Positions 1-64,000 of a stretch of 64,000 nt of DNA are shown piece after piece. Both the position numbers and the translations under genes were made by a program. This DNA comes from an uncultured Bacteroidales bacterium (GTDB taxonomy: Bacteria; Bacteroidota; Bacteroidia; Bacteroidales; UBA932), in NCBI GenBank assembly GCA_900318015.1, contig ONJB01000006.1:9658-73657 (forward strand), in the 5' to 3' direction. Within the stretch, counting starts at the first letter, position 1. Each line of letters begins with the position of its first letter. The notes beneath the pieces were generated by a model. That model saw only the letters and a list, made by a program, of their open reading frames with translations, ran no database searches and was not told the DNA's origin.

Positions 1-1830
1 ATGGCGGACGCCCTGGTGGCGGTGGAGATCCTCGTAATCATACTTGCTCACGTCCGTCTGGAAACCCGCGAAGCTATCGCCCACGGGATCGTAGTCGTCG
101 ATGAGCATCGGCGCGCTGGAGAAGATGTTGGGCGCCGTGCTGTTGGAATAGAAGGTGCGCTGCTGGTCGACCGTCTTCCCTTTACCGTCCGAGGAAATCC
201 ATACCTTGCTTCCGTCGGTATAGACCGCCCCCTCGTTCTTCCAGTTGGGAACGCCGGTGGACATGATCGTATTGTTGGGCATGCAGGTCACATATTCCCC
301 GTCCACCTTCAGGACGATGGAAGTCGATTCGTAGCAGGCGTTCATCGCCACCACGGCCCCGTCATGGGCCTTGAACACGTCGGAGGTGCGCACATCCGGC
401 ACCGAGGAGGTGAACTTGAGCGCGTAGCCCGGCGCCGACATGTCCCAGTCGGCGATGAAGATACGCTGGGCGGCGCCGTCCACGTTACCTTCGAACCGGC
501 GGTAGGTCAAGCCGGGAGCCACTTCCTTGACAGTCCATCCCTTGTCCTCCGAACGGAACACGAACTGGTCCGTACGCGCCTTCAGGTAGGCCTTCACATC
601 GTTCCAGCGGTAGTACGGGAAGCCTTCCAGGTCACCCAGGTGCGCCTCTTCCCCATTGAGAAGAACCTTCACGAGGGTATCCCCGGACTTGCCTTTCTTC
701 GGATTGAAGAAGATGAACTGGATGTTGGCGGCCATCGGGGAGCGGAAGGTCTGGAACCAATAGACCAGGTCGTCCTGATGGGCCGGAGCCCGGTCGAAGC
801 CATCCAGGTCCATGATCAGCTCGAGCGCCATCACCACGTGGTCGTGGCCGTAGCGCAGGTCGGCGCCGCGGCTGCCGGCGGTCAGGCGCTGCGTTGCCTT
901 CTCCACCATATCATCCACAATGGACGAACAAGGCGTCCGGTAGGCGTGATACTCGCGGAAACGCTCGTAGTTGTCCGTCTCCCAGAGGGTCGCGAACTCC
1001 TCCACCGTGAAGAAGTCCTTCACGTCGATGCGCACGTCCTGCGGCAGGCTGTTCATGCCGGCCACGAACATGTACAGGTGGAAGAACACATTGTACGGAT
1101 TACGCTGTCCCAAGGCCTTGTCCGGATTCTTGAAGAAGCGGGCGAGAACGTCCTTGTAATTCGGGAAATGGCGGAGGAAGAACCGCTCGGAGCTCTCGGG
1201 ATAAGGGAATACCTCCTCGGGGCCCTGATACTTGAACGGGTTCGATCCCTGGTTGGGCCGCGTCGCCTGCACGTCCATAATCCCCTGGTGCTCATACACG
1301 GAAGTCTCCGGCGCCAGGCGGGAAAGGGCCGCGCAGCAGGAGGACATGCTCATGATGGAGCGGACCGAAGGCGAAGAGCAGGCATCGACGGAACTCCCCT
1401 TCCCGAACACGGTCGGGTAGTTCTTCACCATCGTCCGGGCAATCTCCTGGTGCTGGTTCCAGCCGATTTCGGTGAGGTCGCCCACGCGATACTGCACATA
1501 CTCCCAGAAAGGCTCCAGGTCGTTGAGCAGGCTTTCGCCGCGGGCGGTGAGGTTCCCCTCGCGCCGGCCTTCGGCAAGCATGTTCAGGATGATGGAATAG
1601 GCGTCTCCGGTATAGGCATACCGGGAGCCGTGGCGGCCGTAATGGCTGATATAGACGGCTTCATACCCCTTTGGAACAGGGGTCAAGGCCTTCGGGGACA
1701 GGTCCAGCAGACAATCCAGTCCAGAGGACTTGTTCCAGTCCGCACGCACTTCCTCCCGGACGCCGAGGCGCTGGGCGCCGGCCGTCAGGCAAAGGAACAG
1801 GGAAAGAGCCAGAATCAGGTGTTTTTTCAT
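1..1830 (-). CDS. Secreted histidine acid phosphatase fused to a C-terminal phosphodiester glycosidase (NAGPA/DUF2233-like) domain; 3' end runs off the window (not in the ORF track)
   Basis: Manual translation from ATG at 1830: MKKHLILALSLFLCLTAGA-Q signal peptide; HYGRHGSRY and YGHDHV phosphatase motifs. From about nt 540 it reads TGVPNWK...SSAPMLIDDYDPVG...HRHQGVRH, paralogous to the 3840-4904 protein just before its RHPRTA motif. No stop found down to nt 1. Confidence 0.82.
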   Translation of the reverse strand, partial: MKKHLILALSLFLCLTAGAQRLGVREEVRADWNKSSGLDCLLDLSPKALTPVPKGYEAVYISHYGRHGSRYAYTGDAYSIILNMLAEGRREGNLTARGESLLNDLEPFWEYVQYRVGDLTEIGWNQHQEIARTMVKNYPTVFGKGSSVDACSSPSVRSIMSMSSCCAALSRLAPETSVYEHQGIMDVQATRPNQGSNPFKYQGPEEVFPYPESSERFFLRHFPNYKDVLARFFKNPDKALGQRNPYNVFFHLYMFVAGMNSLPQDVRIDVKDFFTVEEFATLWETDNYERFREYHAYRTPCSSIVDDMVEKATQRLTAGSRGADLRYGHDHVVMALELIMDLDGFDRAPAHQDDLVYWFQTFRSPMAANIQFIFFNPKKGKSGDTLVKVLLNGEEAHLGDLEGFPYYRWNDVKAYLKARTDQFVFRSEDKGWTVKEVAPGLTYRRFEGNVDGAAQRIFIADWDMSAPGYALKFTSSVPDVRTSDVFKAHDGAVVAMNACYESTSIVLKVDGEYVTCMPNNTIMSTGVPNWKNEGAVYTDGSKVWISSDGKGKTVDQQRTFYSNSTAPNIFSSAPMLIDDYDPVGDSFAGFQTDVSKYDYEDLHRHQGVRH

Positions 1831-1842
1831 TTTTCAGTTTGG

Positions 1843-3135
1843 TCAAAAGGTTTCATACAAGTCGATGGCATGGGAGAACCGACGCTCCAGGTCGGCGAAC
1901 GGATAGAGGCCGTCGGCATTGGCCGAAAGACCTTCCAGGCGCAGCTGGAGCGCCATCGGAGGGTTGTCCGGGGAGAGGACGGACACCTCCCGGAGCTGGT
2001 CGGCGGAAGCATAGACGAGCCAGATGTCGGCATACAGTTTCCCGTCCCGTCCGCGGAACTTCTCGAAGAGGATTTTCCCGCCGATCGGGGTTTTCGTCTC
2101 GATGGCGCCGGGGGCGTCGTACGGCTCGGCTCCGAGCGCCGCGAGGACACTGCCGATGTTGGAGTCGTGGCCGCAGAGGAAGGCGAACTTTCGGCCGGGG
2201 GTCCGGAGTTCCGCCAGGAGTTCCTGCAGCATCGGGTGCGCCACGTTCGCGGCCACGCTGGGGGCGGCGAACAGAACCTCCTGGTACCAGTCTTTCACGG
2301 AGGAGAGTCCGGCCCATTCCTCCCGGGTCAGTTTGTGTCCGAACCCGGCTTTCAGCACATCCGGTTCCTCATAATACTGGAGCGTGAGGGCGTCCGAGGC
2401 CGAGCAGGCCATCTTCAAGCCGCCGGTCATGGCGGGCTCCTTGTTCAGTTCGAAACGGACGGCCGAGGGGAAGGCTCCGAACGTCGTCGTATCGTGTGCG
2501 GCCGCCGGACTGGACTTGATGTCCAGGACTTTCTCGAGCAGCGCGTACTTCGCCTTCAGCGGCCCGTCCGGACCGCCCATGGCGAAAATCTCCGCGTAAG
2601 CCTTCGTGATGAAACGGTCGGAAAGCCTGGTAATCTGGGGGTTGAATACGGGGTCCATCGTTCCCAGCGGCGTGTGCTGTTCCACGTCGATATCGGCCAT
2701 CGGGAACATCCCGGCGGCGAAAGCGCGGGCCGTAGCGCGGGTGCGCTGGATGGAATTGGCATAGAAGCGGACGCTGCCCGCTTCCGGGACGCCGTCCTTG
2801 GCGAAAAAGCCTTCACCCACGAGCCACTCCCGGAAGAACTGGCCCATTTCCATCTCGAGCGCGCCGCCCCGGAGTGACAACTCGCCGGGGGCGGAACTCC
2901 AGGCAAACCATTCATGCGGGGTAATCCGGGACAGCACGGATCCCGGTCCACTGATGGGCGAACGGATGTTGTGCCGACTCAGGATGACCATCTCCTCCCG
3001 CGCATAGCGGTCGGCGAAGCCGGCCGGGCGCGGCTGGAAGGCGGTGCCTTCAGAGGCAACGCTCCCGGGCGCCAGCCGGGGGCTGCAGGAGGCGAGCAGC
3101 AGAACCGCCGCCGCAAAGACAGACAACCGTTTCAT
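1843..3135 (-). CDS. Histidine acid phosphatase lipoprotein, Agp (glucose-1-phosphatase/phytase)-like
   Basis: Lipobox LLLASC; SRHNIRSP (RHxxRxP) and CGHDSNI motifs closely resemble those of E. coli Agp. Confidence 0.85.
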   Translation of the reverse strand: MKRLSVFAAAVLLLASCSPRLAPGSVASEGTAFQPRPAGFADRYAREEMVILSRHNIRSPISGPGSVLSRITPHEWFAWSSAPGELSLRGGALEMEMGQFFREWLVGEGFFAKDGVPEAGSVRFYANSIQRTRATARAFAAGMFPMADIDVEQHTPLGTMDPVFNPQITRLSDRFITKAYAEIFAMGGPDGPLKAKYALLEKVLDIKSSPAAAHDTTTFGAFPSAVRFELNKEPAMTGGLKMACSASDALTLQYYEEPDVLKAGFGHKLTREEWAGLSSVKDWYQEVLFAAPSVAANVAHPMLQELLAELRTPGRKFAFLCGHDSNIGSVLAALGAEPYDAPGAIETKTPIGGKILFEKFRGRDGKLYADIWLVYASADQLREVSVLSPDNPPMALQLRLEGLSANADGLYPFADLERRFSHAIDLYETF

Positions 3136-3836
3136 TATTTGGCGTTCTCTTGAAGTACTTTTTTCAGGATCGGGGTAATCACTTTCTCCATTTCCGTGTA
3201 CCCGGCGGCGTTGGGGTGGATGGAATCCTTCTGATACGCCTTCTTCAGGCCCAGTTCCTCATCCACCAGGACGGAATAGTAATCGGCATAAGCGATGCCG
3301 GCTTGGTCGGCCCAGGTCTTGATCATGCCATTGAGGACTGGGATATAGTCCTGCGGGCGGAAACCCGGGACCTTGGGAAAGCTGTTGGAGGGCGGTACCG
3401 ACCCGACGATGACCGGGATGCCGGCATCCCGGGCCAGCTTGGCCATCGATTTCAGCCGCTCGAGGATGGACTCGAGCGTCGTCGCGGCGATGTCATTGGT
3501 CCCGCCTTCGATGACGACGCAGTGCGGGTCCAGGTCGACGACATCCGCCTTGAAACGGGCCAGCATGTCACTCGTCTTGTTCCCGCTGATTCCCTTGTTC
3601 ACATAGTTGTTGGACGAGAAAAACGCGGGGTGGCCGACGCCCTGCCGCTCCCACTGCCAGGTGATGCTGTCGCCGATGAAGACGGCTACCGGCCCCTTGT
3701 GCCGGGTGTCGAGAACGAGCGGCGGCTCCGGTGGAGGCAGATCCGGCAGGTCCGGCGTCGGTCCCTTCCTGCAGGAAACCAGGAAGAGCGCCCCTGTAAG
3801 CAGGAGGAGCAGGGAAATGAATAATCGTCTCGACAC
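3135..3836 (-). CDS. SGNH/GDSL hydrolase lipoprotein (putative esterase/O-deacetylase)
   Basis: Lipobox FLVSC; blocks GDSIT, KGISG, GGTND and DSIHPN (catalytic S, G, N, D-x-x-H); GTG start. Confidence 0.85.
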   Translation of the reverse strand: MSRRLFISLLLLLTGALFLVSCRKGPTPDLPDLPPPEPPLVLDTRHKGPVAVFIGDSITWQWERQGVGHPAFFSSNNYVNKGISGNKTSDMLARFKADVVDLDPHCVVIEGGTNDIAATTLESILERLKSMAKLARDAGIPVIVGSVPPSNSFPKVPGFRPQDYIPVLNGMIKTWADQAGIAYADYYSVLVDEELGLKKAYQKDSIHPNAAGYTEMEKVITPILKKVLQENAK

Positions 3837-3839
3837 GGC

Positions 3840-4904
3840 TTACTGGGCTTCCAGGATAACGAAATGTGTATCCCGCGCACGCTGCTTGTCCTCCCGTCCG
3901 CCGGTGTCGCAAGGCTTGTTGACGACGTGTGTCTCCGAATTACCCAATCCTTCGACACACATCGCCGTGGAACCGCCGCCGTCCATATTCAGCGCGTACT
4001 GCGGGTTGAAGTACTTCACCAGGAACTGGGTCAGCTCCTTGGCCGACATGCCGTTGCTGATGTTGGTACGGCCGTCCACGACGAACAGGATGAGATGGTT
4101 GTCGTGCGTGAGGGCCACCGCCGTGCGGGGATGCCGCTTGCGCTGGTGATGCTGCGGATGTTCCGAGTTCAGACTGCTCCAGTTGTTGACGGAATTGTCG
4201 ATGAAGGTCTCCCCGACGGGGTTGTAGTCATCGAGCAACATCGGCGCGCTGGAAATGAGGTATTTGTCCGTGCGCTGCATGTAGAAGTTGCGCTGTTTCG
4301 TCACCAGGGCCTGGTAATCGTCGGGAGCCTTGTAGGGACGGATCAAGTCGCCTGCCTTCGTGATGCTGACATTCCGGACGCCGTCGCAGAAGAATGCGGC
4401 TTCGCTCTTCCAGTTGGGCACGCCGGTCGTCGAAATCTGCGTATTGGGAATGGCGGACTTGGTGGAACCGCCCACGCGGATGAAGATCGACCCGGCCTCA
4501 TAGCCGGCATTCACGGTCGCGATCGCGTGGTTGTTCTTATGGACATCGGACGTCACTGCAGCCGGCGACGTATAGGTCAGCGCGACGGTATACTTCGGGT
4601 TCGACAGGTCCAGGTCGACAGCGAAAGCCTCCTGGCTGACCCCGGTGACCACATCCTTGCCGGAATAGGCATAGTAGGTGATGCCTTCGCGGACTGACGA
4701 GACCGTCCAGCCGTTTCCGGAGTTCGGCCGGACCACCTTGCCGCGGTTCGCTTCCCAGGCGGGCGTTTCATCGCCACCGCCACCCTGCTCGCCGCCGGAA
4801 GGGCTCGGTGGCGGGGGAATCAGGTCGGGGTTGTCCTTCCCCCCGCAGGACCAGACCAGCAGGGGGAGGAAAACCGCGATGTAATAAAGGCTTCTGCGTT
4901 TCAT
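3840..4904 (-). CDS. Phosphodiester glycosidase family (NAGPA/DUF2233-like) lipoprotein
   Basis: Lipobox LVWSC, Pro/Gly linker, RHPRTAVA, VVDGR and ALNMDGGGS motifs typical of the family. Confidence 0.85.
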   Translation of the reverse strand: MKRRSLYYIAVFLPLLVWSCGGKDNPDLIPPPPSPSGGEQGGGGDETPAWEANRGKVVRPNSGNGWTVSSVREGITYYAYSGKDVVTGVSQEAFAVDLDLSNPKYTVALTYTSPAAVTSDVHKNNHAIATVNAGYEAGSIFIRVGGSTKSAIPNTQISTTGVPNWKSEAAFFCDGVRNVSITKAGDLIRPYKAPDDYQALVTKQRNFYMQRTDKYLISSAPMLLDDYNPVGETFIDNSVNNWSSLNSEHPQHHQRKRHPRTAVALTHDNHLILFVVDGRTNISNGMSAKELTQFLVKYFNPQYALNMDGGGSTAMCVEGLGNSETHVVNKPCDTGGREDKQRARDTHFVILEAQ

Positions 4905-4905
4905 G

Positions 4906-7038
4906 CTACTTCAGTTTCGGCAGGTCGGCGCTGAAGTCCCAGACATCGGCGCTCCAGCCCATCTCGACAGCCTTGGCGGAAAGGGTGCCTTCTGCGCCGA
5001 CGTAATTGTCCTTGACGTCCGCGGAACCGTCCTTGACCGCTCCGGCGAAAGGCAGGGAGGCATTCCAGCCGATACAGGAAGAGATGGCGGCGGTATTCAC
5101 GTCCACACTGCCGGCAAAGATACCGGTCTTGGCGTCCGTGCCGGTCACTTCCCCCGCGGCATAGCAGTTCGTCACGACGATCAGGCCCTTGGCGATGCCG
5201 ATGAAGCCGCCCACATTGGCCCGGCTGCCGCCTTCCACCTGGATGGTGGAGTAGCTGTCGGTAATCTGGCACTTCAGGGTGGCATTCCCCTCAGGATAGC
5301 CGGCAAAGCCGCCCACCTGGGTATTGCCCGCCGTAATGGTGCCGCCGATCACCGCGCACTTGCTGATGGCGGGGTGATAGTCGACGCCGACGAAACCGCC
5401 GGAGTTCTGGCCGCCGCTGATGGTCGCGTTCTCCACGACGCATTTGGTGATTACGGAGCCCTCGTGGCGTCCCGCCTGGCCGACGAAGCCACCGACACGC
5501 TTGGAAGAAGGGGCGTTGATGACGACGTCCTTCACCTGGCAGTTCTCGAAGACGGCCGCCTTGTTGATGTTGCCCGTGAAGCCGCCCACATACTGGATGG
5601 CGTTGGGAGAATTGACCGTGACACCGGTCACCGTACAGTTCTCGATACGGGCGCCGGCCGCATCCGGATACCCCATGAAACCACCGACATTGTTGGTGGT
5701 GCCGCCCGTGACCGTGCTGTTCTGGATGTGGCAGTCGGAAATGGTCGTCACTACGGCCACCTGCGCAACGACGCCGCCCATGGAACTCGTGCCGGTGACG
5801 GAAGAATTCTTCACGGTCACACCCGTCAGCGAGCACGGATACAGATTGGCGCTCGTACCCACATAACCAGCCACCACGCCCGTCTTGTTGCCACCGGCAT
5901 CGATCTTGGCGCCGTCAAAGGTGACGTCCTTGATCGTGCCGTACAGCACGCCGGCAAAACTGGCATACGAGGTCTCCCCTACCGTGAGGTTGGAAATGGT
6001 ATGTCCGGCGCCGTCGAAGTCGATGAACTTGTTGAAAGGATCGACGTTGTTCAGCGGCACCCAGTCGATGCCGGTCATGTCGATGTCGGCCCCCAGTTTC
6101 GCATACCGGATTGAACCTTCCGCGAGGTCGCCGGCCAGATAGGCCAGCTGCTCCGGCGTTTCGATGATCCAGGGAGCCGCCTTCGTCCCCTTGCCGCCGG
6201 CATAATGGGCGTTCTGGGCTTCGTCGGCCCAGCCGCCGCCGGCGAGGGTGAAGAGGTTCACCACGCCCGTCTCCAGGGTGGCCTTCTTCGAGAACAGCAC
6301 ATCCCGGCTGAGCAGCTTGTCGTTACCGCCCAGGACGACGTAGAGCGTCGCGCCGGAAGGCACCTCGGCCGCATTCCAGGAGGTATTGAACCAGGCCGTC
6401 AGGACGCCGTCTTCGGGCGTGCAGTCGGTCAGGTTGAGCTGGAGCTTGTCCGTCTTCTCCTCATCGCCGTTGCCTTTGTAGAAAAGGGGCGTATCGGCGG
6501 AGACGGCGATCGAAGCAGGTTCCGTGATTCCATCGGGCACCTCGACGGTGAGCTTCAGGACGCCGGTCTGCTTGAGGGTACCGGCATGCTCTGCGGCCCA
6601 CGCGGGGTCGAAGGCAAAGGTGAAATAGTCATCGACATTCTCGAGCGCCGCCTCATAACGGAGGTGAGCCAGGCTGTTGTTGCCCTTCTGGGTCTGGAGG
6701 CTCCAATCCGTCTCGAGGGCGTCCTGGCCGGGATAGAGGATGGTGAAGGTCTTGCCCTTGACGGGTCGGCCGACGAACTCGGCTTTCTTGGGCGAAAATC
6801 CTTCCTTGATCTTGAAGACCTCCGTGGTCTCACCGATGACAGTGATCTTGTCACCCGCATTCCAGGTCCAGGAAAGCTTCGTCTCCAGGCCGGCACCGCG
6901 CGTGGCGGGCGCGTCGGGGAGGATGGCGCTGATGGTCACCAGATCGTCCGGACCGGAAACCAGATCCGGTTCCACATCCTTACCGCAAGAGAAGACGAGG
7001 GCAAGGAGCGACAAGGCAAAGATGTATCTTGTTTTCAT
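4906..7038 (-). CDS. Surface lipoprotein with GLUG-like/parallel beta-helix repeats (putative substrate-binding accessory protein)
   Basis: Start reassigned to MKTRY (7038); lipobox LVFSC; repeated xGGFxG units in the C-terminal half; follows susD in the same orientation. Confidence 0.65.
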   Translation of the reverse strand: MKTRYIFALSLLALVFSCGKDVEPDLVSGPDDLVTISAILPDAPATRGAGLETKLSWTWNAGDKITVIGETTEVFKIKEGFSPKKAEFVGRPVKGKTFTILYPGQDALETDWSLQTQKGNNSLAHLRYEAALENVDDYFTFAFDPAWAAEHAGTLKQTGVLKLTVEVPDGITEPASIAVSADTPLFYKGNGDEEKTDKLQLNLTDCTPEDGVLTAWFNTSWNAAEVPSGATLYVVLGGNDKLLSRDVLFSKKATLETGVVNLFTLAGGGWADEAQNAHYAGGKGTKAAPWIIETPEQLAYLAGDLAEGSIRYAKLGADIDMTGIDWVPLNNVDPFNKFIDFDGAGHTISNLTVGETSYASFAGVLYGTIKDVTFDGAKIDAGGNKTGVVAGYVGTSANLYPCSLTGVTVKNSSVTGTSSMGGVVAQVAVVTTISDCHIQNSTVTGGTTNNVGGFMGYPDAAGARIENCTVTGVTVNSPNAIQYVGGFTGNINKAAVFENCQVKDVVINAPSSKRVGGFVGQAGRHEGSVITKCVVENATISGGQNSGGFVGVDYHPAISKCAVIGGTITAGNTQVGGFAGYPEGNATLKCQITDSYSTIQVEGGSRANVGGFIGIAKGLIVVTNCYAAGEVTGTDAKTGIFAGSVDVNTAAISSCIGWNASLPFAGAVKDGSADVKDNYVGAEGTLSAKAVEMGWSADVWDFSADLPKLK

Positions 7039-7052
7039 AATCTGATGCATTT

Positions 7053-8765
7053 TTAGTTGAAGAAGTCGTGTTCGGGATAGTCCGGGAGCTGGCCGCCGGC
7101 GTTGACGGTCTCATCATCACCACCGCCGGTTCCGGCCTTGAGGGTCGGGATCGGGCCGCTGAAATCCCACACGGAATCGCTCCAGCCCAGGGAACGGGCC
7201 AGGGAGGTGACGGTGGCGTCCGCAGGCGCCGCCAGACCATGGTACGCGAAGTCATAGGTGTTCGTGCCGCACACCAGCGGAGTGCCGGGACCGGCGTTCC
7301 CCTGGTTGGTGACCACGTACCCGAGCTCGGCGTTCTTCTCACACTCCGAGAATGCGATTCCGGCCTTGCGGAAGCAGTTGACCAGGAAATTCTGCGTCGC
7401 CGTGAAGCCGACGACGACACCGCTGCTGTAGTGCTCGGCCCCGTCCGTCGCCCGGGACTTGATTTCGTCATTCCAGGCGATACAGCCCTCGACATGGTTG
7501 TTGGGGGTGTTGGTACCGTTTGCATTCTTCTGGTCCAGGTTCGCATGACCGAGGATACCGGCATACTGGAAGGAGCCCTCGACCGTCATCAGCGAGAAGC
7601 AGTTGTACATGGCGGATTCGGCCTTGATGAAGCCGCCGCCGATACCGCCCACCTTGGAACCGGCCTTGACATGGCCCTTCGTCCAGCAATCGCTGACCGT
7701 GGAGGCACCCGTGTCATAACCGAAGAGGCCGCCCACGTAGTCCTCACCGCTCTCGATCTCCACATCGGCGGAGCAGGCGGTAATATTGGCGCCGCAGATA
7801 CGTCCGAAAAGGGCGCCCGTACCGTTCTTGTTACCACCCGGGGAAGTCACCCGGCCCTGGACATGGACGCGATGCGCTTCGCCAGCCTTCAGGACTCCGC
7901 TGACCGTCGTGCCGCAGTAACTGCCGATGATGCCGGTGGCGCCGCCAACGGCGCTCTCGATCACGGCATTCGCGAAAGTCACGTCGTGCACATTACCATA
8001 CAGCACGCCGAAGAAGCTCGGGTAGTTGGCGAAGGTGGACGTGAAGTTCGAGATCGTATGGCCGCCGCCGTCGAAGTCGATGCAGTTGTCGTAGGGCGAC
8101 GCGAAGTTGAGCGGGACCCAGTCGATGCCTTCCATGTCGATGTCGGCCTTCATGCGGAAATAGACCTTGGTCCCGGGGACCAGCAGCTCGGACATCTTCA
8201 GCATGTCCGCCGCCGTGTAGAGGTTGTACGGATCGTTCTTGGTGCCGGAACCGGCATCCGGGGCCACATAGGCCCGCTTGACGAGCACATAGGCATAAGG
8301 GGAAGAGGAGCGCTCCCAGTTGTCGGTACCGATCACCTCGTCGATGGTGACGGGGACCACGTAGATGACGTCTTCTTCCATGCCGGAAGCCGAAATCTTG
8401 AGTTTGGCCGAGGTGGATGCCTTGCCGTAGCGGGGCATCAGCACCTTGTTGGTCGTGAACTCATACGCCGAACCCGGGCACATCTGGTAGTTGGTGCCGT
8501 GGGTGCTGTTGTACGCAGCGGCGCCGTCAGGGTCGACCTTCAGCGTCAGGTTGAGGACGAGGTCCGAAACCGCTTCGGCATAGGCCTGCACGTCCACGGT
8601 CTTGCTCTTGCCGGGGACGATCTCGATGACTTCTTCAAGGTCCGGAGCGCCGGCATAGAACACGCCCTTCATCTGCGAAACGGGCGGCTGCGGCTCCTTT
8701 TCGCGGCAGGCCGTGAAGGCCAGCGCGAAGGAAAGGAGAAGGAGATAGGATATAATTCTTTTCAT
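7053..8765 (-). CDS. DUF1735 (BT_3987-N-like) lipoprotein with a C-terminal GLUG-like/beta-helix region
   Basis: Lipobox AFTAC; DLVLNLTLKVDPDGAAAYNSTHGTNYQMCP...YVVPVTI resembles DUF1735; typical SusE/F position directly after susD. Confidence 0.7.
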   Translation of the reverse strand: MKRIISYLLLLSFALAFTACREKEPQPPVSQMKGVFYAGAPDLEEVIEIVPGKSKTVDVQAYAEAVSDLVLNLTLKVDPDGAAAYNSTHGTNYQMCPGSAYEFTTNKVLMPRYGKASTSAKLKISASGMEEDVIYVVPVTIDEVIGTDNWERSSSPYAYVLVKRAYVAPDAGSGTKNDPYNLYTAADMLKMSELLVPGTKVYFRMKADIDMEGIDWVPLNFASPYDNCIDFDGGGHTISNFTSTFANYPSFFGVLYGNVHDVTFANAVIESAVGGATGIIGSYCGTTVSGVLKAGEAHRVHVQGRVTSPGGNKNGTGALFGRICGANITACSADVEIESGEDYVGGLFGYDTGASTVSDCWTKGHVKAGSKVGGIGGGFIKAESAMYNCFSLMTVEGSFQYAGILGHANLDQKNANGTNTPNNHVEGCIAWNDEIKSRATDGAEHYSSGVVVGFTATQNFLVNCFRKAGIAFSECEKNAELGYVVTNQGNAGPGTPLVCGTNTYDFAYHGLAAPADATVTSLARSLGWSDSVWDFSGPIPTLKAGTGGGDDETVNAGGQLPDYPEHDFFN

Positions 8766-8778
8766 GTTGCGGGTCCGT

Positions 8779-10581
8779 TTAGAATTTCAAACCGTCATTC
8801 CAGCCCGGGTTCTGGGTGAGCGCGCCTCCCGTGAGGTTGCGGTCGTCCGTCGGGATGGGATACAAGTAGTCCCTGTCTTCATTCCAGGTGCGGGAGACGT
8901 CGCTGTGCAGCAGGATCATGCCGGCGTCGCCGTCCTTGAGGATGACGTCGGAGCCGAGTTTCTTGGTCACCGCGGCGCTGGAGGTGGCGGAGGCGGCATA
9001 GACCTCGAAGTCGGCAGTTCCGTTACCATCCAGGTCATAGACGCCCACACCGGGGAGATACATGCCATAGAAAGGAGCCTCGAAGACCTTGCCTTCCTTC
9101 CAGCGCATCAGGTCGTAGTAACGGTGGCCTTCCTGGCAGAGTTCGATGGCGCGTTCGCGGCGGATCTCCAGGATGACACCCTTGTTGGCGTCGGCGGCGA
9201 GCACGGAGCTCTGGTAGCCGCCGAAAGCGGGATTGGTGAGAAAAGCGTCCGGATTGGCATTGGCATCGGCCAGGCTCAGGTGGGGCATGCCCACGCGGTC
9301 ACGCAACTTGTTGACGGACAGGTCCAGGTCTTCCTGCGTCAGGGTGCCTGCGTCGGCCAGGGCCTCGGCGTAGTTGAGCATGACCTCCGCGGCGCGGAAG
9401 ATGATCAGGTCGATGTCCGAGTTGTTGTAGGAATCCTGGTCCAGCGTGGTCACATACTTGTCCGGATGGTAGCCCGTGAAGGACACCTTCAGGTCGGGGG
9501 CCGTGAAGGTCTCCTGGTCCATGCGCTTGTAACCGGGGGTACGGATACTCTGCGCCAGGCGCGGGTCGCGGTCCTGGGTCTCCTGCTGAAAAGTCATCGT
9601 CTCCCAGCCGGCCTTGTCGGTGAAGCGGGAGCCGTCCTTCATCAGGTAGCTGGCCACCAGCTTGCGGGTCATGGCGGGGCAGCCCATCGAACCGACCGTC
9701 ATCGTGTTGCCGGAACTGTGGACGGCGCCGTACGCCTTGTTATAGTCGCGGGCGAGGATCACCTCGTCCATCAGGTCGGTGGCATTCATAGTGGTGAACA
9801 GTTCATGATAGCTCGTGTTCACGTCGCCGGAATGCAGGCCGTAACCGCTGGACTGGATGAACTCCAGGGAAACCTTGGCGCATTCGGCCAGATACCACTT
9901 GTAATCCTTGGCATTGGCAGGCAGGGTAGCCAGGGAGGCATCGCCTGCATGGTACTTCCGGTAAGTACCTTCGAACAAGAGGACGCGGGATTTCAGGGCC
10001 ATCGCCGTCCACTTGGTCACCTCATAGGCGCTCTTGGTGGTGGGGAGGTTCCCAATGGCAAAGTCCAAGTCTTCGATCATCTTCTCCATGATCAGCTCAC
10101 GGCTGTCGCGGGGCTTGTTGAGCAGCTCGGTGTCCGTGGAGCCGATGGGTTTGTCATACCACGGGACGTCGCCGAAGCGCTTGACCTTGGCGAAATAGAA
10201 GTAGGCGCGGAAGAAACGGGTAAGGGCCTCATAGTGGAGGCGGACCTGCTCGTCCGGGCAATTGCCGATGTTTTCGAGCAGGGTATTGATGTTGCGGAGG
10301 GCCGACCAGCTCCAACCGCTTCCGCTGGCCGGGATGGTCCGCTTGCCCATGCCCTCGTTGGACATGTTGTTCTGGGTGTAGTGGTCGTCGTTGGCCACAT
10401 ACAGGTCTGAACCGGGGAACAGCTCGTAGAAGCCGATGGAGTAGGCCTGGAGCTCACTCTCGCTCTTGAAGAACGTGTCGGCGGAAAGCCGGTCCTTGGG
10501 AACGGCGTCCAACAGGTCGTCGCAGCCGGTGAAAGCGAATCCGGCCAGGAGCATCAGTACGGGAATGATTATCTTTTTCAT
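8779..10581 (-). CDS. susD: SusD/RagB family nutrient-binding lipoprotein
   Basis: Lipobox AFTGC; RFFRAYFYFAKVKRFGDVPW, FRAAEVMLNYAEA, ILEIRRERAIELCQEGHRYYDLMRWK and C-terminal QNPGW; adjacent to susC. Confidence 0.93.
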   Translation of the reverse strand: MKKIIIPVLMLLAGFAFTGCDDLLDAVPKDRLSADTFFKSESELQAYSIGFYELFPGSDLYVANDDHYTQNNMSNEGMGKRTIPASGSGWSWSALRNINTLLENIGNCPDEQVRLHYEALTRFFRAYFYFAKVKRFGDVPWYDKPIGSTDTELLNKPRDSRELIMEKMIEDLDFAIGNLPTTKSAYEVTKWTAMALKSRVLLFEGTYRKYHAGDASLATLPANAKDYKWYLAECAKVSLEFIQSSGYGLHSGDVNTSYHELFTTMNATDLMDEVILARDYNKAYGAVHSSGNTMTVGSMGCPAMTRKLVASYLMKDGSRFTDKAGWETMTFQQETQDRDPRLAQSIRTPGYKRMDQETFTAPDLKVSFTGYHPDKYVTTLDQDSYNNSDIDLIIFRAAEVMLNYAEALADAGTLTQEDLDLSVNKLRDRVGMPHLSLADANANPDAFLTNPAFGGYQSSVLAADANKGVILEIRRERAIELCQEGHRYYDLMRWKEGKVFEAPFYGMYLPGVGVYDLDGNGTADFEVYAASATSSAAVTKKLGSDVILKDGDAGMILLHSDVSRTWNEDRDYLYPIPTDDRNLTGGALTQNPGWNDGLKF

Positions 10582-10592
10582 AGCGGGATTCA

Positions 10593-13500
10593 TTAAAGGG
10601 TGATGTCAATGCCGAAGACGTAGCTCTTCTGCCAGGGATAGATGCGCATGTTGCCGCCCGTCATGGCCATTTCAGGATCCACGTATCTGCCGTGCAGGCC
10701 GGGCGCCCAGAAGAACAGGTTTTCGCCGGTGAAATACAGACGGAGCTTAGAGATGGCGATCTTCTTGGTCAACTTCTCCGGAAGGGTGTAGCCGAAGGTG
10801 AGGTTCTTCAGACGCAGGTAGCCGATATTCTGCAGGTAGCGGTCGTTCACCACACCCAGGGGACGGTTCGCATTCATGGCGATATAGCCGCGGGGGCGCG
10901 GGAAGAAAGCGTTCGGATTCTCCTCGCTCCAGCAGTCGTTCAGGAAGTCCTTCGGGATGAAGGTCATGTAAGGACGGGCGTAGGGACCCCAGAAGTTACG
11001 GGCATCCGCAGCCGGATACCAGTCCATCTTGCCGATGCCCTGGAAGAAGACCGCAAGGTCGAAGCCGAACCAGGATGCGTTCAGGTTCACGCCATAGTTG
11101 TAGCGCGGCTTGCTGTTGCCGATGATCTGCCAGTCGCCGCTGTCACCCACCTTCTCGGCCCCCTTGTTGATGGCGCCGTCGCCGTCCAGGTCGGCGAACT
11201 TCATGTCGCCGGCGAAGAGGCCGTTCGGGAAAATCTGCGCGTCGTTCACCTTGCTCTGGTCCACGGCATAGCTCTTCGCTTCCTCGTCGGTGGCGAAAAG
11301 GCCGGCGATGTGGTAACCCCAGATGTCACCGTATTTCTGACCCTCCCAGTACGTCTTCGCGAAGAGCTTGTCCGGGTTGTTGAAGCGGGTGATGTGGGAC
11401 ACGTAATCGGAGAAGACCACGCTCACGCCGTAATGGAAGGATTCGGAGCCCAGCTTGAAGGCATCCCTCCAGCCCAGGGTGAGTTCATAACCCTTGGTAC
11501 GGAGGTCGGCCGTGTTCTCCTGCGGGGTGGAAGCGCCGTACACAGCCGGGAGAGGCTCACCGGCGGTGAGCATGTCCTTGGTGTCACGGATATAGCCTTC
11601 GGCACTGAATTCCAGGCGGTTACCCAGGAAGGCCAGGTCCACACCCAGGTTGCTCTGGAGGGAGCGCTCCCAGGTGAGGCCCGAGGAAACCGGGGCGGAC
11701 AGGGAGGCCTGCGGCAGGTTCGCGCCGCCCAGCAGGTAGGAGGACTTGCCGCTGGTGGAGACGGTCCGGATAGCCGGATAGTAGGAGCTCATCTGCTGGT
11801 TGCCCAGCTGGCCGTAGGAGAAGCGGATCTTGAAGTTGTCCCACCAGGTACGCAGCGGCGAGAAGAACGGCTCTTCGGACACTCTCCAACCCAGGGAAGC
11901 GGACGGGGAGAACACCCAGCGGCTGCCGCGGAGGAAGCGGGAAGAACCGTCGTAACGGCCGTTCAGCTCCAGCAGGTAGCGACCCTTGTAGTCATAGTTC
12001 AGACGGGCGAAGTAACCCGCGAGCTTGTACTCGTTCTGGCCACCGGAGGTTTCCATGCGCTTCTTGCCGTCCGGATCGTTAGGATCGGCGCCGATGAGGT
12101 TCTGGTCGTTCAGCTCCGTCGAATACAGGTAGTAACCGATGGCACCCAGGTCCTTGATCCAGCGGGTCTCGTAGTTCACGCCTGCCATCAGCTTGAGGTT
12201 GTGGGCCTTATTGAAGCTGTTCTCGTAGGTGGCGTACAGGTTGTAGGCCTGGTAGATATTGGTGTTGGCACTCTCGGAAAGCTTGTCCAGGAACGGGGAT
12301 GCGTCAGCCTTGGTCTCAACCACATTGGGGTACTTGGAATAGTAACCCGGCACCGCACGGTTCATGTAGCGGTTGTACTTGAGCGTGTAGGTGTAGTCGC
12401 CCTTGATGGTGAAACCCTTGAACGGCTTCAGGGTGAAGTCCACGGTCTCGCTCAGGTTGTCCACCTTGTCCTCGTTGAAGTTGTCCTCGGCGAGGAGCAT
12501 CAGGAGACCGTCCATGATCGTATATCCGTTGTACTTGGTGTAGTACAGGGAGGTACCGTCCGGATTCGTGGCGGGATAGCTCGCAAGGCCGTGGCCGGAG
12601 CTCTTCGCGAAATTGTTGTTGATGCCACCCTGGCCCGGATAGAAGTAGGAGCTGTTGAAGTAGCTCGTGTTGGAGCCGATCCGCAGCCAGTCGGTCACGT
12701 CGAAGGAGATCTTCGCGCGCAGGTTCACGCGCGAATAATTATCGGGCTTTTCCTTGAACATGCCCTGCTCGTACGTGTAACCGCCGGAGACCAGGTAGCT
12801 CACATGGTTGGTGGCGCCGCTGGCCGAGATGGTGTGGTTCGTGGTGGGCTTGACGTCATTGTACAGGACGTGCCACCAGTCCGTATTCGCGTAATAATTG
12901 TAGACGTCCTGGCCGTTCTCCTGCGTAATCACCACCCAGGGGCGCTCGGGATTCTCCACCTTGTCATTCCGCCGGGCCCACAGTTCCTGCATGTCCGCAT
13001 CGGAGTAGTTGGCATACTTGGTACCCGGGCTGTAGGTACCCCAGAAGAGGTTGTTCAGATAGACGGAGTCATAGCCGCGGCTCTCGTAGTCGGTCCGGGT
13101 AGTCGGAGCGGTGACGCCAAAGCGGCCGCTGTAGGAGACCTTGGCGCGGCCTTCCTTTTCCCGGCTGCCGTTCTTGGTGGTCACAAGGATCACGCCGGCC
13201 GAGCCGCGGGCGCCGTAGATGGCGGCCGCGGCGGCGTCCTTGATGACGGAGATGCTCTCCACGTCCACGGGGTTGACATACTGGATGTCACCTTCCACGC
13301 CGTCAATGAGGACGAGCGGGCTGCCCCCGTTGATGGAGTTCCAACCACGGATGTTGAGCGAGGCGGCCTGGCCGGGACGGCCGGAACCTGACGTGATGTT
13401 CAGGCCAGGGACGGTACCCTGCAGCATGTGGCCCACGTCCAGGGCGGAACGGTCCTTGAGTTCGTCGGCCTTCACCACGGAGACGGCGCCGGTGAGGTTT

Positions 13501-13844
13501 TCTTTCTTCTGGGTGCCGTAGCCCACGACCACGGCGTCTTCCAGGATATTCTGGTCCTCCTCAAGCACCACCAGGAGCTGGCGGCGGCCCTGGACGGGCA
13601 CCTGCTGCGACACATAGCCGAGGCAGGAAACTTCGAGGACAGCGTTGGGATCGACGCTGATGGAGAAGGATCCATCCGCGTCCGTTGTCACGCCGGTACT
13701 GCCGGAAAGCACGACGGCCCCGATGACGGGGCCATTGGCATCCGACACCGTACCGCGTACAGCAATCTTTTGGGCAAAGGCGCCAAAAGAGACGGTCATA
13801 CCGAGAAGTATGGCCAGTACGCTGAACAGTTTCTTGGATAACAT
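10593..13844 (-). CDS. susC: SusC/RagA family TonB-dependent transporter
   Basis: VVVGYGTQKKENLTGAVS, NPVDVESISVIKDAAAAAIYGARGSAGVILVTTK, RYDGSSRF, LRLKNLTFGYTLP and terminal FGIDITL. Confidence 0.96.
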   Translation of the reverse strand: MLSKKLFSVLAILLGMTVSFGAFAQKIAVRGTVSDANGPVIGAVVLSGSTGVTTDADGSFSISVDPNAVLEVSCLGYVSQQVPVQGRRQLLVVLEEDQNILEDAVVVGYGTQKKENLTGAVSVVKADELKDRSALDVGHMLQGTVPGLNITSGSGRPGQAASLNIRGWNSINGGSPLVLIDGVEGDIQYVNPVDVESISVIKDAAAAAIYGARGSAGVILVTTKNGSREKEGRAKVSYSGRFGVTAPTTRTDYESRGYDSVYLNNLFWGTYSPGTKYANYSDADMQELWARRNDKVENPERPWVVITQENGQDVYNYYANTDWWHVLYNDVKPTTNHTISASGATNHVSYLVSGGYTYEQGMFKEKPDNYSRVNLRAKISFDVTDWLRIGSNTSYFNSSYFYPGQGGINNNFAKSSGHGLASYPATNPDGTSLYYTKYNGYTIMDGLLMLLAEDNFNEDKVDNLSETVDFTLKPFKGFTIKGDYTYTLKYNRYMNRAVPGYYSKYPNVVETKADASPFLDKLSESANTNIYQAYNLYATYENSFNKAHNLKLMAGVNYETRWIKDLGAIGYYLYSTELNDQNLIGADPNDPDGKKRMETSGGQNEYKLAGYFARLNYDYKGRYLLELNGRYDGSSRFLRGSRWVFSPSASLGWRVSEEPFFSPLRTWWDNFKIRFSYGQLGNQQMSSYYPAIRTVSTSGKSSYLLGGANLPQASLSAPVSSGLTWERSLQSNLGVDLAFLGNRLEFSAEGYIRDTKDMLTAGEPLPAVYGASTPQENTADLRTKGYELTLGWRDAFKLGSESFHYGVSVVFSDYVSHITRFNNPDKLFAKTYWEGQKYGDIWGYHIAGLFATDEEAKSYAVDQSKVNDAQIFPNGLFAGDMKFADLDGDGAINKGAEKVGDSGDWQIIGNSKPRYNYGVNLNASWFGFDLAVFFQGIGKMDWYPAADARNFWGPYARPYMTFIPKDFLNDCWSEENPNAFFPRPRGYIAMNANRPLGVVNDRYLQNIGYLRLKNLTFGYTLPEKLTKKIAISKLRLYFTGENLFFWAPGLHGRYVDPEMAMTGGNMRIYPWQKSYVFGIDITL

Positions 13845-13878
13845 ATGAGTATGGTTAAAAGTGAATTTGCGGTCAACA

Positions 13879-13886
13879 CAAAGTTA
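13879..13886 (-). promoter_or_regulatory. Bacteroidota -7 promoter box for susC
   Basis: Reverse complement reads TAACTTTG, matching TAnnTTTG, about 35 nt upstream of the susC ATG. Confidence 0.7.
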
Positions 13887-13920
13887 TGCATTCTCGGGGA
13901 AAAAAGGGCGGCCGCTCCGG

Positions 13921-14010
13921 AAATAGTAGATGTCCCGCGGGCTTCAACCCAAACAAATCATTGATAATCAAGAATAACCAAAACAATCCATCCCCCTTAA
14001 ATAGTAGATG
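13921..14010. repeat. Exact 12-bp direct repeat AAATAGTAGATG, 78-bp period; candidate regulator binding sites
   Basis: Copies at 13921-13932 and 13999-14010 in the susC/regulator divergent intergenic region. Confidence 0.6.
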
Positions 14011-14039
14011 GAATCGTTGGATTAAAACGGGATTCTTCG

Positions 14040-14047
14040 TATTTTTG
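14040..14047 (+). promoter_or_regulatory. Bacteroidota -7 promoter box for the regulator gene
   Basis: TATTTTTG matches TAnnTTTG, 24 nt upstream of ATG 14072. Confidence 0.6.
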
Positions 14048-14071
14048 TCCCGGTATCAAGCGCTTCTTACC

Positions 14072-15682
14072 ATGCGTCCTGCGTTTCTTCCGCTGCTCGC
14101 GGCCTGCCTCCTTCTCCTCCTTCCCGCCTGCCGGGACGGAAAGGACCGTACCCCGGAATGGGAGACCGCCCTGCGGGAACTGGACCGGTCCCTGGCCCAG
14201 GAAGCCCGCCTCAGCCAGATGCTCGTCGCGAACCTGGCGGACTTGAAAATCCAGTTCAAGCACGCGGCCTCCCCCCGCGCCCGCTACCGCTACTGCGACC
14301 GGATCTTCGACGGATACCTCAAGTACGATGTGGACTCCGCCCTCCGGTATGCGCACCTGAAGGACGCGATCGCCTCGGAGGTGGGCGACCCGGAACTCCG
14401 GCTGGACGCCGCCCTGGACCTCGCCCAGCGCTACCTGATCTCCGGGATGTACCATACCGCCCTCGAAGCGGTCCAGGCCGTCGACACGGCTGCGGCCGTT
14501 TCTCCCGGCCGGTTCGCGGCCTATTACCAGACCCTCAACTCCATCTACCACGGCATGGCCCTGGCGGCCAAGGACCCGGAACTGTCCGCCAGGTTCCGCG
14601 CGCAGGAACTGCTGTACCAGCGGCGCAGCCGGGCGCTGCTCACGGAAGACATGCTGGACTATTACACGGTCAATGCCGACATCGAAATCGAGAACGGGCA
14701 CCCGGAGCGGGCGCGGGAACTGATGAACAACCGGCTCGCCGACGAGCGCCTCTCCCTCCAGGACCAGGCTATCGCACACTATTGGATCGCCAAGACCTAC
14801 CGGGAGGAAGGAGACCGCGAGAACGAACTGAAGCATTACGCCATCAGCGCGAACTGCGACCAGCTGGCCCCGGTGAAGGCGTCCCGGTCCCTGATCCGCC
14901 TGTCCCGGATCCTGTTCGAACGCGGAGACCTGGACCGCGCCTACACCTACATCGTCCGGGCCTATGAGGACGCCACCCGGTCCGACGCCCGCACCGCCCT
15001 GGACGAGATCAACCAGTCGCAGCCCGGCATCATCGCCTCCTATGAAAAGCTGGAACAACGCCGCCAGCGACAACTGAAGGGCTTCCTGGCCGTCACCATC
15101 CTGATCCTGGCCGCCCTGGGCTTCGCCCTCCTGCGCCTCTACCGCAACCACAAGCGGATCGGCCGGATGCAGCGGCAGATCCTGGAGAACGTGGAGCGGC
15201 TCAAGGAATCGAACCAGATCAAGGATACCTACCTGGGCCGCTACCTGTCCATGTTCTCCGAACACATCGACGCCCTGGAGCGTTACCGGTCCGGACTCCG
15301 GGTCACGGCCAAGTCCAAGGACCTGGATGACATCCTCCGCGTCCTCAAGTCGGACGCGTACATCGACACGGAACGGAAAACCCTGTATGACGAATTCGAC
15401 GCCACCTTCCTGGGCGTGTTCCCGGATTTCGTGAATCAGCTGAACGGCCTCCTGCGGGAAGAGGCCCGCATCGGGCAGGACCTGCCGCCCGGAAAGCTCT
15501 CCAACGAACTCCGCATCTTCGCGCTCATCCGCCTTGGCGTCACCGAATCGGCCCAGATCGCCCGGTTCCTGAAGAAATCACCCTCCACCATCTACAACTA
15601 CCGCGTCAAACTGCGGAACGCCGCGGCCTGCGACCGCGACGAATTCGAGAAAAGGTTGATGGAGATCGGGAATCCGGGATAG
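14072..15682 (+). CDS. SusR-like membrane-spanning transcriptional regulator (TPR-like sensor, TM helix, DUF6377/HTH)
   Basis: Start reassigned to MRPAFLPLL; helical TPR-like region; TM segment LKGFLAVTILILAALGFALL; C-terminal FDATFLGVFPDFV...ELRIFALIRLGVTESAQIARFLKKSPSTIYNYRVKLRN. Divergent from susC. Confidence 0.85.
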   Translation: MRPAFLPLLAACLLLLLPACRDGKDRTPEWETALRELDRSLAQEARLSQMLVANLADLKIQFKHAASPRARYRYCDRIFDGYLKYDVDSALRYAHLKDAIASEVGDPELRLDAALDLAQRYLISGMYHTALEAVQAVDTAAAVSPGRFAAYYQTLNSIYHGMALAAKDPELSARFRAQELLYQRRSRALLTEDMLDYYTVNADIEIENGHPERARELMNNRLADERLSLQDQAIAHYWIAKTYREEGDRENELKHYAISANCDQLAPVKASRSLIRLSRILFERGDLDRAYTYIVRAYEDATRSDARTALDEINQSQPGIIASYEKLEQRRQRQLKGFLAVTILILAALGFALLRLYRNHKRIGRMQRQILENVERLKESNQIKDTYLGRYLSMFSEHIDALERYRSGLRVTAKSKDLDDILRVLKSDAYIDTERKTLYDEFDATFLGVFPDFVNQLNGLLREEARIGQDLPPGKLSNELRIFALIRLGVTESAQIARFLKKSPSTIYNYRVKLRNAAACDRDEFEKRLMEIGNPG

Positions 15683-15683
15683 C

Positions 15684-17318
15684 CTACCAGCTGATCGCGG
15701 GCTTCGTGAGCGCTTCCTTCAGCTGTTCGTCCGTGCGGAGGCGGACCTTGATGCCGGCCTCCTGGAACCAGTAGCGGACGGCGATCTCCTCCTCAATGAA
15801 CGGAACGATCTCGTCCTTCTTCAGCCGCAGGAAGGTTTCCTTGTCCATGTCCAGGGACTTCTCCATGGCAGCGAGTTCGCCGGACATCGTCCCGGTGAGG
15901 CCGTCTTCGGCAAGGACTTTCTTCATCTCGTCGAACAGGGCCCGGGCGGAGGAACGGTAATCGAACTCCTTGTCCTTCGCGAAGCTGACGAAGTCGTCAT
16001 AGGCGTCGAAATGGAAGTCCTCCACCGCCGGAAGCGCCTCATGTTCCCGGACATACTTCATGGCATACTGGTCCACGATGCCGTTCAGGACGATGGAATA
16101 GGTCAGGCGGGAGTACTTGTGCGCCTTGACCTCGAAGTCGGGGGTGATACCGCCGCCGTCCCGGACCGTGCGGCCGTGGAGGGTCTTGAACGCGTGCGTC
16201 AGGGAATCGGGGATATGGCCCACGCTGCCGTCCTCGTTGCGGTGGCTGTAGTCGATGGCCTGCACGCAGCGGCCCGAAGGGGTGTAGTACTTGGCGGTGG
16301 TCACCTTCAGCTGGCCGTCATACGGCAGCGGACGGATGCTCTGCACCAGTCCCTTCCCGTAGGTGCGGGTGCCGATGATGGTGGCGCGGTCCATGTCCTG
16401 CAGGGCGCCGGACACGATCTCGGAAGCCGAGGCCGAGCCGGAATCGACCAGCACCACGATGGGTATTTCCAGGTCGATGGGGTCGGTCGTAGTCTTGTAC
16501 ACCTGCTCCGTACCGGCCAGGCGGCCCTTGGAGGTCACGACGACGGAACCCTTCGGGACAAACAGGGAGACGATGTTCACGGCTTCGTTCAGCAGGCCGC
16601 CGCCATTGCTGCGGAGGTCCAGGACGAGCCGCTTCATTCCCCTCTTTTTCAGGGTGTTGTATGCATCCCGGATGCCCTGGCCCACTCCGTCCGTAAACTT
16701 GGTCATGAGGACATAGCCGTCCTGGTCGTTGATCATGTCCACATACTCGATGGAGGGAAGCGCGATGCGCTCGCGCGTGACGGGAATCTCGACGACTTCG
16801 CCCGCCTGCCAGGTGGGGCCGCCGCGCAGTTTCTTCACGCGGAAGACCACCTGCGTCCCGGGCTTGCCGCGCATCTTGTCGGAGCACTGCTGGCTCGTGA
16901 GGCCGTGGGTGGTTTCCCCGTCGATGGTCTCGATCTCGTCGCCGCAGCGGAGGCCGGCCTTGGCGGCCGGGGAGCCGGCATAGGGCTCATTGATCTGCAC
17001 GTTGCCGTTCACGTCAGGCTTGTAGATCACCGCACCGATGCCGCCATAGGTGTTGGACAGCATCATCTGGAAGTCTTCCTGCTCTTCTTCCGGGACATAC
17101 ACGGTATAGGGATCCAGGGCCGACAGCATCGCGTCCACGCCTTCCCGCTCGATGCGGCCGACTTCCAGGGAGTCGACATAGGAGCGGTTCAGTTCCTTGA
17201 GGATGGCGTTGTGGAGTTCGACCCACTTGCCCAGAGAGAAACTCTTGGACTGGGCGGAGGCGGTGACGGTAACGGTGAGGGCGGCGAGGGCCGCGAGGAA
17301 ATATCTCGTACTTTTCAT
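15684..17318 (-). CDS. S41 family C-terminal processing peptidase with PDZ domain
   Basis: LDPYT, YGGIG (PDZ), LVLDLRSNGGGLL, SASASEIVSGALQD and TYGKGLVQ motifs. Confidence 0.93.
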   Translation of the reverse strand: MKSTRYFLAALAALTVTVTASAQSKSFSLGKWVELHNAILKELNRSYVDSLEVGRIEREGVDAMLSALDPYTVYVPEEEQEDFQMMLSNTYGGIGAVIYKPDVNGNVQINEPYAGSPAAKAGLRCGDEIETIDGETTHGLTSQQCSDKMRGKPGTQVVFRVKKLRGGPTWQAGEVVEIPVTRERIALPSIEYVDMINDQDGYVLMTKFTDGVGQGIRDAYNTLKKRGMKRLVLDLRSNGGGLLNEAVNIVSLFVPKGSVVVTSKGRLAGTEQVYKTTTDPIDLEIPIVVLVDSGSASASEIVSGALQDMDRATIIGTRTYGKGLVQSIRPLPYDGQLKVTTAKYYTPSGRCVQAIDYSHRNEDGSVGHIPDSLTHAFKTLHGRTVRDGGGITPDFEVKAHKYSRLTYSIVLNGIVDQYAMKYVREHEALPAVEDFHFDAYDDFVSFAKDKEFDYRSSARALFDEMKKVLAEDGLTGTMSGELAAMEKSLDMDKETFLRLKKDEIVPFIEEEIAVRYWFQEAGIKVRLRTDEQLKEALTKPAISW

Positions 17319-17367
17319 ATGCAATCAGTTCCAGGGACGCCATCGCACAAACGGCGTGCCAGCGGGG

Positions 17368-17396
17368 CAAAGTTACGAAAAAATGGAGTATCTTTG
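17368..17396. promoter_or_regulatory. Back-to-back divergent -7 boxes (S41 peptidase / rdgB)
   Basis: TAACTTTG on the minus strand (17368-17375) and TATCTTTG on the plus strand (17389-17396). Confidence 0.7.
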
Positions 17397-17417
17397 CGGC
17401 GTTAATCGCAACTGTTT

Positions 17418-18041
17418 ATGAAGATCGTCTTTGCCACCGGCAATCCCGGCAAGCTGCGCGAGGCCAGCGAGATCCTCGGAGAAGGGTTCGAGCTTGTCAC
17501 CCCCGCCGAAGCCGGCATCCCCGAAGATATTCCCGAGACGGGTGAAACCCTCCGGGCCAATTCCCTGCAGAAAGCCCAATACATTTACGAAAAGACCGGC
17601 CTGGACTGCTTCGCCGACGACACCGGCCTGGAAGTCGAAATCCTGGCCGGGGCGCCCGGCGTCCATACCGCCCGCTACGGCGGCCCCCAGAAGAACCCGG
17701 CCGACAACATCGCCCGGCTCCTCCGGGAAATGGCCTGCCGCGAACGGGAGGCCTCCGTCGCGCGCGAATACGGATTCAACACGCCCCACGCCAACCGCCG
17801 GGCCCGTTTCCGCACGTCCGTCACCCTCATCACCGGCGGAGAAAAGCATTTCTTCGACGGCATCATGGAGGGGCAGATCGCCCGCCAGAAGGCCGGCAAG
17901 GGCGGGTTCGGCTACGACCCCGTCTTCATCCCGGACGGTTATGACGTCACCGCCGCCGAAATCACCGAAGAAGAGAAAAACGCCATCTCCCACCGCGGCA
18001 AGGCCCTCCGGGCCATGGCGGACTACCTGAAGAGCCGATGA
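17418..18041 (+). CDS. rdgB: Non-canonical purine NTP pyrophosphatase (RdgB/HAM1)
   Basis: FATGNPGKLRE, ETGETLRANSLQKA, ADDTGLEV, GAPGVHTARY, GFGYDPVF and KNAISHRGKAL. Confidence 0.96.
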   Translation: MKIVFATGNPGKLREASEILGEGFELVTPAEAGIPEDIPETGETLRANSLQKAQYIYEKTGLDCFADDTGLEVEILAGAPGVHTARYGGPQKNPADNIARLLREMACREREASVAREYGFNTPHANRRARFRTSVTLITGGEKHFFDGIMEGQIARQKAGKGGFGYDPVFIPDGYDVTAAEITEEEKNAISHRGKALRAMADYLKSR

Positions 18042-18688
18042 CGGAAAACATCGAGGCGATTGTCCTGGGATATACGAAGTTCGGCGAGAACTCGGTCGTC
18101 GTGCATACGCTGTCGGAAGCCTATGGACGGCGGGGGTTCCTCGTCCGCGTGGGCAAGAAAGCGGGGATGGCCCTGCTCCTGCCCCTGAACATCCTGGAGA
18201 TGGACATCGTCCCGAATCCGAAATCCACCCTCTGGAGCGCCCGGAACCTGACGGCGAAAGACCCCCTGAACGGCATCCGGAACAACCTGTACAAGAACAC
18301 GATGAGCCTGTTCCTGTCGGAGGTGCTCCTGCGCGCCGTCAAGGACGGGCAGGCGGAGGACGGCCTCTATCCCTGGTGTGTCCGCAGCATCCTGACCCTC
18401 AACGGTCTCGACAGCGACTTCTCCAACTTCCACATCCGGTTCCTGCTGGAATTCGCCGGCGCCCTGGGCTTCAGCCCCACCTTCGAGGACATCGCCCCCT
18501 TTGCGGAAAAGCACCTGGCGCAGCTCAAGCCCTTCCTGACGGCGGGCTTCACCGAGTCCATGCTCCTTCCGCTCCGGGGCGAGGAGCGCAACGCCCTGTG
18601 TGAAGACCTCTTGCGGTACCTCGAGTATCACACCGAATCCACCCTCCGCGTCCATTCCCTCGCGGTGCTGCGGGAAGTGTTCGGATAA
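18038..18688 (+). CDS. recO: DNA repair protein RecO
   Basis: EAIVLGYTKFGENSVVVHTLSEAYGRR OB-fold start; SLFLSEVL; ends SLAVLREVF as in Bacteroidota RecO; ATGA overlap with rdgB. Confidence 0.88.
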   Translation: MTENIEAIVLGYTKFGENSVVVHTLSEAYGRRGFLVRVGKKAGMALLLPLNILEMDIVPNPKSTLWSARNLTAKDPLNGIRNNLYKNTMSLFLSEVLLRAVKDGQAEDGLYPWCVRSILTLNGLDSDFSNFHIRFLLEFAGALGFSPTFEDIAPFAEKHLAQLKPFLTAGFTESMLLPLRGEERNALCEDLLRYLEYHTESTLRVHSLAVLREVFG

Positions 18689-18728
18689 TAATTTTGTACC
18701 TTCCCTGCGGTTTTTCGTTCGGATTTGT

Positions 18729-18736
18729 TATCTTTG
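18729..18736 (+). promoter_or_regulatory. -7 promoter box for the oxidoreductase gene
   Basis: TATCTTTG 31 nt upstream of ATG 18768; a second match, TAATTTTG, lies at 18689-18696. Confidence 0.65.
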
Positions 18737-18767
18737 ATAGCCCAAACACTGAACTAACCGCATCGAC

Positions 18768-21700
18768 ATGTACAAAATCACGGAGCATCCCATCCTCTGC
18801 GTTCCGCAGGAGGACCTGCATTCGTTCATCTTCGAAGGACAGACCGTCACCGGCCAGAAAGGACAGACCATCGCCGCCGCCCTGCACCAGGCGGGTTTTC
18901 CCGTCCATCACCACAGCCTGAAAGACCGCAACCGCACGATGGAGTGCGGCATCGGCAAATGCGGCGCCTGCGAGATGGTCGTGGACGGCCACATCCGCCG
19001 CATCTGCATCACGAAAGTGGACGGCGTGAAGGAAGTCCACCGTGCCGGGACCGAAAGCTTTGCCGAAGTCCGGGCCGTGACGGAAGAGGCCCCCAAGAAG
19101 ATCTACAAGACCACGGTCGCCATCATCGGCGCAGGCCCGGCCGGCCTCGCCGTCCGCGAGGAACTCCGGGCGGCCGGGGTGGACTGTCTCGTGATCGACA
19201 ACAACAGCGCCATCGGCGGCCAGTTCCGGATGCAGACACACCAGTTCTTCTTTTTCGAGAACCGGAAGAAGTTCGGCGGCATGCGCGGCTTCGACATCGC
19301 CGAAACCCTCGCCGGCAACTCCCGGGAAGGGATCCTGCTGGATAGCGTCGTCTGGGATATCCTGGAAGGCAAACGCCTGGCCGTCAAGAATGTAGCCACC
19401 CAGGAAATCTTCTATGTCGATGCCGACCAGCTCGTGGTGGCGGCCGGCGCGCTCCCCTTCATGCCCGCCTTCAAGAATGACGACCTCCCGGGCGTCTATA
19501 CCGCCGCCGTCGTGCAGCGGATGATGAACACGGAGTTCACCCTCCTCGGCAAGAACATCCTCACCGTGGGCGCCGGCAACATCGGCTATCTCACCTCCTA
19601 CCAGGCGATGCAGGCCGGGGCGAAGGTCAAGGCCATCATCGAGGCCATGCCTGCCGAGGGCGGTTTCCCTGTCCAGGCGAACCGCGTCCGCCGGCTCGGC
19701 ATCCCCATTCTCACGTCCTACACCCTCGTGGAAGCGATTCCGAACGCGGACCGCACCGGCATCACGGGCGCCATCATCGCGAAGTGCGAGAACTTCAAGC
19801 CCATCCCGGGAACGGAGGTACGCATCGACGGAATCGACTGCATCAACATCTGTACGGGCCTGCTGCCCGACAACCAGCTCCTGAAGAAGGGCGCGGAAGT
19901 CTTCGGACGCGCCTGCCACGGCGTGGGCGACGCCGTCCGGATCGGCGAGGGAACCTCCGCCGTCCTCCGCGGCCGCCAGTGCGCCTACGAGGTCATGATG
20001 GACCTCGGGAAGCGCGTGGATTACAGCAACTACCTCACGATCTCCAAGGACTACGTCGACTCCCAGCAGCGGCCCGTCCGCCTGCTGGACAAGCCCGCGA
20101 TGCCGACTGGCGAAAGAAGGGTATCCAAGGGCTTTGTCATCGCGGACTGCCTGTACGGTTTCGCCTGCAACCCTTGCTCGTTCTCCTGCAAGCAAGGCGC
20201 GATCACCAAGAGTTCCACGTCCGTCACGCCGGTCATCGACTATGACAAGTGCATCGGCTGCATGGAATGCGTGGCGCAGTGCCCGGGCCTGGCCATCTTC
20301 GGCTACCGCCAGGACCGCAGCCAGCTCTTCCTCCCGTTGGAATTCAACCTGCCGGAAGGCGCCAAGGAGGTCTTCCTGGTCGATGACAACGGCAAGAAAG
20401 TGGGCGAAGGCGAGATCGAGCGCGTGATCCCCAAGCCCAACAAGACGAACATCGCCGTCATCAAAGCCATCCGCCTGGACGGCCCCATCACCGATGCCCG
20501 CGGCTTCATCCTCAAGGAGTATTATCCCGAGCCGCTGGAACTGGTCCCCTGCGGCGCCGATGCAGACGATACCTACGTCTGCCACTGTGAGGACGTAAGT
20601 CTCAAGGAACTGCTGGAAGCCCTGAAAGGCCGCACGAGCATTACCGCGCAGGAACTCAAGCATGTGACCCGGCTGGGCATGGGACCGTGCCGCGGTTCCC
20701 GCTGCCTTCCCCGCGCCAAGCAGATCCTGCGGCAGTACGGCATCGAGGTGACCGGCGAGTTCACCCCGCGCGGCCCGATGGCGAACCTCGTGGAAATCGG
20801 CAATGTCTGCAATCTCACCGGGGCCCATACCCTCGTCACCTCCCCGCAGTTCTCCGACGCGGAGGCCGTGGAGGTGGGCGCGTTCGTCGCCGGCGGCGGC
20901 ATGGCCGGTACGGCCCTGTTCCGCTACTTCGCCGAAGCCGGCCTGAAGCCGGTCCTCGTGAACAAGGAGCACGGCAGTTCCTGGCGCTGCATCGCGGGTG
21001 GCCGACCGGCTTTCTCCGTCCCCGCCCTCGCGGAAATCGCCAATGGAAACCTTCAGATTTTCAGAGAGTTGCAGGCCAAGTGCGACATCGATTTCAAGAT
21101 GACGCGCTATGTGAACTTCGTCCACGACGAAGCCACCTACAAGAGCCTCGACGCCTCCCGGGCCTGGTCCGACGCCTACATGATCGACAAGAAGGATTTC
21201 GCCCGCGAGATTTCCCCGTACATCAATCCGGACCTGGACATCTACACCCACGCCCTCATTTCCAACGACTGCTGGCAGGCCAGCCCCGGCAAGACCATCG
21301 ACACGGTGCGCCGCATCGGCATCGGCCTGGGCGGCCAGGTGATGGAAGACACGGAACTCATCGACGTGGCGAAAGACGGGAAGACCTTCCTGGTCACGGT
21401 GCGGACGGCCGACGGACGTTTCCGGAAGTTCAAGACGGCCGTCTTCGTGAACGCCCTCGGCGCCGGCGCGGAAAAATTCGCCCGGATGCTGGGCATTGAC
21501 ACCGGTCTCTTCCCGGTCCGCCACCAGGCCTTCATCACCAAGCGGCTGCCGCTCATCGGCAAGGAAGGAGACTCGCTGGACATGCTCATCGACCGTCGCC
21601 ACTACAAGGGTTTCTCCGCCGTGTACGGCCAGCAGCTCGCCGCCACCGGCCAAATCATCGGCTGCGCCTCCCCCGCCACCGACGCGGCGGAAGCCGGCAA

Positions 21701-21998
21701 GAACCTGAAGGTCAATACGCAGGCCTTCCTGGAGATTGCCACCGAAGTCTTCACCGAGTGGATTCCGCAGCTCAAGGGCATGAGCCTCCAGGCCACCTGG
21801 TGCGGCTACTATACCGAACCGCGCTACATCGTGGACCCGGCCGCGGGCCTGTTCGTCGGCATGCGCGGACACGGTTTCATGCTGTCGCAGTACATTGCGA
21901 AACTGTACGTGGACACCCTCCTCGGACGGCCTGTCCCCGCCTTCTTCGCAGACCTCGGCCTCGCCGGCTCCGGCCTCAGCGAAAACGCCTTCAAATAG
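18768..21998 (+). CDS. Single-chain multidomain Fe-S/flavin oxidoreductase (2Fe-2S, Pyr_redox, 2x4Fe-4S, BFD-like 2Fe-2S, DAO-family FAD domain)
   Basis: CGIGKCGAC...C; GAGPAG and GAGNIG; CLYGFACNPCSFSC and CIGCMECVAQCP; VCHCEDV...GMGPCRGSRC; GGGMAG...GSSWRCIAG and GMRGHGFML. Confidence 0.9.
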   Translation: MYKITEHPILCVPQEDLHSFIFEGQTVTGQKGQTIAAALHQAGFPVHHHSLKDRNRTMECGIGKCGACEMVVDGHIRRICITKVDGVKEVHRAGTESFAEVRAVTEEAPKKIYKTTVAIIGAGPAGLAVREELRAAGVDCLVIDNNSAIGGQFRMQTHQFFFFENRKKFGGMRGFDIAETLAGNSREGILLDSVVWDILEGKRLAVKNVATQEIFYVDADQLVVAAGALPFMPAFKNDDLPGVYTAAVVQRMMNTEFTLLGKNILTVGAGNIGYLTSYQAMQAGAKVKAIIEAMPAEGGFPVQANRVRRLGIPILTSYTLVEAIPNADRTGITGAIIAKCENFKPIPGTEVRIDGIDCINICTGLLPDNQLLKKGAEVFGRACHGVGDAVRIGEGTSAVLRGRQCAYEVMMDLGKRVDYSNYLTISKDYVDSQQRPVRLLDKPAMPTGERRVSKGFVIADCLYGFACNPCSFSCKQGAITKSSTSVTPVIDYDKCIGCMECVAQCPGLAIFGYRQDRSQLFLPLEFNLPEGAKEVFLVDDNGKKVGEGEIERVIPKPNKTNIAVIKAIRLDGPITDARGFILKEYYPEPLELVPCGADADDTYVCHCEDVSLKELLEALKGRTSITAQELKHVTRLGMGPCRGSRCLPRAKQILRQYGIEVTGEFTPRGPMANLVEIGNVCNLTGAHTLVTSPQFSDAEAVEVGAFVAGGGMAGTALFRYFAEAGLKPVLVNKEHGSSWRCIAGGRPAFSVPALAEIANGNLQIFRELQAKCDIDFKMTRYVNFVHDEATYKSLDASRAWSDAYMIDKKDFAREISPYINPDLDIYTHALISNDCWQASPGKTIDTVRRIGIGLGGQVMEDTELIDVAKDGKTFLVTVRTADGRFRKFKTAVFVNALGAGAEKFARMLGIDTGLFPVRHQAFITKRLPLIGKEGDSLDMLIDRRHYKGFSAVYGQQLAATGQIIGCASPATDAAEAGKNLKVNTQAFLEIATEVFTEWIPQLKGMSLQATWCGYYTEPRYIVDPAAGLFVGMRGHGFMLSQYIAKLYVDTLLGRPVPAFFADLGLAGSGLSENAFK

Positions 21999-21999
21999 A

Positions 22000-24213
22000 T
22001 TATTTCCGGCCCTTTTTCAATCGTTCCCGTTCGGCCTTCAAGGCGCCCTTCCGGGGCGTCGAGGCCGCCTTGCGGGACGCCCGGCCGGGCTTGCGGGGAC
22101 GGGGCGGCATCGGAGCGTCCACGAGGGACTCGATGTAGTCGTCCTCCGAAGGGGCCGGCACGTTCTCCATCTCCGGCTCCACCAGTTCGTAGTCCAGGAG
22201 CTTCTGCTCCAGGTTGGTGCCCTTGACGCGGATGCGGAGCGGGTCGCCGAGCTTGATGACGCCGTGCTTGCGCCGGCCGACGGCCCGGTAGTGGTCCTCG
22301 TCGAAATCGTAGAAGTCCGACCGGATGGTCCTGTAGGGAATCATGCCCTCGATCTTGGTGGGCTCGATTTCCACGTAGATGCCCCATTGGGTGACGCCGG
22401 ACACGTGGCCGTCGAATTCCTGGCCCACCTTGTCTTCCATGAACTCCACGAGCTTGTACTTGACACTCTCGCGCTCGGCCTCCGCAGCGATGACTTCGCG
22501 CTCGGAGGCGTGCTTGCACTGGGCGGTGTAGTAATCCAGGGACTGGGAATCCGCCCCGCGGAGGTACATCGCGAGGAGGCGGTGCACCATCACGTCCGGA
22601 TAGCGGCGGATCGGGGAGGTGAAATGCGTGTAGAACTTGAACGCCAGGCCGTAATGGCCGATGTTGTCGGTACTGTAGCAGGCCTTTGCCATGGACCGGA
22701 GCGCCAGAATCTGGATCGCGCCCAGTTCCGGCTTCTCCTTGGCGTCGGCCAGGAGGTTGTTCAGGGACAGGGCGATGTCCTTGCCGCTGCCGATGGGCCC
22801 CATCTTGAAGCCCAGGTTGCCGGCGAACTCGCGCAGGCCGGTGAGTTTCTCGAGGTTGGGTTCGTCATGGACCCGGTAGACGAAAGTCTTGGGGTTCGCG
22901 AGGGCCTTGCCGCCCATCTTGCCGCCGGAGGCGACGAACTCCGCCACGGAGCGGTTTGCCAGGAGCATGAACTCCTCGATGAGCCAGTTGGCTTCCTTGG
23001 AGAACTTCTGGTGCACGCCGACGGGCTTGCCGTTCTCGTCGATGTCGACCTTCATCTCGGGCCGGTCGAAATTGACGGCGCCGGCCGCGAAACGCCGCTT
23101 GCGCAGGATCAGGGCCAGCTTGTTGAGCCGGAGGACGGCTTCCTTCACCTCGTCCGGGACGATCCCGCACTCGGAGCCGGCGCCGAATTCCTGTTTCATG
23201 GCCTCGTCGCCTGCGTCGATGATTTCCTGGGCCAGCTCATAGGAGAACCGGTAGTCGGAAATGATTTCCGTCCGGCCGAACCAGGGGTTGATGACCTTGG
23301 CGAGCGGGGTGATCTCGAAGACCGCGGAGAACGTGAGTTTCTCCTCGTGCGGACGGAGAGAGCACAGCTTGTTGGAGAGCTTTTCCGGCAGCATCGGCAC
23401 GGTGCGGTCCACCAGGTAGACGGAGGTGCCGCGGGCCTGCGCTTCGATGTCCACGGGGGTTCCCGGTTTCACGTAGTAGGTGACGTCGGCGATATGGATG
23501 CCCACCTCGAAGTTGCCGTTGTCCAGTTTCCGGAACGACAGGGCGTCGTCGTAGTCCTTGGCGTCGGCCGGGTCGATGGTGAAGGTGAGGGTCTTGCGGA
23601 AGTCCTTGCGGCCGGCGCGGTCCTTGTCGGTGATTTCGTCGGAAATCTGGTCCGCCGCGTTCTCCACGGCCTTTTCGAACTTGTAGGGAAGGCCGAATTC
23701 CGCCAGGATGGCGTGCATCTCAGTATCGTTTTCGCCCGGCATGCCCAGGATGTCCACGACATGGCCGATGGGCCCGGCCTCGCCGCGCGGCCACTCGTCC
23801 ACGACGGCCGCGACCTTCATGCCACGCACGCCGCCTTCCGGGACCGGCACCGAGATGTCGTAAGGCATCGTCTTGGAAGACATCAGCACCCAAGCCTGTT
23901 TCCCGACGATGTGGAGGATGCCCACGAAAGGCTTCTTGGAACGTTCGAGGATGGCCACGATCTCGCCGCTGCGCCGCCGGACATTGCCTTCCCGTTCCTG
24001 GGTGACGGCCACCCGCACGGTATCCCCATGGAGGGCTCCCCGGGTCTTGGAGGCCTTGACGAAGACGTCTTCCTCCTGCCCCTCGATGCGGACGAACACG
24101 AATCCCTCGCGGGACATCATCGCCGTTCCCACGAATTCGGGAACGATCCGCATTTTCTTCAACCTTTTCTCCGCCTTGGCGATGCGCCCCCGGACGTTCT
24201 TTCTTTTGCTCAT
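22000..24213 (-). CDS. rnr: Ribonuclease R
   Basis: Cold-shock domain (REGFVFV...GALHGDTV), RNB motifs TIDPADAKDYDDALS, LIEEFMLLAN, HFTSPIRRYPDVMVHR, an S1 domain and a basic C-terminal tail. Confidence 0.95.
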   Translation of the reverse strand: MSKRKNVRGRIAKAEKRLKKMRIVPEFVGTAMMSREGFVFVRIEGQEEDVFVKASKTRGALHGDTVRVAVTQEREGNVRRRSGEIVAILERSKKPFVGILHIVGKQAWVLMSSKTMPYDISVPVPEGGVRGMKVAAVVDEWPRGEAGPIGHVVDILGMPGENDTEMHAILAEFGLPYKFEKAVENAADQISDEITDKDRAGRKDFRKTLTFTIDPADAKDYDDALSFRKLDNGNFEVGIHIADVTYYVKPGTPVDIEAQARGTSVYLVDRTVPMLPEKLSNKLCSLRPHEEKLTFSAVFEITPLAKVINPWFGRTEIISDYRFSYELAQEIIDAGDEAMKQEFGAGSECGIVPDEVKEAVLRLNKLALILRKRRFAAGAVNFDRPEMKVDIDENGKPVGVHQKFSKEANWLIEEFMLLANRSVAEFVASGGKMGGKALANPKTFVYRVHDEPNLEKLTGLREFAGNLGFKMGPIGSGKDIALSLNNLLADAKEKPELGAIQILALRSMAKACYSTDNIGHYGLAFKFYTHFTSPIRRYPDVMVHRLLAMYLRGADSQSLDYYTAQCKHASEREVIAAEAERESVKYKLVEFMEDKVGQEFDGHVSGVTQWGIYVEIEPTKIEGMIPYRTIRSDFYDFDEDHYRAVGRRKHGVIKLGDPLRIRVKGTNLEQKLLDYELVEPEMENVPAPSEDDYIESLVDAPMPPRPRKPGRASRKAASTPRKGALKAERERLKKGRK

Positions 24214-24231
24214 AACGTTTGCTTTAGCAAG

Positions 24232-24286
24232 CAAAGATACGAATAATCGCGGTTATTTGAAAGCCGCGTTTTTTTCATTACTTTTG
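24232..24286. promoter_or_regulatory. Divergent promoters (rnr / GH3 operon) with an intervening hairpin
   Basis: TATCTTTG on minus (24232-24239); TTTG (24256-24259) plus TACTTTTG (24279-24286) on plus with a 19-nt spacer; CGCGG...CCGCG stem at 24248-24268. Confidence 0.6.
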
Positions 24287-24308
24287 TAGATAAACCTATC
24301 CTTTCGTC

Positions 24309-26615
24309 ATGAAGAACCACACCATACTCTGCCTCCTCTCCGCCGCCGCTGTCCTTTCCGCCTGCGGCCCGAAGGCCCCGTTGTACAAAGATGCGGACCG
24401 GTCCGCGGAGGAACGGGCGGACGACCTCCTGAAACGGATGACCGTCGAAGAGAAACTGGGGCAGCTCCTGTGCCCGCTGGGCTGGCCCATGTACGACAAG
24501 GTATCGGCCGACAGCGTGACCATTTCCGACGCCTACCGGGATTTCATCCAAAACCAGCACGGAGGCATGCTCTGGGCTGTTTTCCGGGCCGATCCCTGGA
24601 CCCGGAAGACCCTGGAGAACGGACTCGACCCCACGCTCGCCGCGAAGGCGTACAACGCCCTGCAGCGCTATGCGATGGACAGTACCCGGCTCGGAATCCC
24701 CATCATCCTGGCCGAGGAGGCGCCGCACGGGCACATGGCCATCGGCACGACGGTGTTCCCCACCTCGATCGGCCTGGCATCCACCTGGGACACGGAACTC
24801 GTGGAGCTGGTGGGGGAAACCATCGGCACGGAACTGCAGGCGCAGGGGGCGACCATCGGCTACGGCCCGGTCATCGACCTGGCCCGCGAACCGCGCTGGT
24901 CCCGCGTGGAAGAAACCTATGGAGAAGACGTCTATCTGACCTCGGAGATGGCTTCCGCGATGGTGCGGGGCACTTCCTCGAAGGGCGTGGTCTCCACCCT
25001 CAAGCATTTCGTCGCCTATGGTGTCCCGGAAGGCGGCCATAACGGCAATCCGTCCATCATCGGGATGCGCGACCTCCAGGAGAACGTCTTGCCCACCTTC
25101 AAGGCCGCCATCGACGCCGGCGCCCTGTCCGTGATGACCTCCTACAACTCCCTGGACGGCATTCCCACCACATGCAACGCGGATCTCCTGACCGGCGTCC
25201 TACGCGATGACTGGGGCTTCCGAGGATTCGTGGTCAGCGACCTGGAGAGCATCGACGGCCTCCAGACCAGCCACCATGTCGCGGCTTCCCGGCAGGAAGC
25301 CGGCGAGCTGGCGCTGAATGCCGGCGTGGACGTGGACCTGGGCGCGCACTGCTATGCGCAACTCAAGGAATCCGTGGAAAAGGGCCGGGTAAGCAAGGCT
25401 GTCCTGGACCGCGCCGTGAAGCGCGTCCTCGTCCGCAAGTTCGAGGCGGGCCTGTTCGACAACCCCTATGTCGATGAAAACGCGGCCGCGGGCCTCGTCC
25501 GCACGCCGGAGCATATCGAAGTGGCCGCCCAGGCAGCCCGGGAAGGCGTCGTCCTTCTCAAGAACAACGGGGTCCTGCCCCTGTCGAAGGGCATGACCGT
25601 CGCCCTCATCGGCCCGAATGCCGACAACCAGTACAACCAGCTGGGCGACTACACCGCCCCGCAGGCGGAAGACCACGTGGTCACGATGAAGGAAGGCCTC
25701 GAGGCCAAGGGAATCGACGTCCACTACGTGAAAGGCTGTGCCGTCCGCGACAAGGAACACTCTTCCATCGCACAGGCGCTCGTGGCCACGATGCTGTCCG
25801 ACGTCGCCGTGGTCGTGGTGGGCGGCTCCTCCGCCCGCGACTTCAAGACCAAGTACATCGACACCGGCGCGGCGGTCGTGGACGAGGAATCCGTCTCCGA
25901 CATGGAAGCCGGCGAAGGCTTCGACCGGGCGTCGCTGGACCTCCTGGGCCTCCAGGACGAGCTCCTGAAGGCGGTCCGGTCCGTCGGAAGGCCCGTCGTG
26001 GTGGTGTATGTCGAAGGCCGTCCGCTGGACAAGAAGTGGGCTGCTGACAGGGCCGACGCCCTCCTGACGATGTGGTACCCCGGCGGCGAGGGCGGCACGG
26101 CCCTGGCCGATGTCCTCTTCGGCGACTACAACCCGGCCGGACGCCTCCCCGTCAGCGTTCCCCGCGACGCAGGCCAGCTTCCGGTGTATTACAACAAGAA
26201 GAATCCGCGCGGACACGACTACGTGGAAATGACCGCCGACCCGCTCTATCCCTTCGGCTACGGCCTGAGCTACACGACTTTCGAGTATTCAGGCCTGACC
26301 GTTTCAGGCAGCGTTCCCAACGTGGAAGTGACCGTCAACGTGAAGAACACCGGCTCCCGCGACGGCGACGAGGTGGTCCAGCTGTATGTGGTGGACCCGC
26401 TCGCGTCCACCGTCCGGCCGCGGAAGCAGCTCCGCGCCTTCGACCGCGTGTTTGTCAAGGCTGGTGAAACAGTCCCCGTCACCCTGAAACTCGGCCCCGA
26501 TGCGTTCTCGCTCGTGAATGCCGCCGGGGACACGGTCACCGAACGCGGCGACTTCATCCTCCAGGTGGGCGCCTCCTCCGAGGACATCCGCCTGACAGAA
26601 ACGATTACATATTGA
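24309..26615 (+). CDS. GH3 beta-glucosidase/xylosidase family glycoside hydrolase, lipoprotein
   Basis: Lipobox VLSAC; TRLGIP, EEAPHG, REPRWSRVEETYGED, LKHF, FVVSD nucleophile region, PLYPFGYGLSYTTF and an Fn3-like tail. Confidence 0.93.
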   Translation: MKNHTILCLLSAAAVLSACGPKAPLYKDADRSAEERADDLLKRMTVEEKLGQLLCPLGWPMYDKVSADSVTISDAYRDFIQNQHGGMLWAVFRADPWTRKTLENGLDPTLAAKAYNALQRYAMDSTRLGIPIILAEEAPHGHMAIGTTVFPTSIGLASTWDTELVELVGETIGTELQAQGATIGYGPVIDLAREPRWSRVEETYGEDVYLTSEMASAMVRGTSSKGVVSTLKHFVAYGVPEGGHNGNPSIIGMRDLQENVLPTFKAAIDAGALSVMTSYNSLDGIPTTCNADLLTGVLRDDWGFRGFVVSDLESIDGLQTSHHVAASRQEAGELALNAGVDVDLGAHCYAQLKESVEKGRVSKAVLDRAVKRVLVRKFEAGLFDNPYVDENAAAGLVRTPEHIEVAAQAAREGVVLLKNNGVLPLSKGMTVALIGPNADNQYNQLGDYTAPQAEDHVVTMKEGLEAKGIDVHYVKGCAVRDKEHSSIAQALVATMLSDVAVVVVGGSSARDFKTKYIDTGAAVVDEESVSDMEAGEGFDRASLDLLGLQDELLKAVRSVGRPVVVVYVEGRPLDKKWAADRADALLTMWYPGGEGGTALADVLFGDYNPAGRLPVSVPRDAGQLPVYYNKKNPRGHDYVEMTADPLYPFGYGLSYTTFEYSGLTVSGSVPNVEVTVNVKNTGSRDGDEVVQLYVVDPLASTVRPRKQLRAFDRVFVKAGETVPVTLKLGPDAFSLVNAAGDTVTERGDFILQVGASSEDIRLTETITY

Positions 26616-26617
26616 CC

Positions 26618-29600
26618 ATGAGAAACATACCGATCCTCCTCGCCCTGCTGCTCCCGGTCGCGGCCACGGCCCAGAGCCTGCCGTACTGGCAGGATGTGGA
26701 CGTGACTTCCGTGAACGCCGAGACGCAACGTACCGAGACCATCTGGTTCGCCAACCGGGCCAACGCCTTGTCCAAGGGATTCCGCCAAAGCGAGAACTAC
26801 GTGAATCTAAACGGGACATGGGATTTCAAGTACTTCGACGATTACCATGAGATGGAACGGTACCGCGGCTCCGACTGGGACCGGATCCAAGTGCCGGGGA
26901 ACTGGGAAGTACAGGGATATGGCGTCGCCATCTACACCAACATCCCGTACGATTTCTGCCCCCAGGATCCGCAGCCGCCCACGCTGCCGGAAGTATTCCC
27001 CGCCGCCCTCTACCACCGGACCTTCACGGTACCGGACGGATGGAAGGGCCGGACGGTCTTCCTGAACCTCGCCGGCATCAAATCCGGCTCGTACGTCTAT
27101 GTGAACGGGAAGGAAATCGGCTATGCCGAGGATTCGAAGAGCCTCGCCCGGTACGACATCACGAAGGCCTTGAAGGAGGGCGACAACGAGCTGACCCTCA
27201 AGGTGTACCGCTATACGACCGCCTCCTGGCTGGAGTGCCAGGATTTCTGGCGCATCAGCGGCATCGAGCGGGACGTGTACCTGTCCAGCGAGAAGACGCC
27301 CGTCCGTTTCGACTTCCGCGTCGTCTCCACCCTGGATCCCACGCTGACCAAGGGCGTCTTCCAGCTGAAAATGCGGTCGGAAGCCCGCGCCGAGGTCTTC
27401 TATGAACTCATCGACCAGAACGGGGAAACGGTCGCCGACGCCATCTACGTTTTCTCCGGCGAGATGACCACGGCCGCCGACACCATTCCGGACGTACGGA
27501 AATGGTCGGCTGAAACCCCGGAACTGTATACCCTCCTCCTGCAGGTCAACGGGGAATACACCCGCTTCCATGTGGGCTTCCGCCGCATCGAGATCGCGAC
27601 CGTCAAGGACGGGGAACGCGACGTGAAGGCCCTCCTCGTCAATGGGCAGCCGGTCAAGTTCAAGGGCGTGAACATGCACGAGCACAACCCCTACACCGGC
27701 CACTACCAGACCAAGGAGAACATCCTGCAGGACCTGGAACTCATGAAGAGGGCGAACATCAACGCCATCCGCACCTGCCACTATCCCCAGCCGCGGGAGT
27801 TTTACGAGCTCTGCGACAGCCTCGGTTTCTATGTCTATGACGAGGCGAACATCGAATCCCACGGCATGGGCTACAAGCTGGACCGGACCCTCGGCAACAA
27901 TGCCGCCTGGCAGGCCAAGCATCTGGACCGGATCCTGAACATGTACCACCGCACGGCGAACTATCCGTGCGTGACCATCCTGTCCCTTGGCAACGAAGCC
28001 GGCAACGGCGTCAACTTCTATGAGGCCTACCGCGTCCTGAAAGCCCTGGAGAGGGACGGCCAGAACCGTCCCGTGTGCTACGAGCGGGCGGAAAGGGAGT
28101 GGAACACCGACATGCTTGTCCCGCAGTACCCCGGCGCCGACTGGTTCGCCCGGATGGGAGAACGGGAATCCGGCCGGCCGGTCGTCCCGTCCGAGTATGC
28201 CCACGCGATGGGCAATTCCACCGGTTCCCTCGACCTCCAGTGGAATCAGATCTATGCCCATACGCACCTGCAGGGCGGTTTCATCTGGGACTGGGTGGAC
28301 CAGGGCCTGTACGACGAGGAAAAGGGATGGACCTATGGCGGAGATTACGGAGTCGATGCCCCTTCCGATGCGAACTTCCTGTGCAATGGCCTGGTCAATC
28401 CGGACCGCAATCCGCACCCCGGTTATTTTGAGGTAAAGCATGTCTATCAGGACATCGCCATCACGGGCGTCGCTCCGGAGGAAGGCCGGTTCGCGATTCA
28501 GAACAGATTCTATTTCAAGGACTTGAGCGATTACTCGGTCCGTTGGCGCCTCGAGCGGGACGGAAAGCCGGTGCGGAAGGGCAAGCTCTCCTTCTCCACG
28601 CCCGCCCAAAGCTCCGAGGAATTCACCCTCCAGATTCCCAAACGGAAACTCCGGAAACGCGGCGAGTACCGGATCTTCTTCGAGACGGAGACCGCCCATG
28701 CCCTGCCGCTGCTTGCAAAGGGCACGGTCGTTGCCGCGGACGAGGTCCTCATCAAGGACACGGGCACGCTGAAAGCCTACAAGGCCCGCCTGACAGCGGA
28801 GGAATCGGAATCCGAAACGGAAATCCGGATCGAAGCCGGCAAGGGCGTCCTGATCTTCGACAAGGCCCTCGGCATCGTCCGGAGCTACACGTACAAGGAA
28901 CACGACCTGTTCGATCCGGACTTCGGCCTGCGTCCCAACTTCTGGCGCGGCCCCACCGACAACGACTACGGCAACAACCAGCCTTACCGGGCTTATGCCT
29001 GGAAAGAGGCCTCCCTGTCCTTCCGGGCCGAAGTTTCCCTCGATGAAAGTACCATCCATGCCACCTACGCCCTTCCCGGCGGATGCTCGATGGCGGTGGA
29101 CTATACCCTTCTTTCCGGCGGCCTTCTCAAAATCACGGCCGCTTTCCACGGCGCTGAAAAGAAACCCGTGGACATTCCGCGCATCGGCTTCCGCTTCCGC
29201 GTCAAGGAGAATGACTTCCGGTATTTCGGCCGCGGTCCGGTGGAGAATTACATCGACCGCAACACCGGCACCTTCAAGTCCGTCTTCACGACGAAGGCCT
29301 CCGACGAATTCTACCCGTATGTCCGGCCGCAGGAGACCGGTCACCACACGGAAACCGAGTGGCTCGCCACGAAACCGCTGACGGTCGTCGCCGACGGCAC
29401 CTTCGAATTCAGCGCGCTCCGCCACAGTGTCGAGGACCTGGACAGCGAAGAGTCCGGGCAGCCCTTCCAATGGAACAACTTCGACACCCCGCCCGTCCAT
29501 GATGAGGAAGAGGCCGCCAGACTCCACAAGCGTCGTCAGACCCATCTCTGCGATGTCCCCGACCGCGATTTCACCGAAATCTGCATCGACGGGGCCGCCT

Positions 29601-29743
29601 CCGGCGTGGGCGGTTACGACAGCTGGGGCTCCCGGCCCGAGCCGGCCCGGACCGTCTGGTCCAACGAAGACCGGACTTTCACCTTCACCCTCGTGCCCAC
29701 CCGGGCCCGCAAAACCGAAAAAGCCATCCGCTATGCGTATTAG
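26618..29743 (+). CDS. GH2 beta-galactosidase (LacZ-like architecture)
   Basis: WRISGIERDV, KGVNMHEH, NAIRTCHYP, SLGNEAG, SEYAHAMGNS, GGFIWDWVDQG and a Bgal_small-like C-terminus. Confidence 0.93.
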   Translation: MRNIPILLALLLPVAATAQSLPYWQDVDVTSVNAETQRTETIWFANRANALSKGFRQSENYVNLNGTWDFKYFDDYHEMERYRGSDWDRIQVPGNWEVQGYGVAIYTNIPYDFCPQDPQPPTLPEVFPAALYHRTFTVPDGWKGRTVFLNLAGIKSGSYVYVNGKEIGYAEDSKSLARYDITKALKEGDNELTLKVYRYTTASWLECQDFWRISGIERDVYLSSEKTPVRFDFRVVSTLDPTLTKGVFQLKMRSEARAEVFYELIDQNGETVADAIYVFSGEMTTAADTIPDVRKWSAETPELYTLLLQVNGEYTRFHVGFRRIEIATVKDGERDVKALLVNGQPVKFKGVNMHEHNPYTGHYQTKENILQDLELMKRANINAIRTCHYPQPREFYELCDSLGFYVYDEANIESHGMGYKLDRTLGNNAAWQAKHLDRILNMYHRTANYPCVTILSLGNEAGNGVNFYEAYRVLKALERDGQNRPVCYERAEREWNTDMLVPQYPGADWFARMGERESGRPVVPSEYAHAMGNSTGSLDLQWNQIYAHTHLQGGFIWDWVDQGLYDEEKGWTYGGDYGVDAPSDANFLCNGLVNPDRNPHPGYFEVKHVYQDIAITGVAPEEGRFAIQNRFYFKDLSDYSVRWRLERDGKPVRKGKLSFSTPAQSSEEFTLQIPKRKLRKRGEYRIFFETETAHALPLLAKGTVVAADEVLIKDTGTLKAYKARLTAEESESETEIRIEAGKGVLIFDKALGIVRSYTYKEHDLFDPDFGLRPNFWRGPTDNDYGNNQPYRAYAWKEASLSFRAEVSLDESTIHATYALPGGCSMAVDYTLLSGGLLKITAAFHGAEKKPVDIPRIGFRFRVKENDFRYFGRGPVENYIDRNTGTFKSVFTTKASDEFYPYVRPQETGHHTETEWLATKPLTVVADGTFEFSALRHSVEDLDSEESGQPFQWNNFDTPPVHDEEEAARLHKRRQTHLCDVPDRDFTEICIDGAASGVGGYDSWGSRPEPARTVWSNEDRTFTFTLVPTRARKTEKAIRYAY

Positions 29744-32030
29744 ACTCTCCCTGGCCGCCCTGCTCCTGGCCTGGCCGCTCTTTGCCCAGACCGAATATGT
29801 CAACCCGTTCATCGGCACGACCAATTTCGGGGCCTGCAACCCGGGCGCCGTGACGCCAAACGGGCTGATGAGCGTAACGCCGTTCAATGTGATGGGCTCC
29901 CGCCTCAACACCTGGGACAAGGACAGCCGCTGGTGGTCCACGCCGTACGTGGAAGAGAACCGCTATTTCACGGGCTTTGCCCATGTGAACCTGTCCGGCG
30001 TCGGCTGCCCGGAGCTGGGTTCCGTCCTTACCATGCCCACCACGGGACCGCTGGAGGTCGATTACCACGCCTACGGAAGCGAGTATTCCAACGAGCAGGC
30101 GCACCCCGGCTACTATTCCAACCGGCTGGCGAGCGGCATCCTGACGGAAGCCACCGCCACCACCCGGACCTCGCTGGAACGCTATACCTTCCCGGCCGGG
30201 GCCGGCAATATTCTCGTGAACCTGGGGGAAGGCCTGACCAACGAGTCCGGCGCCATGGTCCGCCGGGTTTCCACGACGGAAATCGAAGGGGTCAAGCTGA
30301 TGGGCACGTTCTGCTACAACCGGAACGCGGTGTTCCCGATGTACTTCGTCCTGCGTGTGAGCAAGACGCCGGACCGCAGCGGCTATTGGAAGAAGCAGCG
30401 GCCGATGACCGCCGAGGCCGCCTGGGATTCCGATGCGGGCCGCTACAAGCTGTACGAGGCCTATTCCCGGGATCTGTCCGGCGAGGACATCGGCTTCTGG
30501 TTCCGCTATGAGAACCTCACCGAGGGCGAACAGGTGATGCTGCAGGTGGGCGTTTCCTTCGTGAGCATCGACAACGCGCGGGAGAACCTGGAGGCCGAGC
30601 AGCAGGGGTTCGACTTCGACGGGGTCTGCGCGGCCGCGTCAAAGGCCTGGCAGGAACAGCTGGGCCGCATCCGCGTGACCGGCGGCACGGAGGATCAGAA
30701 AACCATCTTCTATACCGCCCTGTATCACGCATTGATCCATCCGAACATCCTGGAGGACGTGAACGGGGAGTATCCGCTGATGGAATTCGGCAATCCGGAG
30801 GCCGTGAACAGCATCCCGTTCGCGACCGGACGCAACGGGATCGCGCAGCGCAAGCTGCGTGCCCGCGGCCTGGGCCGCGTTCCGGAGGGGCAGCACCGCT
30901 ACACGGTTTTCTCCCTGTGGGACACCTGCCGGAACCTGCACCAGCTCCTGACGCTGCTCTATCCGGAAAAGCAGATCGACATGGCGCGGTCCGTGGTGAA
31001 CATGTACCGCGAGTGGGGCTGGATGCCCAAGTGGGAACTGTACGGCCGCGAGACCTTCACGATGGAGGGCGACCCGGTGATTCCGATGCTGACGGACACT
31101 TACCTCAAAGGCTTGACGGACTTCGACATCGCCACGGCCTACGAGGCTTTCCTGAAGTCCGCCGACACGCCCGGCGAAAAGAACCGGATGCGGCCGGACG
31201 TGGATCCGTACATCGAGCGGGGGTATGTGCCGCTGGGCTGGTTCGCGCAGGATTTCTCCGGCGACAACTCCGTGTCCCACGCCCTGGAGTACTATATGGC
31301 CGATGCGGCGCTCGCCCGCCTCGCCACGGCCCTCGGACACCCCGAGGACGCCGCCAAGTACCGCCAGCGCTCGCTGGGCTACAAGCACTACTGGTCCCCG
31401 GAATACGGTTGCCTGCGGCCACTGCGGAAGGATGGCACCTTCCTCGAGCCGTTCAACCCGCGCCAGGGCGAGAACTTCGAGCCCGTGCCGGGCTTCCATG
31501 AGGGAAGCGCCTGGAACTATACGTTCTACGTGCCGCACGACGTGGACGGCCTTATCAAGCTCACGGGCGGCTCCAAAGCCTTCGTGAAAGCCCTGAACAA
31601 GGTTTTCAACGAAGGCCTGTACGATCCCGCCAACGAGCCGGACATCGCCTATCCGTACCTGTACAGCCGTGTGAAGGGCGAGCAGTGGCGCACCTGGAGC
31701 ACGGTGCACGACCTGCTGGCCAAGCACTACCACAATGCCCCGAACGGCATTCCCGGCAACGACGACACCGGTACGATGTCGGCCTGGGCCGTGTTCTCGA
31801 TGATGGGCTTCTACCCCGACTGCCCGGGCGACCCGTCCTACACCCTTACCCTGCCCGTCTTCGACCGCGTGGACATCGACCTGCCCGACGGCAAGACCCT
31901 GACGGTGACGAAAGCCGCCGGCGCCAAGCCCGCCAAGGGCACTACGGCTCGGGTCGGCAGCCGCAAAGTCTCCGACTACCGCATCTCCCACGACGCCCTC
32001 GTGAATGCGGGCACCATCAAGTGGCAGTAG
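29733..32030 (+). CDS. GH92 alpha-mannosidase
   Basis: Start reassigned to MRIRLSLAALL; YVNPFIGT, FYTALYH, FSLWDT, SHALEY, EGSAWNY, NEPD and PGNDDTGTMSAW. Confidence 0.93.
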   Translation: MRIRLSLAALLLAWPLFAQTEYVNPFIGTTNFGACNPGAVTPNGLMSVTPFNVMGSRLNTWDKDSRWWSTPYVEENRYFTGFAHVNLSGVGCPELGSVLTMPTTGPLEVDYHAYGSEYSNEQAHPGYYSNRLASGILTEATATTRTSLERYTFPAGAGNILVNLGEGLTNESGAMVRRVSTTEIEGVKLMGTFCYNRNAVFPMYFVLRVSKTPDRSGYWKKQRPMTAEAAWDSDAGRYKLYEAYSRDLSGEDIGFWFRYENLTEGEQVMLQVGVSFVSIDNARENLEAEQQGFDFDGVCAAASKAWQEQLGRIRVTGGTEDQKTIFYTALYHALIHPNILEDVNGEYPLMEFGNPEAVNSIPFATGRNGIAQRKLRARGLGRVPEGQHRYTVFSLWDTCRNLHQLLTLLYPEKQIDMARSVVNMYREWGWMPKWELYGRETFTMEGDPVIPMLTDTYLKGLTDFDIATAYEAFLKSADTPGEKNRMRPDVDPYIERGYVPLGWFAQDFSGDNSVSHALEYYMADAALARLATALGHPEDAAKYRQRSLGYKHYWSPEYGCLRPLRKDGTFLEPFNPRQGENFEPVPGFHEGSAWNYTFYVPHDVDGLIKLTGGSKAFVKALNKVFNEGLYDPANEPDIAYPYLYSRVKGEQWRTWSTVHDLLAKHYHNAPNGIPGNDDTGTMSAWAVFSMMGFYPDCPGDPSYTLTLPVFDRVDIDLPDGKTLTVTKAAGAKPAKGTTARVGSRKVSDYRISHDALVNAGTIKWQ

Positions 32031-32718
32031 GCCTTTTCACCTTCACCGCCACGCGGGAACCGTCGGGGAGGAAGAGGGGAACGAGCGGCTTGATCACGAT
32101 GCCTTCGCAAAGGTTGCCGTCGATGGACGGGAGCCCCAGCTCACCCGGAACGGCCGTCGGGAAGACGTGCGGGTAGGCCAGGCAATCATCCAGAAGACCG
32201 ACGAAACGGTTCCAGGCGTACAGGAGGCCGGCATCCGAAAAGAGGGCGTTCGCCTCCATCACCGGCAGGAAGAAGCCGCCGTCTTTCGTGAAGACATAGA
32301 TGTCAAAGGCATAGAAATCGCGCCCCGGAGCATACCAGATGCCCTTTTGGACGGGCCAGTCCAAGTGGTCCAGCGCCACGTCCGGATGCGGGTAATGCCC
32401 GCCGAACAGTTCTCCGTAGACCGCGATGGAAGTCATCTCCGGGTGAGACAACCGGAGCCGGTTGTAGATGTGATAGACATGCCCCGAGTATCGCTCGAGG
32501 ACCTGTTGATAGCCGAAGAAAGGCTCCAACGGATCCAGGATGGCCGTCCGCCGGGCCATCCGGACCTCCAGGTCGTCACACAGGAAGGAGACGTTCGCCC
32601 CGTCGACCTTCTCCTGCACGGCGAAGAGGGTTCCGATCTCCACATTTTCACGCACTTGCGCCATCCACGCCGCATCCGCGGCATTCCCGATGGAAGGATA
32701 AGGTTTGAACTGGATCAT
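32017..32718 (-). CDS. Rnl2-type ATP-dependent RNA ligase, adenylyltransferase domain only (C-terminal domain absent)
   Basis: Start reassigned to MIQFKPYPSI (233 aa). Motifs: I QEKVDGAN, RR, III GELFGGHYPHP, IIIa FYAFDI, IV EGIVIKP, V RVAVKVK, then a stop 5 codons later inside the antisense of the GH92 3' end. Confidence 0.85.
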   Translation of the reverse strand: MIQFKPYPSIGNAADAAWMAQVRENVEIGTLFAVQEKVDGANVSFLCDDLEVRMARRTAILDPLEPFFGYQQVLERYSGHVYHIYNRLRLSHPEMTSIAVYGELFGGHYPHPDVALDHLDWPVQKGIWYAPGRDFYAFDIYVFTKDGGFFLPVMEANALFSDAGLLYAWNRFVGLLDDCLAYPHVFPTAVPGELGLPSIDGNLCEGIVIKPLVPLFLPDGSRVAVKVKRPTAT

Positions 32719-32772
32719 GGCCGTTTTCTCTTTTTTGCAAAGTTCGGGAAGGGAAAAGAAAAGGGTAGCATG

Positions 32773-32814
32773 ATTGCAAGGCTTGCAATGTCGGATTTCC
32801 TGCAAGGCTTGCAG
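32773..32814. promoter_or_regulatory. Tandem perfect palindromes (core TGCAAGGCTTGCA), candidate operator pair
   Basis: ATTGCAAG-G-CTTGCAAT at 32773-32789 and CTGCAAG-G-CTTGCAG at 32800-32814; cores 26 bp apart; between divergent near-consensus -7 boxes (GAACTTTG minus 32738-32745; TATCTTCG plus 32845-32852). Confidence 0.75.
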
Positions 32815-32853
32815 ACTTTTTGAGGCCGGACCGCAAAAAATGCGTATCTTCGT

Positions 32854-33432
32854 ATGATGATTGGCTGGGAAGCACAACTCTGGCTCCAGCATTGCCTGGA
32901 AAGCGGGGTCCTGGAGGACCCGGCCGTGGATTATCTGGCGGAGCGGGTGGACGAAATGGACGCCGCCGCCCTGCTGGAGGCCATGGGGCTGCTCCGGAAA
33001 CGGCTCGCCGAGATCGCGGTCCTGGAAGGGACGGATGACGGGGAAAGGATCCGAGTCACGAAAGACTACCGCATCCTCCTTCCCGACCGATTCGACACGG
33101 AAATCCGTCTCCGGCCGCTCGTGAAGACGGTGTTCCTGCTCTTCCTCCGCCATCCGGAAGGCATCCGGTTCGGGGACCTGCCAGCGTACCGGAACGAGCT
33201 CATGGACCTGTACCTGGGCATCACCCGGCGTCCCAGCGGATTGGAGACCGAAGCGAGCATCGACCGCCTCATCGACCCGCGCGACAACTCCATCCACGAG
33301 AAGGCGGCGAACCTGGCGGCGGCCCTCTCGAAATACTTTCCGCCGGAAAGGGTGCACGCCTACACGCTGACGGGCAAGGCCGGCGCTCCGAAACGCATCC
33401 GGCTGGACCGGAGCCGGGTAGAATGGGAATGA
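32854..33432 (+). CDS. Uncharacterised protein, putative winged-helix-type DNA-binding regulator
   Basis: C-terminal LRPLVKTVFLLFLRHPEGIRF...NSIHEKAANL...GKAGAPKRIRLD resembles a recurrent Bacteroidales hypothetical family with an OmpR-like helix/wing pattern. No signal peptide; ATG lies right after the -7 box (likely leaderless). Confidence 0.55.
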   Translation: MMIGWEAQLWLQHCLESGVLEDPAVDYLAERVDEMDAAALLEAMGLLRKRLAEIAVLEGTDDGERIRVTKDYRILLPDRFDTEIRLRPLVKTVFLLFLRHPEGIRFGDLPAYRNELMDLYLGITRRPSGLETEASIDRLIDPRDNSIHEKAANLAAALSKYFPPERVHAYTLTGKAGAPKRIRLDRSRVEWE

Positions 33433-33445
33433 CACAAAACGCGAT

Positions 33446-34876
33446 ATGAAACCACAGAAAGCACTGATCCTGACCCTCCTCGCGCTGGTCGCCTGTGCGC
33501 CCAAGCCGAAACAGGAGGAAAAAACCACGAAACTGTACACCGACCGTCCTCCCGTGGAGGAGCGCGCCTTCGTCTCCCCCGCCGTCGATGCGGCCACTGA
33601 GGCCATCGCCGCGCAGATCACCCATCCCAAGCTGCAGGAGATGTTCCGGAAGTGCTTCCCGAACACCCTGGACACCACCGTCCATTACGCCGAGGATGAG
33701 GACGGGCGGCCCGACACCTACGTCTACACCGGCGACATCCCGGCCATGTGGCTCCGCGACTCCGGCGCCCAGGTCTGGCCCTACCTCGCCTTCGTGGGCG
33801 AGGACGACGCCCTCCGGAAGATGATCGCGGGCGTGATCAACCGCCAGTTCAAATGCATCCTCATCGACCCGTACGCCAACGCCTTCAACGTGGACCCCAT
33901 CGGCCCGGCCGACGACACCGACCTCCCGAAGCCCGGTCCGTACGTGTTCGAGCGCAAGTGGGAGATCGACTCCCAGTGCTATCCGGTGCGCCTCGCCTAC
34001 GCCTACTGGCAGAAGACCGGCGACACATCCATCTTCGGCAACCTGTGGATGAAGACGGCGAAGACCATCCTCGCCACCTTCAAGGAGCAGCAGCGAAAGG
34101 AAGGACACGGAAGCTACACCTTCCTGCGCGTCACCGACCGCCAGCTGGACACCAAGTGCGTGGTGGGCCGGGGCAATCCGGTGAAGCCCGTCGGCCTTAT
34201 CGCCTCGTCCTTCCGCCCCTCCGACGACGCCACCACCTTCGAGTTCCTCGTGCCCTCCAACTTCATGGCAGTCACCACCTTGCAGAAGATGGCGGAGATC
34301 CTCTCGGCCGTGAACGGCGAGAACGCGATGGCCGTGGAGTGCCTGGCCCTGGCCGACGAAGTCTCCGCCGCCCTGCAGCAGTATGCCGTCGTGGACCATC
34401 CCAAGTACGGGAAGATCTATGCCTATGAGGTGGACGGTTTCGGCTCGCACCAGCTGATGGACGACGCCAATGTCCCGTCCCTCCTCGCCCTCGGCTACCT
34501 GGACCCGGAGCGGTTCGACGACCCCGTCTACCTGAACACCCGGAAGTTCGTCTGGAGCGAGGACAACCCGTATTTCAAGCGGGGCAAGGCCGGCGAAGGC
34601 ATCGGCGGCCCGCACGCGGGCATCGAGAATGTCTGGCCCATGTCCATCCTGATGAAGGCCTTCACGGCCCGGGACGATGAAGAAATCGTCGCCTGCCTCA
34701 CCCAGATCCTCCGCACCGACGCCGGCACCGGTTTCATGCACGAGTCCTTCCACAAGGACGATGCAAACAATTTCTCCCGCCCCTGGTTCGCCTGGGCGAA
34801 CACCCTCTTCGGCGAGCTCATCATGAAACTCGTCCATGACGGCAAACTCGAACTCCTCAACAACCTGCCCCAATGA
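33446..34876 (+). CDS. GH125 exo-alpha-1,6-mannosidase family lipoprotein
   Basis: Lipobox LVAC; TGDIPAMWLRDS, ERKWEIDS, MDDANVPSLL, WPMS, MHESF and WFAWAN. Confidence 0.92.
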   Translation: MKPQKALILTLLALVACAPKPKQEEKTTKLYTDRPPVEERAFVSPAVDAATEAIAAQITHPKLQEMFRKCFPNTLDTTVHYAEDEDGRPDTYVYTGDIPAMWLRDSGAQVWPYLAFVGEDDALRKMIAGVINRQFKCILIDPYANAFNVDPIGPADDTDLPKPGPYVFERKWEIDSQCYPVRLAYAYWQKTGDTSIFGNLWMKTAKTILATFKEQQRKEGHGSYTFLRVTDRQLDTKCVVGRGNPVKPVGLIASSFRPSDDATTFEFLVPSNFMAVTTLQKMAEILSAVNGENAMAVECLALADEVSAALQQYAVVDHPKYGKIYAYEVDGFGSHQLMDDANVPSLLALGYLDPERFDDPVYLNTRKFVWSEDNPYFKRGKAGEGIGGPHAGIENVWPMSILMKAFTARDDEEIVACLTQILRTDAGTGFMHESFHKDDANNFSRPWFAWANTLFGELIMKLVHDGKLELLNNLPQ

Positions 34877-37152
34877 AAAAGACCCTGATCCTCCTGGCTT
34901 TCCTCGCCGCGGCCTGCACGGCCCCGGTCCGCGAAACCCTCGTCTCCGACCCGGCGGACTACGTTTCCACCCTGGTGGGCTCCCAGTCCGATTTCACCCT
35001 TTCCACGGGCAATACCTATCCGGCCATCGCCCTCCCCTGGGGCATGAACTTCTGGACCCCGCAGACGGGAAAGAACGGGGACGGATGGGCCTATACCTAC
35101 GACGCGCACCACATCCGCGGTTTCAAGCAGACGCACCAGCCCTCGCCGTGGATCAACGACTATGCGGCCTTCTCGCTGATGCCGGTGCGCGACGCCGAGA
35201 AGCCGCAGGAGAAGGAGCGGGAGAGCATCTTCTCCCACCTGAGCGAGGTTGCAAAGCCTTATTATTACAGCGTTTACCTCGCCGACCACGACATCAAGAC
35301 GGAAATCACCCCGACCGAACGGGCGGCGATCATGCGGTTCACCTTCCCGGACAGCGAGACTTCCGGCGTGGTCATCGACGCCTACTCCGGCGGTTCCTAT
35401 GTGAAAGTGCTGAATGACAAGCGCACGGTCGTGGGCTACTGCACCAACAATCACGGCGGCGTGGAAGGCGACTTCAAGAACTGGTTCACCGTCCTGTTCG
35501 ACAAGGACATCGTCTCCTTCGACATCTACAACGGCGAAGCGCTGGAGTATCCCGAGGACCGTCCCCGGGAGCATGCCATGGCCGTCGTGAAGTTCGCAAC
35601 CCGGCGCGGCGAACAGGTCAACGCCCGCGTGGCCTCCTCCTTCATCTCGCTGGAGCAGGCCAACCGCAACCTCCGCGAGGTGGAAGGCGCTTCCTTCGAG
35701 GAGGTCTGCGCCGACGCAAAGGCCCGCTGGAACGAGATCCTGGGCCGTATCGCCGTCGGCGGCGGCACCGAGGACCAGTACCGCACCTTCTACTCCTGCC
35801 TGTACCGCGCCGTCCTCTTCCCCCGAAAACTGTATGAAATCGACGCGAACGGCGAGCCCGTCCACTACAGCCCCTACAACGGGAAAGTCGAGAAAGGCTA
35901 CCTGTACACCGATTCCGGCTTCTGGGACACCTTCCGCGCCCTGTTCCCGCTGCTGAACCTGGTCTATCCCGACGTGAATGCGGAAATCCAGTCCGGCTAC
36001 GCCAACGTCGCCCGCGAGAACGAGTTCCTGCCTGAATGGGCCTCCCCGGGCCACCGCAACTGCATGGTGGGCAACAATTCCGCCTCGGTCGTGGCCGACG
36101 CCGTCGTCAAGGGCGTGAACAAGGAAAGACTGCAGGAACTGTACGACTGCATCCAGTACGGTACGGAGCACGTCCATCCTTCCGTCCGCTCCACCGGCCG
36201 CCTGGGCCACGAGTATTACAACACGCTGGGCTATGTCCCTTGCGACGTGGGCATCAACGAAAGCGCCGCCCGCACCCTGGAGTATGCCTATGACGACTGG
36301 TGCATCCTCCAGCTCGCGAAGATCCTGGGCCGTCCGCAGGCGGAACTGGACAAGTGGGCCGCCCGCGCCAACAACTGGAAGAACGTCTATAGCGCGGAGG
36401 ACCGCCTGATGCGCGGCCGCAACGCCGACGGCACCTTCCAGGCCGATTTCAGCCCCTACCGCTGGGGCGGTCCCTTCACCGAGGGCAACTCCTGGCACTA
36501 TACCTGGTCGGTCTTCCACGATGTCCAGGGCCTGGTCGATGCCATGGGCGGCGAGGAATCCTTCGCCCAGATGCTGGACTCCGTCTTCGTGGTCCCGCCC
36601 ATCTATGACGACGCCTACTACGGCTTCCGCATCCACGAAATCGCGGAGATGCAGGTGGCCGACATGGGCAATTACGCCCACGGAAACCAGCCCGCACAGC
36701 ACATGCTGTACCTCTACGACTGGGCCGGACAGCCTTGGAAGGGCCAGCTGCACATCCGCGAGACCATGGACCGCCTGTACCGCGCCACGCCGGACGGCTA
36801 CTGCGGCGACGAGGACAACGGCCAGACCTCGGCCTGGTACATCTTCTCCGCCCTGGGCTTCTATCCGGTATGCCCCGCAAGCACGCAATACGCGCTGGGA
36901 ACGCCGTTGTTCAAGAAAGCGATGGTGACGCGCCCGGACGGCACGAAGTTCACCATCGACGCTCCCGAAAACAGCGCCGAGGCCTTCTACGTGCAGTCCC
37001 TGAAGCTCAACGGCAAGAACTGGACGCACAATTACGTCGAATACGGCGACCTGGTGAAGGGCGCCTCGCTGCAGTTCGGGATGGGCACCGCGCCCGCCAC
37101 GGACCGCGGCACGAAGCAGGAAGACAAACCTTACTCTTTCAGTCAAGAATAA
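34873..37152 (+). CDS. GH92 alpha-mannosidase lipoprotein
   Basis: Lipobox LAAAC; STGNTYP, HQPSPWINDY, GFWDTFRA, ARTLEYAYDD, EGNSWHY and GDEDNGQTSAW. Confidence 0.93.
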   Translation: MKKTLILLAFLAAACTAPVRETLVSDPADYVSTLVGSQSDFTLSTGNTYPAIALPWGMNFWTPQTGKNGDGWAYTYDAHHIRGFKQTHQPSPWINDYAAFSLMPVRDAEKPQEKERESIFSHLSEVAKPYYYSVYLADHDIKTEITPTERAAIMRFTFPDSETSGVVIDAYSGGSYVKVLNDKRTVVGYCTNNHGGVEGDFKNWFTVLFDKDIVSFDIYNGEALEYPEDRPREHAMAVVKFATRRGEQVNARVASSFISLEQANRNLREVEGASFEEVCADAKARWNEILGRIAVGGGTEDQYRTFYSCLYRAVLFPRKLYEIDANGEPVHYSPYNGKVEKGYLYTDSGFWDTFRALFPLLNLVYPDVNAEIQSGYANVARENEFLPEWASPGHRNCMVGNNSASVVADAVVKGVNKERLQELYDCIQYGTEHVHPSVRSTGRLGHEYYNTLGYVPCDVGINESAARTLEYAYDDWCILQLAKILGRPQAELDKWAARANNWKNVYSAEDRLMRGRNADGTFQADFSPYRWGGPFTEGNSWHYTWSVFHDVQGLVDAMGGEESFAQMLDSVFVVPPIYDDAYYGFRIHEIAEMQVADMGNYAHGNQPAQHMLYLYDWAGQPWKGQLHIRETMDRLYRATPDGYCGDEDNGQTSAWYIFSALGFYPVCPASTQYALGTPLFKKAMVTRPDGTKFTIDAPENSAEAFYVQSLKLNGKNWTHNYVEYGDLVKGASLQFGMGTAPATDRGTKQEDKPYSFSQE

Positions 37153-37155
37153 ACG

Positions 37156-38145
37156 ATGAAAATCTTTGGGAATCCCCTCCCGGGCATGCCCTGGGAAGAA
37201 AGGCCGGCAGGATGCAAGGACGTCCTGTGGCGCTACAGCAAGAACCCCGTGATTCCGAGAGACTTGCTCCCGGACAGCAACAGCATATTCAACAGCGCGG
37301 TGGTCCCGTTCAAGGGCGGGTTCGCCGGCGTGTTCCGCTGCGACGACAAGAACCGCCGGATGACGCTCCACGCGGGCTTCTCCAAGGACGGCATCCAATG
37401 GGACATCCGGCCGGAGACCATCAAGTTCTCCTGCGACATCCCCGAGGTCGCGGAATGGGTCTACGGATACGATCCACGCGTCGTGGAGATCGACGGCCGT
37501 TACTATGTGACCTGGTGCAACGGGTACCATGGGCCGACCATCGGCGTGGCCTGGACCGACGATTTCGAGACCTTCCACCAGGTGGAGAACGCTTTCCTGC
37601 CGTACAATCGAAACGGTGTCCTGTTCCCGAAGAAGATCGACGGCCGGTTCGCGATGCTGTCCCGTCCGTCCGACACCGGTCACACGGCCTTCGGCGACAT
37701 CTTCTACAGCGAATCCCCCGACCTGGAGTTCTGGGGGCACCATCGGCACGTGATGGCGCCGGCCCCCTTCGAGGTGAGCGCCTGGCAGTGCATGAAGATC
37801 GGCGCGGGCCCGGTGCCCATCGAGACTTCCGAAGGCTGGCTCCTCCTCTACCACGGCGTCCTCCGCTCCTGCAACGGCTATGTCTATGCGTTCGGCAGTG
37901 CCCTGCTGGACCTCGAGAAGCCCTGGAAGGTCCTCGCCCGCAGCGGCCAGTACCTCATCAGCCCGCGCGAGTACTATGAGCTCGTAGGAGACGTGCCCAG
38001 CGTCACCTTCCCTTGCGCCGCCCTGCATGACCCGGAAACCGGTCGCATCGCCGTGTACTACGGCTGCGCCGACACCGTCACCGGCCTCGCCTTCGGCTAC
38101 ATCCCGGAGATTGTCGAGTTCACCAAACGCACGAACATCCTGTAG
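37156..38145 (+). CDS. GH130 beta-mannoside phosphorylase (beta-1,4-mannosyl-GlcNAc phosphorylase-like)
   Basis: [55 protein letters not shown] and GDVPSVTFP; no signal peptide. Confidence 0.9.
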
Positions 38146-39894
38146 ATGCTGACCGTCCTGCTCGCTCTCGCCCTCCAAGCCCTGCCGCTGCCCCGGATGG
38201 TGGACATCCCGGCGGGGACGTTCTGGATGGGTACGGACAACCCGTCCATGGAGGACTGGGACGAGGCGCCGCGGCGGGAGGTGAAGGTCGATGCGTTCCG
38301 GATGAGCGCGACGGAGATTACGAACGCCCAATACGAGGCGTTCGACCCGACGCATAAGCGAGGCGAGCAGGGGTTTTCCACCGGAGACGACGAGGCGGTA
38401 ATCATGGTGTCGTGGGACGATGCCATGGCCTACTGCCGATGGCTCTCCGAACAGACTGGTAAGCACTATCGCCTCCCCACCGAGGAGGAATGGGAGTATG
38501 CCTGCCGGGCGGGAACGACCACGGATTATAACACAGGCGACACCTTCCCGGAAAGCCAGTGGAAGGTGCAGAAAAACACTCGCGACAAGGAGCTCATCTC
38601 CCTGCAAGTGGCTCAGTTTGAGCCCAATGCGTGGGGGTTGTATGACATGCATGGGAATGTGGAGGAGTGGTGTGCGGACTATTATGGCGACACGGAATTC
38701 CGCGTCGTCCGCGGGGGCAGCCACAACACCCCGGTGCGGTATCTCCGGAGCGCCAACCGGTCCGCCAGCGTCCAGTCCGACCGGTCCGTCCTGCTCGGAT
38801 TCCGGGTCGTCGAGAGCCCGAGTGCATTGTGGCATACCCGCGACGGAGCCCTCCGCTCCGGCACTCCCTATCGTTGGAAGCGTATCCGTCGCAAGCCCGT
38901 CTTCCTGGAGCCCATTCCCTACGTCCTGGAGCCGACAGGCCACACGCCGTTCTATGCCCATAACCACCAGCCTGCCCTGACATGGACCCAGCACGGCGAG
39001 CTGCTGGCCATCTGGTTCTCCACGGACGCCGAGGCAGGGCGCGAGATGGTGGTTCTGAAGTCTCTGTTCAAGAACGGCCAATGGACACCGGCGGAACTGT
39101 TTTACAAAGTTCCGGATCGGAACATGACCGGGAGCGCACTCCTCACCCTGGAGGATGGACGGATGTTTCACTTACAAGGCATCGGCGATGCCGGCGAGTG
39201 GAAGGATCTCGCGCTCGGCCTGCGGGAGAGCACGGATGGGGGTTGGCATTGGTCCTCTACCGAACTCATCGAACCCGAACACCGCGTCCGCCACCAGGTC
39301 ATCGCCGGACCCATCGTCACGAAGGACGGACGCATCCTGCTGTGCTGCGACGCCGGGCCGGATGGGGAGGCAGGGACTTCGCTCCATGTCTCCAAAGACG
39401 GCGGCCAGACCTGGGAGGACACCGGCAGCACCATTGCCGGCATCCATGCGGGCATCGTGGAGCGCAAGGACGGCTCCCTGATGGCCTTCGGGCGGGGCAA
39501 TGCCATCGACGGTCACATGCCCTGCAGCATTTCCTATGACGGCGGGTACACATGGACCTACAGTGCCACGGAGTTCCCGCCCATCGGCAGTGGCCAGCGG
39601 CTGGTGCTCAAGCGGTTGCAGGAGGGGCCGATCATGCTGTGCTCCTTCGGTGAAAACGGCCTGTTCGTAGCCCTCAGTTATGATGAAGGCGCCACCTGGC
39701 CCGTGAAGAAGCTCCTTACCGACGGCAAGACGCGGGTCCTGGACGGCGGCGCCTGGACCGGCACTTTCACGATGGACGCCACCCACGCCGAGCCCAAGGG
39801 CTACCTCGCCTGCACCCAATCCCCCGACGGCATGATCCACCTCCTCTCCAGCCGCGTCCACTACCGGTTCAACCTCCGCTGGATTGAAAAATGA
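38146..39894 (+). CDS. FGE-sulfatase (SUMF1-like) domain fused to a BNR/Asp-box beta-propeller
   Basis: GTFWMG, TEITNAQY, VSWDDAMAYC, RLPTEEEWEYACRAG, LYDMHGNVEEW, RGGS, GFRVV; four Asp-boxes (STDGGWHW, SKDGGQTW, SYDGGYTW, SYDEGATW). Confidence 0.85.
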   Translation: MLTVLLALALQALPLPRMVDIPAGTFWMGTDNPSMEDWDEAPRREVKVDAFRMSATEITNAQYEAFDPTHKRGEQGFSTGDDEAVIMVSWDDAMAYCRWLSEQTGKHYRLPTEEEWEYACRAGTTTDYNTGDTFPESQWKVQKNTRDKELISLQVAQFEPNAWGLYDMHGNVEEWCADYYGDTEFRVVRGGSHNTPVRYLRSANRSASVQSDRSVLLGFRVVESPSALWHTRDGALRSGTPYRWKRIRRKPVFLEPIPYVLEPTGHTPFYAHNHQPALTWTQHGELLAIWFSTDAEAGREMVVLKSLFKNGQWTPAELFYKVPDRNMTGSALLTLEDGRMFHLQGIGDAGEWKDLALGLRESTDGGWHWSSTELIEPEHRVRHQVIAGPIVTKDGRILLCCDAGPDGEAGTSLHVSKDGGQTWEDTGSTIAGIHAGIVERKDGSLMAFGRGNAIDGHMPCSISYDGGYTWTYSATEFPPIGSGQRLVLKRLQEGPIMLCSFGENGLFVALSYDEGATWPVKKLLTDGKTRVLDGGAWTGTFTMDATHAEPKGYLACTQSPDGMIHLLSSRVHYRFNLRWIEK

Positions 39895-39932
39895 CAAATA
39901 ATCCGTATATTTACGAGATAAACCACATCGAA

Positions 39933-42134
39933 ATGAAATTCCGCACTTTCTTCCTGGCTGCCGCCGCCACCCTCCTGGCGGCGTGCAACACGACCGCCCC
40001 GACCGAAGACTACGCCGCCTTCGTGAACCCGAAGATCGGGACGGGCGGCCACGGCCACGTGTTCGTGGGCGCCAACGTGCCCTTCGGCCTCGTGCAGCTG
40101 GGCCCGACCAGCATCCCGCAGGAATGGGACTGGTGCTCCGGCTACCATGACAGCGACCGCACCGTGATCGGCTTCAGCCACACGCACCTCAGCGGCACCG
40201 GCATCGGCGACCTGTTCGACGTCACGGTGATGCCCGTCACCGGCGAAGTCACCCCGGGCCGCGGCAGTGAAGACCATCCCGAAACCGGCGCCTGGTCCTA
40301 TGCCGACCGCACGAAGGAAGTCACCGAACCCGGCTACTACAGCGTCCCCCTGGAGCGCTACGGCATCACGGCGGAGATGACCGCCACCACCCGCGTGGGC
40401 TTCCACCGCTACACTTTCCCGGCCTCCGAGGACGCCGCCCTGGTGTTCGACCTGCAGAACGGCGGTTGCTGGGACAGCGTCTATGACGCCGATTTCGAGG
40501 TCGTGAAGGACGAAAACGGCAAGGTGAAGGCTTTCGGCGGATACCGGTTCTCCACGGGATGGGCCCGGAATCAGAAGGTGTTCTTCTGGGCCGAGGTCTC
40601 CCGCCCCGCCACCGGGTTTGACACCGTCGTCCTGGAGCGTTCCCGCGTCCAGAAACCCCTCTACGGGCACTTCAACCTGGGCAAGACCACGGAGGGCGAA
40701 CAGGTGCTCCTGAAGGTCGCCCTCTCCCCCGTTTCCATCGAGGGCGCCAAGGCCAACATGGCCACGGAACTCCCGGGCTGGGACTTCGAGACCACGAAAG
40801 CCGCCGCACGCCAGGCCTGGAACGACGAGCTGTCCAAGGTCGACGCCACTTTCAGCGATTCCGACACCAAGACCGTCTTCTACACCGCGATGTACCACAC
40901 GATGGTCGCCCCGTCCGTCTTCGATGACGTGGACGGCCAGTACCGCGGTTCTGACGATGTCGTCCGCAAGGGCAACTTCCGGAATTACACCACCTTCTCC
41001 CTCTGGGACACCTACCGCGCTCAGATGCCGCTGATGACCCTCCTCCATGCGGACCGCTGCAACGACATCACCGCCACTTTCTACCACATCTACGAGCAGC
41101 AGGGCGACCTGCCGGTATGGCACCTGATGGGCAATGAGACCGACTGCATGGTGGGCAACCCGGGCCTCATCGCCTTCGCCGACAACATCGTCAAGGGTTT
41201 CCAGGCCGGCCTCACCAAGGAACAGATGATCACCGCGATGACCAACACCGCCACCCGGCCTGACCGCGGTCAGAATTTCCGGATGGAATACGGATACATC
41301 CCGGCCGACCTCTATGCCGAATCCGTGGCCAACGACATGGAATACGCCGTCGCGGACGGCGCCCTGGCGAATGCCGCCGAGTTCCTCGGCGACAAGGCCA
41401 CCGCCATCGTCTACCGCGACCGCAGCCACTCCTACCGCCATTTCTGGGATCCGGACCTGCAGTTCATGCGTGGCCGCAAGGTCGATGGTTCATTCACGGA
41501 GCCCTTCGACCCGATCTACTCCCGTCACGAGACTTCCGACTACACCGAGGGCACCGGCTGGCAGTACATCTGGCTCGTCCCGCAGGACGTCCAGGGCCTG
41601 CAGGACCTGTTCGGCTCCCGCGAGGCGATGCTTGCGAAGCTGGACGGCCTGTTCGAGGCGCCGGACCACGTGGAAGGCGAGAACGCCTCCCCGGACATCT
41701 CCGGCCTGATCGGCCAGTACGCCCACGGCAATGAGCCCGGACATCACACCATCTACCTGTATTCGATGCTGGGCGAGCCCGACAAGGCTGCGGACCGTCT
41801 CCGTCAGGTATACAAGGAGATGTATTTCAACGACGTGGAAGGCCTTGCCGGCAATGAGGACGTGGGCCAGATGAGCGCCTGGTACGTCCTGTCCAGCTTC
41901 GGGTTCTACCAGGTGGAACCGGCCTGCCCGCGCTTCTGGTTCGGTGCACCGAACCTGGAGAAAGCCGTCCTGAAGGTCGCCGGCGGCACCTTCACCATCA
42001 CCGCCAAGGGCCTCTCCGAGGAGAACCGCTACATCCGCGGCATCAAACTGAACGGCCAGCCTTACGACCTTCCGTACATCGAGTACAAGGACATCGTCAA
42101 GGGCGGAACACTTGAATTTACAATGGGAAAATAA
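39933..42134 (+). CDS. GH92 alpha-mannosidase lipoprotein
   Basis: Start reassigned to MKFRTFF; lipobox LLAAC; FVNPKIGTGGHGH, HTHLSGTG, FSLWDTYRA, YAHGNEP and GNEDVGQMSAW. Confidence 0.93.
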   Translation: MKFRTFFLAAAATLLAACNTTAPTEDYAAFVNPKIGTGGHGHVFVGANVPFGLVQLGPTSIPQEWDWCSGYHDSDRTVIGFSHTHLSGTGIGDLFDVTVMPVTGEVTPGRGSEDHPETGAWSYADRTKEVTEPGYYSVPLERYGITAEMTATTRVGFHRYTFPASEDAALVFDLQNGGCWDSVYDADFEVVKDENGKVKAFGGYRFSTGWARNQKVFFWAEVSRPATGFDTVVLERSRVQKPLYGHFNLGKTTEGEQVLLKVALSPVSIEGAKANMATELPGWDFETTKAAARQAWNDELSKVDATFSDSDTKTVFYTAMYHTMVAPSVFDDVDGQYRGSDDVVRKGNFRNYTTFSLWDTYRAQMPLMTLLHADRCNDITATFYHIYEQQGDLPVWHLMGNETDCMVGNPGLIAFADNIVKGFQAGLTKEQMITAMTNTATRPDRGQNFRMEYGYIPADLYAESVANDMEYAVADGALANAAEFLGDKATAIVYRDRSHSYRHFWDPDLQFMRGRKVDGSFTEPFDPIYSRHETSDYTEGTGWQYIWLVPQDVQGLQDLFGSREAMLAKLDGLFEAPDHVEGENASPDISGLIGQYAHGNEPGHHTIYLYSMLGEPDKAADRLRQVYKEMYFNDVEGLAGNEDVGQMSAWYVLSSFGFYQVEPACPRFWFGAPNLEKAVLKVAGGTFTITAKGLSEENRYIRGIKLNGQPYDLPYIEYKDIVKGGTLEFTMGK

Positions 42135-42135
42135 T

Positions 42136-43245
42136 ATGGGAAACTACACCAACGATTCCAGGATCGTCCTTACCCTGGACGCCGGCGGCACCAACATGGT
42201 GTTCGGCGCGATGAAGGGCGAAGAATACGTGGGCGAGCCGATCACGCTCCCTGCCAATGCCAATGACCTGGACCTGTGCCTGAAGACGATGGTCGTCGGG
42301 TTCGAGTCCGTGATGAACTCCCTCGGCGGCGAAAAGCCCGTCGCCATCAGCTTCGCCTTCCCCGGCCCGGCCGACTACCCGAACGGCATCATCGGCGGTT
42401 ACCTGCCGAATTTCCCGTCCTTCCGCGACGGCGTGGCCCTCGGACCGTTCCTCCAGGAGAAGTTCGGCGTGCCCGTGTTCATCAACAACGACGGCGACCT
42501 GTACGCCTTCGGCGAGGCCCTCGGCGGCGTCCTGCCGCAGGTCAATGCGAAACTGGAGTACTACGGCAGTGCCAAGCGCTATCACAACCTCATCGGCTAT
42601 ACCTTCGGCACGGGCTTCGGCATCGGCTGCGTCATCAACGGCAAGCTGAACCGTGGCGACAACTCCTGCGTGGAGACCTACTGCCTCCCGCACAGCCGCA
42701 TCCAGGACGTCATCGTGGAGGACGGCGTCGCCGTCCGCGCCGTCAAGCGCGTCTATGCCGAAAGGTCCGGCATCAACGATCCTTCCCTCAGCCCGAAGGA
42801 CATCTACGAGATTGCCGAAGGCACGCGTCCCGGCAATCCGGAGGCCGCGCAGGCCGCCTTCGCCGAGATGGGCACCGTCGCAGGCAACGCGATGGCCATC
42901 GCAGCCCAGCTCATGGACGGTCTCATCGTCATCGGAGGCGGCATCACCGCTTCCAAGAAATACTTCATGCCGGCCCTGCTGGACGCCCTCCGCGGCACGG
43001 TCCGCACCCTGTCCGGCGACACCCTCGCCAAGGTGCAGATGAAGGTCTACAACCTGGACGACGAGGCCGAGTTCGAAGCCTTCGCCAAGGGCAGCGCCCG
43101 TGAGCTCAAGGTGTACGGCTCCGACAAGACCGTCACCTACGACCCGCAGAAACGCATCGGCGTGATGATTTCCAAGATCGGCGCCTCCAAGGCCATTTCC
43201 GTGGGCGCCTACGACTTCGCGCTGGCCCAATTAGATGCCAGATAG
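42136..43245 (+). CDS. ROK family sugar kinase (hexo-/mannokinase candidate)
   Basis: LTLDAGGTN phosphate motif, FAFPGP, INNDGD, GTGFG and IVIGGG. Confidence 0.88.
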   Translation: MGNYTNDSRIVLTLDAGGTNMVFGAMKGEEYVGEPITLPANANDLDLCLKTMVVGFESVMNSLGGEKPVAISFAFPGPADYPNGIIGGYLPNFPSFRDGVALGPFLQEKFGVPVFINNDGDLYAFGEALGGVLPQVNAKLEYYGSAKRYHNLIGYTFGTGFGIGCVINGKLNRGDNSCVETYCLPHSRIQDVIVEDGVAVRAVKRVYAERSGINDPSLSPKDIYEIAEGTRPGNPEAAQAAFAEMGTVAGNAMAIAAQLMDGLIVIGGGITASKKYFMPALLDALRGTVRTLSGDTLAKVQMKVYNLDDEAEFEAFAKGSARELKVYGSDKTVTYDPQKRIGVMISKIGASKAISVGAYDFALAQLDAR

Positions 43246-43248
43246 CCT

Positions 43249-44265
43249 ATGTATCCGCTGAAATTCGAACCCATCTTCAAGACCATCGTCTGGGGCGGCG
43301 AGAAGATCGCCCCCTACAAGGGCGTGGAAACCGAACAGGAGCACATCGGCGAAAGCTGGGAACTGTCCGGCGTGAAAGGAAACGAGTCCGTGGTCGCGAA
43401 CGGCGCCCTCAAGGGCCGCACCATCGCGGATCTCGTGAAGGAGTACAAGGGCCGTCTCGTGGGCGAGCACGTGTATGCCAACACCGGCGACGAGTTCCCG
43501 CTGCTGATCAAGTTCATCGACGCCCTCTCCGACCTGTCCGTGCAGGTCCATCCGAACGACGAGCTGGCCGCCGTGCGGCACAACGGCTCGAAGGGAAAGA
43601 CCGAGATGTGGTATGTGGTCGATGCGGAACCGGGCGCGCACCTGCTCGCCGGCATGACCGAGGAAATCACCCCTGAGGAATACGAGAAGCGCGTCGCGGA
43701 CGGCACCATCACCGAGGTGCTGGCCCGCCACGACGTGCATCCCGGCGACGTGTTCTTCCTCCCGGCCGGACGCATCCACGCCATCTGCGGCGGCTGCTTC
43801 ATCGCCGAGATCCAGCAGACTTCCGACATCACCTACCGCATCTACGACTACGGCCGCCTGGGCCTGGACGGCAAGCCGCGCCAGCTCCACACGGAGCTCG
43901 CGAAGGACGCCATCGACTACAAGGTCTATCCGGACTACCGGACGGCGTACACGCCCGCCAAGGACGCGGAGACCGAGCTCGTTTCCTGCAAGTACTTCAC
44001 CACCAGCCTCTACGAAATGGACCAGGCCGTGACGAAGAACCTGGAGGACGTCGACTCCTTCCTCGTGGTGATGTGCCTTGCCGGAAGCGGCACCCTCACG
44101 GACGCCGAGCCCATCTTTGACGCCGAAGGCCGCCGCGGCCCCACCAAGGGCCACGTCATCGACCTCCGCCAAGGCGAGACCGTCCTCGTTCCCGCCTCCT
44201 CCTCCGGCGTCACCTTCAAGCCCGCCGAGGGCGGCATGAAGGTCATCACGAGCTACATCAAGTAG
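43249..44265 (+). CDS. manA: Mannose-6-phosphate isomerase, class I
   Basis: VWGG, IGESWE, FPLLIKFIDA, LSVQVHP, KTEMW, PAGRIHA and EIQQTSDITYRIYD. Confidence 0.94.
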   Translation: MYPLKFEPIFKTIVWGGEKIAPYKGVETEQEHIGESWELSGVKGNESVVANGALKGRTIADLVKEYKGRLVGEHVYANTGDEFPLLIKFIDALSDLSVQVHPNDELAAVRHNGSKGKTEMWYVVDAEPGAHLLAGMTEEITPEEYEKRVADGTITEVLARHDVHPGDVFFLPAGRIHAICGGCFIAEIQQTSDITYRIYDYGRLGLDGKPRQLHTELAKDAIDYKVYPDYRTAYTPAKDAETELVSCKYFTTSLYEMDQAVTKNLEDVDSFLVVMCLAGSGTLTDAEPIFDAEGRRGPTKGHVIDLRQGETVLVPASSSGVTFKPAEGGMKVITSYIK

Positions 44266-44288
44266 CTGACTGACAAAACATTAAATAG

Positions 44289-44318
44289 CGAGAGGTGCAC
44301 CATCCGGTGCACCTCTCG
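44289..44318. terminator. Perfect 13-bp inverted repeat between convergent manA and M3 peptidase genes (likely bidirectional terminator)
   Basis: CGAGAGGTGCACC-ATCC-GGTGCACCTCTCG; no long U-tract on either side. Confidence 0.6.
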
Positions 44319-44345
44319 AGCGTTAAGAATCAATCTTTCAACGGT

Positions 44346-46346
44346 TTACTCCAGGCCGCGGGCGCGGAGGAGCGCCGCCGGATCGGGATCGGCACCGCGG
44401 AACTGACGGAAGAGGGTCATCGGCTCTTCGGAACCGCCCTTCTCGAGGAAGGTCTGGCGGAAGGCCTTCGCCGTGGCGGGGTTGAAGACGCCGTCGGCCA
44501 CGAACTTCTCCCAGGCGTCCATATCCAGGACTTCGGCCCACAGATAGCTGTAATAGCCGGCGCTGTAGCCGCTGTTGAAGATGTGGTTGAAGTACGTCGT
44601 CCGGTAGCGCGGGATGATCTCGTCGATGAGGCCCATCTCGGCGCAGACCTTCGTCTCGAAGTCGCGGATGGACTGCGCGTCGGTGAACTTCTCCAGCTCC
44701 TCGGCCGTGAGTTCGTGCCACTTCATGTCCAGGATGGACGCGGCGCAGAGCTCGCCCGTGGTGAAGCCCATGTTGAACTTCAGGGAATTCCTGATCTTCT
44801 CCACCAGTTCGGCGGGGATAACCTCGCCGGTCCGGTAGTCATGGGCATAGACGGCGAGGATTTCGGGCACGAACGCCCAGTTCTCGTTGAACTGGGAGAA
44901 CGTTTCCACGAAGTCGCGGGTGACGGCGGTGCCCGAGACGCTCGGATAGCGGCACTTGGTCAGGAAACCGTGCAGGGCGTGGCCGAACTCGTGAAAAGCG
45001 GTCTGGACATTGTCGATGGAAAGCATCGACGGGGCGTCCTCCGTGGCGGGCGGGAAGTTGCACACGTTCACGATGACCGGACGGATATCGACGCCATCCT
45101 TCACGTACTGGTCACGGAAGTTGTTCATCCAGGCGCCGCCCCGCTTGGTGTCGCGGGAGAACCAGTCCTGGTAGAAGATGCCGAGGAGGGACCCGTCGGC
45201 GTCCGTGAGCTTATAGGCCTTCGTCACGTCGTTGTAGACCTCCACCTCGGGCGCGGGCTCGATGTGGATGCCATAGACCTTCTCCGCGGCGGCGAAGACG
45301 CCCTTGGAGACGCTGTCAGCCGTGAAATACGGCTTGGTGACAGACTCGTCCAGGTCGTACTTCTGCACGCGCACCTTTTCGGCATAGTAGAACCAGTCCC
45401 AAGGCTCGATCTTGTGGCCGGCGACGGCCTCCATGTCGGCGAGCTCTTCCTTCGCCTTGCGCATGGACGCGTCCATGATGGGCTTCAGGAAGGCGTCCAC
45501 CGTCTCCGGGTTGCCGGCCATCTTGTCGGCCAGGAGATACTCCGCGGAGGTGTTGTAGCCCAGCAGCTTCGCCTTCTCCGTCCGGAGCTTCATGATCTCC
45601 AGGACGATGGCGTTGTTGTCGTGCTCGTCGCCGTGGTTGCCGCGGCTGGAGTAGGCCTTGAAGGCCTTCTCGCGCAGGGCGCGGTCCTCGCAGGTCGTCA
45701 TAAAGTCCGGGTAGGCGGACACGGTCACGCCGATGGCGTCGCGGAAGGCGTTGTTCTCCGCCAGGAGGTTCTGGCCGAACTTCTGGCTGAGGACGGCGAG
45801 GCGGGTGTTGATCTCCGCGAAGCGGGCCTTGGCCTCCCCTTCCAGACCGACCCCGTTGCGGACGAAGCGGTCATAGAGCTTCTTGGTGACCATCTGCTGC
45901 TCGCGGTCCAGGCCGTCCATGTGCTCGTACACGGCCTTCACCCGGGCGAAGAGGCCCTCGTCCATGTAGATGGCGTTGGAGGCCTCCGTGATGATCGGCG
46001 TGAGTTCCTCCTCGATCTGCTGGATCTCGGGGGTGGAGTCCGACTCGGAGAGGTTGAAGAAAACGCCGGAAGCCTTCGAAAGAAGGTCTCCAGAGAGCTC
46101 GTAGGCCGCGATCGTGTTCTCGAACGTGGGAGCGTCCGGATTCTCGACGATGGCGCGGATTTCGGCCTTCTGGGCCTCGATGCCGGCCAGGATGGCGGGC
46201 TTGTAGTCCGCTACCGTGATCTTGCTGAAGGGCGCCGTTCCGTACGGAGTGTTCCACTCCTCGCTGAAAATCTTTCCGGCCTTCGGGCCGCAGGCGGTCA
46301 TCGTCAATGCCATCGCTGCAAACAACAGGATTCTTTTGTTCATCAT
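44346..46346 (-). CDS. M3 family metallopeptidase (peptidyl-dipeptidase Dcp-like), lipoprotein
   Basis: Lipobox LTMTAC; PWDWFYYAEK, KRGGAWM, FHEFGHALHG (HExxH), DFVE, GYSAGYYSYLWAE and LEKGGS. Confidence 0.92.
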   Translation of the reverse strand: MMNKRILLFAAMALTMTACGPKAGKIFSEEWNTPYGTAPFSKITVADYKPAILAGIEAQKAEIRAIVENPDAPTFENTIAAYELSGDLLSKASGVFFNLSESDSTPEIQQIEEELTPIITEASNAIYMDEGLFARVKAVYEHMDGLDREQQMVTKKLYDRFVRNGVGLEGEAKARFAEINTRLAVLSQKFGQNLLAENNAFRDAIGVTVSAYPDFMTTCEDRALREKAFKAYSSRGNHGDEHDNNAIVLEIMKLRTEKAKLLGYNTSAEYLLADKMAGNPETVDAFLKPIMDASMRKAKEELADMEAVAGHKIEPWDWFYYAEKVRVQKYDLDESVTKPYFTADSVSKGVFAAAEKVYGIHIEPAPEVEVYNDVTKAYKLTDADGSLLGIFYQDWFSRDTKRGGAWMNNFRDQYVKDGVDIRPVIVNVCNFPPATEDAPSMLSIDNVQTAFHEFGHALHGFLTKCRYPSVSGTAVTRDFVETFSQFNENWAFVPEILAVYAHDYRTGEVIPAELVEKIRNSLKFNMGFTTGELCAASILDMKWHELTAEELEKFTDAQSIRDFETKVCAEMGLIDEIIPRYRTTYFNHIFNSGYSAGYYSYLWAEVLDMDAWEKFVADGVFNPATAKAFRQTFLEKGGSEEPMTLFRQFRGADPDPAALLRARGLE

Positions 46347-47434
46347 TTCAGGATCTTAACACTGTTTTCATCGACCAGCGCCAGCTGCACGGCCCCGCTG
46401 TACACGGTGACGATGCCGGTCGCCGAAATCGGAACGCCGTCCTGGGCGTTCAGGTCGCCGATGACGTCCGGGTCGATCTCCGTATCCGCGAACTTGGCGA
46501 AGCCGCTGGTGCGGATCTGGACCGGGAGGCCCTGGGGCAGGTGGAAATAGTGGCTGGTCGTGACGGCGGTCGCATTCGCGCGGATGCTCTCCTTCACCGT
46601 CAGGCCCGTCATCTCGTCGAAGACATCGTCCATTCCCTTGTCGGAGGTGCCGCAACGGTCGAAACAACCGGCGTCCAGATACTCCAGGAACTTGTTCTTG
46701 GACATGGCCCAGGTGGTCACGCCATACGTCTCGGAAGAGCAGAAAACGCGGTTGGTCGAGGACTTCTTGTCCTTGTAGGGATCCACGTACAGGAGGATGA
46801 AGATGCGCTTGAAGTGGTCGGAAGCATAACTGCCGGCCGCACCGTACCGGAGGTCGGTGATGGTCACCAGCTGCCCCCAAAGAGGATTGGTGTAGCCTTC
46901 CTTGAGGGCTTCCTGGAGCTGGGCCTCCGTGACCGAGAGCGGCGGGACCGGATCGCCGAAGGCGCCCCGGATCACATGGGCGTCGATCAGGTAGCGGTTG
47001 TCCAGGTAGGCGGTCTCGTATTCCCCGGTCTGGTCTTCCACGCCCAGCTGGGGCATCCCGTTGTACTGGCCGATCGTGAGACCGCCGCACCGGACATAGA
47101 TCGTCTGGCCCAGTTTGTAGTCACTGTACAGGGAGGACAGGCCGATCTTGACGCTGATGACGCCCGTCTCGTCCTGGATGTACAGTTCGCGGTAGATATT
47201 GCCGGAATGGTCGTCGGAGATGACCTTGCCCTTGATCACCATGTCGTCGTCCTGGATCTTGAGGACGCCGTGCTTGGCATAGAGGGCCTTGAGTTCGGCA
47301 ATCGTGGCGGTAGGCGTCAGTTCGGCCGCCTTATACATGTCCACATCTCCGTTCTTCAGGGTGAACACCGGCTCCCACTCCTCGCAGGAAGCGAGGGCGA
47401 GCGCGGCGGCAAGGATCACTAATGCTCTTTTCAT
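46343..47434 (-). CDS. DUF5689-like OB-fold lipoprotein
   Basis: Lipobox LASC; ATIAELK...IKGKVISDDHSGNIYRELYIQDETG...LYSDYKLGQTIYV pattern. Confidence 0.72.
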   Translation of the reverse strand: MKRALVILAAALALASCEEWEPVFTLKNGDVDMYKAAELTPTATIAELKALYAKHGVLKIQDDDMVIKGKVISDDHSGNIYRELYIQDETGVISVKIGLSSLYSDYKLGQTIYVRCGGLTIGQYNGMPQLGVEDQTGEYETAYLDNRYLIDAHVIRGAFGDPVPPLSVTEAQLQEALKEGYTNPLWGQLVTITDLRYGAAGSYASDHFKRIFILLYVDPYKDKKSSTNRVFCSSETYGVTTWAMSKNKFLEYLDAGCFDRCGTSDKGMDDVFDEMTGLTVKESIRANATAVTTSHYFHLPQGLPVQIRTSGFAKFADTEIDPDVIGDLNAQDGVPISATGIVTVYSGAVQLALVDENSVKILK

Positions 47435-47437
47435 GGC

Positions 47438-50332
47438 CTAGAAACGGAAATAGATGTTCAACATGTAATTGAAACCGCTCATGTAGAAGTACTTCGAGTC
47501 GAAGCGGTAGAACATCTGCTTCGCCACGGTGTTCTTCACGATGCGGGTCTGCTCGTAACCACCGGTCTTCACCCAGGTGTTGTTCAGCAGGTTCTTCGCA
47601 TTCAGCGAGAAGCCCAGCTGGTACTTGCGCTGGATGTACCAGGACTTGCCCACGGAGAGGTTGAGGAGCCAGGAAGGATCGAACTTCTCCTGGGAGCACA
47701 TGTACGAGACCTCGAAGGGGGTCACCTCCTTGTCCGGACCCGCGGTGGCGTAGTCCGTGCGGTAGAGCGGATTCATCGACAGGTAGGAATGACCGAAGTA
47801 GTCGATGTCCGCGTCCACGAACCAGTAGTTCCAGTTCCAGTTCAAGCCCAGGCTGACGGCCAGCTGCGGCGTGGATTCCACATAATGGCGGGCGATCGTA
47901 CCGTCCGGCTCGGGATGGCTCTTCCAGTACGGGACCGTGACGCCGTAGGTGCCTTCCACGATGGAGGCGTTGTTGTCGATGGTCTGGTACATCTTCGGGT
48001 TGGAGGTGTAGTAGTACTCACCGTAACCGATGACACCCTGGAGGGCGAGGTTCGGGATGTCGGTGGGGATCTTCCAACCCATCTCCATGCCCACGTGCCG
48101 CTCGTCGATGCCGGTCAGCGCAAAGTTGGTGAAGGAGTTCTGGCTGTCGTCATAGAAACTCATCACCTTGGCCTGGTCCATGATGTCGGTGTAGTAGCCC
48201 GTGATCCGGAAGTTGTAGCCGTTGGAGGACACCTGGTAGTTGATGTCGCCGGTGAGGGTCTTCACGGTCGTCAGCTCCGGAGCCAGCTGGTTGCGCGTAC
48301 GCGGGGACATGAACGACTGGCTGAAATTGGGCGCGTCGTTGAAGTAGCCCGCATTGGCATAGAACCGGTGACCGCCGGGAAGGACGTAGTTGAGGTTCAC
48401 CTTGCCGGCGTAGGTCAGGAAACGCGCCACCTTGGACTTGCCGTAGGACGTGATGGGCTCGCCGTTCTCGTCATAGGTGGTCACGACCCGGCCGTCGATG
48501 ACCATCGGCTTCCCGTCTTTGTCCAGGCCCGGGAACAGGCCCTTGCGATTGAGACCGTGCCGCCAGAAGGCGGTCTGTCCCACGCGGCCGCCGACGGCCA
48601 TCTCGAAGTTGCCGATGTTCAGCTTGCCGGACAGCCAGCCGTTCCACTTGCGGACGTTCGCATAGTAGTCATACCCGTACTTGTCCCCGACATGGATCTT
48701 CTGCACCCGGCCGTTCGCCAGCCAGTAATCCAGGTCGTTCTGGGTCATGTAGGGGAAGGCGGCGTAGTCGCGCTCGGCGAAGGAGTCCATGTTGTAGAAG
48801 TAATCGCCGCCGAGGAGGTCGTCCATCCGCTGGTAGTACTCGGTCCGGTTCACCTTCGCGTCGGCGCCGCCGGTCAGGGTGAAGGTCCGGACCGGACGCC
48901 ACTTGAAGTTGAACGCGAAGTTCAGGTCCTGCTGGTCCGTGCGGCGTTCCTGCACGGCATACTTGGACCGGCGGGCGCCATCCTCGACGTTCATCTTGTT
49001 CACGGCGTAGAGGCGGTCCCAGTCGATGTGGGCGTACTGCGGCAGGTCCTTCCGCCAGACTTCCTCGGCCCAGGCGGCCTTCATGCCGTTCAGACGGTTG
49101 TAGTCGTCCTCTTCCATGAAGTAGTAGCTCGGGAGGTTCCGGTAATAGTCCGGACGCGGATCCTGGGCGTCATACCAGTCGAGGGCGGTGTAACCGTTCT
49201 TGCCGAAGCGGTACAGGACCGTCGCGGCGGCGTTGAAGGCGTGGCTCGGGGTGAAGTCGTACTTGAGGATGGCGATGGGTTCGTGCGTCTTGCGGACGCG
49301 GGCATTGCGCACCTTGCCGTTCTGGTAACCCCAGTTGGAGTTGTACATGTTGTCGCCTATGAGGTCGTACACCTCCTGGGTGGACGAGTTCGCGGCTCCG
49401 CGTTCGCCGGGCGTGCCCATGATGACGGCGCCAATCTTGTGCGCGTCATTGAACTGCTTCTCGACCGCGGCGTAGTACGCGAAGGAACGGTAGTACACAC
49501 CCTTCACCCAGTCGTTGCCGCCCAGACGGGCCGACACGTTGAACGCATAGGACCAGCCGTCGTCCCGGGGACCGGAGGCGTAGGTCAGCATCAGGCGCAG
49601 CCGGTACAGCTGGCTGTTGGTGAGCACGCTCCCCCGCCATCCCTTGCGGACGGACAGGGCGTTGACGGGAAGGTTCGTCAGGCCGTTGTAGCCGCCGATG
49701 CCGTAGTCGGAGATTTCGGCGCCGTTGACGGTGTACTTAGTGCGGGTGGCTTCGTTGAGGCCGCTCCACAGCGAGAACGGGGAATACCCGGTGATGGCGT
49801 CGTTCATCTTGACGCCGGCCAGGTACACGTCCTGCGACTCGGAGGAGTAGCCGCGCACGCGGTAGCGGACCGCACTGAAGTTGTAGCCCGCCATGTTGTT
49901 GAACACGTCGTTCTGGCCGAACAGGACGGTCGGGCTGTCACCGTAACCGGTGTCGTCCATGTCGAATTCCACGAGGTTGTCCACGTCCACCTCGCTGACG
50001 ACCGCGCCGCGGGTCAGGGAGAGGTTGAACATGTTCTTGACATACCCGTCGTTGACGGTGACGTTGACCCGCGTCTCCAGGTAGTCCGGAGCCTGGATCA
50101 CCAGGTCGTATATGCCGTTGTCCAGGTCTTCGATGAGGAAGCGGCCGTCGTCGCCGGAAGTCACCGTGGCCACTTCGGCCGTACCCTGGTACAGCACGAG
50201 GACCGCACCGGGGACCGGAGCCCGGTCGGTGCGGCTGACGACCGTACCGCGCACGCCGCCCGTGTACGTCTGAGCGGAAAGGCCCAGCGAGAGGAGGAGC
50301 GCGACGGCCGCCAAGGTTAGTTTCTTGATCAT
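47438..50332 (-). CDS. TonB-dependent outer-membrane receptor (non-SusC type) with N-terminal carboxypeptidase-regulatory-like domain
   Basis: Signal peptide GLSA-Q; N-terminal Ig-like domain; amphipathic beta strands; terminal YFRF. Confidence 0.82.
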   Translation of the reverse strand: MIKKLTLAAVALLLSLGLSAQTYTGGVRGTVVSRTDRAPVPGAVLVLYQGTAEVATVTSGDDGRFLIEDLDNGIYDLVIQAPDYLETRVNVTVNDGYVKNMFNLSLTRGAVVSEVDVDNLVEFDMDDTGYGDSPTVLFGQNDVFNNMAGYNFSAVRYRVRGYSSESQDVYLAGVKMNDAITGYSPFSLWSGLNEATRTKYTVNGAEISDYGIGGYNGLTNLPVNALSVRKGWRGSVLTNSQLYRLRLMLTYASGPRDDGWSYAFNVSARLGGNDWVKGVYYRSFAYYAAVEKQFNDAHKIGAVIMGTPGERGAANSSTQEVYDLIGDNMYNSNWGYQNGKVRNARVRKTHEPIAILKYDFTPSHAFNAAATVLYRFGKNGYTALDWYDAQDPRPDYYRNLPSYYFMEEDDYNRLNGMKAAWAEEVWRKDLPQYAHIDWDRLYAVNKMNVEDGARRSKYAVQERRTDQQDLNFAFNFKWRPVRTFTLTGGADAKVNRTEYYQRMDDLLGGDYFYNMDSFAERDYAAFPYMTQNDLDYWLANGRVQKIHVGDKYGYDYYANVRKWNGWLSGKLNIGNFEMAVGGRVGQTAFWRHGLNRKGLFPGLDKDGKPMVIDGRVVTTYDENGEPITSYGKSKVARFLTYAGKVNLNYVLPGGHRFYANAGYFNDAPNFSQSFMSPRTRNQLAPELTTVKTLTGDINYQVSSNGYNFRITGYYTDIMDQAKVMSFYDDSQNSFTNFALTGIDERHVGMEMGWKIPTDIPNLALQGVIGYGEYYYTSNPKMYQTIDNNASIVEGTYGVTVPYWKSHPEPDGTIARHYVESTPQLAVSLGLNWNWNYWFVDADIDYFGHSYLSMNPLYRTDYATAGPDKEVTPFEVSYMCSQEKFDPSWLLNLSVGKSWYIQRKYQLGFSLNAKNLLNNTWVKTGGYEQTRIVKNTVAKQMFYRFDSKYFYMSGFNYMLNIYFRF

Positions 50333-50338
50333 ATCCGG

Positions 50339-51409
50339 TTACTTGTTACTTACTACAATATAGGTCGGGAAGTGGTCGCTGTAGCCGCCCACGAAGGCGC
50401 CGTTCGAGAAGGTGCGCAGCGGCTGGCCGGCATACTGGCCTTCCTGCTGGACCATGAACGACGGGTTGAAGATGCGCGCGTAGTACTTCTTCTTCACAAT
50501 CGGCTGGATCTTCAGGGTGCCCTTCGGGGCGTTCACGAGGGCCTCGTTGACCACGAGGATGTCGTAGATGTTGTTCTCGCCCCGGTAGTACAGGGAGCTG
50601 TATCCTGCCTTGAGCATGGACACGAACGGGGAGAAGAAGTCCATCGGCCCCACCTCCTCGATCTTCTCACGGCCGTGCATCCACACGGCCATGCTGTCGT
50701 CGGTGGGGTTGTCGTTCATGTCGCCCATGGCCACGATCTTGATGCCGGGATACTCCTGCATCAGGCGGACGCTCTCTTCGTACATCATCTGGCCGCCGCG
50801 GGAACGCAGGGCGCCGCTCTTCTCGCCCAGGCGGGAAGGAAGGTGCGCGACCAGGAAGGCGAACATTTCGCCGCCCAGCATGCCGCGGACCATCAGGAGG
50901 TCACGGGTGCGGAAGGCGTCCTGCTCCTCCTTGGTCATCCCGAATTCGAGGGTGCTGTCGAAGTTGAACGGGATGGACTTGGACTCCAGCACGGTGAAGA
51001 GCTCCGGCCGGTACAGCAGGCCCACATCGACGCCGCGGCGGTCCGGACCGTCGTAGTGGACGATCTGGTAGTGCGCGTCGGCGATGGCCGGCTCCGCGAC
51101 GAGGTCCTCCAGCACGTGGCGGTTCTCGATCTCGGAGACGCCGAGGACGGCGTGGTAGGCCTTGTTCTCGTCCCGCATCGCCCGGATGACCCGGGCCATG
51201 TTGGCGAGTTTCTTCTGGTACTTGAATTCAGTCCATTCGTTCGCGCCGTCGGGAAGGTATTCGTAGTCGTTCTTCCCTTCGTCGTGATAGGTGTCGAACA
51301 GGTTCTCCAGGTTGTAGAACCCGATGACATAGTTCTTCTTTCCGCCCGACTGGGCGAAAGCCGGCGAAACCGCCAGCAGGAACGCAAGGATGGTTATGAA
51401 TCTTTTCAT
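50339..51409 (-). CDS. Secreted endonuclease/exonuclease/phosphatase (EEP) family protein
   Basis: FYNLENLFD, VSEIEN, DRRGVDVGLLY, AHLPSR, MGDMND and GGYSDHFP. Confidence 0.9.
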   Translation of the reverse strand: MKRFITILAFLLAVSPAFAQSGGKKNYVIGFYNLENLFDTYHDEGKNDYEYLPDGANEWTEFKYQKKLANMARVIRAMRDENKAYHAVLGVSEIENRHVLEDLVAEPAIADAHYQIVHYDGPDRRGVDVGLLYRPELFTVLESKSIPFNFDSTLEFGMTKEEQDAFRTRDLLMVRGMLGGEMFAFLVAHLPSRLGEKSGALRSRGGQMMYEESVRLMQEYPGIKIVAMGDMNDNPTDDSMAVWMHGREKIEEVGPMDFFSPFVSMLKAGYSSLYYRGENNIYDILVVNEALVNAPKGTLKIQPIVKKKYYARIFNPSFMVQQEGQYAGQPLRTFSNGAFVGGYSDHFPTYIVVSNK

Positions 51410-51421
51410 CGCTCGTTCGTT

Positions 51422-52582
51422 TTAATTCCACCACCAACTGACCGAATTCGGATTCTGCGTCTCCACGGCCGCGGCCGCGGCTTCACCGATGGCGGCGGGC
51501 AGGTTCACGAAGAAATTGACACCGGTCTTCTGTTCCAGGTCGCGGATGGACATCACGGAAGGATGGTTGCGCGAGACGGTCTCACTCGGGTTGTGGGTAT
51601 GTTCCAGATAGACGGCGCAGCCGCTGTAGCCGCCGTTCTCGGACGACGACTTGCTGTAGCGGAGCACTGCCTTGTAGTAAGCGGTCGGGATGGCGATGGA
51701 CTTGCCGTCGATATCCGTCGCATAGCTGACGGGGCCGTCCACCATGCAGCCGGTCACCACGTACAGGGTGTCGCACTTGCCGGCCCATCCACGGACCCGG
51801 TCTTCCAGGCGGGCCCAGATCTCCCCGTTGAAGTTGTAGTTCTGCGGGGTCATGTTGGTGCCGTAGAAGGTCTGGACGTTGGCGTTGTAGCTCAGGCGGT
51901 CGGCCGACGGGATCTGGTGTCCGCGCGCCCAGCCGCCCCGGTAGGCGCTGGTGATGATGGGCTGGCGGGAAGCCGGGATCAGCGGGTCGAGGCCCCAGGC
52001 ATCGGAGCGGGAGCCGCTGCCCCGGAGGGCATTGTTCAGCGGATAGGCCACCCAATGCGAGACCAGCTTGGAGTAATCCCAGTAGAAGGAGTAGTTGCGG
52101 CCCGAATAGTTTCCGACAGTCATGTTGTGCCAGAAGAAGTTCAGGCCGTCATCCGGCCGGGTCTCGGGCAGTTCCATCCAGCCCTTGCGGGTGGAGGAAC
52201 CGCCGTTGATCTCGGGTTCGGGATCTTCCGAGGGGGCACGCTGGTGCAGGGTGACCGTAAGGGTCTTCTCCTGCGCCTGGAGCCGGATGTCGGCCTGGCG
52301 GGCCCCCTCTCCGGTATTGGCATCATAGAGCAGCGCGACGGCCTTGCAGTTTCCCTGACCCTGGTTCGGGGTCACCTGGATCCAGTCCGCGTCGCACGTG
52401 ATGGTCCAGCTTCCCTGGGCATATACCTCCAGGAACTGGCTGCCTTTCCGGCTGGAAACGGCGTCACGGGCGAGCACGAAATCGGGGTCGGGAATGACGG
52501 GTTCCTCTTTGCAGGAGAAAAGCCCCAGCGAGAGGACCCCGAGCAGGACCGCGCCGAAAACGGTATGTAGTCTCGTTCGCAT
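51422..52582 (-). CDS. BACON domain + DNA/RNA non-specific endonuclease (NucA/EndA-type) lipoprotein
   Basis: Lipobox LFSC; BACON-like WTITCDADWIQVTPNQG...NTGEGARQA; RGHQIPSAD, TFYGTNMTPQ, NFNGEIWARLE and IPTAYYKA. Confidence 0.92.
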   Translation of the reverse strand: MRTRLHTVFGAVLLGVLSLGLFSCKEEPVIPDPDFVLARDAVSSRKGSQFLEVYAQGSWTITCDADWIQVTPNQGQGNCKAVALLYDANTGEGARQADIRLQAQEKTLTVTLHQRAPSEDPEPEINGGSSTRKGWMELPETRPDDGLNFFWHNMTVGNYSGRNYSFYWDYSKLVSHWVAYPLNNALRGSGSRSDAWGLDPLIPASRQPIITSAYRGGWARGHQIPSADRLSYNANVQTFYGTNMTPQNYNFNGEIWARLEDRVRGWAGKCDTLYVVTGCMVDGPVSYATDIDGKSIAIPTAYYKAVLRYSKSSSENGGYSGCAVYLEHTHNPSETVSRNHPSVMSIRDLEQKTGVNFFVNLPAAIGEAAAAAVETQNPNSVSWWWN

Positions 52583-52594
52583 AGTCACCCTGCC

Positions 52595-55500
52595 TTATTC
52601 GAATTCCACGGTGATCTTTTCCATACGGACCTGACCGTTGTTGGCGTGGAGGACCACCTTGGCGGCGGATCCGGTCCACGTGACGGTCAGGGCCTCCTTG
52701 TCGCAGGTCGCGGAAGCGCCGCCTTCAAGGCCTGCCATATCGAAACAGTAGGAGGACGAGCCGGCATTCGGCGCGCAGCCGATGACGATCTTCTTGATCT
52801 TCTTCCCGTCCGCCGGTTCGACGCAGAGGACGGCATTCTTGTAGATGCGGACGTGATTCTCGTTCGGAGCGACCGGCTTGTTGGAGGACGTATGCTTGTA
52901 GAAGCCGATCTTCAAGCCCTGGGCCGTGGTGGCGAAACCGTCGCCATAGGTGCCGTCCGTGGCTTCCGCCCAGGTCTGGGCGCTACTGTTCGTCGCGAAG
53001 GAGACGGAACTGCCGGAAGGCGTGTCACCACCGCCGCCACCCGGCGCGCTCTCCAGGGAATACAGGTACGCCTTGCCGGAAACGGTCTCGGGCGTGTTGC
53101 CCTTGTAGTTCATCAGCTTGCCGCAGATGACCACTTCGTCGCCGACCTTGATGTCGGTCTGTCCTTCCTCGAACTTCTTGTTCCCGAGATACAGGATGCG
53201 GAAGCAGTAGAACTCGTTCGTTTCCGTACCATCGTCGGAAATGTAGAAGGAAGCGTTGCCGTAAGAGCCGCCCTCGGTGAAGGTGCCCTTGTTGGCGATA
53301 CGGGAAATCTTGCCCTTCATATACACGTCGTCCGTGCTGTCGTACTCCGTATTGGAGGTCCAGGTCAGATCCTTCACGGCATCCAGCGCCTGGGCCACGG
53401 TGTACGGATTGTCGACGGTGCCTGCGGCCGGCGTGTCACCGCCGCCGCTGCCCGGCTCAGTCTTGCCGTTCAGCGAGTACAGGTAAGCCTTGCCGGAAAC
53501 GGTCTCGGGCGTGTTGCCCTTATAGTTCATCAGCTTACCGTAGACAATGACCTCGTCGCCCACCTTGATGTCGGTCTGGCCATCCTCGAACTTCTTGTTC
53601 TCGAGATACAGGATGCGGAAGCAGTAGAACTCGTTCGTTTCCGTACCGTCGTCAGAGATGTAGAAGGAAGCGTTGCCGTAGCTGCCGCCCTCGGTGAAGG
53701 TGCCCTTATTGGCAATCTTGGAGATCTTGCCCTTCATGTACACGTCTTCCGTGCTCTCATATTCCGTGTTGGAGGTCCAGGTCAGGTCCTTCACGGCAGC
53801 CAGCGCCTGGGCCACGGTGTACGGATTGTCGAGGGTGCCGCCGGAAGGTGTGTCGCTGCCGCCGCCGTCGGTCTTGCCGTTGAGCGAGTACAGCCAGTTC
53901 TCACCGGCCACCGTCTCCGGCGTCTTGCCCTGGTAGTTCATCAGGGAACCGTACACGATGACCTCGTCACCCACCTTGATGTCGGTGCCGGCGGTATACT
54001 TCTCCCCGTTGAAATACAGGCTGCGGAAGATGTAGAACTCACCGTTCTCCGTTCCGTCCGCCGAGATGTAGTAAGAGGCGTTGCCATAGGAACCGCCCTC
54101 GGTGTAGGTGCCCTTGTTGGCGATGCGGGAAATCTTGCCCTTCACGTATACCTTCTCCGTCTTCTGGTAGTCGGAGTTGCTGGTCCAGGTGAGGTCCTTC
54201 ACTGCCGCGGCCGCGCCGACCGCGGTATAAGGATCGTCCAGGGTGCCGGTCCCTTCGGTCGAAGGCGTACTGCCGCCGTTCTTGCTCTTCAGGTAGGCCG
54301 GCGTGTTGCCGCCCGCCTGCGGGGATCCGTTATGCTCCGAACGGAGGGTGATGATCGTGATGTTGTCCCCTTCCTTGATGTCCAGGGAGGCAAAAGACTT
54401 GTCGTTCTTCTCCACCTTCGTCGCGCAGAGGCCATACACGTACACCTTGCCGGAGTCATCGGTCAGGTCGAAGTTGCCGTAGGTCGTGTTCGCGATATTG
54501 GAAACCGTACCCGTGAGCTCGTACCACTGGGTCGTGGACACCGGCTCGGCCAGGTAGGCCGCGATGGTCATCGCCTTGATTTCGCCGCCGGGCGTATCTC
54601 CGCCGCCGCCACTGCCGTTCAGGGAATAGAGATAAGCCTTGCCGGCCACCGTCTCAGGCGTGTTGCCCTGATAGTTCATGAGCTGGCCATAGACAATCAC
54701 TTCGTCACCCACCTTGATGTCGGTCTGGCCGGCTTCGAACTTCTTGTTGTCCAGATACAGGATCCGGAAGCAATAGAACTCGTTGGCCTCCTTTCCGTCG
54801 TCGGAAATGTAGAACGAGGCATTGCCATAAGTGCCGCCTTCGGTGAAGGTGCCCTTGTTGGCGATGCGGGAAATCTTACCCTTGATATACACGTCTCCCG
54901 TGCTCTGGTACTCGGTGTTGGAGGTCCAGGTGAGGTCCTTCACCGCATTCGCCGCGCCGAGCGCGTTGTACGGATCGTCGAGGGTGCCGGTGCCCTTGGC
55001 TTCGCCGGTCGGTGTATCACCGCCACCGCCGCCTTCGCCCTCGCCGTTCAGCGAGTACAGGTAAGCCGCATTGGACACGGTCTCGGGCGTATTGCCGCGG
55101 TAGTTCATCAGTTCGCCGCAGATGACGACCTCGTCACCCACCTTGATGTCGGTTCCGGAGGTGTATTTCTTGTTGCCCAGGTACAGGATGCGGTAGGCGT
55201 AGAGCTCCGCGCCGTCTTCGCCGTCGTTGATGTAGAACGAGGCGTTGCCGAAGGTGCCGCTCTGTCCGAAGGTGCCGTTGTCGGCGATCCGGGAGATCTT
55301 GCCCTTCACATAGACGGTTCCGGTCTTTTCGTAGTTGTCGTTCGCGGTCCAGGTGAGGTCCTTCACCGCGGCCCGGGCCGCCGCCACGTTGTACGGGTCG
55401 GCCGCCGTGCCGGTGCCGGCGGGCGTGCCTTCATTGCCACCACCGCCGCCTTCGTCGGTGCCGCGGTTCACGCCGTTGTGCTCATACACGAAGGCGGTTC

Positions 55501-56254
55501 CCTGCACGGTCTCCGGCGTGTTGCCCTTGTAGTTGACCACGTAACCGTAGATGATCACGTCGTCGCCCACCTTGACATCCGGATCCTTGGAGGTCCACTT
55601 CTTGTTGCCCAGGTACAGGACCCGGTAGCAGTAGAACTGCTCGGAGGTGTCGCTGCCGTCGTCGGAGATGTAGAAGGTCGCATTGCCATACGTACCGCTG
55701 GAGGCGAAGTTGCTGCCGTCGTCGATGCGGGAGATCTTACCCTTGACATACACGCCGGAAGAACTCTGGACATCGGAGCCGAGGCTCTTCACGTACTTGA
55801 CGGCGCCCGCCACGGTGAGCGGGTTGTCGAGCGTGCCGATGATTTCCTCGCCGCGCTCGCCGGTCTGGGTGATGTCGATGGTCTTGTAGTCGTAGCCGAT
55901 CGAGAACTTCACCCGCTTGCTGCGGTTGTAGCCGGCGTTGTTCAGGACGGTGAGGGTCACCTGCTGGGGCTGGTCCGAAGCGACCCCGGCTTCCGGCGTC
56001 ACGGCGATCCACGGGACCTCGTCGGAATCCCAGTCGATCTCGGCCACCCAGTCACGGTTCGCCGTGACGGTCAGCGGGATGTTCACCAGCTGCATGTCCA
56101 GCGGGCACGAGGCCTGCTTGGTCTCCTCGTCGAAGGTGAGCGCCGGTCCGGCGATCTTGATCTGCGGGAGCTTGATATCGGCCTCTTCCGGCCGGCAGCC
56201 GACGAGGGCGGCCGCCAGGCCCAGAAGGGCGAACAGACTTGTTCTGAGTTTCAT
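52595..56254 (-). CDS. Large surface lipoprotein: BACON domain, seven OB-fold-like modules and a C-terminal beta-rich domain
   Basis: Lipobox LVGC; six about 125-140-aa repeats (GTxDxPY...YxKGKISRI...YGNASFYI...DIKVGDEVxxxGxLMNYxGxTPE), one divergent OB-like module, and Gly-rich DTP linkers. Confidence 0.8.
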   Translation of the reverse strand: MKLRTSLFALLGLAAALVGCRPEEADIKLPQIKIAGPALTFDEETKQASCPLDMQLVNIPLTVTANRDWVAEIDWDSDEVPWIAVTPEAGVASDQPQQVTLTVLNNAGYNRSKRVKFSIGYDYKTIDITQTGERGEEIIGTLDNPLTVAGAVKYVKSLGSDVQSSSGVYVKGKISRIDDGSNFASSGTYGNATFYISDDGSDTSEQFYCYRVLYLGNKKWTSKDPDVKVGDDVIIYGYVVNYKGNTPETVQGTAFVYEHNGVNRGTDEGGGGGNEGTPAGTGTAADPYNVAAARAAVKDLTWTANDNYEKTGTVYVKGKISRIADNGTFGQSGTFGNASFYINDGEDGAELYAYRILYLGNKKYTSGTDIKVGDEVVICGELMNYRGNTPETVSNAAYLYSLNGEGEGGGGGDTPTGEAKGTGTLDDPYNALGAANAVKDLTWTSNTEYQSTGDVYIKGKISRIANKGTFTEGGTYGNASFYISDDGKEANEFYCFRILYLDNKKFEAGQTDIKVGDEVIVYGQLMNYQGNTPETVAGKAYLYSLNGSGGGGDTPGGEIKAMTIAAYLAEPVSTTQWYELTGTVSNIANTTYGNFDLTDDSGKVYVYGLCATKVEKNDKSFASLDIKEGDNITIITLRSEHNGSPQAGGNTPAYLKSKNGGSTPSTEGTGTLDDPYTAVGAAAAVKDLTWTSNSDYQKTEKVYVKGKISRIANKGTYTEGGSYGNASYYISADGTENGEFYIFRSLYFNGEKYTAGTDIKVGDEVIVYGSLMNYQGKTPETVAGENWLYSLNGKTDGGGSDTPSGGTLDNPYTVAQALAAVKDLTWTSNTEYESTEDVYMKGKISKIANKGTFTEGGSYGNASFYISDDGTETNEFYCFRILYLENKKFEDGQTDIKVGDEVIVYGKLMNYKGNTPETVSGKAYLYSLNGKTEPGSGGGDTPAAGTVDNPYTVAQALDAVKDLTWTSNTEYDSTDDVYMKGKISRIANKGTFTEGGSYGNASFYISDDGTETNEFYCFRILYLGNKKFEEGQTDIKVGDEVVICGKLMNYKGNTPETVSGKAYLYSLESAPGGGGGDTPSGSSVSFATNSSAQTWAEATDGTYGDGFATTAQGLKIGFYKHTSSNKPVAPNENHVRIYKNAVLCVEPADGKKIKKIVIGCAPNAGSSSYCFDMAGLEGGASATCDKEALTVTWTGSAAKVVLHANNGQVRMEKITVEFE
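53050..55840 (-). repeat. Intragenic tandem array of about 0.4-kb OB-fold-coding repeats
   Basis: For example CCTTGCCGGAAACGGTCTCGGGCGTGTTGCCCTT occurs at 53071 and 53488 (417-bp period). Boundaries are approximate. Confidence 0.85.
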
Positions 56255-56269
56255 ATTGCGAAGCATTGG

Positions 56270-58147
56270 TTATTCGGTTTTACCGTTCAGGGAATAGAGG
56301 TAGGCCTTGCCGGAGACGGTTTCGGGCGTATTGCCCTTGTAGTTCATCAGCTTGCCGTAGATGATGACTTCATCACCCACCTTGATATCGGTCTGGCCAG
56401 CCTCGAACTTCTTGTTGCCGAGGTAGAGGGCGCGGAACACCTGGAACTCGCCGTCTCCCGTCCCGTCGCCGGAAAGGAAGAAAGAGGCATTTCCGTAGCT
56501 GCCGCCCTCGGTATAGGTGCCGCCGGAGGCGATCCGGCAGATCTTGCCCTTCATGTACACCTCGTCCGTGGACTCATACTCCGTGTTGGAGGTCCAGGTC
56601 AGGCCGGCGACGGCCGCGGCCGCCTCCGCCGGGGTATAGGGATTCGCGAGGGAGCCCTTGGCATTGGCCCCGGCAATCTTGACGGCGATGACGTTGACGA
56701 ACTTGCCGCCGCTGGAGAGGCCGTTGAAGTAGCCGGTCACGGTGACGGTCTGGCCGTCGAACGACTTGGCGTCCAGCGCCTCGACCGGATAGACGATGCT
56801 GCCCTGCTTGACGCCGGTGTCCACGCCGTCGAACTCCACGTTGTAGTAGTTGCCGGAGACCTTGAGGGTGCCGGTGAACTGGATGAACTCGGCGACGCTG
56901 GCCGTATAGTCGAGGACGGAGGCCGTGATGTCCTTCACTGTCGGATGGACGACGGACGCGGTGCCGGTCTTCTCGACGGAGGTCAGGGTGGCGAGCTCGG
57001 GCACGCCGTTGTAGGTGGTCTTGGTGGCCATGACCTTCACCTTGTCGCCGACTTCGACGGCATTGGCGCCGCTGTCATAGGCATAGATGGCGGTGGCGCC
57101 GTCGGAGATCACGAAACCCCGGCCGGTCTTCGCCACGACGGTGGATTCGAGGGTCTCCACGCCGGAGTTGTCCGGCAGGGCCACGATCTCGGTCACGCTC
57201 TGGCCGGTCGGCGGGACGCCCGGCTGGCTCACGGACACGCTCTTGGAGGAGTTGGTGGCCTTGAACTGGATGGACGCCGTCCGGGCGGCCGTGGTGGGAT
57301 TGGCCTCGTAGGCGAAGGAATAGACGGCCGCGCCGCCTTCGCCCGCGGCGATGTCGGTCAGCCGGATCCAGCTCTCGGACGGGATGACCGCCATGCCGTC
57401 GGCCTTGGAGACCACGGAGATGGTGAAGGTTCCCGCCTCGGCGCTCTCGAGCGCAATCTCGGCCGGGTCCACGTCGATCAGGGACTTCTCCACCTTGATG
57501 AGGGTGGCGTCCACGAGTTCGAGGGTGCTGCCGTACATGGTGCGCGGTCCCTGGACGGTGATGACATCGCCCGATTCGACGCCGAACGTGTTCCAGCCGC
57601 CGGCATCCTTGGGATACTGCCCCTTCGCGTTGAACAGGCCGTAGATGTAGATGGTGCCGGTCTCGTCCTGGACATACAGGTTGCCGTAGTTCGTATTGGC
57701 GATGGTGGTCACGGTGCCGCGGATCCGGAAGGTCTGGCCGTCGTTGCCGGCCATCACCTCCGCGATCGTGGAGATCGGAGCCTCGTAGGCGCCCGGTCCG
57801 GCCTGGATCACGGTAAAGCGCTGCTTGCGGTCGCCGATGTTCAGCACGAGATTCGCCGTCCGTTCGGAGGAACCGGTGTTCTCGTCGGCCGCGAAGACGA
57901 TGCTGTTGACGGCGGGGCCGCCTTTGTGCGGGGTCACGGTGAGCCAGTCGGGAATGGTGCTTTCGTCGAAGGCCCAGTCGGCCTTGGACGTCACCGTCGT
58001 GCTGGCGACGCCGCCCCGCAGTTCAATGCTCAGGTAGGATTTCTCCACCTGGATGCTGTCCAGCGTGGAAATGACTTGCTCCTGCACGCAGCCGGCGGCG
58101 AGCGCCGCACCGGCGAGGATGGAAAGGAAGAATCTGTAGAGTTTCAT
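56270..58147 (-). CDS. Surface lipoprotein with two BACON-like domains and several OB-fold-like modules
   Basis: Lipobox LAAGC; FRIRGTVTTIANTNYGNLYVQDETG module; the C-terminal module is the same repeat as in the downstream gene. Confidence 0.78.
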   Translation of the reverse strand: MKLYRFFLSILAGAALAAGCVQEQVISTLDSIQVEKSYLSIELRGGVASTTVTSKADWAFDESTIPDWLTVTPHKGGPAVNSIVFAADENTGSSERTANLVLNIGDRKQRFTVIQAGPGAYEAPISTIAEVMAGNDGQTFRIRGTVTTIANTNYGNLYVQDETGTIYIYGLFNAKGQYPKDAGGWNTFGVESGDVITVQGPRTMYGSTLELVDATLIKVEKSLIDVDPAEIALESAEAGTFTISVVSKADGMAVIPSESWIRLTDIAAGEGGAAVYSFAYEANPTTAARTASIQFKATNSSKSVSVSQPGVPPTGQSVTEIVALPDNSGVETLESTVVAKTGRGFVISDGATAIYAYDSGANAVEVGDKVKVMATKTTYNGVPELATLTSVEKTGTASVVHPTVKDITASVLDYTASVAEFIQFTGTLKVSGNYYNVEFDGVDTGVKQGSIVYPVEALDAKSFDGQTVTVTGYFNGLSSGGKFVNVIAVKIAGANAKGSLANPYTPAEAAAAVAGLTWTSNTEYESTDEVYMKGKICRIASGGTYTEGGSYGNASFFLSGDGTGDGEFQVFRALYLGNKKFEAGQTDIKVGDEVIIYGKLMNYKGNTPETVSGKAYLYSLNGKTE

Positions 58148-58167
58148 ATCGTCGCGTGCTTGGGGGG

Positions 58168-61100
58168 TTAGTTGAACATGTACTTGACACCGATCTGCAT
58201 GTACCAGCAGTTGCCGAGGCTGTGCTGGTAGTCCCAGGTCTTCACGCCGGAATCCACCATGGTGGAGAACACGGGAACGCCGTCCGGATCCGTCCGCTCG
58301 TACTTCAGGATCTTGGCGTTGCCGCTGGCGTTGGGCACGTCGGGGTTGAAGCCCTTCGTCACGCCCCAGCGGGAGTTGAACAGGTTGCTGACGTTCTGGA
58401 CGTCCAGGCTCACCTGCAGGGTGTTGCGGACGCTGCCCACCTTCACGATGAAGTCATGGGCGAAGCGGAAGTCGAACACGTGGCGCATCGGCTGGTTCAC
58501 GGCGTAGGCCTCGGCATACTTGCCCGCGTTCGCGGTCAGGTAGGCGTCCTGCGCGGCGAACTCCCAGTAGCGGTTCGCATTGTCCTCGTCGATGAAACGG
58601 ATCTCGTTCTTGTTGGCGGGGATGTACATCAGGTCGTAGGCGTTGCCGTCGCCGTTCAGGTCGTTGCCGTAGACATAGCTGTTGCCCGAATAGCGGAGGC
58701 CTTCGTAGAACAGGCTCCAGTGGTTGTGCCCGGCGTCGGTGTAGGCGATGGAGGCCATCAGACGGTCAGGCAGGTTGTAGGAGGAGTTGTGCAGGATGTT
58801 GTAGTTCGGGCCGTCCACGGAAGGGATGTACTTCCAGGCGGCGGAGGCGTTGGAGCCCGGCATGCCGGTCACTTCCTTGCTCACGGTGTGCGTGTAGGCC
58901 GCCGTGATGCTGAGGTTCTGCAGCGGCTGGGCGTTCAGGGAAACGGTCGCGATGGAGCCCCAGCCCTTGTTGGTGTTGGTCAGCACGTAGGCGTCCTTGT
59001 TGGTGTAGCGGTAGTCGGAAGGATAGATGTGCCGGTTGTCGGGGCCGTTGAAGGTCACCCAGCCCGCATTGTCCTCCGGGATGTTGTAGTTGGTGAGCAT
59101 CACGCCGTTGATGGTCTTGTTGAAGATGTACTCGGCGCTGATGGTCAGCGGGAAGTCAAACGGGAAGGAGTAGTCGACGGCAAGGGAGCTCTTCCACACC
59201 TGCGGCATCTTGAAGTGGTAGTCCACGCCCGCGACTTCGCTCGGGGCGGGGGCCGTCTCCGGGGTGATGCTGGTCGGATACTTGTCCGGGTCGATGCCGT
59301 TCAGGATGTCCAGGATCTGCCAGCGGTCGTCCAGGATCTGCCAGCGGTCGGTCACGAGATGGCCGCCCGGCATCATCCGGCTCAGGACGTTGGGATCCTT
59401 CATCTTGGTCATGCGGCCTTTCACGATACCGGCGTTGGTAGGCATGTTGGTGAAGAACACCAGCGGAATACGGCCGGAGAAGAGGCCGGTACCGCCGCGG
59501 ACCTTCAGGCTCCTGTCCCCGAAGACGTCCCAGGAGAAGCCCAGACGGGGGCTCACCTGGATGCTGGTCTTGGGCCACTTGCCGGTGTCCACGTGCTTGC
59601 CGCCGAAGTCAAGGGCATACGTCGCATTGTTCGTCATGACGTCCTTGTTGTTGAAGGACAGGTTGTCCAGACGGAGACCTGCGGTGAGCTTGAAGCGGTC
59701 GTTCACGGTCCATTCGTCCTGGATATAGGCGCCGATCTGGGCGAAACGGACCTTCGCAGAAGGAGTCTCGTCCCGGTTGAATCCCCAGTCGAAAGCCATC
59801 TCGATCGGGGCGTTGCCCGCCATGAAGTCGCTCATGCTGGCGAACCGGAACATGCCGGTACCGTTACGCATGTACGTATTCAGGGCCATCTGGGCCTCCA
59901 CGTTGGCACCGGCGGTCACCTTGTGGGCGCCCAGGTACATGGTGACGTCGTCCTTGACGTTCAGCACCGTGTTCTGGACCTTGTTCCGGTAGGTGAAGAG
60001 TTCCGTACCGAAATCCATGTAAGGCTCGTTGGCATAGTCGGCACCCAGGTCGCCGGCAAGGATTTCCACGAACGGGAAGAAACCGCCGTCATTGCCGCGG
60101 ACGTCCTGGATGTCGGAGTACGTGACCAGCAGCTGGTTGGAAACCTTGTCCGAGAAGCGGGAGTTCAGGTCCGCGGAGACCGTCCAGAGGTTGTTCATCT
60201 GGTTGTACAGCGAGTTGGAGAAGACGAGGCCGTACTTGGAGACCATGCCGAAGCTCATGTCGGACACGTCGCGGGAGGTGGACGGAGCCGTCCACTTGTT
60301 GTTGTTCGTGTAGTTGTACCGCAGGGCCAGATGGTGCTTCTGGCTGATGTTCCAGTCGATGCGGGCGAGGAGCTTCAGGTTGCCCTGGTCCTTGTTGTAG
60401 TTGTTGTAGGAGCCCGGATCGTAGTCGTAGTTCTTGATGAGGAAATTCCGCATCTGCTCGGCCTCGGAGATCCTGACACGGGTGATCATGCGGGTCTCAT
60501 CCTCGACGCCGTCCTCGGAAGGACGCCACTTGATGATCTCGGAAGGGCTCGGGGAGCGCTCGGCGTTGACGAAGAAGAACAGCTTGTTCTTGATGATCGG
60601 GCCGCCCAGGGTGAAGCCGTACGTGGTCTTGCTTTCCGGGGTACGCTCGAGGTCCACGCCGTCCACGCGGTTGCCGTGCATGTTCTCGTTCTGGTAATAG
60701 ACATAGGCCGTTCCCTTGAACGTGTTCGTGCCGGACTTGGTGATGGCATTGATACCGCCGCCGATGAAGTTCGACTGACGGACGTCGTACGGGGAGACCA
60801 CGACCTGCATTTCCTCGATGGCGTCGATGGAAATCGGGTTGCCGCCGCCCGGCAGGGCCGTCGACAGACCGAAGTTGTTGTTCACGTTCGCGCCGTCCAC
60901 GGTGAAGTTGGTGGAACGGCCGGAGCTGCCGGAGAAGTTCATCCCGTTACCGCCGTAAGGCGAGAGCTTGGCCATGTCGGAGAAACTCCGGCTGATGGTA
61001 GGCATCTCGATCATCTGGCGGGAGGAGATGTTCGTGGAGGCGCCGGTCTTCTCCACCGCCGCGAACTTGGAGGTAGGGGCGGCGATGACGACGGCCTCGG

Positions 61101-61452
61101 AGAGGAACTCGGAGGATTCCGGAAGCTGCGCGTTCAGGTTGAACGTTTCGGCCAGGGAAAGGGTGACGTCGGTGTAGTTCACCTGCTGGTAGCCCAGGCA
61201 GGAAACCTCGACCCGGTAAGGGCCGCCGGTGCGCATACCCTGGATGGTGTACAGACCGTCCACGTTGGTCACGGAGCCGTAGCTGGTGCCGGAGGGCTCG
61301 TGGATGGCCACGACAGCGGCGCCGATGACCGGCTCTCCGTTCTGGTCCACGACCCGGCCGCCGAGGGACGACGTCGTCACCTGCGCGGAGGCAGCGATGC
61401 CAGCGAACATCGTGATGATCGCAAGCAAAAGGCTTTTCAAGGGATTTCTCAT
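58168..61452 (-). CDS. TonB-dependent receptor (Oar-like; carboxypeptidase-regulatory-like N-terminus)
   Basis: Signal peptide AASA-Q; PISIDAIEEMQVVVSPYDVRQSNFIGGGINAITKSGTN plug motif; terminal KYMFN. Confidence 0.9.
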   Translation of the reverse strand: MRNPLKSLLLAIITMFAGIAASAQVTTSSLGGRVVDQNGEPVIGAAVVAIHEPSGTSYGSVTNVDGLYTIQGMRTGGPYRVEVSCLGYQQVNYTDVTLSLAETFNLNAQLPESSEFLSEAVVIAAPTSKFAAVEKTGASTNISSRQMIEMPTISRSFSDMAKLSPYGGNGMNFSGSSGRSTNFTVDGANVNNNFGLSTALPGGGNPISIDAIEEMQVVVSPYDVRQSNFIGGGINAITKSGTNTFKGTAYVYYQNENMHGNRVDGVDLERTPESKTTYGFTLGGPIIKNKLFFFVNAERSPSPSEIIKWRPSEDGVEDETRMITRVRISEAEQMRNFLIKNYDYDPGSYNNYNKDQGNLKLLARIDWNISQKHHLALRYNYTNNNKWTAPSTSRDVSDMSFGMVSKYGLVFSNSLYNQMNNLWTVSADLNSRFSDKVSNQLLVTYSDIQDVRGNDGGFFPFVEILAGDLGADYANEPYMDFGTELFTYRNKVQNTVLNVKDDVTMYLGAHKVTAGANVEAQMALNTYMRNGTGMFRFASMSDFMAGNAPIEMAFDWGFNRDETPSAKVRFAQIGAYIQDEWTVNDRFKLTAGLRLDNLSFNNKDVMTNNATYALDFGGKHVDTGKWPKTSIQVSPRLGFSWDVFGDRSLKVRGGTGLFSGRIPLVFFTNMPTNAGIVKGRMTKMKDPNVLSRMMPGGHLVTDRWQILDDRWQILDILNGIDPDKYPTSITPETAPAPSEVAGVDYHFKMPQVWKSSLAVDYSFPFDFPLTISAEYIFNKTINGVMLTNYNIPEDNAGWVTFNGPDNRHIYPSDYRYTNKDAYVLTNTNKGWGSIATVSLNAQPLQNLSITAAYTHTVSKEVTGMPGSNASAAWKYIPSVDGPNYNILHNSSYNLPDRLMASIAYTDAGHNHWSLFYEGLRYSGNSYVYGNDLNGDGNAYDLMYIPANKNEIRFIDEDNANRYWEFAAQDAYLTANAGKYAEAYAVNQPMRHVFDFRFAHDFIVKVGSVRNTLQVSLDVQNVSNLFNSRWGVTKGFNPDVPNASGNAKILKYERTDPDGVPVFSTMVDSGVKTWDYQHSLGNCWYMQIGVKYMFN
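59309..59350. repeat. Exact 21-bp tandem duplication inside the receptor gene (DRWQILD x2)
   Basis: TCCAGGATCTGCCAGCGGTCG at 59309-59329 and 59330-59350. Confidence 0.95.
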
Positions 61453-61522
61453 AAGGTTATCGTGCTTTAATTATATAGTTTTCCAATTTGCGAATTTAAC
61501 GAAAAAAACGAAAAAGCACAAT

Positions 61523-61554
61523 AAAAAACGGGACCCCTTTTTAAGGGGCCCCGT
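61523..61554 (-). terminator. Intrinsic terminator after the upstream TonB-dependent receptor
   Basis: Minus strand reads ACGGGGCCCCTT-AAA-AAGGGGTCCCGT followed by a T run (12-bp stem with one G-U pair). Confidence 0.85.
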
Positions 61555-61575
61555 CGGGGATGCTGACCTGTCAGA

Positions 61576-64000
61576 CTAGTTGAAGAAGTACTTCAGGCCG
61601 AGCAGGACCTGCCAGCACTCGGCGGTATTCTTGAAGAAGTTCGTGTAGGTCTTGGTCGGATAGTTGCCATCCACCTTGTTGAAGGAGAACTGCGGAACGC
61701 CGCTGCCGTTCAGGCCTTCATACTTGAGCGGGCTGATGGAGTTGGCGCTCGGATAGCTGTCACCGGACTGGCTGTAGGCGAACTGGCGGACACCCCACTT
61801 GCTGTTGATCATGTTGCCGATATTGTCGATGGAGGCGCTGATCTGGAGCTTGTGGTTGGTGGAACCGATGTGGAACTTGATATCCTTCGCCAGGCGGAGG
61901 TCGAAGCGGTGCACGAACGGGGCGCGGGCTGCGTTGGACTCGGCATACTCACCCTTGTGCTTGGACAGATAGTTGTCCTGCTCGACGAACTTCCAGAAAG
62001 CGTCGCGGTCGGCCTCGGTCGTGAAAGCGACCTCGTCCTTGGTGGCAGGAATGTAGATCAGGTCGTAGGAAAGGCCGTCACCATTCATGTCGTTGCTGTA
62101 AGTGAAGCTGTTGCCCGCCGGGGAATAACCCGTATAGTAGAGGTCCACCTGCAGGCCGCCGATGAGGTCGATGTAGTAGGAGAGGTTCGCGGAGACCTTG
62201 TCCGGAGTGACATACTGGCTGCGTTCCAGCACGGCGAAGTTCGGACCGTTCACGGAGTAGAGACCCTGGTAGGCGGAGCTGGCGGCGGAACCCGGCATGC
62301 CGGAGATTTCCTTGGCCTCGGTGTGGGTGTAGGAGAACATCGCCTTGAGGTTGCGGATGGGCTCGGCCTTCACGGTGTAGTTGAAGGTGTAACCCCAACC
62401 CTGACGGGAATTGGTCAGGACATAGGCGTTGTTGGTACCGTACAGATAGTCGCCTTCATACTTCAGGCGGTTGTCCGGACCGGAGAAACGGCTGGTGACC
62501 TTGCTCTCGTTGATGTTCCAGTTCACGAGGCGGGTGCCCCAGATGGTCTTGTTGAACATGCCTTCCGCGGTCATGGAGAACGGGAAGGAGGTCGGGAGCT
62601 GCAGGTCGAGGGCGAGGGAGCTCTTCCAGATCTGCGGCATGTGGAAGTCGGGATCGACGGCGTTGATGTCGGCGCTCTTGCCGATCTGGCCATCCTGAGG
62701 GGTGACGGTGGTGTTCAGACCCAGGGCCTTGATGTACTCCTCGTTATTGGTGATCAGGTGACCACCGGTCTCCTTGCCGCCGTTCAGGGTGATCAGCGCG
62801 GCCTTGACATCGTCCGGATACTTGATTCCGGTGATCTTGCCATCGGCATCCTTGGCGAAGGAAGAGGTGTACTTGGCGGTAGTCTGGATCATACCCGCAT
62901 TCTGAGGCATGTTCGTGAAGAACACGAGAGGGAGACGGCCCTGGAACAGGCCGGTACCGCCGCGGACGACGATGCTCTTGTCACCATAGACATCCCAGTT
63001 GAAGCCCACGCGCGGGGAAATCTGGACGCGGGTCTTGGGCCACACGCCGGTATCGATGCTCTTGCCGCCGAAGCTGATGGCCTTGATGGCGTTGTTGGTC
63101 ATCAGGTCCTTGTTGTCGAAGGCGAGCATGTCGGCACGGAGGCCGTAGGAGAGCTTGAAGTTGCGGGAGAGCTTCCATTCATCCTGCACATAGGCGCCGT
63201 ACTGGTCGTAGTTGATTCGGCCGGCCGGGTTGGAGACACCGTTGTTACCGTAGGTGTAGACGAAGCTCAGGGGCAGGTTACCCTTGAGGAAGTCCTCGGC
63301 GCTGGCGAAGCGGTAGTAACCGGTACCGTTACGCATGTAGGAGTTGTGAGCCATCTGGTGCTCGTAGGTGGCGCCAGCGGTAAGGGTGTGGGAACCCAGG
63401 TAGAAGGTCAGGTTGTCCTGCACGTTGAGAACCGTGTTCTTCACACCGTTGTTGTAGGTGAAGAGCTCGTAACCGAGAGAGGTATACGGGATGAAGTTAC
63501 CGGTGCTGTAGTCGCCGTCGGTCATGATGTCGATGTGCGGGAACGGGCTGGACTTGGAACCGCGCTGGTCGTTGATGTTGGTGTAGGTCGCAATGAAGCG
63601 GTTGGAAACCGTGTTGGAGAAACGGCTGTTGAGCTCGCCGGCGATGGACCAGACATCATTCTGCTGGCTGTACATGTTGTTGGAGAACGGCTGGGACTCC
63701 TTGCTGGCACGGTTGAAACCCTTGTTGCGATAGCTGTCATCGCAGGAGTTGCCGTTCGGAGCATACCAGTAGCCATTCGTCGTGTTGTTGTAGCGGAGGC
63801 TGAGCTTGTGGGCATCGGAGATGTTCCAGTCGATACGGGCCAGGAGCTTGCGGTTCTGCGTACCGCCGGGATAGCTGTCGAGGGAACCCGGATCGTAGCC
63901 GTATTCGTTCTTGAGCTTGTCAGCGATCTGGTTGAGGACACCGGTCTTCGAGGCATCGGCACGGACCTGGATCTTCTCTTCCGGCTTTTTCTGCATTTCG
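61576..64000 (-). CDS. TonB-dependent receptor, paralog of 58168-61452; 5' part outside the window
   Basis: Frame is open at the window edge; shared motifs LLARIDWNIS, ELFTY, QDEW, RGGTGLF.GRxPLVFFTNMP, MPQxWKSSLA and terminal KYFFN. Confidence 0.9.
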   Translation of the reverse strand, partial: EMQKKPEEKIQVRADASKTGVLNQIADKLKNEYGYDPGSLDSYPGGTQNRKLLARIDWNISDAHKLSLRYNNTTNGYWYAPNGNSCDDSYRNKGFNRASKESQPFSNNMYSQQNDVWSIAGELNSRFSNTVSNRFIATYTNINDQRGSKSSPFPHIDIMTDGDYSTGNFIPYTSLGYELFTYNNGVKNTVLNVQDNLTFYLGSHTLTAGATYEHQMAHNSYMRNGTGYYRFASAEDFLKGNLPLSFVYTYGNNGVSNPAGRINYDQYGAYVQDEWKLSRNFKLSYGLRADMLAFDNKDLMTNNAIKAISFGGKSIDTGVWPKTRVQISPRVGFNWDVYGDKSIVVRGGTGLFQGRLPLVFFTNMPQNAGMIQTTAKYTSSFAKDADGKITGIKYPDDVKAALITLNGGKETGGHLITNNEEYIKALGLNTTVTPQDGQIGKSADINAVDPDFHMPQIWKSSLALDLQLPTSFPFSMTAEGMFNKTIWGTRLVNWNINESKVTSRFSGPDNRLKYEGDYLYGTNNAYVLTNSRQGWGYTFNYTVKAEPIRNLKAMFSYTHTEAKEISGMPGSAASSAYQGLYSVNGPNFAVLERSQYVTPDKVSANLSYYIDLIGGLQVDLYYTGYSPAGNSFTYSNDMNGDGLSYDLIYIPATKDEVAFTTEADRDAFWKFVEQDNYLSKHKGEYAESNAARAPFVHRFDLRLAKDIKFHIGSTNHKLQISASIDNIGNMINSKWGVRQFAYSQSGDSYPSANSISPLKYEGLNGSGVPQFSFNKVDGNYPTKTYTNFFKNTAECWQVLLGLKYFFN

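Follow-up and report, generated by a model that had tools for sequence, protein, structure and literature searches.

The locus at the left end of the window (the whole 64,000-nucleotide stretch of DNA that was analyzed, from an uncultured Bacteroidales bacterium of herbivore-gut, rumen type) is, in our judgment, probably a SusR-regulated, Sus-like PUL for extracellular, O-acylated glycopolymers bridged by sugar-1-phosphate diesters. It comprises a nine-gene outer-membrane uptake operon on the minus strand, with tightly packed genes, and a divergent regulator gene (Table 1). The operon encodes no ordinary glycan-cutting enzymes but two phosphodiester glycosidases of the NAGPA ("uncovering enzyme") type, three phosphatases, and one esterase, so that sugar-1-phosphate-bridged polymers would be the most likely food. 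More tentatively, we propose as the substrate class teichoic-acid-like, cell-wall, or capsular polysaccharides of neighboring, mainly Gram-positive, gut bacteria. The rumen is replete with phosphate, and Gram-positive biomass is abundant there. No uptake system for sugar-1-phosphate-bridged polymers was found in the literature searched.

Profile searches recovered all eight genes named in the initial annotation, each on the minus strand and in its expected place, and its NAGPA-like and histidine phosphatase identities were borne out by profiles and by intact DGGGS, RHG, and HD motifs. The annotation had also noted that no classical GH or PL gene was visible, with the operon continuing past nucleotide 1. 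Retrieval of the sequence to the left supplied one extra operon gene, for an EEP-family phosphatase lipoprotein and not a GH, and the statement held with the missing end included. The fusion gene has its first 610 of 702 codons inside the window and ends 278 nt to the left of it; its stop overlaps the EEP ATG by 8 nt (ATGAATAA). Beyond the EEP gene lie a convergent U32 peptidase gene and then a polyprenyl synthase gene. The former closes the operon, which therefore has nine genes, with no GH or PL among them. A signal peptide or lipobox was read in the sequences of all nine products (9/9), and surface or periplasmic location is a tentative assignment from the lipobox reading.

Table 1. Features of the operon and its regulatory region (positions are those of the window unless otherwise stated)
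Feature	Position	Strand	Length	Support or remark
SusR-family (DUF6377) transcriptional regulator	14072..15682	+		PF19904 E 7.3e-62; divergent from susC
Direct repeat CATCTACTATTT, upstream copy	13999..14010	-	12 nt	Read from sequence; candidate regulator site
Direct repeat CATCTACTATTT, promoter-proximal copy	13921..13932	-	12 nt	Read from sequence
TAACTTTG, match to Bacteroidota -7 box TAnnTTTG	13879..13886	-		35 nt upstream of susC ATG
SusC-type TonB-dependent transporter	10593..13844	-	1083 aa	TIGR04056 E 6.5e-259
SusD-family surface lipoprotein	8779..10593	-	604 aa	PF07980 E 1.5e-48; PF14322
DUF1735 (BT_3987-N-like) + GLUG-type beta-helix lipoprotein	7053..8765	-		PF08522 E 2.2e-13
GLUG lipoprotein	4906..7050	-		PF07581 E 6.8e-19; PDB 3N6Z E 1.2e-19
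NAGPA/DUF2233 phosphodiester glycosidase lipoprotein	3840..4904	-	354 aa	PF09992 E 8e-24
SGNH/GDSL esterase lipoprotein	3135..3836	-	233 aa	PF13472 E 2.2e-28
Branch-2 histidine acid phosphatase (HAP) lipoprotein, Agp-like	1843..3135	-	430 aa	NF007553 E 3.9e-96
MINPP-like HAP::NAGPA fusion	1..1830 in window	-	702 aa	Full ORF L001:9379-11487(-)
EEP-fold phosphatase lipoprotein, last operon gene	C47:8619-9386 = window -1038..-271	-		PF03372 E 7.7e-21

The lipoprotein NAGPA has an acidic segment after its Cys (C-GGKDNPD) and is a candidate surface enzyme; its PDB matches include 6PKI and 3OHG (about 5e-6). The DGGGS motif, invariant and essential according to the 2026 human NAGPA structure paper, is intact in both NAGPA domains of the operon (308-312 in the lipoprotein, 661 in the fusion). 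Both domains also have an Arg spaced like R316, the residue that binds phosphate, or lying next to that spacing. They share PF09992, the DGGGS loop, and this Arg with vertebrate NAGPA and Bacteroides ovatus BACOVA_00430 (3OHG), and match 6PKI/6PKG/6PKU and 3OHG of the PDB directly by sequence, although identity is very low and the matches (1e-3 to 1e-7) cover the C-terminal half of the domain only. Unlike those proteins, the domains here are carried by a lipoprotein or fused to an HAP (in relatives, also to GLUG) within a nutrient-uptake operon. The only Bacteroides DUF2233 protein to have been assayed, in work ascribed to Das et al. in 2013, is reportedly a poor enzyme on GlcNAc-P-Man, a point against our main reading.

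Both histidine phosphatases keep their RHG and HD motifs (RHNIRSP and GHDS in the Agp-like protein, RHGSR and GHDH in the fusion). The Agp-like protein is closest to glucose-1-phosphatase Agp, with PDB matches to 3NTL/1NT4 at about 1e-73 and to AppA phytases at about 1e-37. The fusion matches 7R5Y (4.4e-39), BtMinpp (4FDT/5CX4, about 1e-30), and 3OHG (2.8e-7). As with BtMinpp and Escherichia coli Agp (1NT4), homology is full length, the RHG and HD motifs are present, and the location is periplasmic or secreted. The differences are that the MINPP-like domain is joined to a glycosidase (in either order, depending on the species) or to an EEP domain, and that both phosphatases are placed within a SusC/D operon.

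It should be pointed out that the fused phosphatase is nearest to inositol-polyphosphate phosphatases, which counts against our main reading. Because it is MINPP-like, we also considered a Pus-like SusCD system importing inositol phosphates, phytate products, or plant GIPC/GPI inositol phosphoglycans, in which the MINPP-like and Agp-like phosphatases would be the main enzymes and phosphorus or inositol acquisition the purpose. We regard this as improbable, although it draws on the match of the fusion's N-terminal domain to bacterial MINPP phytases, on six more MINPP-like paralogues in the genome, and on the inositol-phosphatase activity that the name of NF007553 gives to the Agp family. Phytate and GIPC are plentiful in herbivore diets. 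Flavobacterium johnsoniae PusCD1/2, which are SusCD-like, import IP1/GroPI, with phosphoesterases but no CAZymes nearby, and inositol phosphoglycans have been proposed by the authors as possible further cargo (PMC8115612; bioRxiv 10.64898/2026.09.03.749221). The PusCD1-4 loci resemble the present one in pairing SusCD-like proteins with phosphomono- and diesterases in the absence of CAZymes (Lidbury et al., PMC8115612; Connolly et al. 2026, 10.64898/2026.09.03.749221), and some Pus clusters have beta-helix ("pectin-lyase-fold") lipoproteins and organophosphate transporters, as do relatives of this locus. Pus loci, however, are Pho-regulated phosphorus-scavenging systems of soil and plant bacteria that take up IP1/GroPI and use PI-PLC, calcineurin-like, and PhoA enzymes, whereas this locus is found in herbivore guts, which are rich in phosphate, and combines a SusR-type regulator (not PhoBR) with an SGNH esterase, NAGPA glycosidases, and histidine acid phosphatases. 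Inositol phosphate esters offer no anomeric C1-O-P bond for NAGPA to cleave, yet NAGPA, with two intact-motif domains here, surpasses every other enzyme of the locus family in conservation and in how often it is duplicated or fused. In addition, the large GLUG beta-helix surface proteins and the SGNH and acetyl esterases point to a polymeric, acylated glycan, the rumen is not limited by phosphate, and the SusD is not closely related to any solved SusD homologue.

The SusC carries Plug, barrel, and CarboxypepD_reg domains, and the SusD, with lipobox FTGC-DD, has only distant relatives in the PDB (best 3QNK, 8.6e-17). In the DUF1735 lipoprotein, residues 171-381 match 3N6Z (E 2.8e-23), and there is a match to the Endo-F1/BT3987-type N-domain at 1e-3. 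We looked for a GH18 domain in this protein and found none, and it is a probable surface glycan-binding protein. The second GLUG lipoprotein, whose start is probably at 7038, combines an adhesin/pilin-like N-terminal part with a long, right-handed C-terminal beta-helix. Its AF2 model (pLDDT 89.4) matched 3N6Z, the IgA1-protease beta-helix domain, BF1858/Mfa2-like adhesins, and, weakly, phage tailspikes. It is probably also a surface binding protein, although it may have a catalytic role.

The order of steps, the localization of each enzyme, and the substrate that we infer for a sugar-1-phosphate-bridged polymer would be as follows. SusD and the two beta-helix (GLUG) lipoproteins would hold the polymer at the cell surface, where the SGNH esterase may strip acyl groups and so aid the lipoprotein NAGPA. 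The latter would cut the glycosidic C1-O bond of the sugar-1-phosphate bridges, uncapping or depolymerizing the polymer without a classical GH or PL, and SusC would be the entry route for phosphorylated oligosaccharides. The MINPP-like HAP::NAGPA fusion, as a soluble periplasmic protein, could take off more sugar caps before removing the phosphomonoester thus exposed. Remaining sugar phosphates could be cleared by the EEP enzyme, which is closest in fold to BT3783, a mannosyl-6-phosphatase encoded in a PUL, and any free sugar-1-phosphate might go to the Agp-like enzyme. Neutral sugars would be finished by glycosidases encoded elsewhere.

The same operon gene order recurs in other species, which argues that the gene set is far from a chance assembly. 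The conserved core consists of SusC/D, DUF1735/GLUG, NAGPA, SGNH, HAP/NAGPA, and EEP, and is found in L002, L007, and L008 (84%, 79%, and 63% identity in the fusion protein, 63-84% overall), in L022 and L014, and in G154, a genome of the same genus as the window; the Agp-like phosphatase is missing from one close relative (L002). Nearly all homologues come from Bacteroidales MAGs of the rumen and herbivore gut, and each locus-carrying genome has two to seven NAGPA genes. Fusions occur as HAP-NAGPA (the window, L011, and L014), the reverse NAGPA-HAP (L012, L014, L016, and L018), HAP-EEP (P0104 and P0114), GLUG-NAGPA (L012 and G154), and GLUG-SGNH (L005, L009, and G154). These repeated, independent fusions, together with the conserved synteny, tie the parts of the locus together. 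Every part of the earlier phospho-glycan utilization proposal that could be tested in silico (gene content, motifs, synteny, fusions, and relatives) stood.

Operons of relatives also include an OPA-family GlpT/UhpT/PgtP-like organophosphate:Pi antiporter (E about 1e-65), GH78 rhamnosidase (L009 and L011), GH97 (L005 and L023), PaeX-like acetyl esterases, and, adjoining the fusion gene, GDPD. This combination would fit phosphodiester-bridged, acylated, teichoic-type heteroglycans. Counting against such a substrate, its pointer genes (GDPD, antiporter, GH78, and GH97) occur in relatives only and are absent from the window's operon.

A mannoside-catabolic cluster lies 10 kb from the locus, and in G154 such genes stand directly beside it; this, too, counts against our main reading. 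The window cluster (24309-44265), which lacks SusC/D, contains GH3, GH2, three GH92, GH125, GH130, ROK kinase, and phosphomannose isomerase (PMI) genes, and in G154 two GH92 genes, PMI, and GH130 adjoin the locus's susR. The proximity keeps alive a phosphorylated mannan or N-glycan target, namely, mannosyl-phosphate (Man-1-P-6-Man) decorations of fungi or yeasts, or high-mannose N-glycans that carry GlcNAc-1-P-6-Man. In that case NAGPA would uncap, EEP and HAP would remove Man-6-phosphate, and the GH92/GH125/GH130 cluster would digest the mannan. GlcNAc-1-P-6-Man is exactly the substrate of vertebrate NAGPA (PMC13474241), the DUF1735 domain has a relative in the N-terminal domain of the BT3987/Endo-F1 N-glycan enzymes, and the AF2 model of the EEP protein (pLDDT 85.8) has the mannosyl-6-phosphatase BT3783 (3MPR/4C1R) as its top fold matches, although barely separated from other EEP members.

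In the yeast-mannan PULs, the Man-1-phosphate linkage is cleaved by a glycosidase, BT3774, and the phosphate left behind is taken off by EEP-fold BT3783/BT2630 (Cuskin et al. 2015, PMC4978465). The present locus shares with Bacteroides thetaiotaomicron MAN-PUL1/2 this two-step logic, a single operon of co-oriented genes, a regulator of its own, and a SusC/SusD pair with surface lipoproteins. It differs in that CAZy-family GH/PL enzymes are absent, NAGPA/DUF2233 fills the sugar-1-phosphate cleaving role, and the regulator is of SusR type, not HTCS or ECF-sigma; phospho-chemistry is the entire enzyme content here but accessory to about 20 mannanases there. We consider a mannan target unlikely. 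Housekeeping genes (S41 peptidase, Ham1, RecO, dehydrogenase, and RNase R) separate the locus from the mannosidase cluster in the window, and the link between the two holds within this genus only. Outside it, three of five locus-carrying genomes have no GH125 or GH130 orthologue, an absence weakened by MAG incompleteness, and the other two have them on other contigs. No mannosidase, GH18, GH76, or GH99 gene was present inside any related operon, where the GHs are GH78 and GH97, accompanied by GDPD and the GlpT-like antiporter.

Scavenging of nucleic acids or other non-glycan phosphodiesters, in which the EEP protein would serve as nuclease and the phosphatases would be nucleotidases, is a very remote prospect. 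Nucleic acids were the targets that Lapebie et al. suggested for 576 CAZyme-free SusC/D loci in which they found phosphodiesterases (PMC6499787), and the EEP superfamily does include nucleases. Yet the top fold match of the EEP protein is a sugar phosphatase, and nucleic-acid breakdown has no role for NAGPA, SGNH, or a sugar-1-phosphatase homologue. A separate nuclease/TBDR cluster at 46-64 kb in the same window has the NucA/EndA-type nuclease, OB-fold, and BACON-nuclease genes that are missing from the operon.

The class of the regulator is, by sequence, the sugar-sensing SusR type and not Pho. It matches NF058541 (SusR_regulator) with E 1.3e-118 and 397 bits, under the 480-bit cut-off. Its ORF is open from 13886, and the likely true start, as read from the sequence, is the one in Table 1, with a signal/anchor-like MRPAFLPLL. 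Of the two CATCTACTATTT copies between the divergent genes, the promoter-proximal one lies 78 nt downstream of the other. TAnnTTTG is the -7 consensus of Bacteroides promoters, and TAACTTTG matches it upstream of susC.

Gene finding at the locus combined GC3-guided ORF calling with HMM searches (source assembly, 3.2 Mb and 62% G+C; window, contig C47:9658-73657). The eight minus-strand genes of the initial annotation, including susC-susD, the NAGPA lipoprotein, the SGNH esterase, the histidine phosphatase, and the phosphatase-NAGPA fusion, were all present. Intergenic spacing in the operon ranges from -8 to +13 nt. Retrieval of 9.6 kb of sequence left of the window added a single gene to the operon, for an EEP-family lipoprotein, beyond which lie genes for a U32 peptidase (convergent), a polyprenyl synthase, and efflux. 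As the EEP gene is the last and is followed by the convergent U32 peptidase gene, the locus is therefore a nine-gene operon without GH or PL genes; HMM searches assigned none of its genes to a GH, PL, or CE Pfam family. A classical GH concealed left of the window is thus ruled out, the one remaining gene there encoding an EEP phosphatase with which the operon ends, and the conventional downstream GHs that would have counted against the phospho-glycan system proposed initially do not exist. NAGPA, although a glycosidase, is to our knowledge not classified in CAZy. Of the features that define a Sus-like PUL, the locus has the susC/susD pair and a linked regulator and lacks a CAZy-classified degradative enzyme.

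The regulator gene, of the SusR family (DUF6377), is divergent from susC and linked to the operon. Its product scored 397 bits against the NCBIfam SusR model, under the 480-bit equivalog cut-off, and its assignment is at family level only. Its true start is most likely at 14072, which leaves a susC-susR control region of 227 nt. This region holds two exact copies of a 12-nt direct repeat, to which the SusR-type regulator may bind.

Features of the operon and its control region, and MINPP-like phosphatase paralogues elsewhere in the same genome (C, contig; other positions are those of the window)
Feature	Position	Strand	Remark
susC	10593-13844	-	TIGR04056 E 6.5e-259
susD	8779-10593	-	co-oriented with adjacent susC, 1-nt overlap
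570-aa lipoprotein, DUF1735/BT_3987-N domain	7053-8765	-	
714-aa lipoprotein, GLUG motif	4906-7050	-	
354-aa NAGPA (PF09992) lipoprotein	3840-4904	-	
233-aa SGNH esterase	3135-3836	-	
430-aa branch-2 histidine phosphatase	1843-3135	-	
702-aa secreted HAP::NAGPA fusion	runs off left window edge	-	
255-aa EEP-family lipoprotein	left of window	-	last operon gene; start overlaps fusion stop (ATGAATAA)
-7 box, TAACTTTG	13879-13886		35 nt before susC ATG
Exact 12-nt direct repeat, CATCTACTATTT (susC strand)	13921-13932 and 13999-14010		78-nt period, control region
MINPP-like paralogues	C12:6279-7511, C57:14930-16180, C43:60428-62924 (two), C82:24429-25703, C92:245476-246606		

The two NAGPA domains of the operon scored 85.2 and 90.1 bits against PF09992, for which the gathering cut-off is 25 bits. 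The second occupies residues of about 510-700 of the fusion (PF09992 E 2.5e-25; PDB 3OHG 2.8e-7). In the structure of human NAGPA (2026), a strictly invariant DGGGS loop holds the catalytic Asp (D286) and sugar-phosphate contacts (PMC13474241). This loop is found at 308 in the NAGPA lipoprotein and at 661 in the fusion, and it is kept in all 11 fusion homologues compared. The human phosphate-binding pair used for comparison consists of R316, 30 residues after D286, and the threonine T260. E226/T227 of the human enzyme recognize the N-acetyl group of GlcNAc. Fusion R691 (D661+30), invariant among the 11 homologues, and lipoprotein R337 (D308+29) are candidate counterparts of R316, placed not by superposition but from their spacing, with a partial alignment by HMMER. 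The lipoprotein carries the motif VDGRT, compared with VDGRR in the fusion. A third NAGPA gene of this genome lies at C51:126692-127249. We found no description of a PUL containing NAGPA/DUF2233 in the literature searched.

Residues 49-425 of the fusion form a histidine acid phosphatase (HAP) domain that is nearest to bacterial MINPP phytases (PDB 7R5Y, 4.4e-39; BtMinpp, about 1e-30), with the catalytic motifs RHGSRYA (nucleophile) and GHDH (proton donor). The stand-alone Agp-like phosphatase has RHNIRSP and GHDS in their place and matches the glucose-1-phosphatase Agp (1NT4/3NTL) at about 1e-73, versus about 1e-37 for AppA phytases. Both proteins show full-length PDB homology and conform to the branch-2 RHGxRxP/HD signature. 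The six further MINPP-like paralogues of this genome are 29-38% identical to the N-terminal domain of the fusion.

The MINPP-like character of the fused phosphatase, together with these six paralogues, could also suit a Pus-like system for organophosphorus uptake, since in F. johnsoniae PusCD pairs adjoin phosphoesterases, without CAZymes, and import IP1/GroPI (PMC8115612; 10.64898/2026.09.03.749221). Comparison with the Pus systems of PMC8115612 shows a SusCD-like pair with phosphoesterases and without CAZymes to be common to both, and CAZyme-free SusC/D loci with phosphoesterases are already known as a class (Lapebie 2019, PMC6499787; Pus systems, PMC8115612). Pus systems respond to phosphate depletion as part of the Pho regulon, and the ligand site of PusD has a Trp that stacks on inositol phosphate. 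However, NAGPA domains are the conserved core of the present locus, and inositol phosphates offer them no cleavable bond. Its large binding proteins and esterases, its SusR-type regulator, and a habitat rich in phosphate also argue against this rival.

The EEP protein matched PF03372 (E 7.7e-21) and had no PDB match at the sequence level. Its Mg-binding and catalytic set (N32, E63, D180, N182, D245, and H246) is invariant in 18 homologues. The top fold matches of its AF2 model (pLDDT 85.8) were 3MPR/4C1R (BT3783; E about 1e-15, TM about 0.7), followed within 2-3 log units by TDP2, sphingomyelinase, and nocturnin. BT3783 is the mannosyl-6-phosphatase of a B. thetaiotaomicron mannan PUL (PMC4978465).

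SusD has distant PDB relatives only. The domain of PDB 3N6Z occurs in both accessory lipoproteins (E 1e-19 and 3e-23), and neither the DUF1735 nor the GLUG protein has a recognizable catalytic domain; we read both as probable surface glycan-binding proteins, which might also act as depolymerases. The model of the 714-aa GLUG lipoprotein (pLDDT 89.4) combines an adhesin/pilin-like N-terminal part with a long right-handed beta-helix, whose fold matches are 3N6Z, the non-catalytic beta-helix of IgA1 protease, and, weakly, phage tailspikes. GLUG beta-helix proteins could represent a new class of surface proteins that bind polymers or cut them in a tailspike-like manner. Two more specific assignments were rejected. 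The DUF1735 protein is not a BT3987-like GH18 endo-N-acetylglucosaminidase, as the N-terminal DUF1735 domain alone matches and the remainder is GLUG beta-helix; nor are the GLUG proteins IgA1-type proteases, as the name of 3N6Z might suggest, the likeness being to the non-catalytic beta-helix only and no peptidase domain being present.

All nine operon products carry a signal peptide or a lipobox, and the fusion resembles a soluble protein of the periplasm. In Bacteroidota, acidic residues after the lipoprotein Cys favour surface exposure. Such residues directly follow the Cys in the NAGPA, GLUG, DUF1735, and EEP lipoproteins, for which a surface location would thus be favoured.

Homologues of the fusion number in the thousands, nearly all from MAGs named 'Bacteroidales bacterium' from rumen, omasum, and herbivore faeces. 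A contig scan with peptide patterns taken from the phosphatase domain returned 80 loci, most of which, because of the origin of these patterns, are stand-alone MINPP-like phosphatases and uninformative on the PUL. The operon itself was recovered at 84% identity in L002 (with an extra GLUG paralogue and without the Agp-like gene), at 79% in L007 (identical gene order), and at 63% in L008, and it is also present in L022 and L014. In a genome of the same genus, G154, it spans 27 kb, with four further GLUG paralogues and again without GH genes. The gene content, motifs, structure, and conservation of the operon are directly observed. Among 151 genomes sampled from the GTDB family, only 2, of the same genus, have a homologue of the NAGPA lipoprotein, which marks the locus as a patchy accessory trait and not a lineage marker. 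SusC and SusD of G154 are 76% and 72% identical to those of the window, and the adjacent SusR-type regulator, followed by GH130, is just 41% identical (G154:C8:37426-38970 compared with window 14072-15682); one of the two genomes may have acquired a different regulator by exchange.

The domains of the operon are joined in several ways among its relatives. The HAP-NAGPA order is found in the window, L011, and L014, and the reverse order, as a single ORF, in L012, L014, L016, and L018; L016 has three tandem NAGPA genes besides its NAGPA-HAP fusion, and locus-carrying genomes hold 2-7 NAGPA genes each. GLUG is fused to NAGPA in L012 and G154 and to SGNH in L005, L009, and G154. A HAP-EEP fusion of 657 aa (P0104 and P0114) occurs in several independent assemblies. 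Its phosphatase domain is 93-96% identical to that of the window, and the NAGPA domain and EEP signal peptide are deleted; the fusion corresponds to window 550-1830 plus C47:8619-9320. These independent fusions are the strongest evidence that the binding protein, esterase, phosphodiester glycosidase, and phosphatases share one substrate.

Some hints as to this substrate come from the extra genes of relatives. A GlpT/UhpT/PgtP-family organophosphate:phosphate antiporter (E about 1e-65) lies within the operons of L009, L012, and G154, a GDPD/DUF4996 glycerophosphodiesterase directly follows the fusion in L003/L004, GH78 alpha-L-rhamnosidases are found in the L009 and L011 operons and GH97 in L005 and L023, and tandem PaeX-like acetyl esterases occur in relatives' operons. 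Sugar-1-phosphate bridges, glycerol-phosphate, rhamnose, alpha-Glc/Gal, and O-acyl groups are features of wall teichoic acids and of the phosphodiester-bridged or -anchored cell-wall and capsular polysaccharides of Gram-positive bacteria, and it is to such polymers that the extra genes appear to point. The window operon is without antiporter, GDPD, GH78, GH97, and PaeX-like genes; its genome has orthologues at other sites, including several within a cluster of GH and phosphoesterase genes on contig C56 that lacks SusC/D. This co-oriented 40-kb cluster (C56:50075-92009; L089-L091) encodes a GH92 with an apiosidase-like domain and PA14, GH127, GH43+CBM6, three GH78-type enzymes, GH2+ricin, GH27, and GH97, along with a WbsX-like::GDPD::DUF4996 fusion, a type-I phosphodiesterase, and a purple-acid-type metallophosphatase. 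Its GH78, GH97, and GDPD genes are orthologues of those found inside relatives' NAGPA loci.

Alternatively, the substrate could be a phosphomannan or phospho-N-glycans. No mannosidase occurs in any related operon, yet the DUF1735 domain and the BT3783-like EEP protein would fit such a substrate, and a mannosidase cluster without its own SusC/D lies 10 kb away at 24309-44265, albeit with housekeeping genes in between. Of five genomes from other genera with the locus, three lack GH125 and GH130 and two carry them on contigs other than that of the locus, so that a necessary connection with the GH92/GH125/GH130 cluster was rejected as a general rule. In G154, however, two GH92 genes, PMI, and GH130 directly adjoin the susR of the locus, and because the clusters are adjacent in this one other same-genus genome, we keep the mannan link as a rival. 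The mannoside/N-glycan catabolic cluster in the window (plus strand) runs GH3, GH2, GH92, GH125, GH92, GH130, an FGE-sulfatase-like+BNR fusion, a third GH92, ROK kinase, and phosphomannose isomerase, and a small pair of divergent genes interrupts it at 32017-33432; its G154 counterpart is reduced to the four genes named.

Returning to a polymer with sugar-1-phosphate bridges, the proteins of the operon can be arranged as follows. SusD and the GLUG proteins would catch the polymer at the surface, where the SGNH esterase would strip acyl groups and the lipoprotein NAGPA would cut sugar-1-phosphate C1-O bonds. Phospho-oligosaccharides would then be imported via SusC, and the fusion would uncap and dephosphorylate them in the periplasm, with glycan phosphomonoesters going to the EEP enzyme and sugar-1-phosphates to the Agp-like enzyme. 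The SusR-type regulator would sense a product. We infer the order of these steps, their topology, and the substrate from sequence, and regard the general mechanism as probable. The mannan PULs of B. thetaiotaomicron, in which the GH38 BT3774 cuts the sugar-1-phosphate and the EEP BT3783 then removes the phosphate (PMC4978465), are a precedent for this logic of cutting and then dephosphorylating. A polymer of the bacterial cell envelope is a possible natural substrate, which we propose with some reserve. Also tentative is the full proposal that NAGPA/DUF2233, a non-CAZy phosphodiester glycosidase, acts as a PUL depolymerase on the sugar-1-phosphate backbone or peptidoglycan anchor of teichoic-acid-type, cell-wall, and capsular polymers, with the fused HAP completing the cuts, and that rumen and gut Bacteroidales thereby feed on the envelope polymers of Gram-positive neighbours.

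About half of SusC/D loci are without a known CAZyme, and little is known of their cargo (PMC6499787). For one such class, this locus family would provide a concrete answer, namely, breakdown in which sugar-1-phosphate bridges are cut instead of ordinary glycosidic bonds. If true, it would define for the first time an uptake system for phosphodiester-bridged bacterial glycopolymers and would give the bacterial relatives of the lysosomal uncovering enzyme their first physiological role. With a teichoic-type or cell-wall polymer as substrate, it would also be a route of bacterial necromass recycling in rumen and gut. Enzymes that uncap or release phosphodiester-linked glycans could be put to use in the analysis of teichoic acids, phosphomannans, and Man-6-P glycans, and the recurrent fusions (HAP-NAGPA in both orders, HAP-EEP, GLUG-NAGPA, and GLUG-SGNH) provide a map of the activities that cooperate. 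The hypothesis, read entirely from sequence, is coherent, conserved, and experimentally tractable, and it concerns an unstudied class of nutrients.

Nucleic-acid scavenging, which has been suggested for such loci (PMC6499787), is unlikely here, as the nuclease and OB-fold genes of the window belong to another cluster. This cluster (46343-56266 on the minus strand, and on to 64000) encodes a DUF5689 lipoprotein, a SusD-less TonB-dependent receptor, Exo_endo_phos_3, a BACON-NucA nuclease, and a 1223-aa protein with OB-fold (tRNA_anti-codon) repeats, and itself looks like a locus for extracellular nucleic-acid uptake. Elsewhere in the window, the plus-strand gene at 18768-21998 encodes a single chain of 1076 aa with 2Fe-2S, Pyr_redox_2, 4Fe-4S dicluster, BFD-like 2Fe-2S, and DAO domains, by which it is a predicted fused multi-subunit-type dehydrogenase.

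What the first reader, a model, noticed from the sequence alone, without database searches (positions are those of the whole stretch)
1..1830. Unannotated histidine phosphatase-phosphodiester glycosidase fusion
Seen: the ORF track gives only the antisense shadow (1..2877 +). The minus strand encodes a signal peptide, an RHGSRY/HD phosphatase domain (about 1770-560) and a NAGPA-like domain sharing TGVPNWK and SSAPMLxDDYxPVG with the 3840-4904 gene. Inference: one polypeptide could cleave a sugar-phosphodiester and then remove the exposed phosphate, performing two consecutive steps.
Basis: partly seen in the sequence, partly recalled or inferred. Interest (0 to 1): 0.66.

Follow-up and report, generated by a model that had tools for sequence, protein, structure and literature searches.

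The report
Phosphatase fused to phosphodiester glycosidase
A rumen/hindgut-type Bacteroidales bacterium makes one exported 702-residue protein that joins an acid phosphatase to an "uncovering-enzyme"-type sugar-phosphodiester glycosidase inside a glycan-uptake operon. This is probably a two-step tool for stripping sugar-phosphate links from phosphorylated glycans, but nobody has tested it at the bench.

Summary
The minus strand of window 1-1830 encodes a real gene. The parts are an SPI signal peptide (AGA|Q), a MINPP-like branch-2 histidine acid phosphatase (aa ~49-427; RHGSRY, R157, H329-D330 all invariant), a 3-residue linker and a NAGPA/DUF2233 domain (aa 431-702, DGGGS invariant). The + strand ORF 1..2877 is an antisense shadow.

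The gene is ninth of ten tightly packed genes of a SusC/SusD operon. The other enzymes in the operon are a second NAGPA, an SGNH esterase, an Agp-like phosphatase and an EEP phosphoesterase. There is no classical glycoside hydrolase.

Comparative evidence favours coupled action of the two domains:
- Orthologues exist with the domain order swapped.
- NAGPA-fused phosphatase domains fall in at least 4 separate clades.
- The same phosphatase type is fused elsewhere to EEP, GDPD and Metallophos phosphoesterases.
- Every adjacent gene pair I looked at in this operon occurs fused somewhere.
- A close relative lacks both the PUL core and the NAGPA domain.

Substrate and sequential catalysis are inferred, not shown. 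Public homologues are named only "phosphodiester glycosidase family protein". Verdict: uncharacterised new variant of known kinds, moderate interest.

The parts
1..1830 (-). Window part (aa 1-610) of the 702-aa phosphatase-NAGPA fusion gene. The gene continues 279 nt beyond the left window edge to C47 9379.
   Evidence: full translation P0001; GC3 0.83; 727 homologues
1774..1830 (-). Signal peptide, aa 1-19 (MKKHLILALSLFLCLTAGA|QR). It is SPI type with Gln at +1, and there is no lipobox.
   Evidence: Sequence; A19 and Q20 invariant in 34 homologues. SPI cleavage and a periplasmic/OMV location are inferred from the sequence pattern.
550..1686 (-). MINPP-like histidine acid phosphatase domain (branch 2), aa 49-427
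   Evidence: phmmer vs PDB: 7r5y E 4.4e-39 over aa 49-425, BtMinpp 4fdt/5cx4 about 1e-30. Foldseek TM(target) 0.79-0.83. Pfam His_Phos_2 scores only 18.3 bits, below the cut-off of 23.6.
1618..1635 (-). RHGSRY, the catalytic fingerprint (R66, nucleophile H67, R70)
   Evidence: invariant; aligned to RHGSRY of 7r5y and RHGARF of BtMinpp
838..849 (-). GHDH with H329-D330, the HD proton-donor motif (not the HAE of canonical MINPPs)
   Evidence: the HAE/HD distinction is from PMC3969271
1..540 (-). NAGPA/DUF2233 phosphodiester glycosidase domain, aa 431-610 inside the window (to aa 702 outside it, including RHPRT 609-613 and DGGGS 661-665)
   Evidence: Pfam PF09992 E 2.5e-25, 90 bits against a cut-off of 25. 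3ohg and vertebrate NAGPA found by sequence and by fold. Motifs invariant.
238..258 (-). TGVPNWK motif, shared with the stand-alone NAGPA paralogue
79..120 (-). SSAPMLIDDYDPVG motif, shared with the stand-alone NAGPA paralogue
1..2877 (+). Antisense shadow ORF spanning two real minus-strand genes; not a gene
   Evidence: GC by codon position 0.82/0.42/0.60
1843..3135 (-). Agp-like histidine acid phosphatase lipoprotein (430 aa), 12 nt upstream of the fusion gene
   Evidence: Pfam His_Phos_2 3.3e-15; NCBIfam glucose-1-phosphatase/inositol phosphatase 3.9e-96, below the equivalog cut-off; not similar to the fusion's phosphatase domain by BLASTP
3135..3836 (-). SGNH/GDSL esterase lipoprotein (233 aa)
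   Evidence: Pfam Lipase_GDSL_2 2.2e-28
3840..4904 (-). Stand-alone NAGPA lipoprotein (354 aa), paralogue of the fusion's C-terminal domain
   Evidence: Pfam NAGPA 8e-24; 43% identity to the fusion's domain
4906..7050 (-). GLUG beta-helix lipoprotein (714 aa)
   Evidence: Pfam Glug 6.8e-19; 3n6z E 1.2e-19; GLUG-NAGPA fusions exist elsewhere (P0156)
7053..8765 (-). BT_3987-like_N plus GLUG-type lipoprotein (570 aa)
   Evidence: 3n6z E 2.8e-23
8779..10593 (-). SusD-like protein
10593..13844 (-). SusC-like TonB-dependent transporter
13886..15682 (+). Divergent DUF6377 protein, the presumed regulator of the locus
   Evidence: Pfam DUF6377 7.3e-62; the regulatory role is inferred

Best explanation
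The gene encodes a real, exported (periplasm or outer-membrane vesicles) bifunctional enzyme. Its C-terminal NAGPA-family domain probably cleaves the glycosidic C1-O bond of a sugar-1-phosphodiester (sugar-1-P-6-sugar or sugar-1-P-polyol) on oligomers imported by the operon's SusC/SusD pair. That releases the capping sugar and leaves a phosphomonoester. The N-terminal MINPP-like histidine acid phosphatase domain would then remove that phosphate through a phospho-His67 intermediate, with Asp330 as proton donor. The other operon enzymes would supply complementary routes: a surface NAGPA lipoprotein, an SGNH esterase, an Agp-like sugar-phosphate phosphatase and an EEP phosphoesterase. Together they would serve a phosphodiester-bridged, possibly O-acylated glycan such as teichoic-acid-type wall polymers, phosphomannan or phospho-N-glycans, or phosphorylated capsules. 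Shown here: the gene is real, the domain identities, the intact catalytic motifs, the operon membership and the recurrent fusions. Inferred: cellular location, substrate class, and that the two domains act consecutively on the same molecule.
For: - The gene is real and complete.
- Phosphatase domain: E 4e-39 to Prevotella MINPP 7r5y, TM 0.8.
- NAGPA domain: 90 bits.
- Invariant in 34 homologues: R66/H67/R70/R157/H329/D330, and RHPR(609-612), DGR(629-631), DGGGS(661-665).
- DGGGS is the motif shown to be essential for catalysis in human NAGPA (PMC13474241).
- The ten genes from SusC to EEP are tightly packed, with gaps of 13 nt or less or overlaps. The EEP start overlaps the fusion's stop by 8 nt.
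- Orthologue P0095/P0097 has the order NAGPA-phosphatase (69% and 59% identity per domain) in the same type of PUL.
- In a tree of 111 phosphatase domains, the NAGPA-fused ones lie in at least 4 separate supported clades.
- The same phosphatase type is fused to EEP (P0105/P0124), to GDPD (own genome C92; P0190) and to Metallophos (6 representatives).
- NAGPA-EEP, NAGPA-Agp-type, Agp-MINPP-type and GLUG-NAGPA fusions also exist.
- A relative at 88-92% nucleotide identity lacks exactly the 12.6-kb PUL core and the 897-bp NAGPA segment. The second gap is a whole number of codons.
- Other contexts put the fusion next to EEP, GDPD, GH97 or GH31 genes.
- Precedent for the two-step logic with separate enzymes: GH92 followed by the EEP-fold phosphatase BT3783 on phosphorylated mannan or N-glycan (PMC4978465).
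Against: - There is no biochemical evidence for any bacterial member.
- The phosphatase's closest solved relatives are phytate-degrading MINPPs, so inositol phosphates remain possible substrates.
- The same phosphatase type also fuses to carboxylesterases, an LD-carboxypeptidase and a C26 peptidase. Fusion may therefore reflect co-localisation rather than consecutive chemistry.
- Most family members are single-domain: 82 phosphatase-only and 23 NAGPA-only among 152 sequences (the 150 listed 50%-cluster representatives plus the two proteins of this genome).
- A close relative works without the NAGPA domain.
- The relative position of the two active sites was not assessed (only pTM 0.67).
- The sugar specificity of the NAGPA domain is unknown.
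Confidence: 0.6

Rival explanations
1. Co-localisation only. The two domains are independent exported phosphate- or sugar-scavenging activities tethered for joint export or vesicle packaging. They act on different substrates, for example the phosphatase on phytate or miscellaneous phosphomonoesters, with no consecutive reaction.
For: - The nearest structures are InsP6-degrading MINPPs, and BtMinpp is packaged in outer-membrane vesicles.
- The MINPP-conserved Arg (BtMinpp R183) aligns with the invariant R191.
- The phosphatase domain fuses promiscuously, also to esterases and peptidases.
- At least five further matches to the phosphatase part lie elsewhere in the own genome.
Against: - The most frequent class of fusion partner is the phosphoester-cleaving folds: NAGPA, EEP, GDPD, Metallophos and MBL.
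- Domain order is swapped among orthologues while the pairing is kept.
- The gene sits in a SusC/D operon in which every adjacent gene pair examined is found fused elsewhere.
- The proton donor is HD, not the MINPP hallmark HAE.
Confidence: 0.25
2. An inositol-phosphate glycolipid or headgroup system. The locus would degrade glycosyl-inositol-phosphoryl lipids such as plant or fungal GIPC/MIPC. The EEP would act as a sphingomyelinase-type phosphodiesterase and the MINPP-like domain would dephosphorylate the inositol phosphate.
For: MINPP-type fold. The EEP superfamily includes sphingomyelinase-type phosphodiesterases (my own knowledge). HAP-EEP fusions occur in close relatives.
Against: The EEP gave no hit to any solved structure at E <= 0.01 and only weak NCBIfam hits. 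The idea does not explain two NAGPA domains with intact DGGGS. It rests on family-level resemblance only.
Confidence: 0.08
3. The NAGPA domain is a non-catalytic binding or targeting module, or it has a biosynthetic or remodelling role (JGI names homologues 'exopolysaccharide biosynthesis protein').
For: JGI annotation. No bacterial DUF2233 activity appears in the papers I could search or read.
Against: DGGGS, RHPR and DGR are invariant. D286 of DGGGS is catalytic in human NAGPA. The catabolic SusC/D context also argues against it.
Confidence: 0.05
4. Assembly or sequencing artefact: two neighbouring genes falsely joined.
For: The genome is a 106-contig draft, and raw reads could not be inspected.
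Against: The same uninterrupted architecture occurs in more than 80 clusters from independent samples and sources, in another species of the genus (G008, 68% identity, no stops), and at 33-51% identity in distant representatives.
Confidence: 0.01

Closest known systems
Bacterial MINPP-type histidine acid phosphatases (Prevotella sp. CAG:617 MINPP, PDB 7r5y; Bacteroides thetaiotaomicron BtMinpp, 4fdt/5cx4)
   Same: End-to-end alignment of aa 49-425 (E 4e-39 and about 1e-30) and the same fold (TM about 0.8). RHGxR fingerprint present. The Arg equivalent to BtMinpp R183 is present (R191). N-terminal signal peptide and an exported location.
   Different: Fused to a second enzyme domain. HD (as in 7r5y and classical phytases) instead of BtMinpp's HAE. 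The RHGxRxP proline is replaced by an invariant Ala72. The gene lies in a PUL rather than standing alone. Activity on InsP6 is untested.
NAGPA 'uncovering enzyme' (vertebrates; 6pki, 6pku, human cryo-EM in PMC13474241) and BACOVA_00430 (DUF2233, PDB 3ohg)
   Same: Pfam PF09992 well above threshold. Fold match (TM to target 0.67 for 3ohg, 0.54-0.63 for vertebrate NAGPA). DGGGS loop and RHPR conserved.
   Different: Below 20% identity to the vertebrate enzymes. No EGF stalk, transmembrane segment or propeptide. Fused to a phosphatase. Sugar specificity unknown.
Yeast-mannan PUL of B. thetaiotaomicron: GH92 BT2629, then the EEP-fold phosphatase BT3783/BT2630 (Cuskin 2015, PMC4978465)
   Same: A PUL-encoded two-step removal of a sugar-1-phosphate cap: a glycosidase exposes a phosphomonoester and a phosphatase removes it. 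An EEP-family protein is in the locus.
   Different: There the steps are done by separate proteins of other families (GH92, EEP). Here a NAGPA domain and a histidine acid phosphatase sit on one chain. This operon has no GH at all. The EEP here is not detectably close to BT3783 by sequence.
CpdB/UshA-type periplasmic bifunctional phosphodiesterase-nucleotidases (my own knowledge)
   Same: Works like them in logic: one exported two-domain protein converts a diester to a monoester and then to phosphate.
   Different: Unrelated folds (Metallophos plus 5'-nucleotidase C-terminal domain) and nucleotide substrates.
Mammalian mannose-6-phosphate pathway: NAGPA, then lysosomal acid phosphatases ACP2/ACP5 (my own knowledge)
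   Same: The same two enzyme families (NAGPA; ACP2 is a branch-2 histidine acid phosphatase) act one after the other on the same glycan.
   Different: In mammals they are separate proteins in different compartments with a signalling role. Here they are one chain in a catabolic operon.

Membership tests
Histidine phosphatase superfamily, branch 2 (histidine acid phosphatases, PF00328) | Pfam model score above the gathering threshold | tested here: not met
   18.3 bits against a cut-off of 23.6. The model is insensitive to this subfamily. Some relatives pass, e.g. the own-genome C92 HAP-GDPD protein at 40.6 bits and P0172 at 48.2 bits.
Histidine phosphatase superfamily, branch 2 (histidine acid phosphatases, PF00328) | RHGxRxP fingerprint with the nucleophilic His | tested here: met
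   R66-H67-G68-S69-R70-Y71-A72. R, H, G and R are invariant in 34 homologues, and the final Pro is replaced by an invariant Ala.
Histidine phosphatase superfamily, branch 2 (histidine acid phosphatases, PF00328) | HD proton-donor motif and a third conserved Arg | tested here: met
   H329-D330 and R157 are invariant and align to the HD and Arg of 7r5y.
Histidine phosphatase superfamily, branch 2 (histidine acid phosphatases, PF00328) | Two-subdomain alpha/beta plus alpha fold | tested here: met
   AF2 pLDDT about 90 over the domain. Foldseek E 1e-25 and TM(target) 0.79-0.83 to MINPP structures.
MINPP subclass | HAE tripeptide as proton donor (Stentz 2014, PMC3969271) | tested here: not met
   The sequence is GHDH (HD), as in Prevotella MINPP 7r5y.
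MINPP subclass | Conserved Arg of the S2 pocket (BtMinpp R183) | tested here: met
   By the phmmer alignment, chain position 184 of BtMinpp aligns with the invariant R191. This rests on the alignment only.
MINPP subclass | Hydrolysis of InsP6 with positional promiscuity | not testable with these tools
   Needs an enzyme assay.
NAGPA / phosphodiester glycosidase (PF09992, DUF2233) | Pfam model above the gathering threshold | tested here: met
   90.1 bits against 25, aa 512-699.
NAGPA / phosphodiester glycosidase (PF09992, DUF2233) | Invariant DGGGS loop with the catalytic Asp (PMC13474241) | tested here: met
   D661-G-G-G-S665, invariant in 34 homologues.
NAGPA / phosphodiester glycosidase (PF09992, DUF2233) | Three-subdomain alpha/beta fold of 3ohg/6pki | tested here: met
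   Foldseek: 3ohg E 3.5e-12, TM(target) 0.67; vertebrate NAGPA E about 1e-9, TM(target) 0.54-0.63.
NAGPA / phosphodiester glycosidase (PF09992, DUF2233) | Hydrolysis of GlcNAc-alpha-1-P-6-Man (uncovering activity) | not testable with these tools
   Needs an enzyme assay. The sugar specificity of the bacterial members is unknown.
Polysaccharide utilisation locus (Sus-like system) | Adjacent susC/susD pair co-oriented with enzyme genes | tested here: met
   SusC 10593-13844 and SusD 8779-10593, followed by eight co-directional genes with gaps of 13 nt or less.
Polysaccharide utilisation locus (Sus-like system) | At least one CAZy-type glycoside hydrolase or lyase | tested here: not met
   No GH or PL Pfam family in any of the ten genes. 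The NAGPA domains are the only predicted glycosidic-bond-cleaving modules.

The most novel reading that the evidence does not exclude
This operon is a prototype of a GH-less class of Sus-like loci devoted to glycosyl-phosphate polymers, such as teichoic-acid-type wall polymers of Gram-positive neighbours or phosphomannan and phospho-N-glycans. In it, NAGPA/DUF2233 enzymes are the depolymerases, and modular phosphatase-phosphodiesterase fusions (HAP-NAGPA, HAP-EEP, HAP-GDPD, HAP-Metallophos) finish the job. This would give bacterial DUF2233 its first physiological role and reveal a general 'diester then monoester on one chain' design.
Probability: 0.35. Interest if true: 0.75.

Novelty: new variant of a known kind. 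Interest (0 to 1): 0.55.

Why it matters
A bacterial DUF2233/NAGPA structure (3ohg) has been public since 2010, yet my searches found no paper assigning these proteins a substrate. How gut and rumen Bacteroidales consume phosphodiester-bridged glycans (teichoic acids, phosphomannans, phosphorylated capsules) is also largely unknown. This fusion, its order-swapped orthologue and its sister fusions give a concrete hypothesis that can be tested in a test tube: a glycosidase exposes a phosphate and the attached phosphatase removes it. They also point to a defined ten-gene locus to work with. If the hypothesis holds, it adds a new enzyme logic to PUL biology and offers tools for removing sugar-phosphate decorations from glycans.

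Tried and rejected
- **Das et al. 2013 (DUF2233 paper).** The paper is not held, so what it says about bacterial architectures and activity could not be checked.
- **Literature searches.** Searches for 'phosphodiester glycosidase' + Bacteroides, DUF2233, PUL + NAGPA, and teichoic acid + PUL found no paper on this architecture.
- **NCBIfam.** No model matches the fusion protein.
- **EEP neighbour.** It had no hit to solved structures at E <= 0.01, so I could not tie it to BT3783 by sequence.
- **Order-wide sample.** A sample of 300 genomes from 208 genera found no orthologue at E <= 1e-90. I therefore rejected the idea that this orthologous group is widespread; it is narrow and patchy.
- **The two phosphatases as duplicates.** I rejected the idea that the Agp-like neighbour and the fusion's N-terminal domain are recent duplicates, because BLASTP finds no similarity.
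- **+ strand ORF 1..2877.** Rejected as a gene.
- **P0106 (phosphatase + GLUG C-terminus).** I did not count it as evidence, because it needs a rearrangement and may be a chimeric metagenome contig.
Full report
**What is there**

The window is positions 9658-73657 of a 75.9-kb contig (C47) of a 3.2-Mb, 106-contig draft genome. On the minus strand, window 1-1830 is an ORF open at the window edge. I fetched the upstream DNA. The frame continues for 92 more codons to a TAA at C47 9379-9381, giving a 702-aa protein, P0001.

The long + strand ORF 1..2877 is an antisense shadow. Its high GC is in codon position 1 (0.82), whereas the minus-strand gene has GC3 0.83, like every neighbouring gene at 0.80-0.84.

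**Anatomy of the protein**

| Residues | Feature | Evidence |
|---|---|---|
| 1-19 | SPI-type signal peptide, cleaved AGA/Q; A19 and Q20 invariant; no lipobox | |
| ~49-427 | MINPP-like branch-2 histidine acid phosphatase | |
| 428-430 | Short linker (FVFR-SED-KGW) | |
| 431-702 | NAGPA/DUF2233 phosphodiester glycosidase | |

All the neighbouring enzymes have lipoprotein signals instead of an SPI signal.

- **Phosphatase domain.**
  - It aligns end to end with Prevotella sp. CAG:617 MINPP (7r5y, E 4.4e-39) and with B. thetaiotaomicron Minpp (about 1e-30).
  - An AlphaFold model built on 34 homologues (mean pLDDT 84.5, about 90 in this domain) superposes on those structures with TM(target) 0.79-0.83.
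  - Pfam's His_Phos_2 model scores only 18 bits, below its 23.6-bit threshold. That explains why public records do not annotate this half.
- **NAGPA domain.**
  - Pfam PF09992 scores 90 bits.
  - Sequence hits go to BACOVA_00430 (3ohg) and to vertebrate NAGPA.
  - Fold matches have TM(target) 0.67 for 3ohg and 0.54-0.63 for vertebrate NAGPA.
  - It is 43% identical (E 1e-73) to the stand-alone NAGPA lipoprotein encoded at 3840-4904. The TGVPNWK and SSAPML(I/L)DDY(D/N)PVG motifs are shared.

**Both active sites look intact**

In an alignment of 34 full-length homologues at 60-93% identity, these positions are invariant:
- phosphatase: R66, H67, G68, R70, R157, H329, D330;
- NAGPA: R609-H610-P611-R612, D629-G630-R631, and D661-G-G-G-S665.

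DGGGS is the loop that binds GlcNAc-1-P in the 2026 human NAGPA structures. Mutating its Asp (D286A) abolishes activity (PMC13474241).

The proton donor of the phosphatase is HD, as in 7r5y and classical phytases. It is not the HAE tripeptide that Stentz et al. give as the MINPP hallmark (PMC3969271). The MINPP-conserved Arg (BtMinpp R183) does align with the invariant R191.

**Genomic context**

The gene is the ninth of ten co-directional genes with gaps of 13 nt or less, or overlaps:

1. SusC (10593-13844)
2. SusD (8779-10593)
3. BT_3987-like_N/GLUG-type lipoprotein (7053-8765)
4. GLUG beta-helix lipoprotein (4906-7050)
5. NAGPA lipoprotein (3840-4904)
6. SGNH esterase (3135-3836)
7. Agp-like histidine acid phosphatase (1843-3135)
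8. The fusion (1830 to beyond the edge)
9. An EEP-family lipoprotein, whose ATG overlaps the fusion's stop codon by 8 nt (ATGAATAA)

A divergent DUF6377 gene, the tenth of the set, lies upstream at 13886-15682. No gene of the locus belongs to a classical glycoside hydrolase or lyase family. The only predicted glycosidic-bond-cleaving modules are the two NAGPA domains.

About 10 kb away on the other strand lies a mannoside cluster: GH3, GH2, three GH92, GH125, GH130 and a phosphomannose isomerase. It is separated from this locus by housekeeping genes, so I do not count it as part of the locus.

**Comparative evidence that the pairing is functional**

1. **The architecture recurs.** It is found in more than 80 clusters at 60-98% identity from many samples. 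NCBI calls them 'phosphodiester glycosidase family protein' and JGI calls them 'exopolysaccharide biosynthesis protein'.
2. **Domain order is swapped in an orthologue.** A set of orthologues (P0095, P0097 and others, 727-731 aa) has the order NAGPA then phosphatase, at 59% and 69% identity per domain. P0097 sits in the same kind of locus: SusC, SusD, BT_3987-like, a 654-aa protein, NAGPA, GDSL, fusion. The pairing is kept while the order is not.
3. **Distant representatives share the architecture.** A scan of 1.84 billion representative proteins found further HAP-NAGPA proteins at 33-51% identity. In a maximum-likelihood tree of 111 phosphatase domains, the NAGPA-fused ones fall in at least 4 separate supported clades, and well-supported branches force 6 label changes. 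So the combination arose or was lost repeatedly.
4. **The same phosphatase type is fused to other phosphoester-cleaving folds:**
   - EEP (P0105, P0124);
   - GDPD (a 677-aa protein on contig C92 of this same genome, and P0190);
   - Metallophos (six representatives);
   - an MBL-fold domain.
5. **Neighbouring genes of this operon are fused elsewhere.** NAGPA-EEP (P0146), NAGPA-Agp-type phosphatase (P0132), Agp-type-MINPP-type (P0126) and GLUG-NAGPA (P0156) proteins all exist. Every adjacent gene pair I looked at in this operon is therefore found as a single chain somewhere.
6. **A close relative lacks both NAGPA-bearing segments.** A contig at 88-92% nucleotide identity (L011) is collinear with C47 but lacks exactly two segments. 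One is 12,573 bp (window 3109-15681: GDSL through the DUF6377 gene, i.e. the PUL core). The other is 897 bp, a whole number of codons, covering the NAGPA domain plus the EEP signal peptide. What remains is Agp plus a HAP-EEP fusion. The NAGPA modules and the uptake machinery are present or absent together in this pair of lineages.
7. **Other contexts place the fusion near related enzymes.** It lies next to an EEP gene in a SusC/D locus (L013), next to a GDPD gene with GH31 and GH97 nearby (L014), or next to GH97, an MFS transporter and GLUG proteins (L012).

**Evidence that weakens the reading**

- The phosphatase type also fuses to carboxylesterases, an LD-carboxypeptidase, a C26 peptidase and a beta-propeller.
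- Most members are single-domain.
- The orthologous group is narrow. It occurs in only 2-3 of 24 species of the genus. None of 300 genomes sampled over 208 genera of the order has an orthologue at E <= 1e-90.

**Most likely mechanism**

The protein is probably exported to the periplasm or to vesicles, as BtMinpp is. There the NAGPA domain would hydrolyse the C1-O bond of a sugar-1-phosphodiester on imported oligomers. That frees the sugar and exposes a phosphomonoester. The histidine phosphatase domain would then remove the phosphate through phospho-His67, with Asp330 as the acid.

The other operon enzymes offer complementary routes:
- surface NAGPA: first cuts outside the cell;
- SGNH esterase: removal of O-acyl groups;
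- EEP: cleavage on the phosphate side, or phosphatase action as in BT3783;
- Agp-like enzyme: sugar-1-phosphate hydrolysis.

The same logic with separate enzymes is documented in the B. thetaiotaomicron yeast-mannan PULs, where GH92 is followed by the EEP-fold phosphatase BT3783/BT2630 (PMC4978465). From my own knowledge, the same succession occurs in mammals, where NAGPA is followed by the histidine acid phosphatase ACP2.

The substrate is not identified. Candidates are teichoic-acid-type polymers (the GDPD, EEP, esterase and LD-carboxypeptidase associations point this way), phosphomannan or phosphorylated N-glycans (the BT_3987-like domain and nearby mannosidases), and phosphorylated capsules.

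I put about 0.6 on consecutive action on one substrate. I put about 0.25 on mere co-localisation of independent activities, which includes a phytase-like role for the phosphatase. The remainder goes to minor rivals.

**Comparison with what is known, and novelty**

Both domains belong to known families. Membership is met on fold and catalytic motifs. The Pfam threshold for His_Phos_2 is not met, nor is the HAE feature of canonical MINPPs.

The architecture is present in public databases but annotated only by its NAGPA half. I found no paper on it or on any PUL of this composition. An earlier unchecked note of this scan reports an analogous archaeal cysteine-phosphatase-NAGPA fusion. If correct, that would be a convergent case.

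I rate this a new variant of known kinds with moderate interest: ordinary parts, an uncharacterised and informative combination, and a directly testable hypothesis for the long-unknown function of bacterial DUF2233 proteins.

**Limits**

- There is no biochemistry.
- Das et al. 2013 could not be read.
- Inter-domain geometry was not analysed.

Noticed in passing
own genome contig C92, L015 1227-3260 (-): A second phosphatase fusion in the same genome: a 677-aa MINPP-like histidine phosphatase (RHGSR, GHD) joined to a GDPD glycerophosphodiesterase domain (PF03009 E 1.8e-32). It lies next to an M64 peptidase gene.
   Followed up: partly
L011 (Logan SRR33718295 contig) versus window 3109-15681 and window <1-553: A relative at 88-92% nucleotide identity lacks the whole 12.6-kb PUL core (GDSL to the DUF6377 gene) and also the 897-bp NAGPA-domain segment. 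It is left with Agp plus a HAP-EEP fusion. This is a presence/absence polymorphism of the locus.
   Followed up: partly
C47 9379-9386 (just left of the window): The EEP lipoprotein gene starts at an ATG that overlaps the fusion's last codons and stop (ATGAATAA), which suggests translational coupling. The GTG start listed by the ORF finder (L003 9422) is probably too far upstream.
   Followed up: partly
P0106 (668 aa, ENA metagenome): The phosphatase domain (95% identical) is joined directly to the C-terminal part of the GLUG lipoprotein. This needs a rearrangement, so it may be a chimeric contig or a real recombinant.
   Followed up: no
window 24309-44265 (+): A mannoside cluster without its own SusC/D in view: GH3, GH2, GH92 x3, GH125, GH130 and a phosphomannose isomerase. 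It lies about 10 kb from the phospho-glycan locus, and a functional link is possible but untested.
   Followed up: partly
representative proteins P0134, P0135, P0141, P0152: Tandem MINPP-like phosphatase-phosphatase proteins (about 820 aa). One has an added Metallophos N-terminal domain, and the two halves of P0141 are each other's closest relatives.
   Followed up: no
representative proteins P0156, P0159, P0160, P0181, P0186, P0194, P0201, P0209, P0212, P0228: About 950-1160-aa proteins with the NAGPA domain at the C-terminus. The one I scanned (P0156) has GLUG motifs in front, so the GLUG and NAGPA neighbours of this operon occur fused.
   Followed up: partly
window 1-13391 (+): Very long antisense shadow ORFs (1..2877, 7068..8819, 8764..10410, 10692..13391) run opposite the real minus-strand genes. 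This is a consequence of GC3 of about 0.8 and can mislead ORF tracks throughout this genome.
   Followed up: yes

Follow-up and report, generated by a model that had tools for sequence, protein, structure and literature searches.

The window analysed here is the whole 64,000-nt stretch of contig ONJB01000006.1 (assembly GCA_900318015.1) from an uncultured Bacteroidales bacterium (UBA932), a host described as a rumen Bacteroidales bacterium, and all positions given are those of the window. By Pfam, the genes around the pair studied here are, in order, GH2, GH92, GH125, GH92, GH130 and FGE-sulfatase/BNR. The ORF listing places the left-flanking GH92 α-mannosidase gene (PF07971/PF17678) at 29748-32030 on the plus strand, an Rnl2-type RNA ligase gene of 233 codons (PF09414) at 32017-32718 on the minus strand, and the gene for a 192-aa protein, a putative regulator by its predicted structure, at 32854-33432 on the plus strand. 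The GH92 and ligase genes converge and have 14 nt of their 3' ends in common (32017-32030), whereas the two genes of the pair diverge from a 135-bp control region (32719-32853, no strand assigned) with a GC content of 0.47, compared with 0.62 for the window. A plus-strand spacer of 13 nt (33433-33445), in which a terminator scan predicted no terminator, leads from the regulator gene to the plus-strand genes for GH125 (33446-34876), a second GH92 (34873-37152), GH130 (37156-38145) and an FGE-sulfatase/BNR protein (38146-39894). ORFs and sequence thus bear out the preliminary description of a divergent ligase/regulator pair between GH92 and GH125, including its coordinates, overlap and gap. A 553-aa minus-strand ORF was rejected as a high-GC artefact; translation of the ligase begins at ATG 32718, in agreement with all homologues.

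The ligase matched the Pfam RNA_ligase family (PF09414) at 1e-19 and comprises a complete Rnl2 nucleotidyltransferase domain in which catalytic motifs I, Ia, III, IIIa, IV and V are all present. The catalytic residues are K37 (motif I, EKVDGAN), R57, E103, F138/D139, E205, K210 and K226/K228; K37, R57, E103, F138/D139, E205 and K226/K228 align with K35, R55, E99, F119/D120, E204 and K225/K227 of T4 Rnl2, and the invariant columns of the homologue alignment include E36, G40, R57, G102, E103, F138, D139, E205, G206 and K226. Sequence searches of the PDB returned T4 Rnl2 and REL1, and the AF2 model (pLDDT 91.7) was matched by Foldseek to 1s68, the structure of Rnl2(1-249), with TM-scores of 0.80/0.80. 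The Rnl2-family catalytic domains of T. brucei REL1/REL2 are similarly alike (1xdn, TM 0.82). The ligase shares no more than about 24% identity with T4 Rnl2, and most members of the group to which the ligase belongs carry KxDG in motif I rather than KxHG. The enzyme, whose activity is predicted, would self-adenylylate on K37 and then seal 3'-OH/5'-PO4 or pre-adenylylated RNA ends.

Beyond motif V the polypeptide has 5 further residues, and the gene lacks the C-terminal domain of Rnl2. The preliminary description had not brought out this absence. The corresponding all-helical domain (PF18043, T4_Rnl2_C) was not found anywhere in the genome either (best match E 0.24). We compared 15 genomes, namely the window and 14 fetched genomes of short-ligase species, with 66 full-length Rnl2 loci. 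By Pfam, the short ligases contain PF09414 only, whereas the full-length ones also have PF18043; the tail after motif V measures 0-26 aa in the 14 short-ligase species and ~110 aa in almost every full-length enzyme. In the tree, the short ligases fall into a single clade (support 100/99) nested among full-length Rnl2 of gut Bacteroidales, which implies a single loss of the C domain. Their nearest relatives, the full-length enzymes of Prevotella, Bacteroides and Cryptobacteroides MAGs (44-49% identity, sister groups in the tree), keep the C domain of ~110 aa and lack a winged-helix neighbour such as that described below; the full-length loci examined lie beside metallophosphoesterases, toxin-antitoxin genes and SMC-like genes.

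Decay of a full-length Rnl2 gene whose end was clipped by the adjoining GH92 gene is a highly improbable account of the short ligase. The 14-nt overlap with GH92 would fit such decay, as would the score against TIGR02307, of which model positions 2-216 of 326 are covered and whose NCBIfam equivalog cut-off of 197.15 bits is not reached (115.1 bits). However, the same cut point directly past motif V is found in all 15 genomes despite differing downstream neighbours, the catalytic residues are invariant, the model is that of a confident and complete domain, and dN/dS values of 0.08-0.33 over dS up to 1.3 indicate purifying selection, so that the selection data already contradict this reading. 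The ligase instead resembles the laboratory enzyme Rnl2(1-249), or Rnl2tr, with which it has the nucleotidyltransferase fold and the six motifs in common and whose engineered end lies nearly where the 233-aa protein ends naturally; the latter is a conserved bacterial gene and not a construct. Rnl2(1-249) is prized in the laboratory because removal of the C domain alters which ligation steps it performs. Such a cut has arisen once in nature; selection has kept it in at least 15 genomes, coupled to a dedicated regulator, and the short ligase with its regulator offers a defined system for asking what a C-less Rnl2 does in the cell. To our knowledge, bacterial Rnl2-type ligases have no established cellular role. 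In T4 Rnl2, the transfer of AMP onto the 5'-PO4 involves the C domain (PMC3149579), so a C-less enzyme may ligate ordinary 5'-phosphate ends poorly unless compensated, and the 5'-adenylylation step is probably handled otherwise than by the T4 enzyme.

The preliminary description had further credited this class of ligase with healing toxin- or nuclease-cut RNA. This is not established for Rnl2, whose chemistry requires 3'-OH/5'-PO4 ends; T4 handles toxin-cut RNA by Rnl1 plus Pnkp. Among the ORFs and Pfam assignments of the cassette there is no end-healing partner (cyclase, kinase or phosphatase), the genome has no RtcB, and neither protein matched an anti-phage defence model in PADLOC; an RNA-repair role of the cassette is unproven. 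The layout of the present pair recalls rtcR-rtcBA, the RNA repair operon of E. coli and Salmonella, where an RNA ligase and its dedicated transcription factor are likewise encoded divergently. That ligase, however, belongs to the RtcB family, which acts on 3'-P/5'-OH ends, and its regulator, a sigma54 activator, carries a CARF domain; the combination of a ligase and an end-modifying enzyme under a damage-sensing activator is not found in the cassette.

The 192-aa protein has no match in Pfam, NCBIfam, PADLOC or PHROG and, by Pfam, neither a CARF nor an AAA+ domain. Its AF2 model (pLDDT 87.8 overall, 89 for residues 61-70 and ~94-98 per 10-residue block from residue 71) contains two N-terminal helices (5-17, 28-58) followed by a winged helix of OmpR/PhoB topology (~62-192), with strands at 66-68, 74-76 and 82-84, helices at 88-99, 106-124, 130-140 and 146-158, and strands at 180-182 and 189-191. 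The modelled fold, an N-terminal β-sheet, a helix-turn-helix core and a C-terminal β-hairpin wing, is like that of the OmpR/PhoB/ToxR domains (Trans_reg_C), which have an N-terminal β-sheet, three helices and a C-terminal β-hairpin. When the model was compared with the PDB by Foldseek, OmpR/PhoB/ToxR DNA-binding domains made up 15 of the top 18 matches, and the top matches include YycF, ToxR, GlnR, AdeR, OmpR and KdpE, all of them weak (E 0.1-3, TM 0.4-0.6, up to 0.61). No sequence profile ties the protein to PF00486, and a profile built from 50 homologues retrieved no chain of OmpR type from the PDB; the protein further differs from the OmpR/PhoB/ToxR proteins in having an extra helix, no receiver or membrane domain, and predicted sites that are inverted repeats. 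Direct rather than inverted repeats are usually bound by OmpR-type domains. The protein belongs to an unannotated Bacteroidota family of about 2,000 clusters (2,040), and its gene is under purifying selection (dN/dS 0.12-0.34).

Every one of the 15 short-ligase genomes has a divergent 192-aa homologue adjoining the ligase. By tblastn, a close homologue was found at 0 of the 66 full-length Rnl2 loci, and a profile search of these loci gave one distant partial match only (L070). For the preliminary description, a pair never co-located in other genomes would have spoken against the cassette; adjacency and divergence in 15/15 show the two genes to be a genuine recurrent unit. The pair occupies the same place in 12 other species and is syntenic in 13 genomes. 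The GC contents of its two genes (0.605 and 0.644) compare with 0.61-0.64 for their neighbours, no flanking direct or inverted repeats (target-site duplication, terminal repeats) were found around it, no transposase adjoins it in the window, and no Rfam element was detected at the locus. A recent insertion or mobile element was rejected on the lack of mobility scars, the neighbour-like GC and the shared position in the 12 other species. The suggestion that the cassette was acquired thus holds only in deep time and fails for a recent event, given synteny, GC match and purifying selection; a common site in 12 other species, the GC of the neighbours and purifying selection make the pair ancestrally fixed here, in the preliminary description's own terms. 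The module would have entered the mannoside locus once, in an ancestor of this subclade of rumen Bacteroidales, and would have been inherited vertically since. The ligase/regulator pair is old, conserved and undescribed.

Between the two genes lie two GCAAG-N-CTTGC dyads, 26 bp apart. The ligase-proximal dyad, TGCAAGGCTTGCA (32775-32787, no strand), sits within a perfect 17-bp palindrome (32773-32789), and the regulator-proximal dyad, again TGCAAGGCTTGCA (32801-32813, no strand), within a 15-bp palindrome (32800-32814). Both dyads and their 26-bp spacing are kept in 14 of the 15 pair loci, with a freely varying central base, and the only exact copies of the dyad in the 3.2-Mb genome are the two in the control region. 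GCAAGNCTTGC occurs at 0.157/kb in pair loci and at 0.096/kb in loci of ligase-less paralogues, compared with 0.002/kb in full-length Rnl2 loci (612 kb) and 0 in GH125 loci (111 kb). Among 12 congeneric genomes having a family gene, 9 have an exact site within 1 kb of that gene, against a background of ~2 per Mb, and family genes in unrelated loci are accompanied by the same 11-mer, in some cases 13-34 nt upstream. The dyad therefore tracks the 192-aa family even where no ligase is present, and GCAAGNCTTGC is statistically strongly associated with the family, although as binding sites these inverted repeats are predicted only.

The palindromes might instead be RNA or DNA hairpins, for example bidirectional insulators or terminators that stop GH92 read-through into the cassette, a reading we regard as very unlikely. 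Read-through from GH2-GH92 would otherwise cross the ligase in antisense, and on the plus strand the regulator-proximal dyad is followed by ACTTTTTGAG, so that the terminator scan rates CTGCAAGGCTTGCAG plus this T run as a weak terminator-like hairpin. Yet the stem is merely 5-6 bp with a loop of 1-3 nt, the 11-mer is rare apart from the protein family that it accompanies in unrelated loci, and two sites at a fixed 26-bp spacing between divergent promoters are typical of operators. Together with the winged-helix model, these family-linked paired palindromes support the earlier assignment of the 192-aa protein as a regulator; it is very probably DNA-binding, on the strength of predicted structure and site association. 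The unannotated family of about 2,000 clusters would thereby gain a probable function, DNA binding through a winged helix, with GCAAG-N-CTTGC as the candidate recognition sequence.

Candidate Bacteroidetes promoter boxes flank the dyads, both of them only one-mismatch matches. For the ligase, a candidate -7 box, GAACTTTG (32738-32745, minus strand; one mismatch to TAnnTTTG), lies ~20 nt ahead of the ATG, with a conserved CTTTGCA block. For the 192-aa gene, the candidate -7 box TATCTTCG (32845-32852, plus strand) falls in a conserved block, with a possible -33 element, TTTG, at 32819-32822; its closeness to the ATG would leave the mRNA with little or no leader. Measured from the two predicted start sites, each dyad lies ~48-50 bp upstream of one and ~75 bp upstream of the other, distances at which binding would co-regulate both promoters. 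We infer that dimers of the 192-aa protein would bind both dyads and so provide autoregulation as well as control of the ligase. An autoregulated transcription-factor/ligase module is the most likely reading. In full, and with a probability of roughly 0.6, the locus would hold a two-gene module in which a C-domain-less Rnl2-type ligase and a dedicated winged-helix transcription factor, as predicted by modelling, are expressed divergently from a common control region whose rightward promoter also feeds GH125-GH92-GH130.

The coincidence of C-domain loss and neighbour gain (15/15 short-ligase genomes against 0/66 full-length loci with a close homologue) also invites the thought that the main or an additional role of the 192-aa protein is to bind nucleic acid as a ligase subunit, replacing the lost C domain in trans. 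The single origin of the short clade would suit such a two-subunit ligase, as would sites common to both promoters, which would keep both proteins co-expressed, and a genome that encodes the C domain nowhere else. REL1/REL2 depend on a separate protein (KREPA2/KREPA1) for RNA binding, and the OB fold of A1/A2 in these Rnl2-family trypanosome editing ligases is a precedent for a partner acting in trans (PMC3413154). There, however, the partner is an OB-fold protein within a 20S complex and the ligase retains a docking region at its C terminus, whereas the winged-helix neighbour here bears a DNA-operator signature and is a putative partner at most. The genes are divergent and not co-translated, short family paralogues of the same full-length architecture also occur without any ligase, the DNA palindrome linked to the family as a whole speaks for a DNA binder, and hhalign detects no homology to the Rnl2 C domain (probability 0.6%). 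We consider this reading quite unlikely. The same slim chance attaches to a protein that is both operator-binding regulator and missing subunit, a split bacterial Rnl2 whose C domain was replaced in one evolutionary step; if true, such a partner could link the sensing of RNA ends to transcription of both ligase and glycan operon.

The context of the regulator gene raises the alternative that it primarily regulates mannoside utilisation as first gene of a GH125-GH92-GH130 operon, with the ligase a tolerated passenger. In 14/15 genomes glycoside hydrolase genes follow it in the same direction after ~13-50 nt, a small gap that recurs across species; the next gene varies (GH125, GH92 or GH130), and the pair stays put while its surroundings are rearranged. 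Against this, the pair and both dyads persist in the most divergent member at a non-glycan locus (DUF1232, MFS, GrpE, DnaJ), the ligase-less paralogue loci examined are accessory contexts (RtcB/WYL, metallophosphoesterase, SMC-like) and not glycan loci, the ligase is itself under purifying selection, and congeners lacking the pair run these same glycan genes, with GH92 in its place. A primary role in mannoside use is thus unlikely. The GH125, GH92, GH130 and FGE/BNR genes overlap or lie 0-3 nt apart and are therefore probably co-transcribed with the regulator gene. The earlier proposal that the rightward promoter could also drive them is plausible in view of the 13-nt gap, the lack of a predicted terminator and the abutting genes: because they follow without gap or terminator, the regulator promoter would now also supply their transcripts, and four mannoside-degrading genes of the subclade probably depend on the promoter of an unrelated module.

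The divergent pair formed by the ligase gene and the 192-aa regulator gene lies between the first GH92 gene and GH125. The ligase gene runs on the reverse strand from an ATG at 32718 to a stop at 32017, its last 14 nt being common to the end of GH92, and the regulator gene (32854-33432, forward strand) ends 13 nt before GH125; the preliminary description had placed both genes, with these distances, exactly. The flanking genes, all on the forward strand and all with strong Pfam matches, are GH2 (26612-29743), the first GH92 (29748-32030), GH125 (33446-34876), a second GH92 (34873-37152), GH130 (37156-38145), and an FGE-sulfatase/BNR protein gene (38146-39894). No known RNA families or elements were found in the region. 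The source genome has a high GC content (0.62) and matches rumen and hindgut Bacteroidales MAGs most closely.

The 233-aa ligase matches PF09414 (1e-19) and aligns to positions 2-216 of the 326 in the Rnl2 equivalog model TIGR02307, corresponding to the N-terminal two thirds, with a score of 115 bits that falls below the cut-off of 197. It can be aligned with T4 Rnl2 and the trypanosome editing ligase REL1, and in the alignment with T4 Rnl2 every catalytic position is retained: K37 of motif I, within EKVDGAN (K35 in T4 Rnl2), R57 of motif Ia (R55), E103 of motif III (E99), F138/D139 of motif IIIa (F119/D120), E205 and K210 of motif IV (E204 for the first of these), and K226/K228 of motif V (K225/K227). 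The AlphaFold model is confident (pLDDT 91.7, pTM 0.91). Superimposed on the crystallized, engineered fragment Rnl2(1-249), it reaches a TM-score of 0.80 both ways; for REL1 the TM-score is 0.82. The protein terminates five residues past motif V, and the helical C-terminal domain (PF18043) is not in the gene. A C domain encoded elsewhere was rejected, as no PF18043 match was present in the rest of the genome (92.5% complete), in which the 233-aa protein is the only PF09414 ligase. In T4 Rnl2, the N-terminal domain is enough for ligase adenylylation and phosphodiester formation, and the C domain takes part in AMP transfer to the 5'-phosphate (PMC3149579). One metagenome homolog of the ligase (P0126, 84% identical, a single-sequence cluster) has EQVDG in place of EKVDG and thus no catalytic lysine, which could reflect an inactive variant or a sequencing error.

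When we searched for related proteins, about 70 clusters matching PF09414 only, 206-283 aa in length and 56-92% identical to the ligase, were sharply set apart from full-length forms of about 337 aa that contain both PF09414 and PF18043 and are about 40% identical. In a survey of one genome per species, the short form was present in 14 species and extended 0-26 aa past motif V; the remaining 66 loci encode full-length Rnl2, with tails of about 110 aa in nearly all. In a maximum-likelihood tree built from the catalytic domain, all 15 short forms group together (support 100/99). Their clade has a long stem (0.43) and arises from within the full-length Rnl2 enzymes of gut Bacteroidales, which implies that the C domain was lost once. 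Ligase dN/dS values relative to the window copy range from 0.08 to 0.33 over dS of 0.35-1.3, similar to those of GH125 (0.13-0.23). Recurrence across species, descent as a single clade, and low dN/dS argue that the short form is no accident and that the truncated enzyme is kept by selection; that the ligase is the remnant of a decaying gene is extremely improbable. The literature searched contained no description of a natural bacterial Rnl2 without its C domain or of a ligase/winged-helix pairing; the finding brings together two familiar types of protein, an Rnl2-type ligase and a probable winged-helix regulator.

An adjacent, divergent gene of the 192-aa type accompanies the ligase in all 15 short-ligase genomes, bearing out the pair as a recurrent unit. 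At full-length Rnl2 loci no such gene was detected by tblastn, and a profile search of these loci turned up a single relative, distant and partial, located 3.8 kb from a full-length gene. That loss of the C domain coincides perfectly with gain of the partner would fit a split ligase in which the 192-aa neighbor replaces the C domain in trans, as OB-fold partner proteins do for editing ligases (PMC3413154). We consider this arrangement quite doubtful, given the divergent orientation of the genes, the DNA-operator signature of the neighbor family, and the existence of short paralogues of the neighbor without a ligase. Separately, the possibility that the N-terminus of the 192-aa protein is a relocated Rnl2 C domain was rejected by hhalign comparison of its family with 65 C-domain tails (probability 0.6%).

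Pfam, NCBIfam, PADLOC, and PHROGs gave no match to the 192-aa protein, but an exhaustive search identified 2,040 clusters of relatives. Many of these are 350-500 aa long and carry the part equivalent to residues ~62-192 at their C-terminus, following variable and mostly unannotated N-terminal regions. A structure model built from an alignment of 50 homologs (pLDDT 87.8 overall, 89 for residues 61-70, and ~94-98 per 10-residue block from residue 71) consists of two N-terminal helices, a three-stranded sheet, four helices, and a C-terminal hairpin. Among its 18 best Foldseek matches in the PDB, 15 are winged-helix DNA-binding domains of the OmpR/PhoB/ToxR type, with weak scores (E 0.1-3, target-normalized TM 0.4-0.61). 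The link to OmpR is at the level of fold only, because neither Pfam, NCBIfam, nor a profile search against PDB sequences joins the families, and we regard an OmpR/PhoB-like winged-helix fold as probable, not certain, for the modeled protein. Purifying selection also acts on the regulator gene (dN/dS 0.12-0.34). Membership of the pair in a known defense or phage system was rejected: PADLOC returned nothing, PHROGs matched only the ligase, as a generic RNA ligase family, and the winged-helix family had only 5 matches in 2.9 million viral contigs.

The 135-bp control region between the two genes is AT-richer (GC 0.47). Within it the dyad TGCAAGGCTTGCA occurs twice, at 32775-32787 and 32801-32813, spaced by 26 bp; nowhere else in the 3.2-Mb genome is there an exact copy. 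Both dyads and their spacing are kept in 14 of the 15 pair genomes, with constant arms and a central C or G; in the most divergent pair member the arms read ACAAG/CTTGT. The density of the 11-mer word GCAAGNCTTGC was 0.157 per kb at pair loci and 0.096 per kb at loci of ligase-less paralogues, as against 0.002 per kb in 612 kb around full-length Rnl2 genes, 0 per kb in 111 kb around GH125 genes of congeners, and a genus-wide genome background of about 2 per Mb. An exact site lies within 1 kb of a family gene in 9 of the 12 genomes of the genus having one, in some cases 13-34 nt upstream, and related dyads, TACAAGCTTGTA and CAAGTACTTG, are found at two further paralogues. That the same dyad word tracks the protein family even without the ligase is the decisive observation, and we consider it very improbable that the dyads are simply a hairpin or terminator. 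Because the word accompanies family genes that lack a ligase and is rare elsewhere, it constitutes strong, if indirect, evidence that the winged-helix family binds the dyad. Candidate Bacteroidetes -7 boxes, each with one mismatch, are located at 32738-32745 on the reverse strand and 32845-32852 on the forward strand; if these are real, each dyad precedes the closer of the two start sites by ~48-50 bp and the more remote one by ~75 bp, a symmetric layout consistent with co-regulation of both promoters. In four congeners in which no family gene was detected (G019, G025, G029, and G036), GCAAGNCTTGC occurs in 8-19 copies, compared with 1-9 for a control word.

The best reading of the locus, to which we assign a probability of roughly 0.6, is an autoregulated transcription-factor/ligase module. 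The winged-helix protein would bind the two dyads and control both promoters, the ligase would be active as an adenylyltransferase and seal RNA ends that are either 3'-OH/5'-PO4 or pre-adenylylated, and the downstream mannoside genes would have co-opted the rightward promoter of the module. The cuts made by most toxin ribonucleases end in 2',3'-cyclic phosphate and 5'-OH, and such ends need a kinase or phosphatase before Rnl2 chemistry can join them. Because the cassette encodes neither and no RtcB was found in the genome, the healing of toxin-cut RNA suggested in the preliminary description finds no support in that form.

Some of the few full-length Bacteroidales Rnl2 loci that were inspected adjoin metallophosphoesterases and toxin-antitoxin genes. 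Winged-helix paralogues adjoin either a metallophosphoesterase or RtcB, the latter accompanied by WYL/WCX regulators and an RNase T-like exonuclease; these neighborhoods give some anecdotal context for an RNA-end-processing theme. In the RtcB cluster (L137:1202-6848, G016:C1), a 313-aa paralogue is grouped with RtcB, two WYL/WCX regulators, the exonuclease, and an unannotated 224-aa protein that has a vWA-like N-terminal sequence and no Pfam match, and an exact TGCAAGGCTTGCA lies in the spacer from which the 224-aa gene and the second WYL gene diverge. Elsewhere, full-length Rnl2 genes of rumen Bacteroidales adjoin calcineurin-like metallophosphoesterases and a DUF7281/DUF3584 (SMC-like) pair, partners that also adjoin a ligase-less winged-helix paralogue in another genome; these loci (L070:1660-9949, L075:5364-9144, and L140:4057-8892) suggest a shared accessory-island gene pool.

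Downstream of the regulator and its 13-nt gap to GH125, GH125 and the second GH92 overlap by 4 nt, GH130 follows after 3 nt, and the FGE/BNR gene abuts GH130. Owing to this tight spacing and the absence of a predicted terminator between the regulator and FGE/BNR genes, the four genes must owe their transcription either to the regulator promoter or to GH2-GH92 transcripts that read through the antisense ligase. Whichever gene comes next, the regulator gene lies close to it and in the same direction in 14 of 15 genomes, which lends support to the earlier proposal that the rightward promoter could also drive the mannosidase genes. The 192-aa protein might instead be a regulator of the glycan operon, with the ligase as a passenger; this is unlikely, as the ligase is under selection and the pair, with its dyads, is also found in a locus without glycan genes (DUF1232, MFS, GrpE, DnaJ), where the ligase and regulator are 56% and 47% identical to those of the window.

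The two-gene pair occupies the identical place in 12 other species, between GH125 and a GH92 that is 88-97% identical. Two more distant members carry it either flanked by GH2 and a GH92 or away from glycan loci, and metagenome contigs also place it ahead of a GH92 or of GH130. The ligase is missing from forty sampled species of the same genus, and in three of these congeners a third GH92 directly precedes GH125 (L050:3108-6692, L051:3608-7129, and L052:3486-7154, from G064, G007, and G002); when junctions were compared with pair-less congeners, the DNA was too diverged to align and the third GH92 filled the place. In these three loci a single open frame of ~1,200 aa covers the GH125 match, which could represent a GH92-GH125 fusion or simply a high-GC stretch that happens to stay open. 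The shared position, a GC content of both genes equal to that of neighboring genes, and the congeners without a ligase argue that the module entered once, in the ancestor of the subclade, and was then inherited vertically. The module had been described as acquired, without a transposase or target-site duplication: the pair indeed has no flanking repeats or transposase, and acquisition holds as a single entry, but not as a recent mobile insertion, which was rejected on the absence of repeats and deviant GC and on the synteny in 12 species.

The slot between the 3' ends of the ligase and GH92 genes varies among species having the pair there. It is empty, with overlapping gene ends, in the window and in L055, L056, and L060, and is filled by an intact Gp49(HigB-like)/HTH toxin-antitoxin pair in L058 (5889-6519) and L062 (6750-7380), by a truncated toxin with an intact antitoxin in L057 (6744-7255) and L059, and by a low-GC (0.44) block in L063 (6748-9143) that comprises an N6/N4 DNA methyltransferase gene, an unannotated 350-aa gene, and the same antitoxin. 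This junction (~32017-32030 in the window) is an insertion hot spot in sister species. In L059 a 331-aa RhuM/Fic-domain gene (5002-5997) is also inserted between the dyads and the ligase start, shifting the ligase ~1 kb from its presumed operators.
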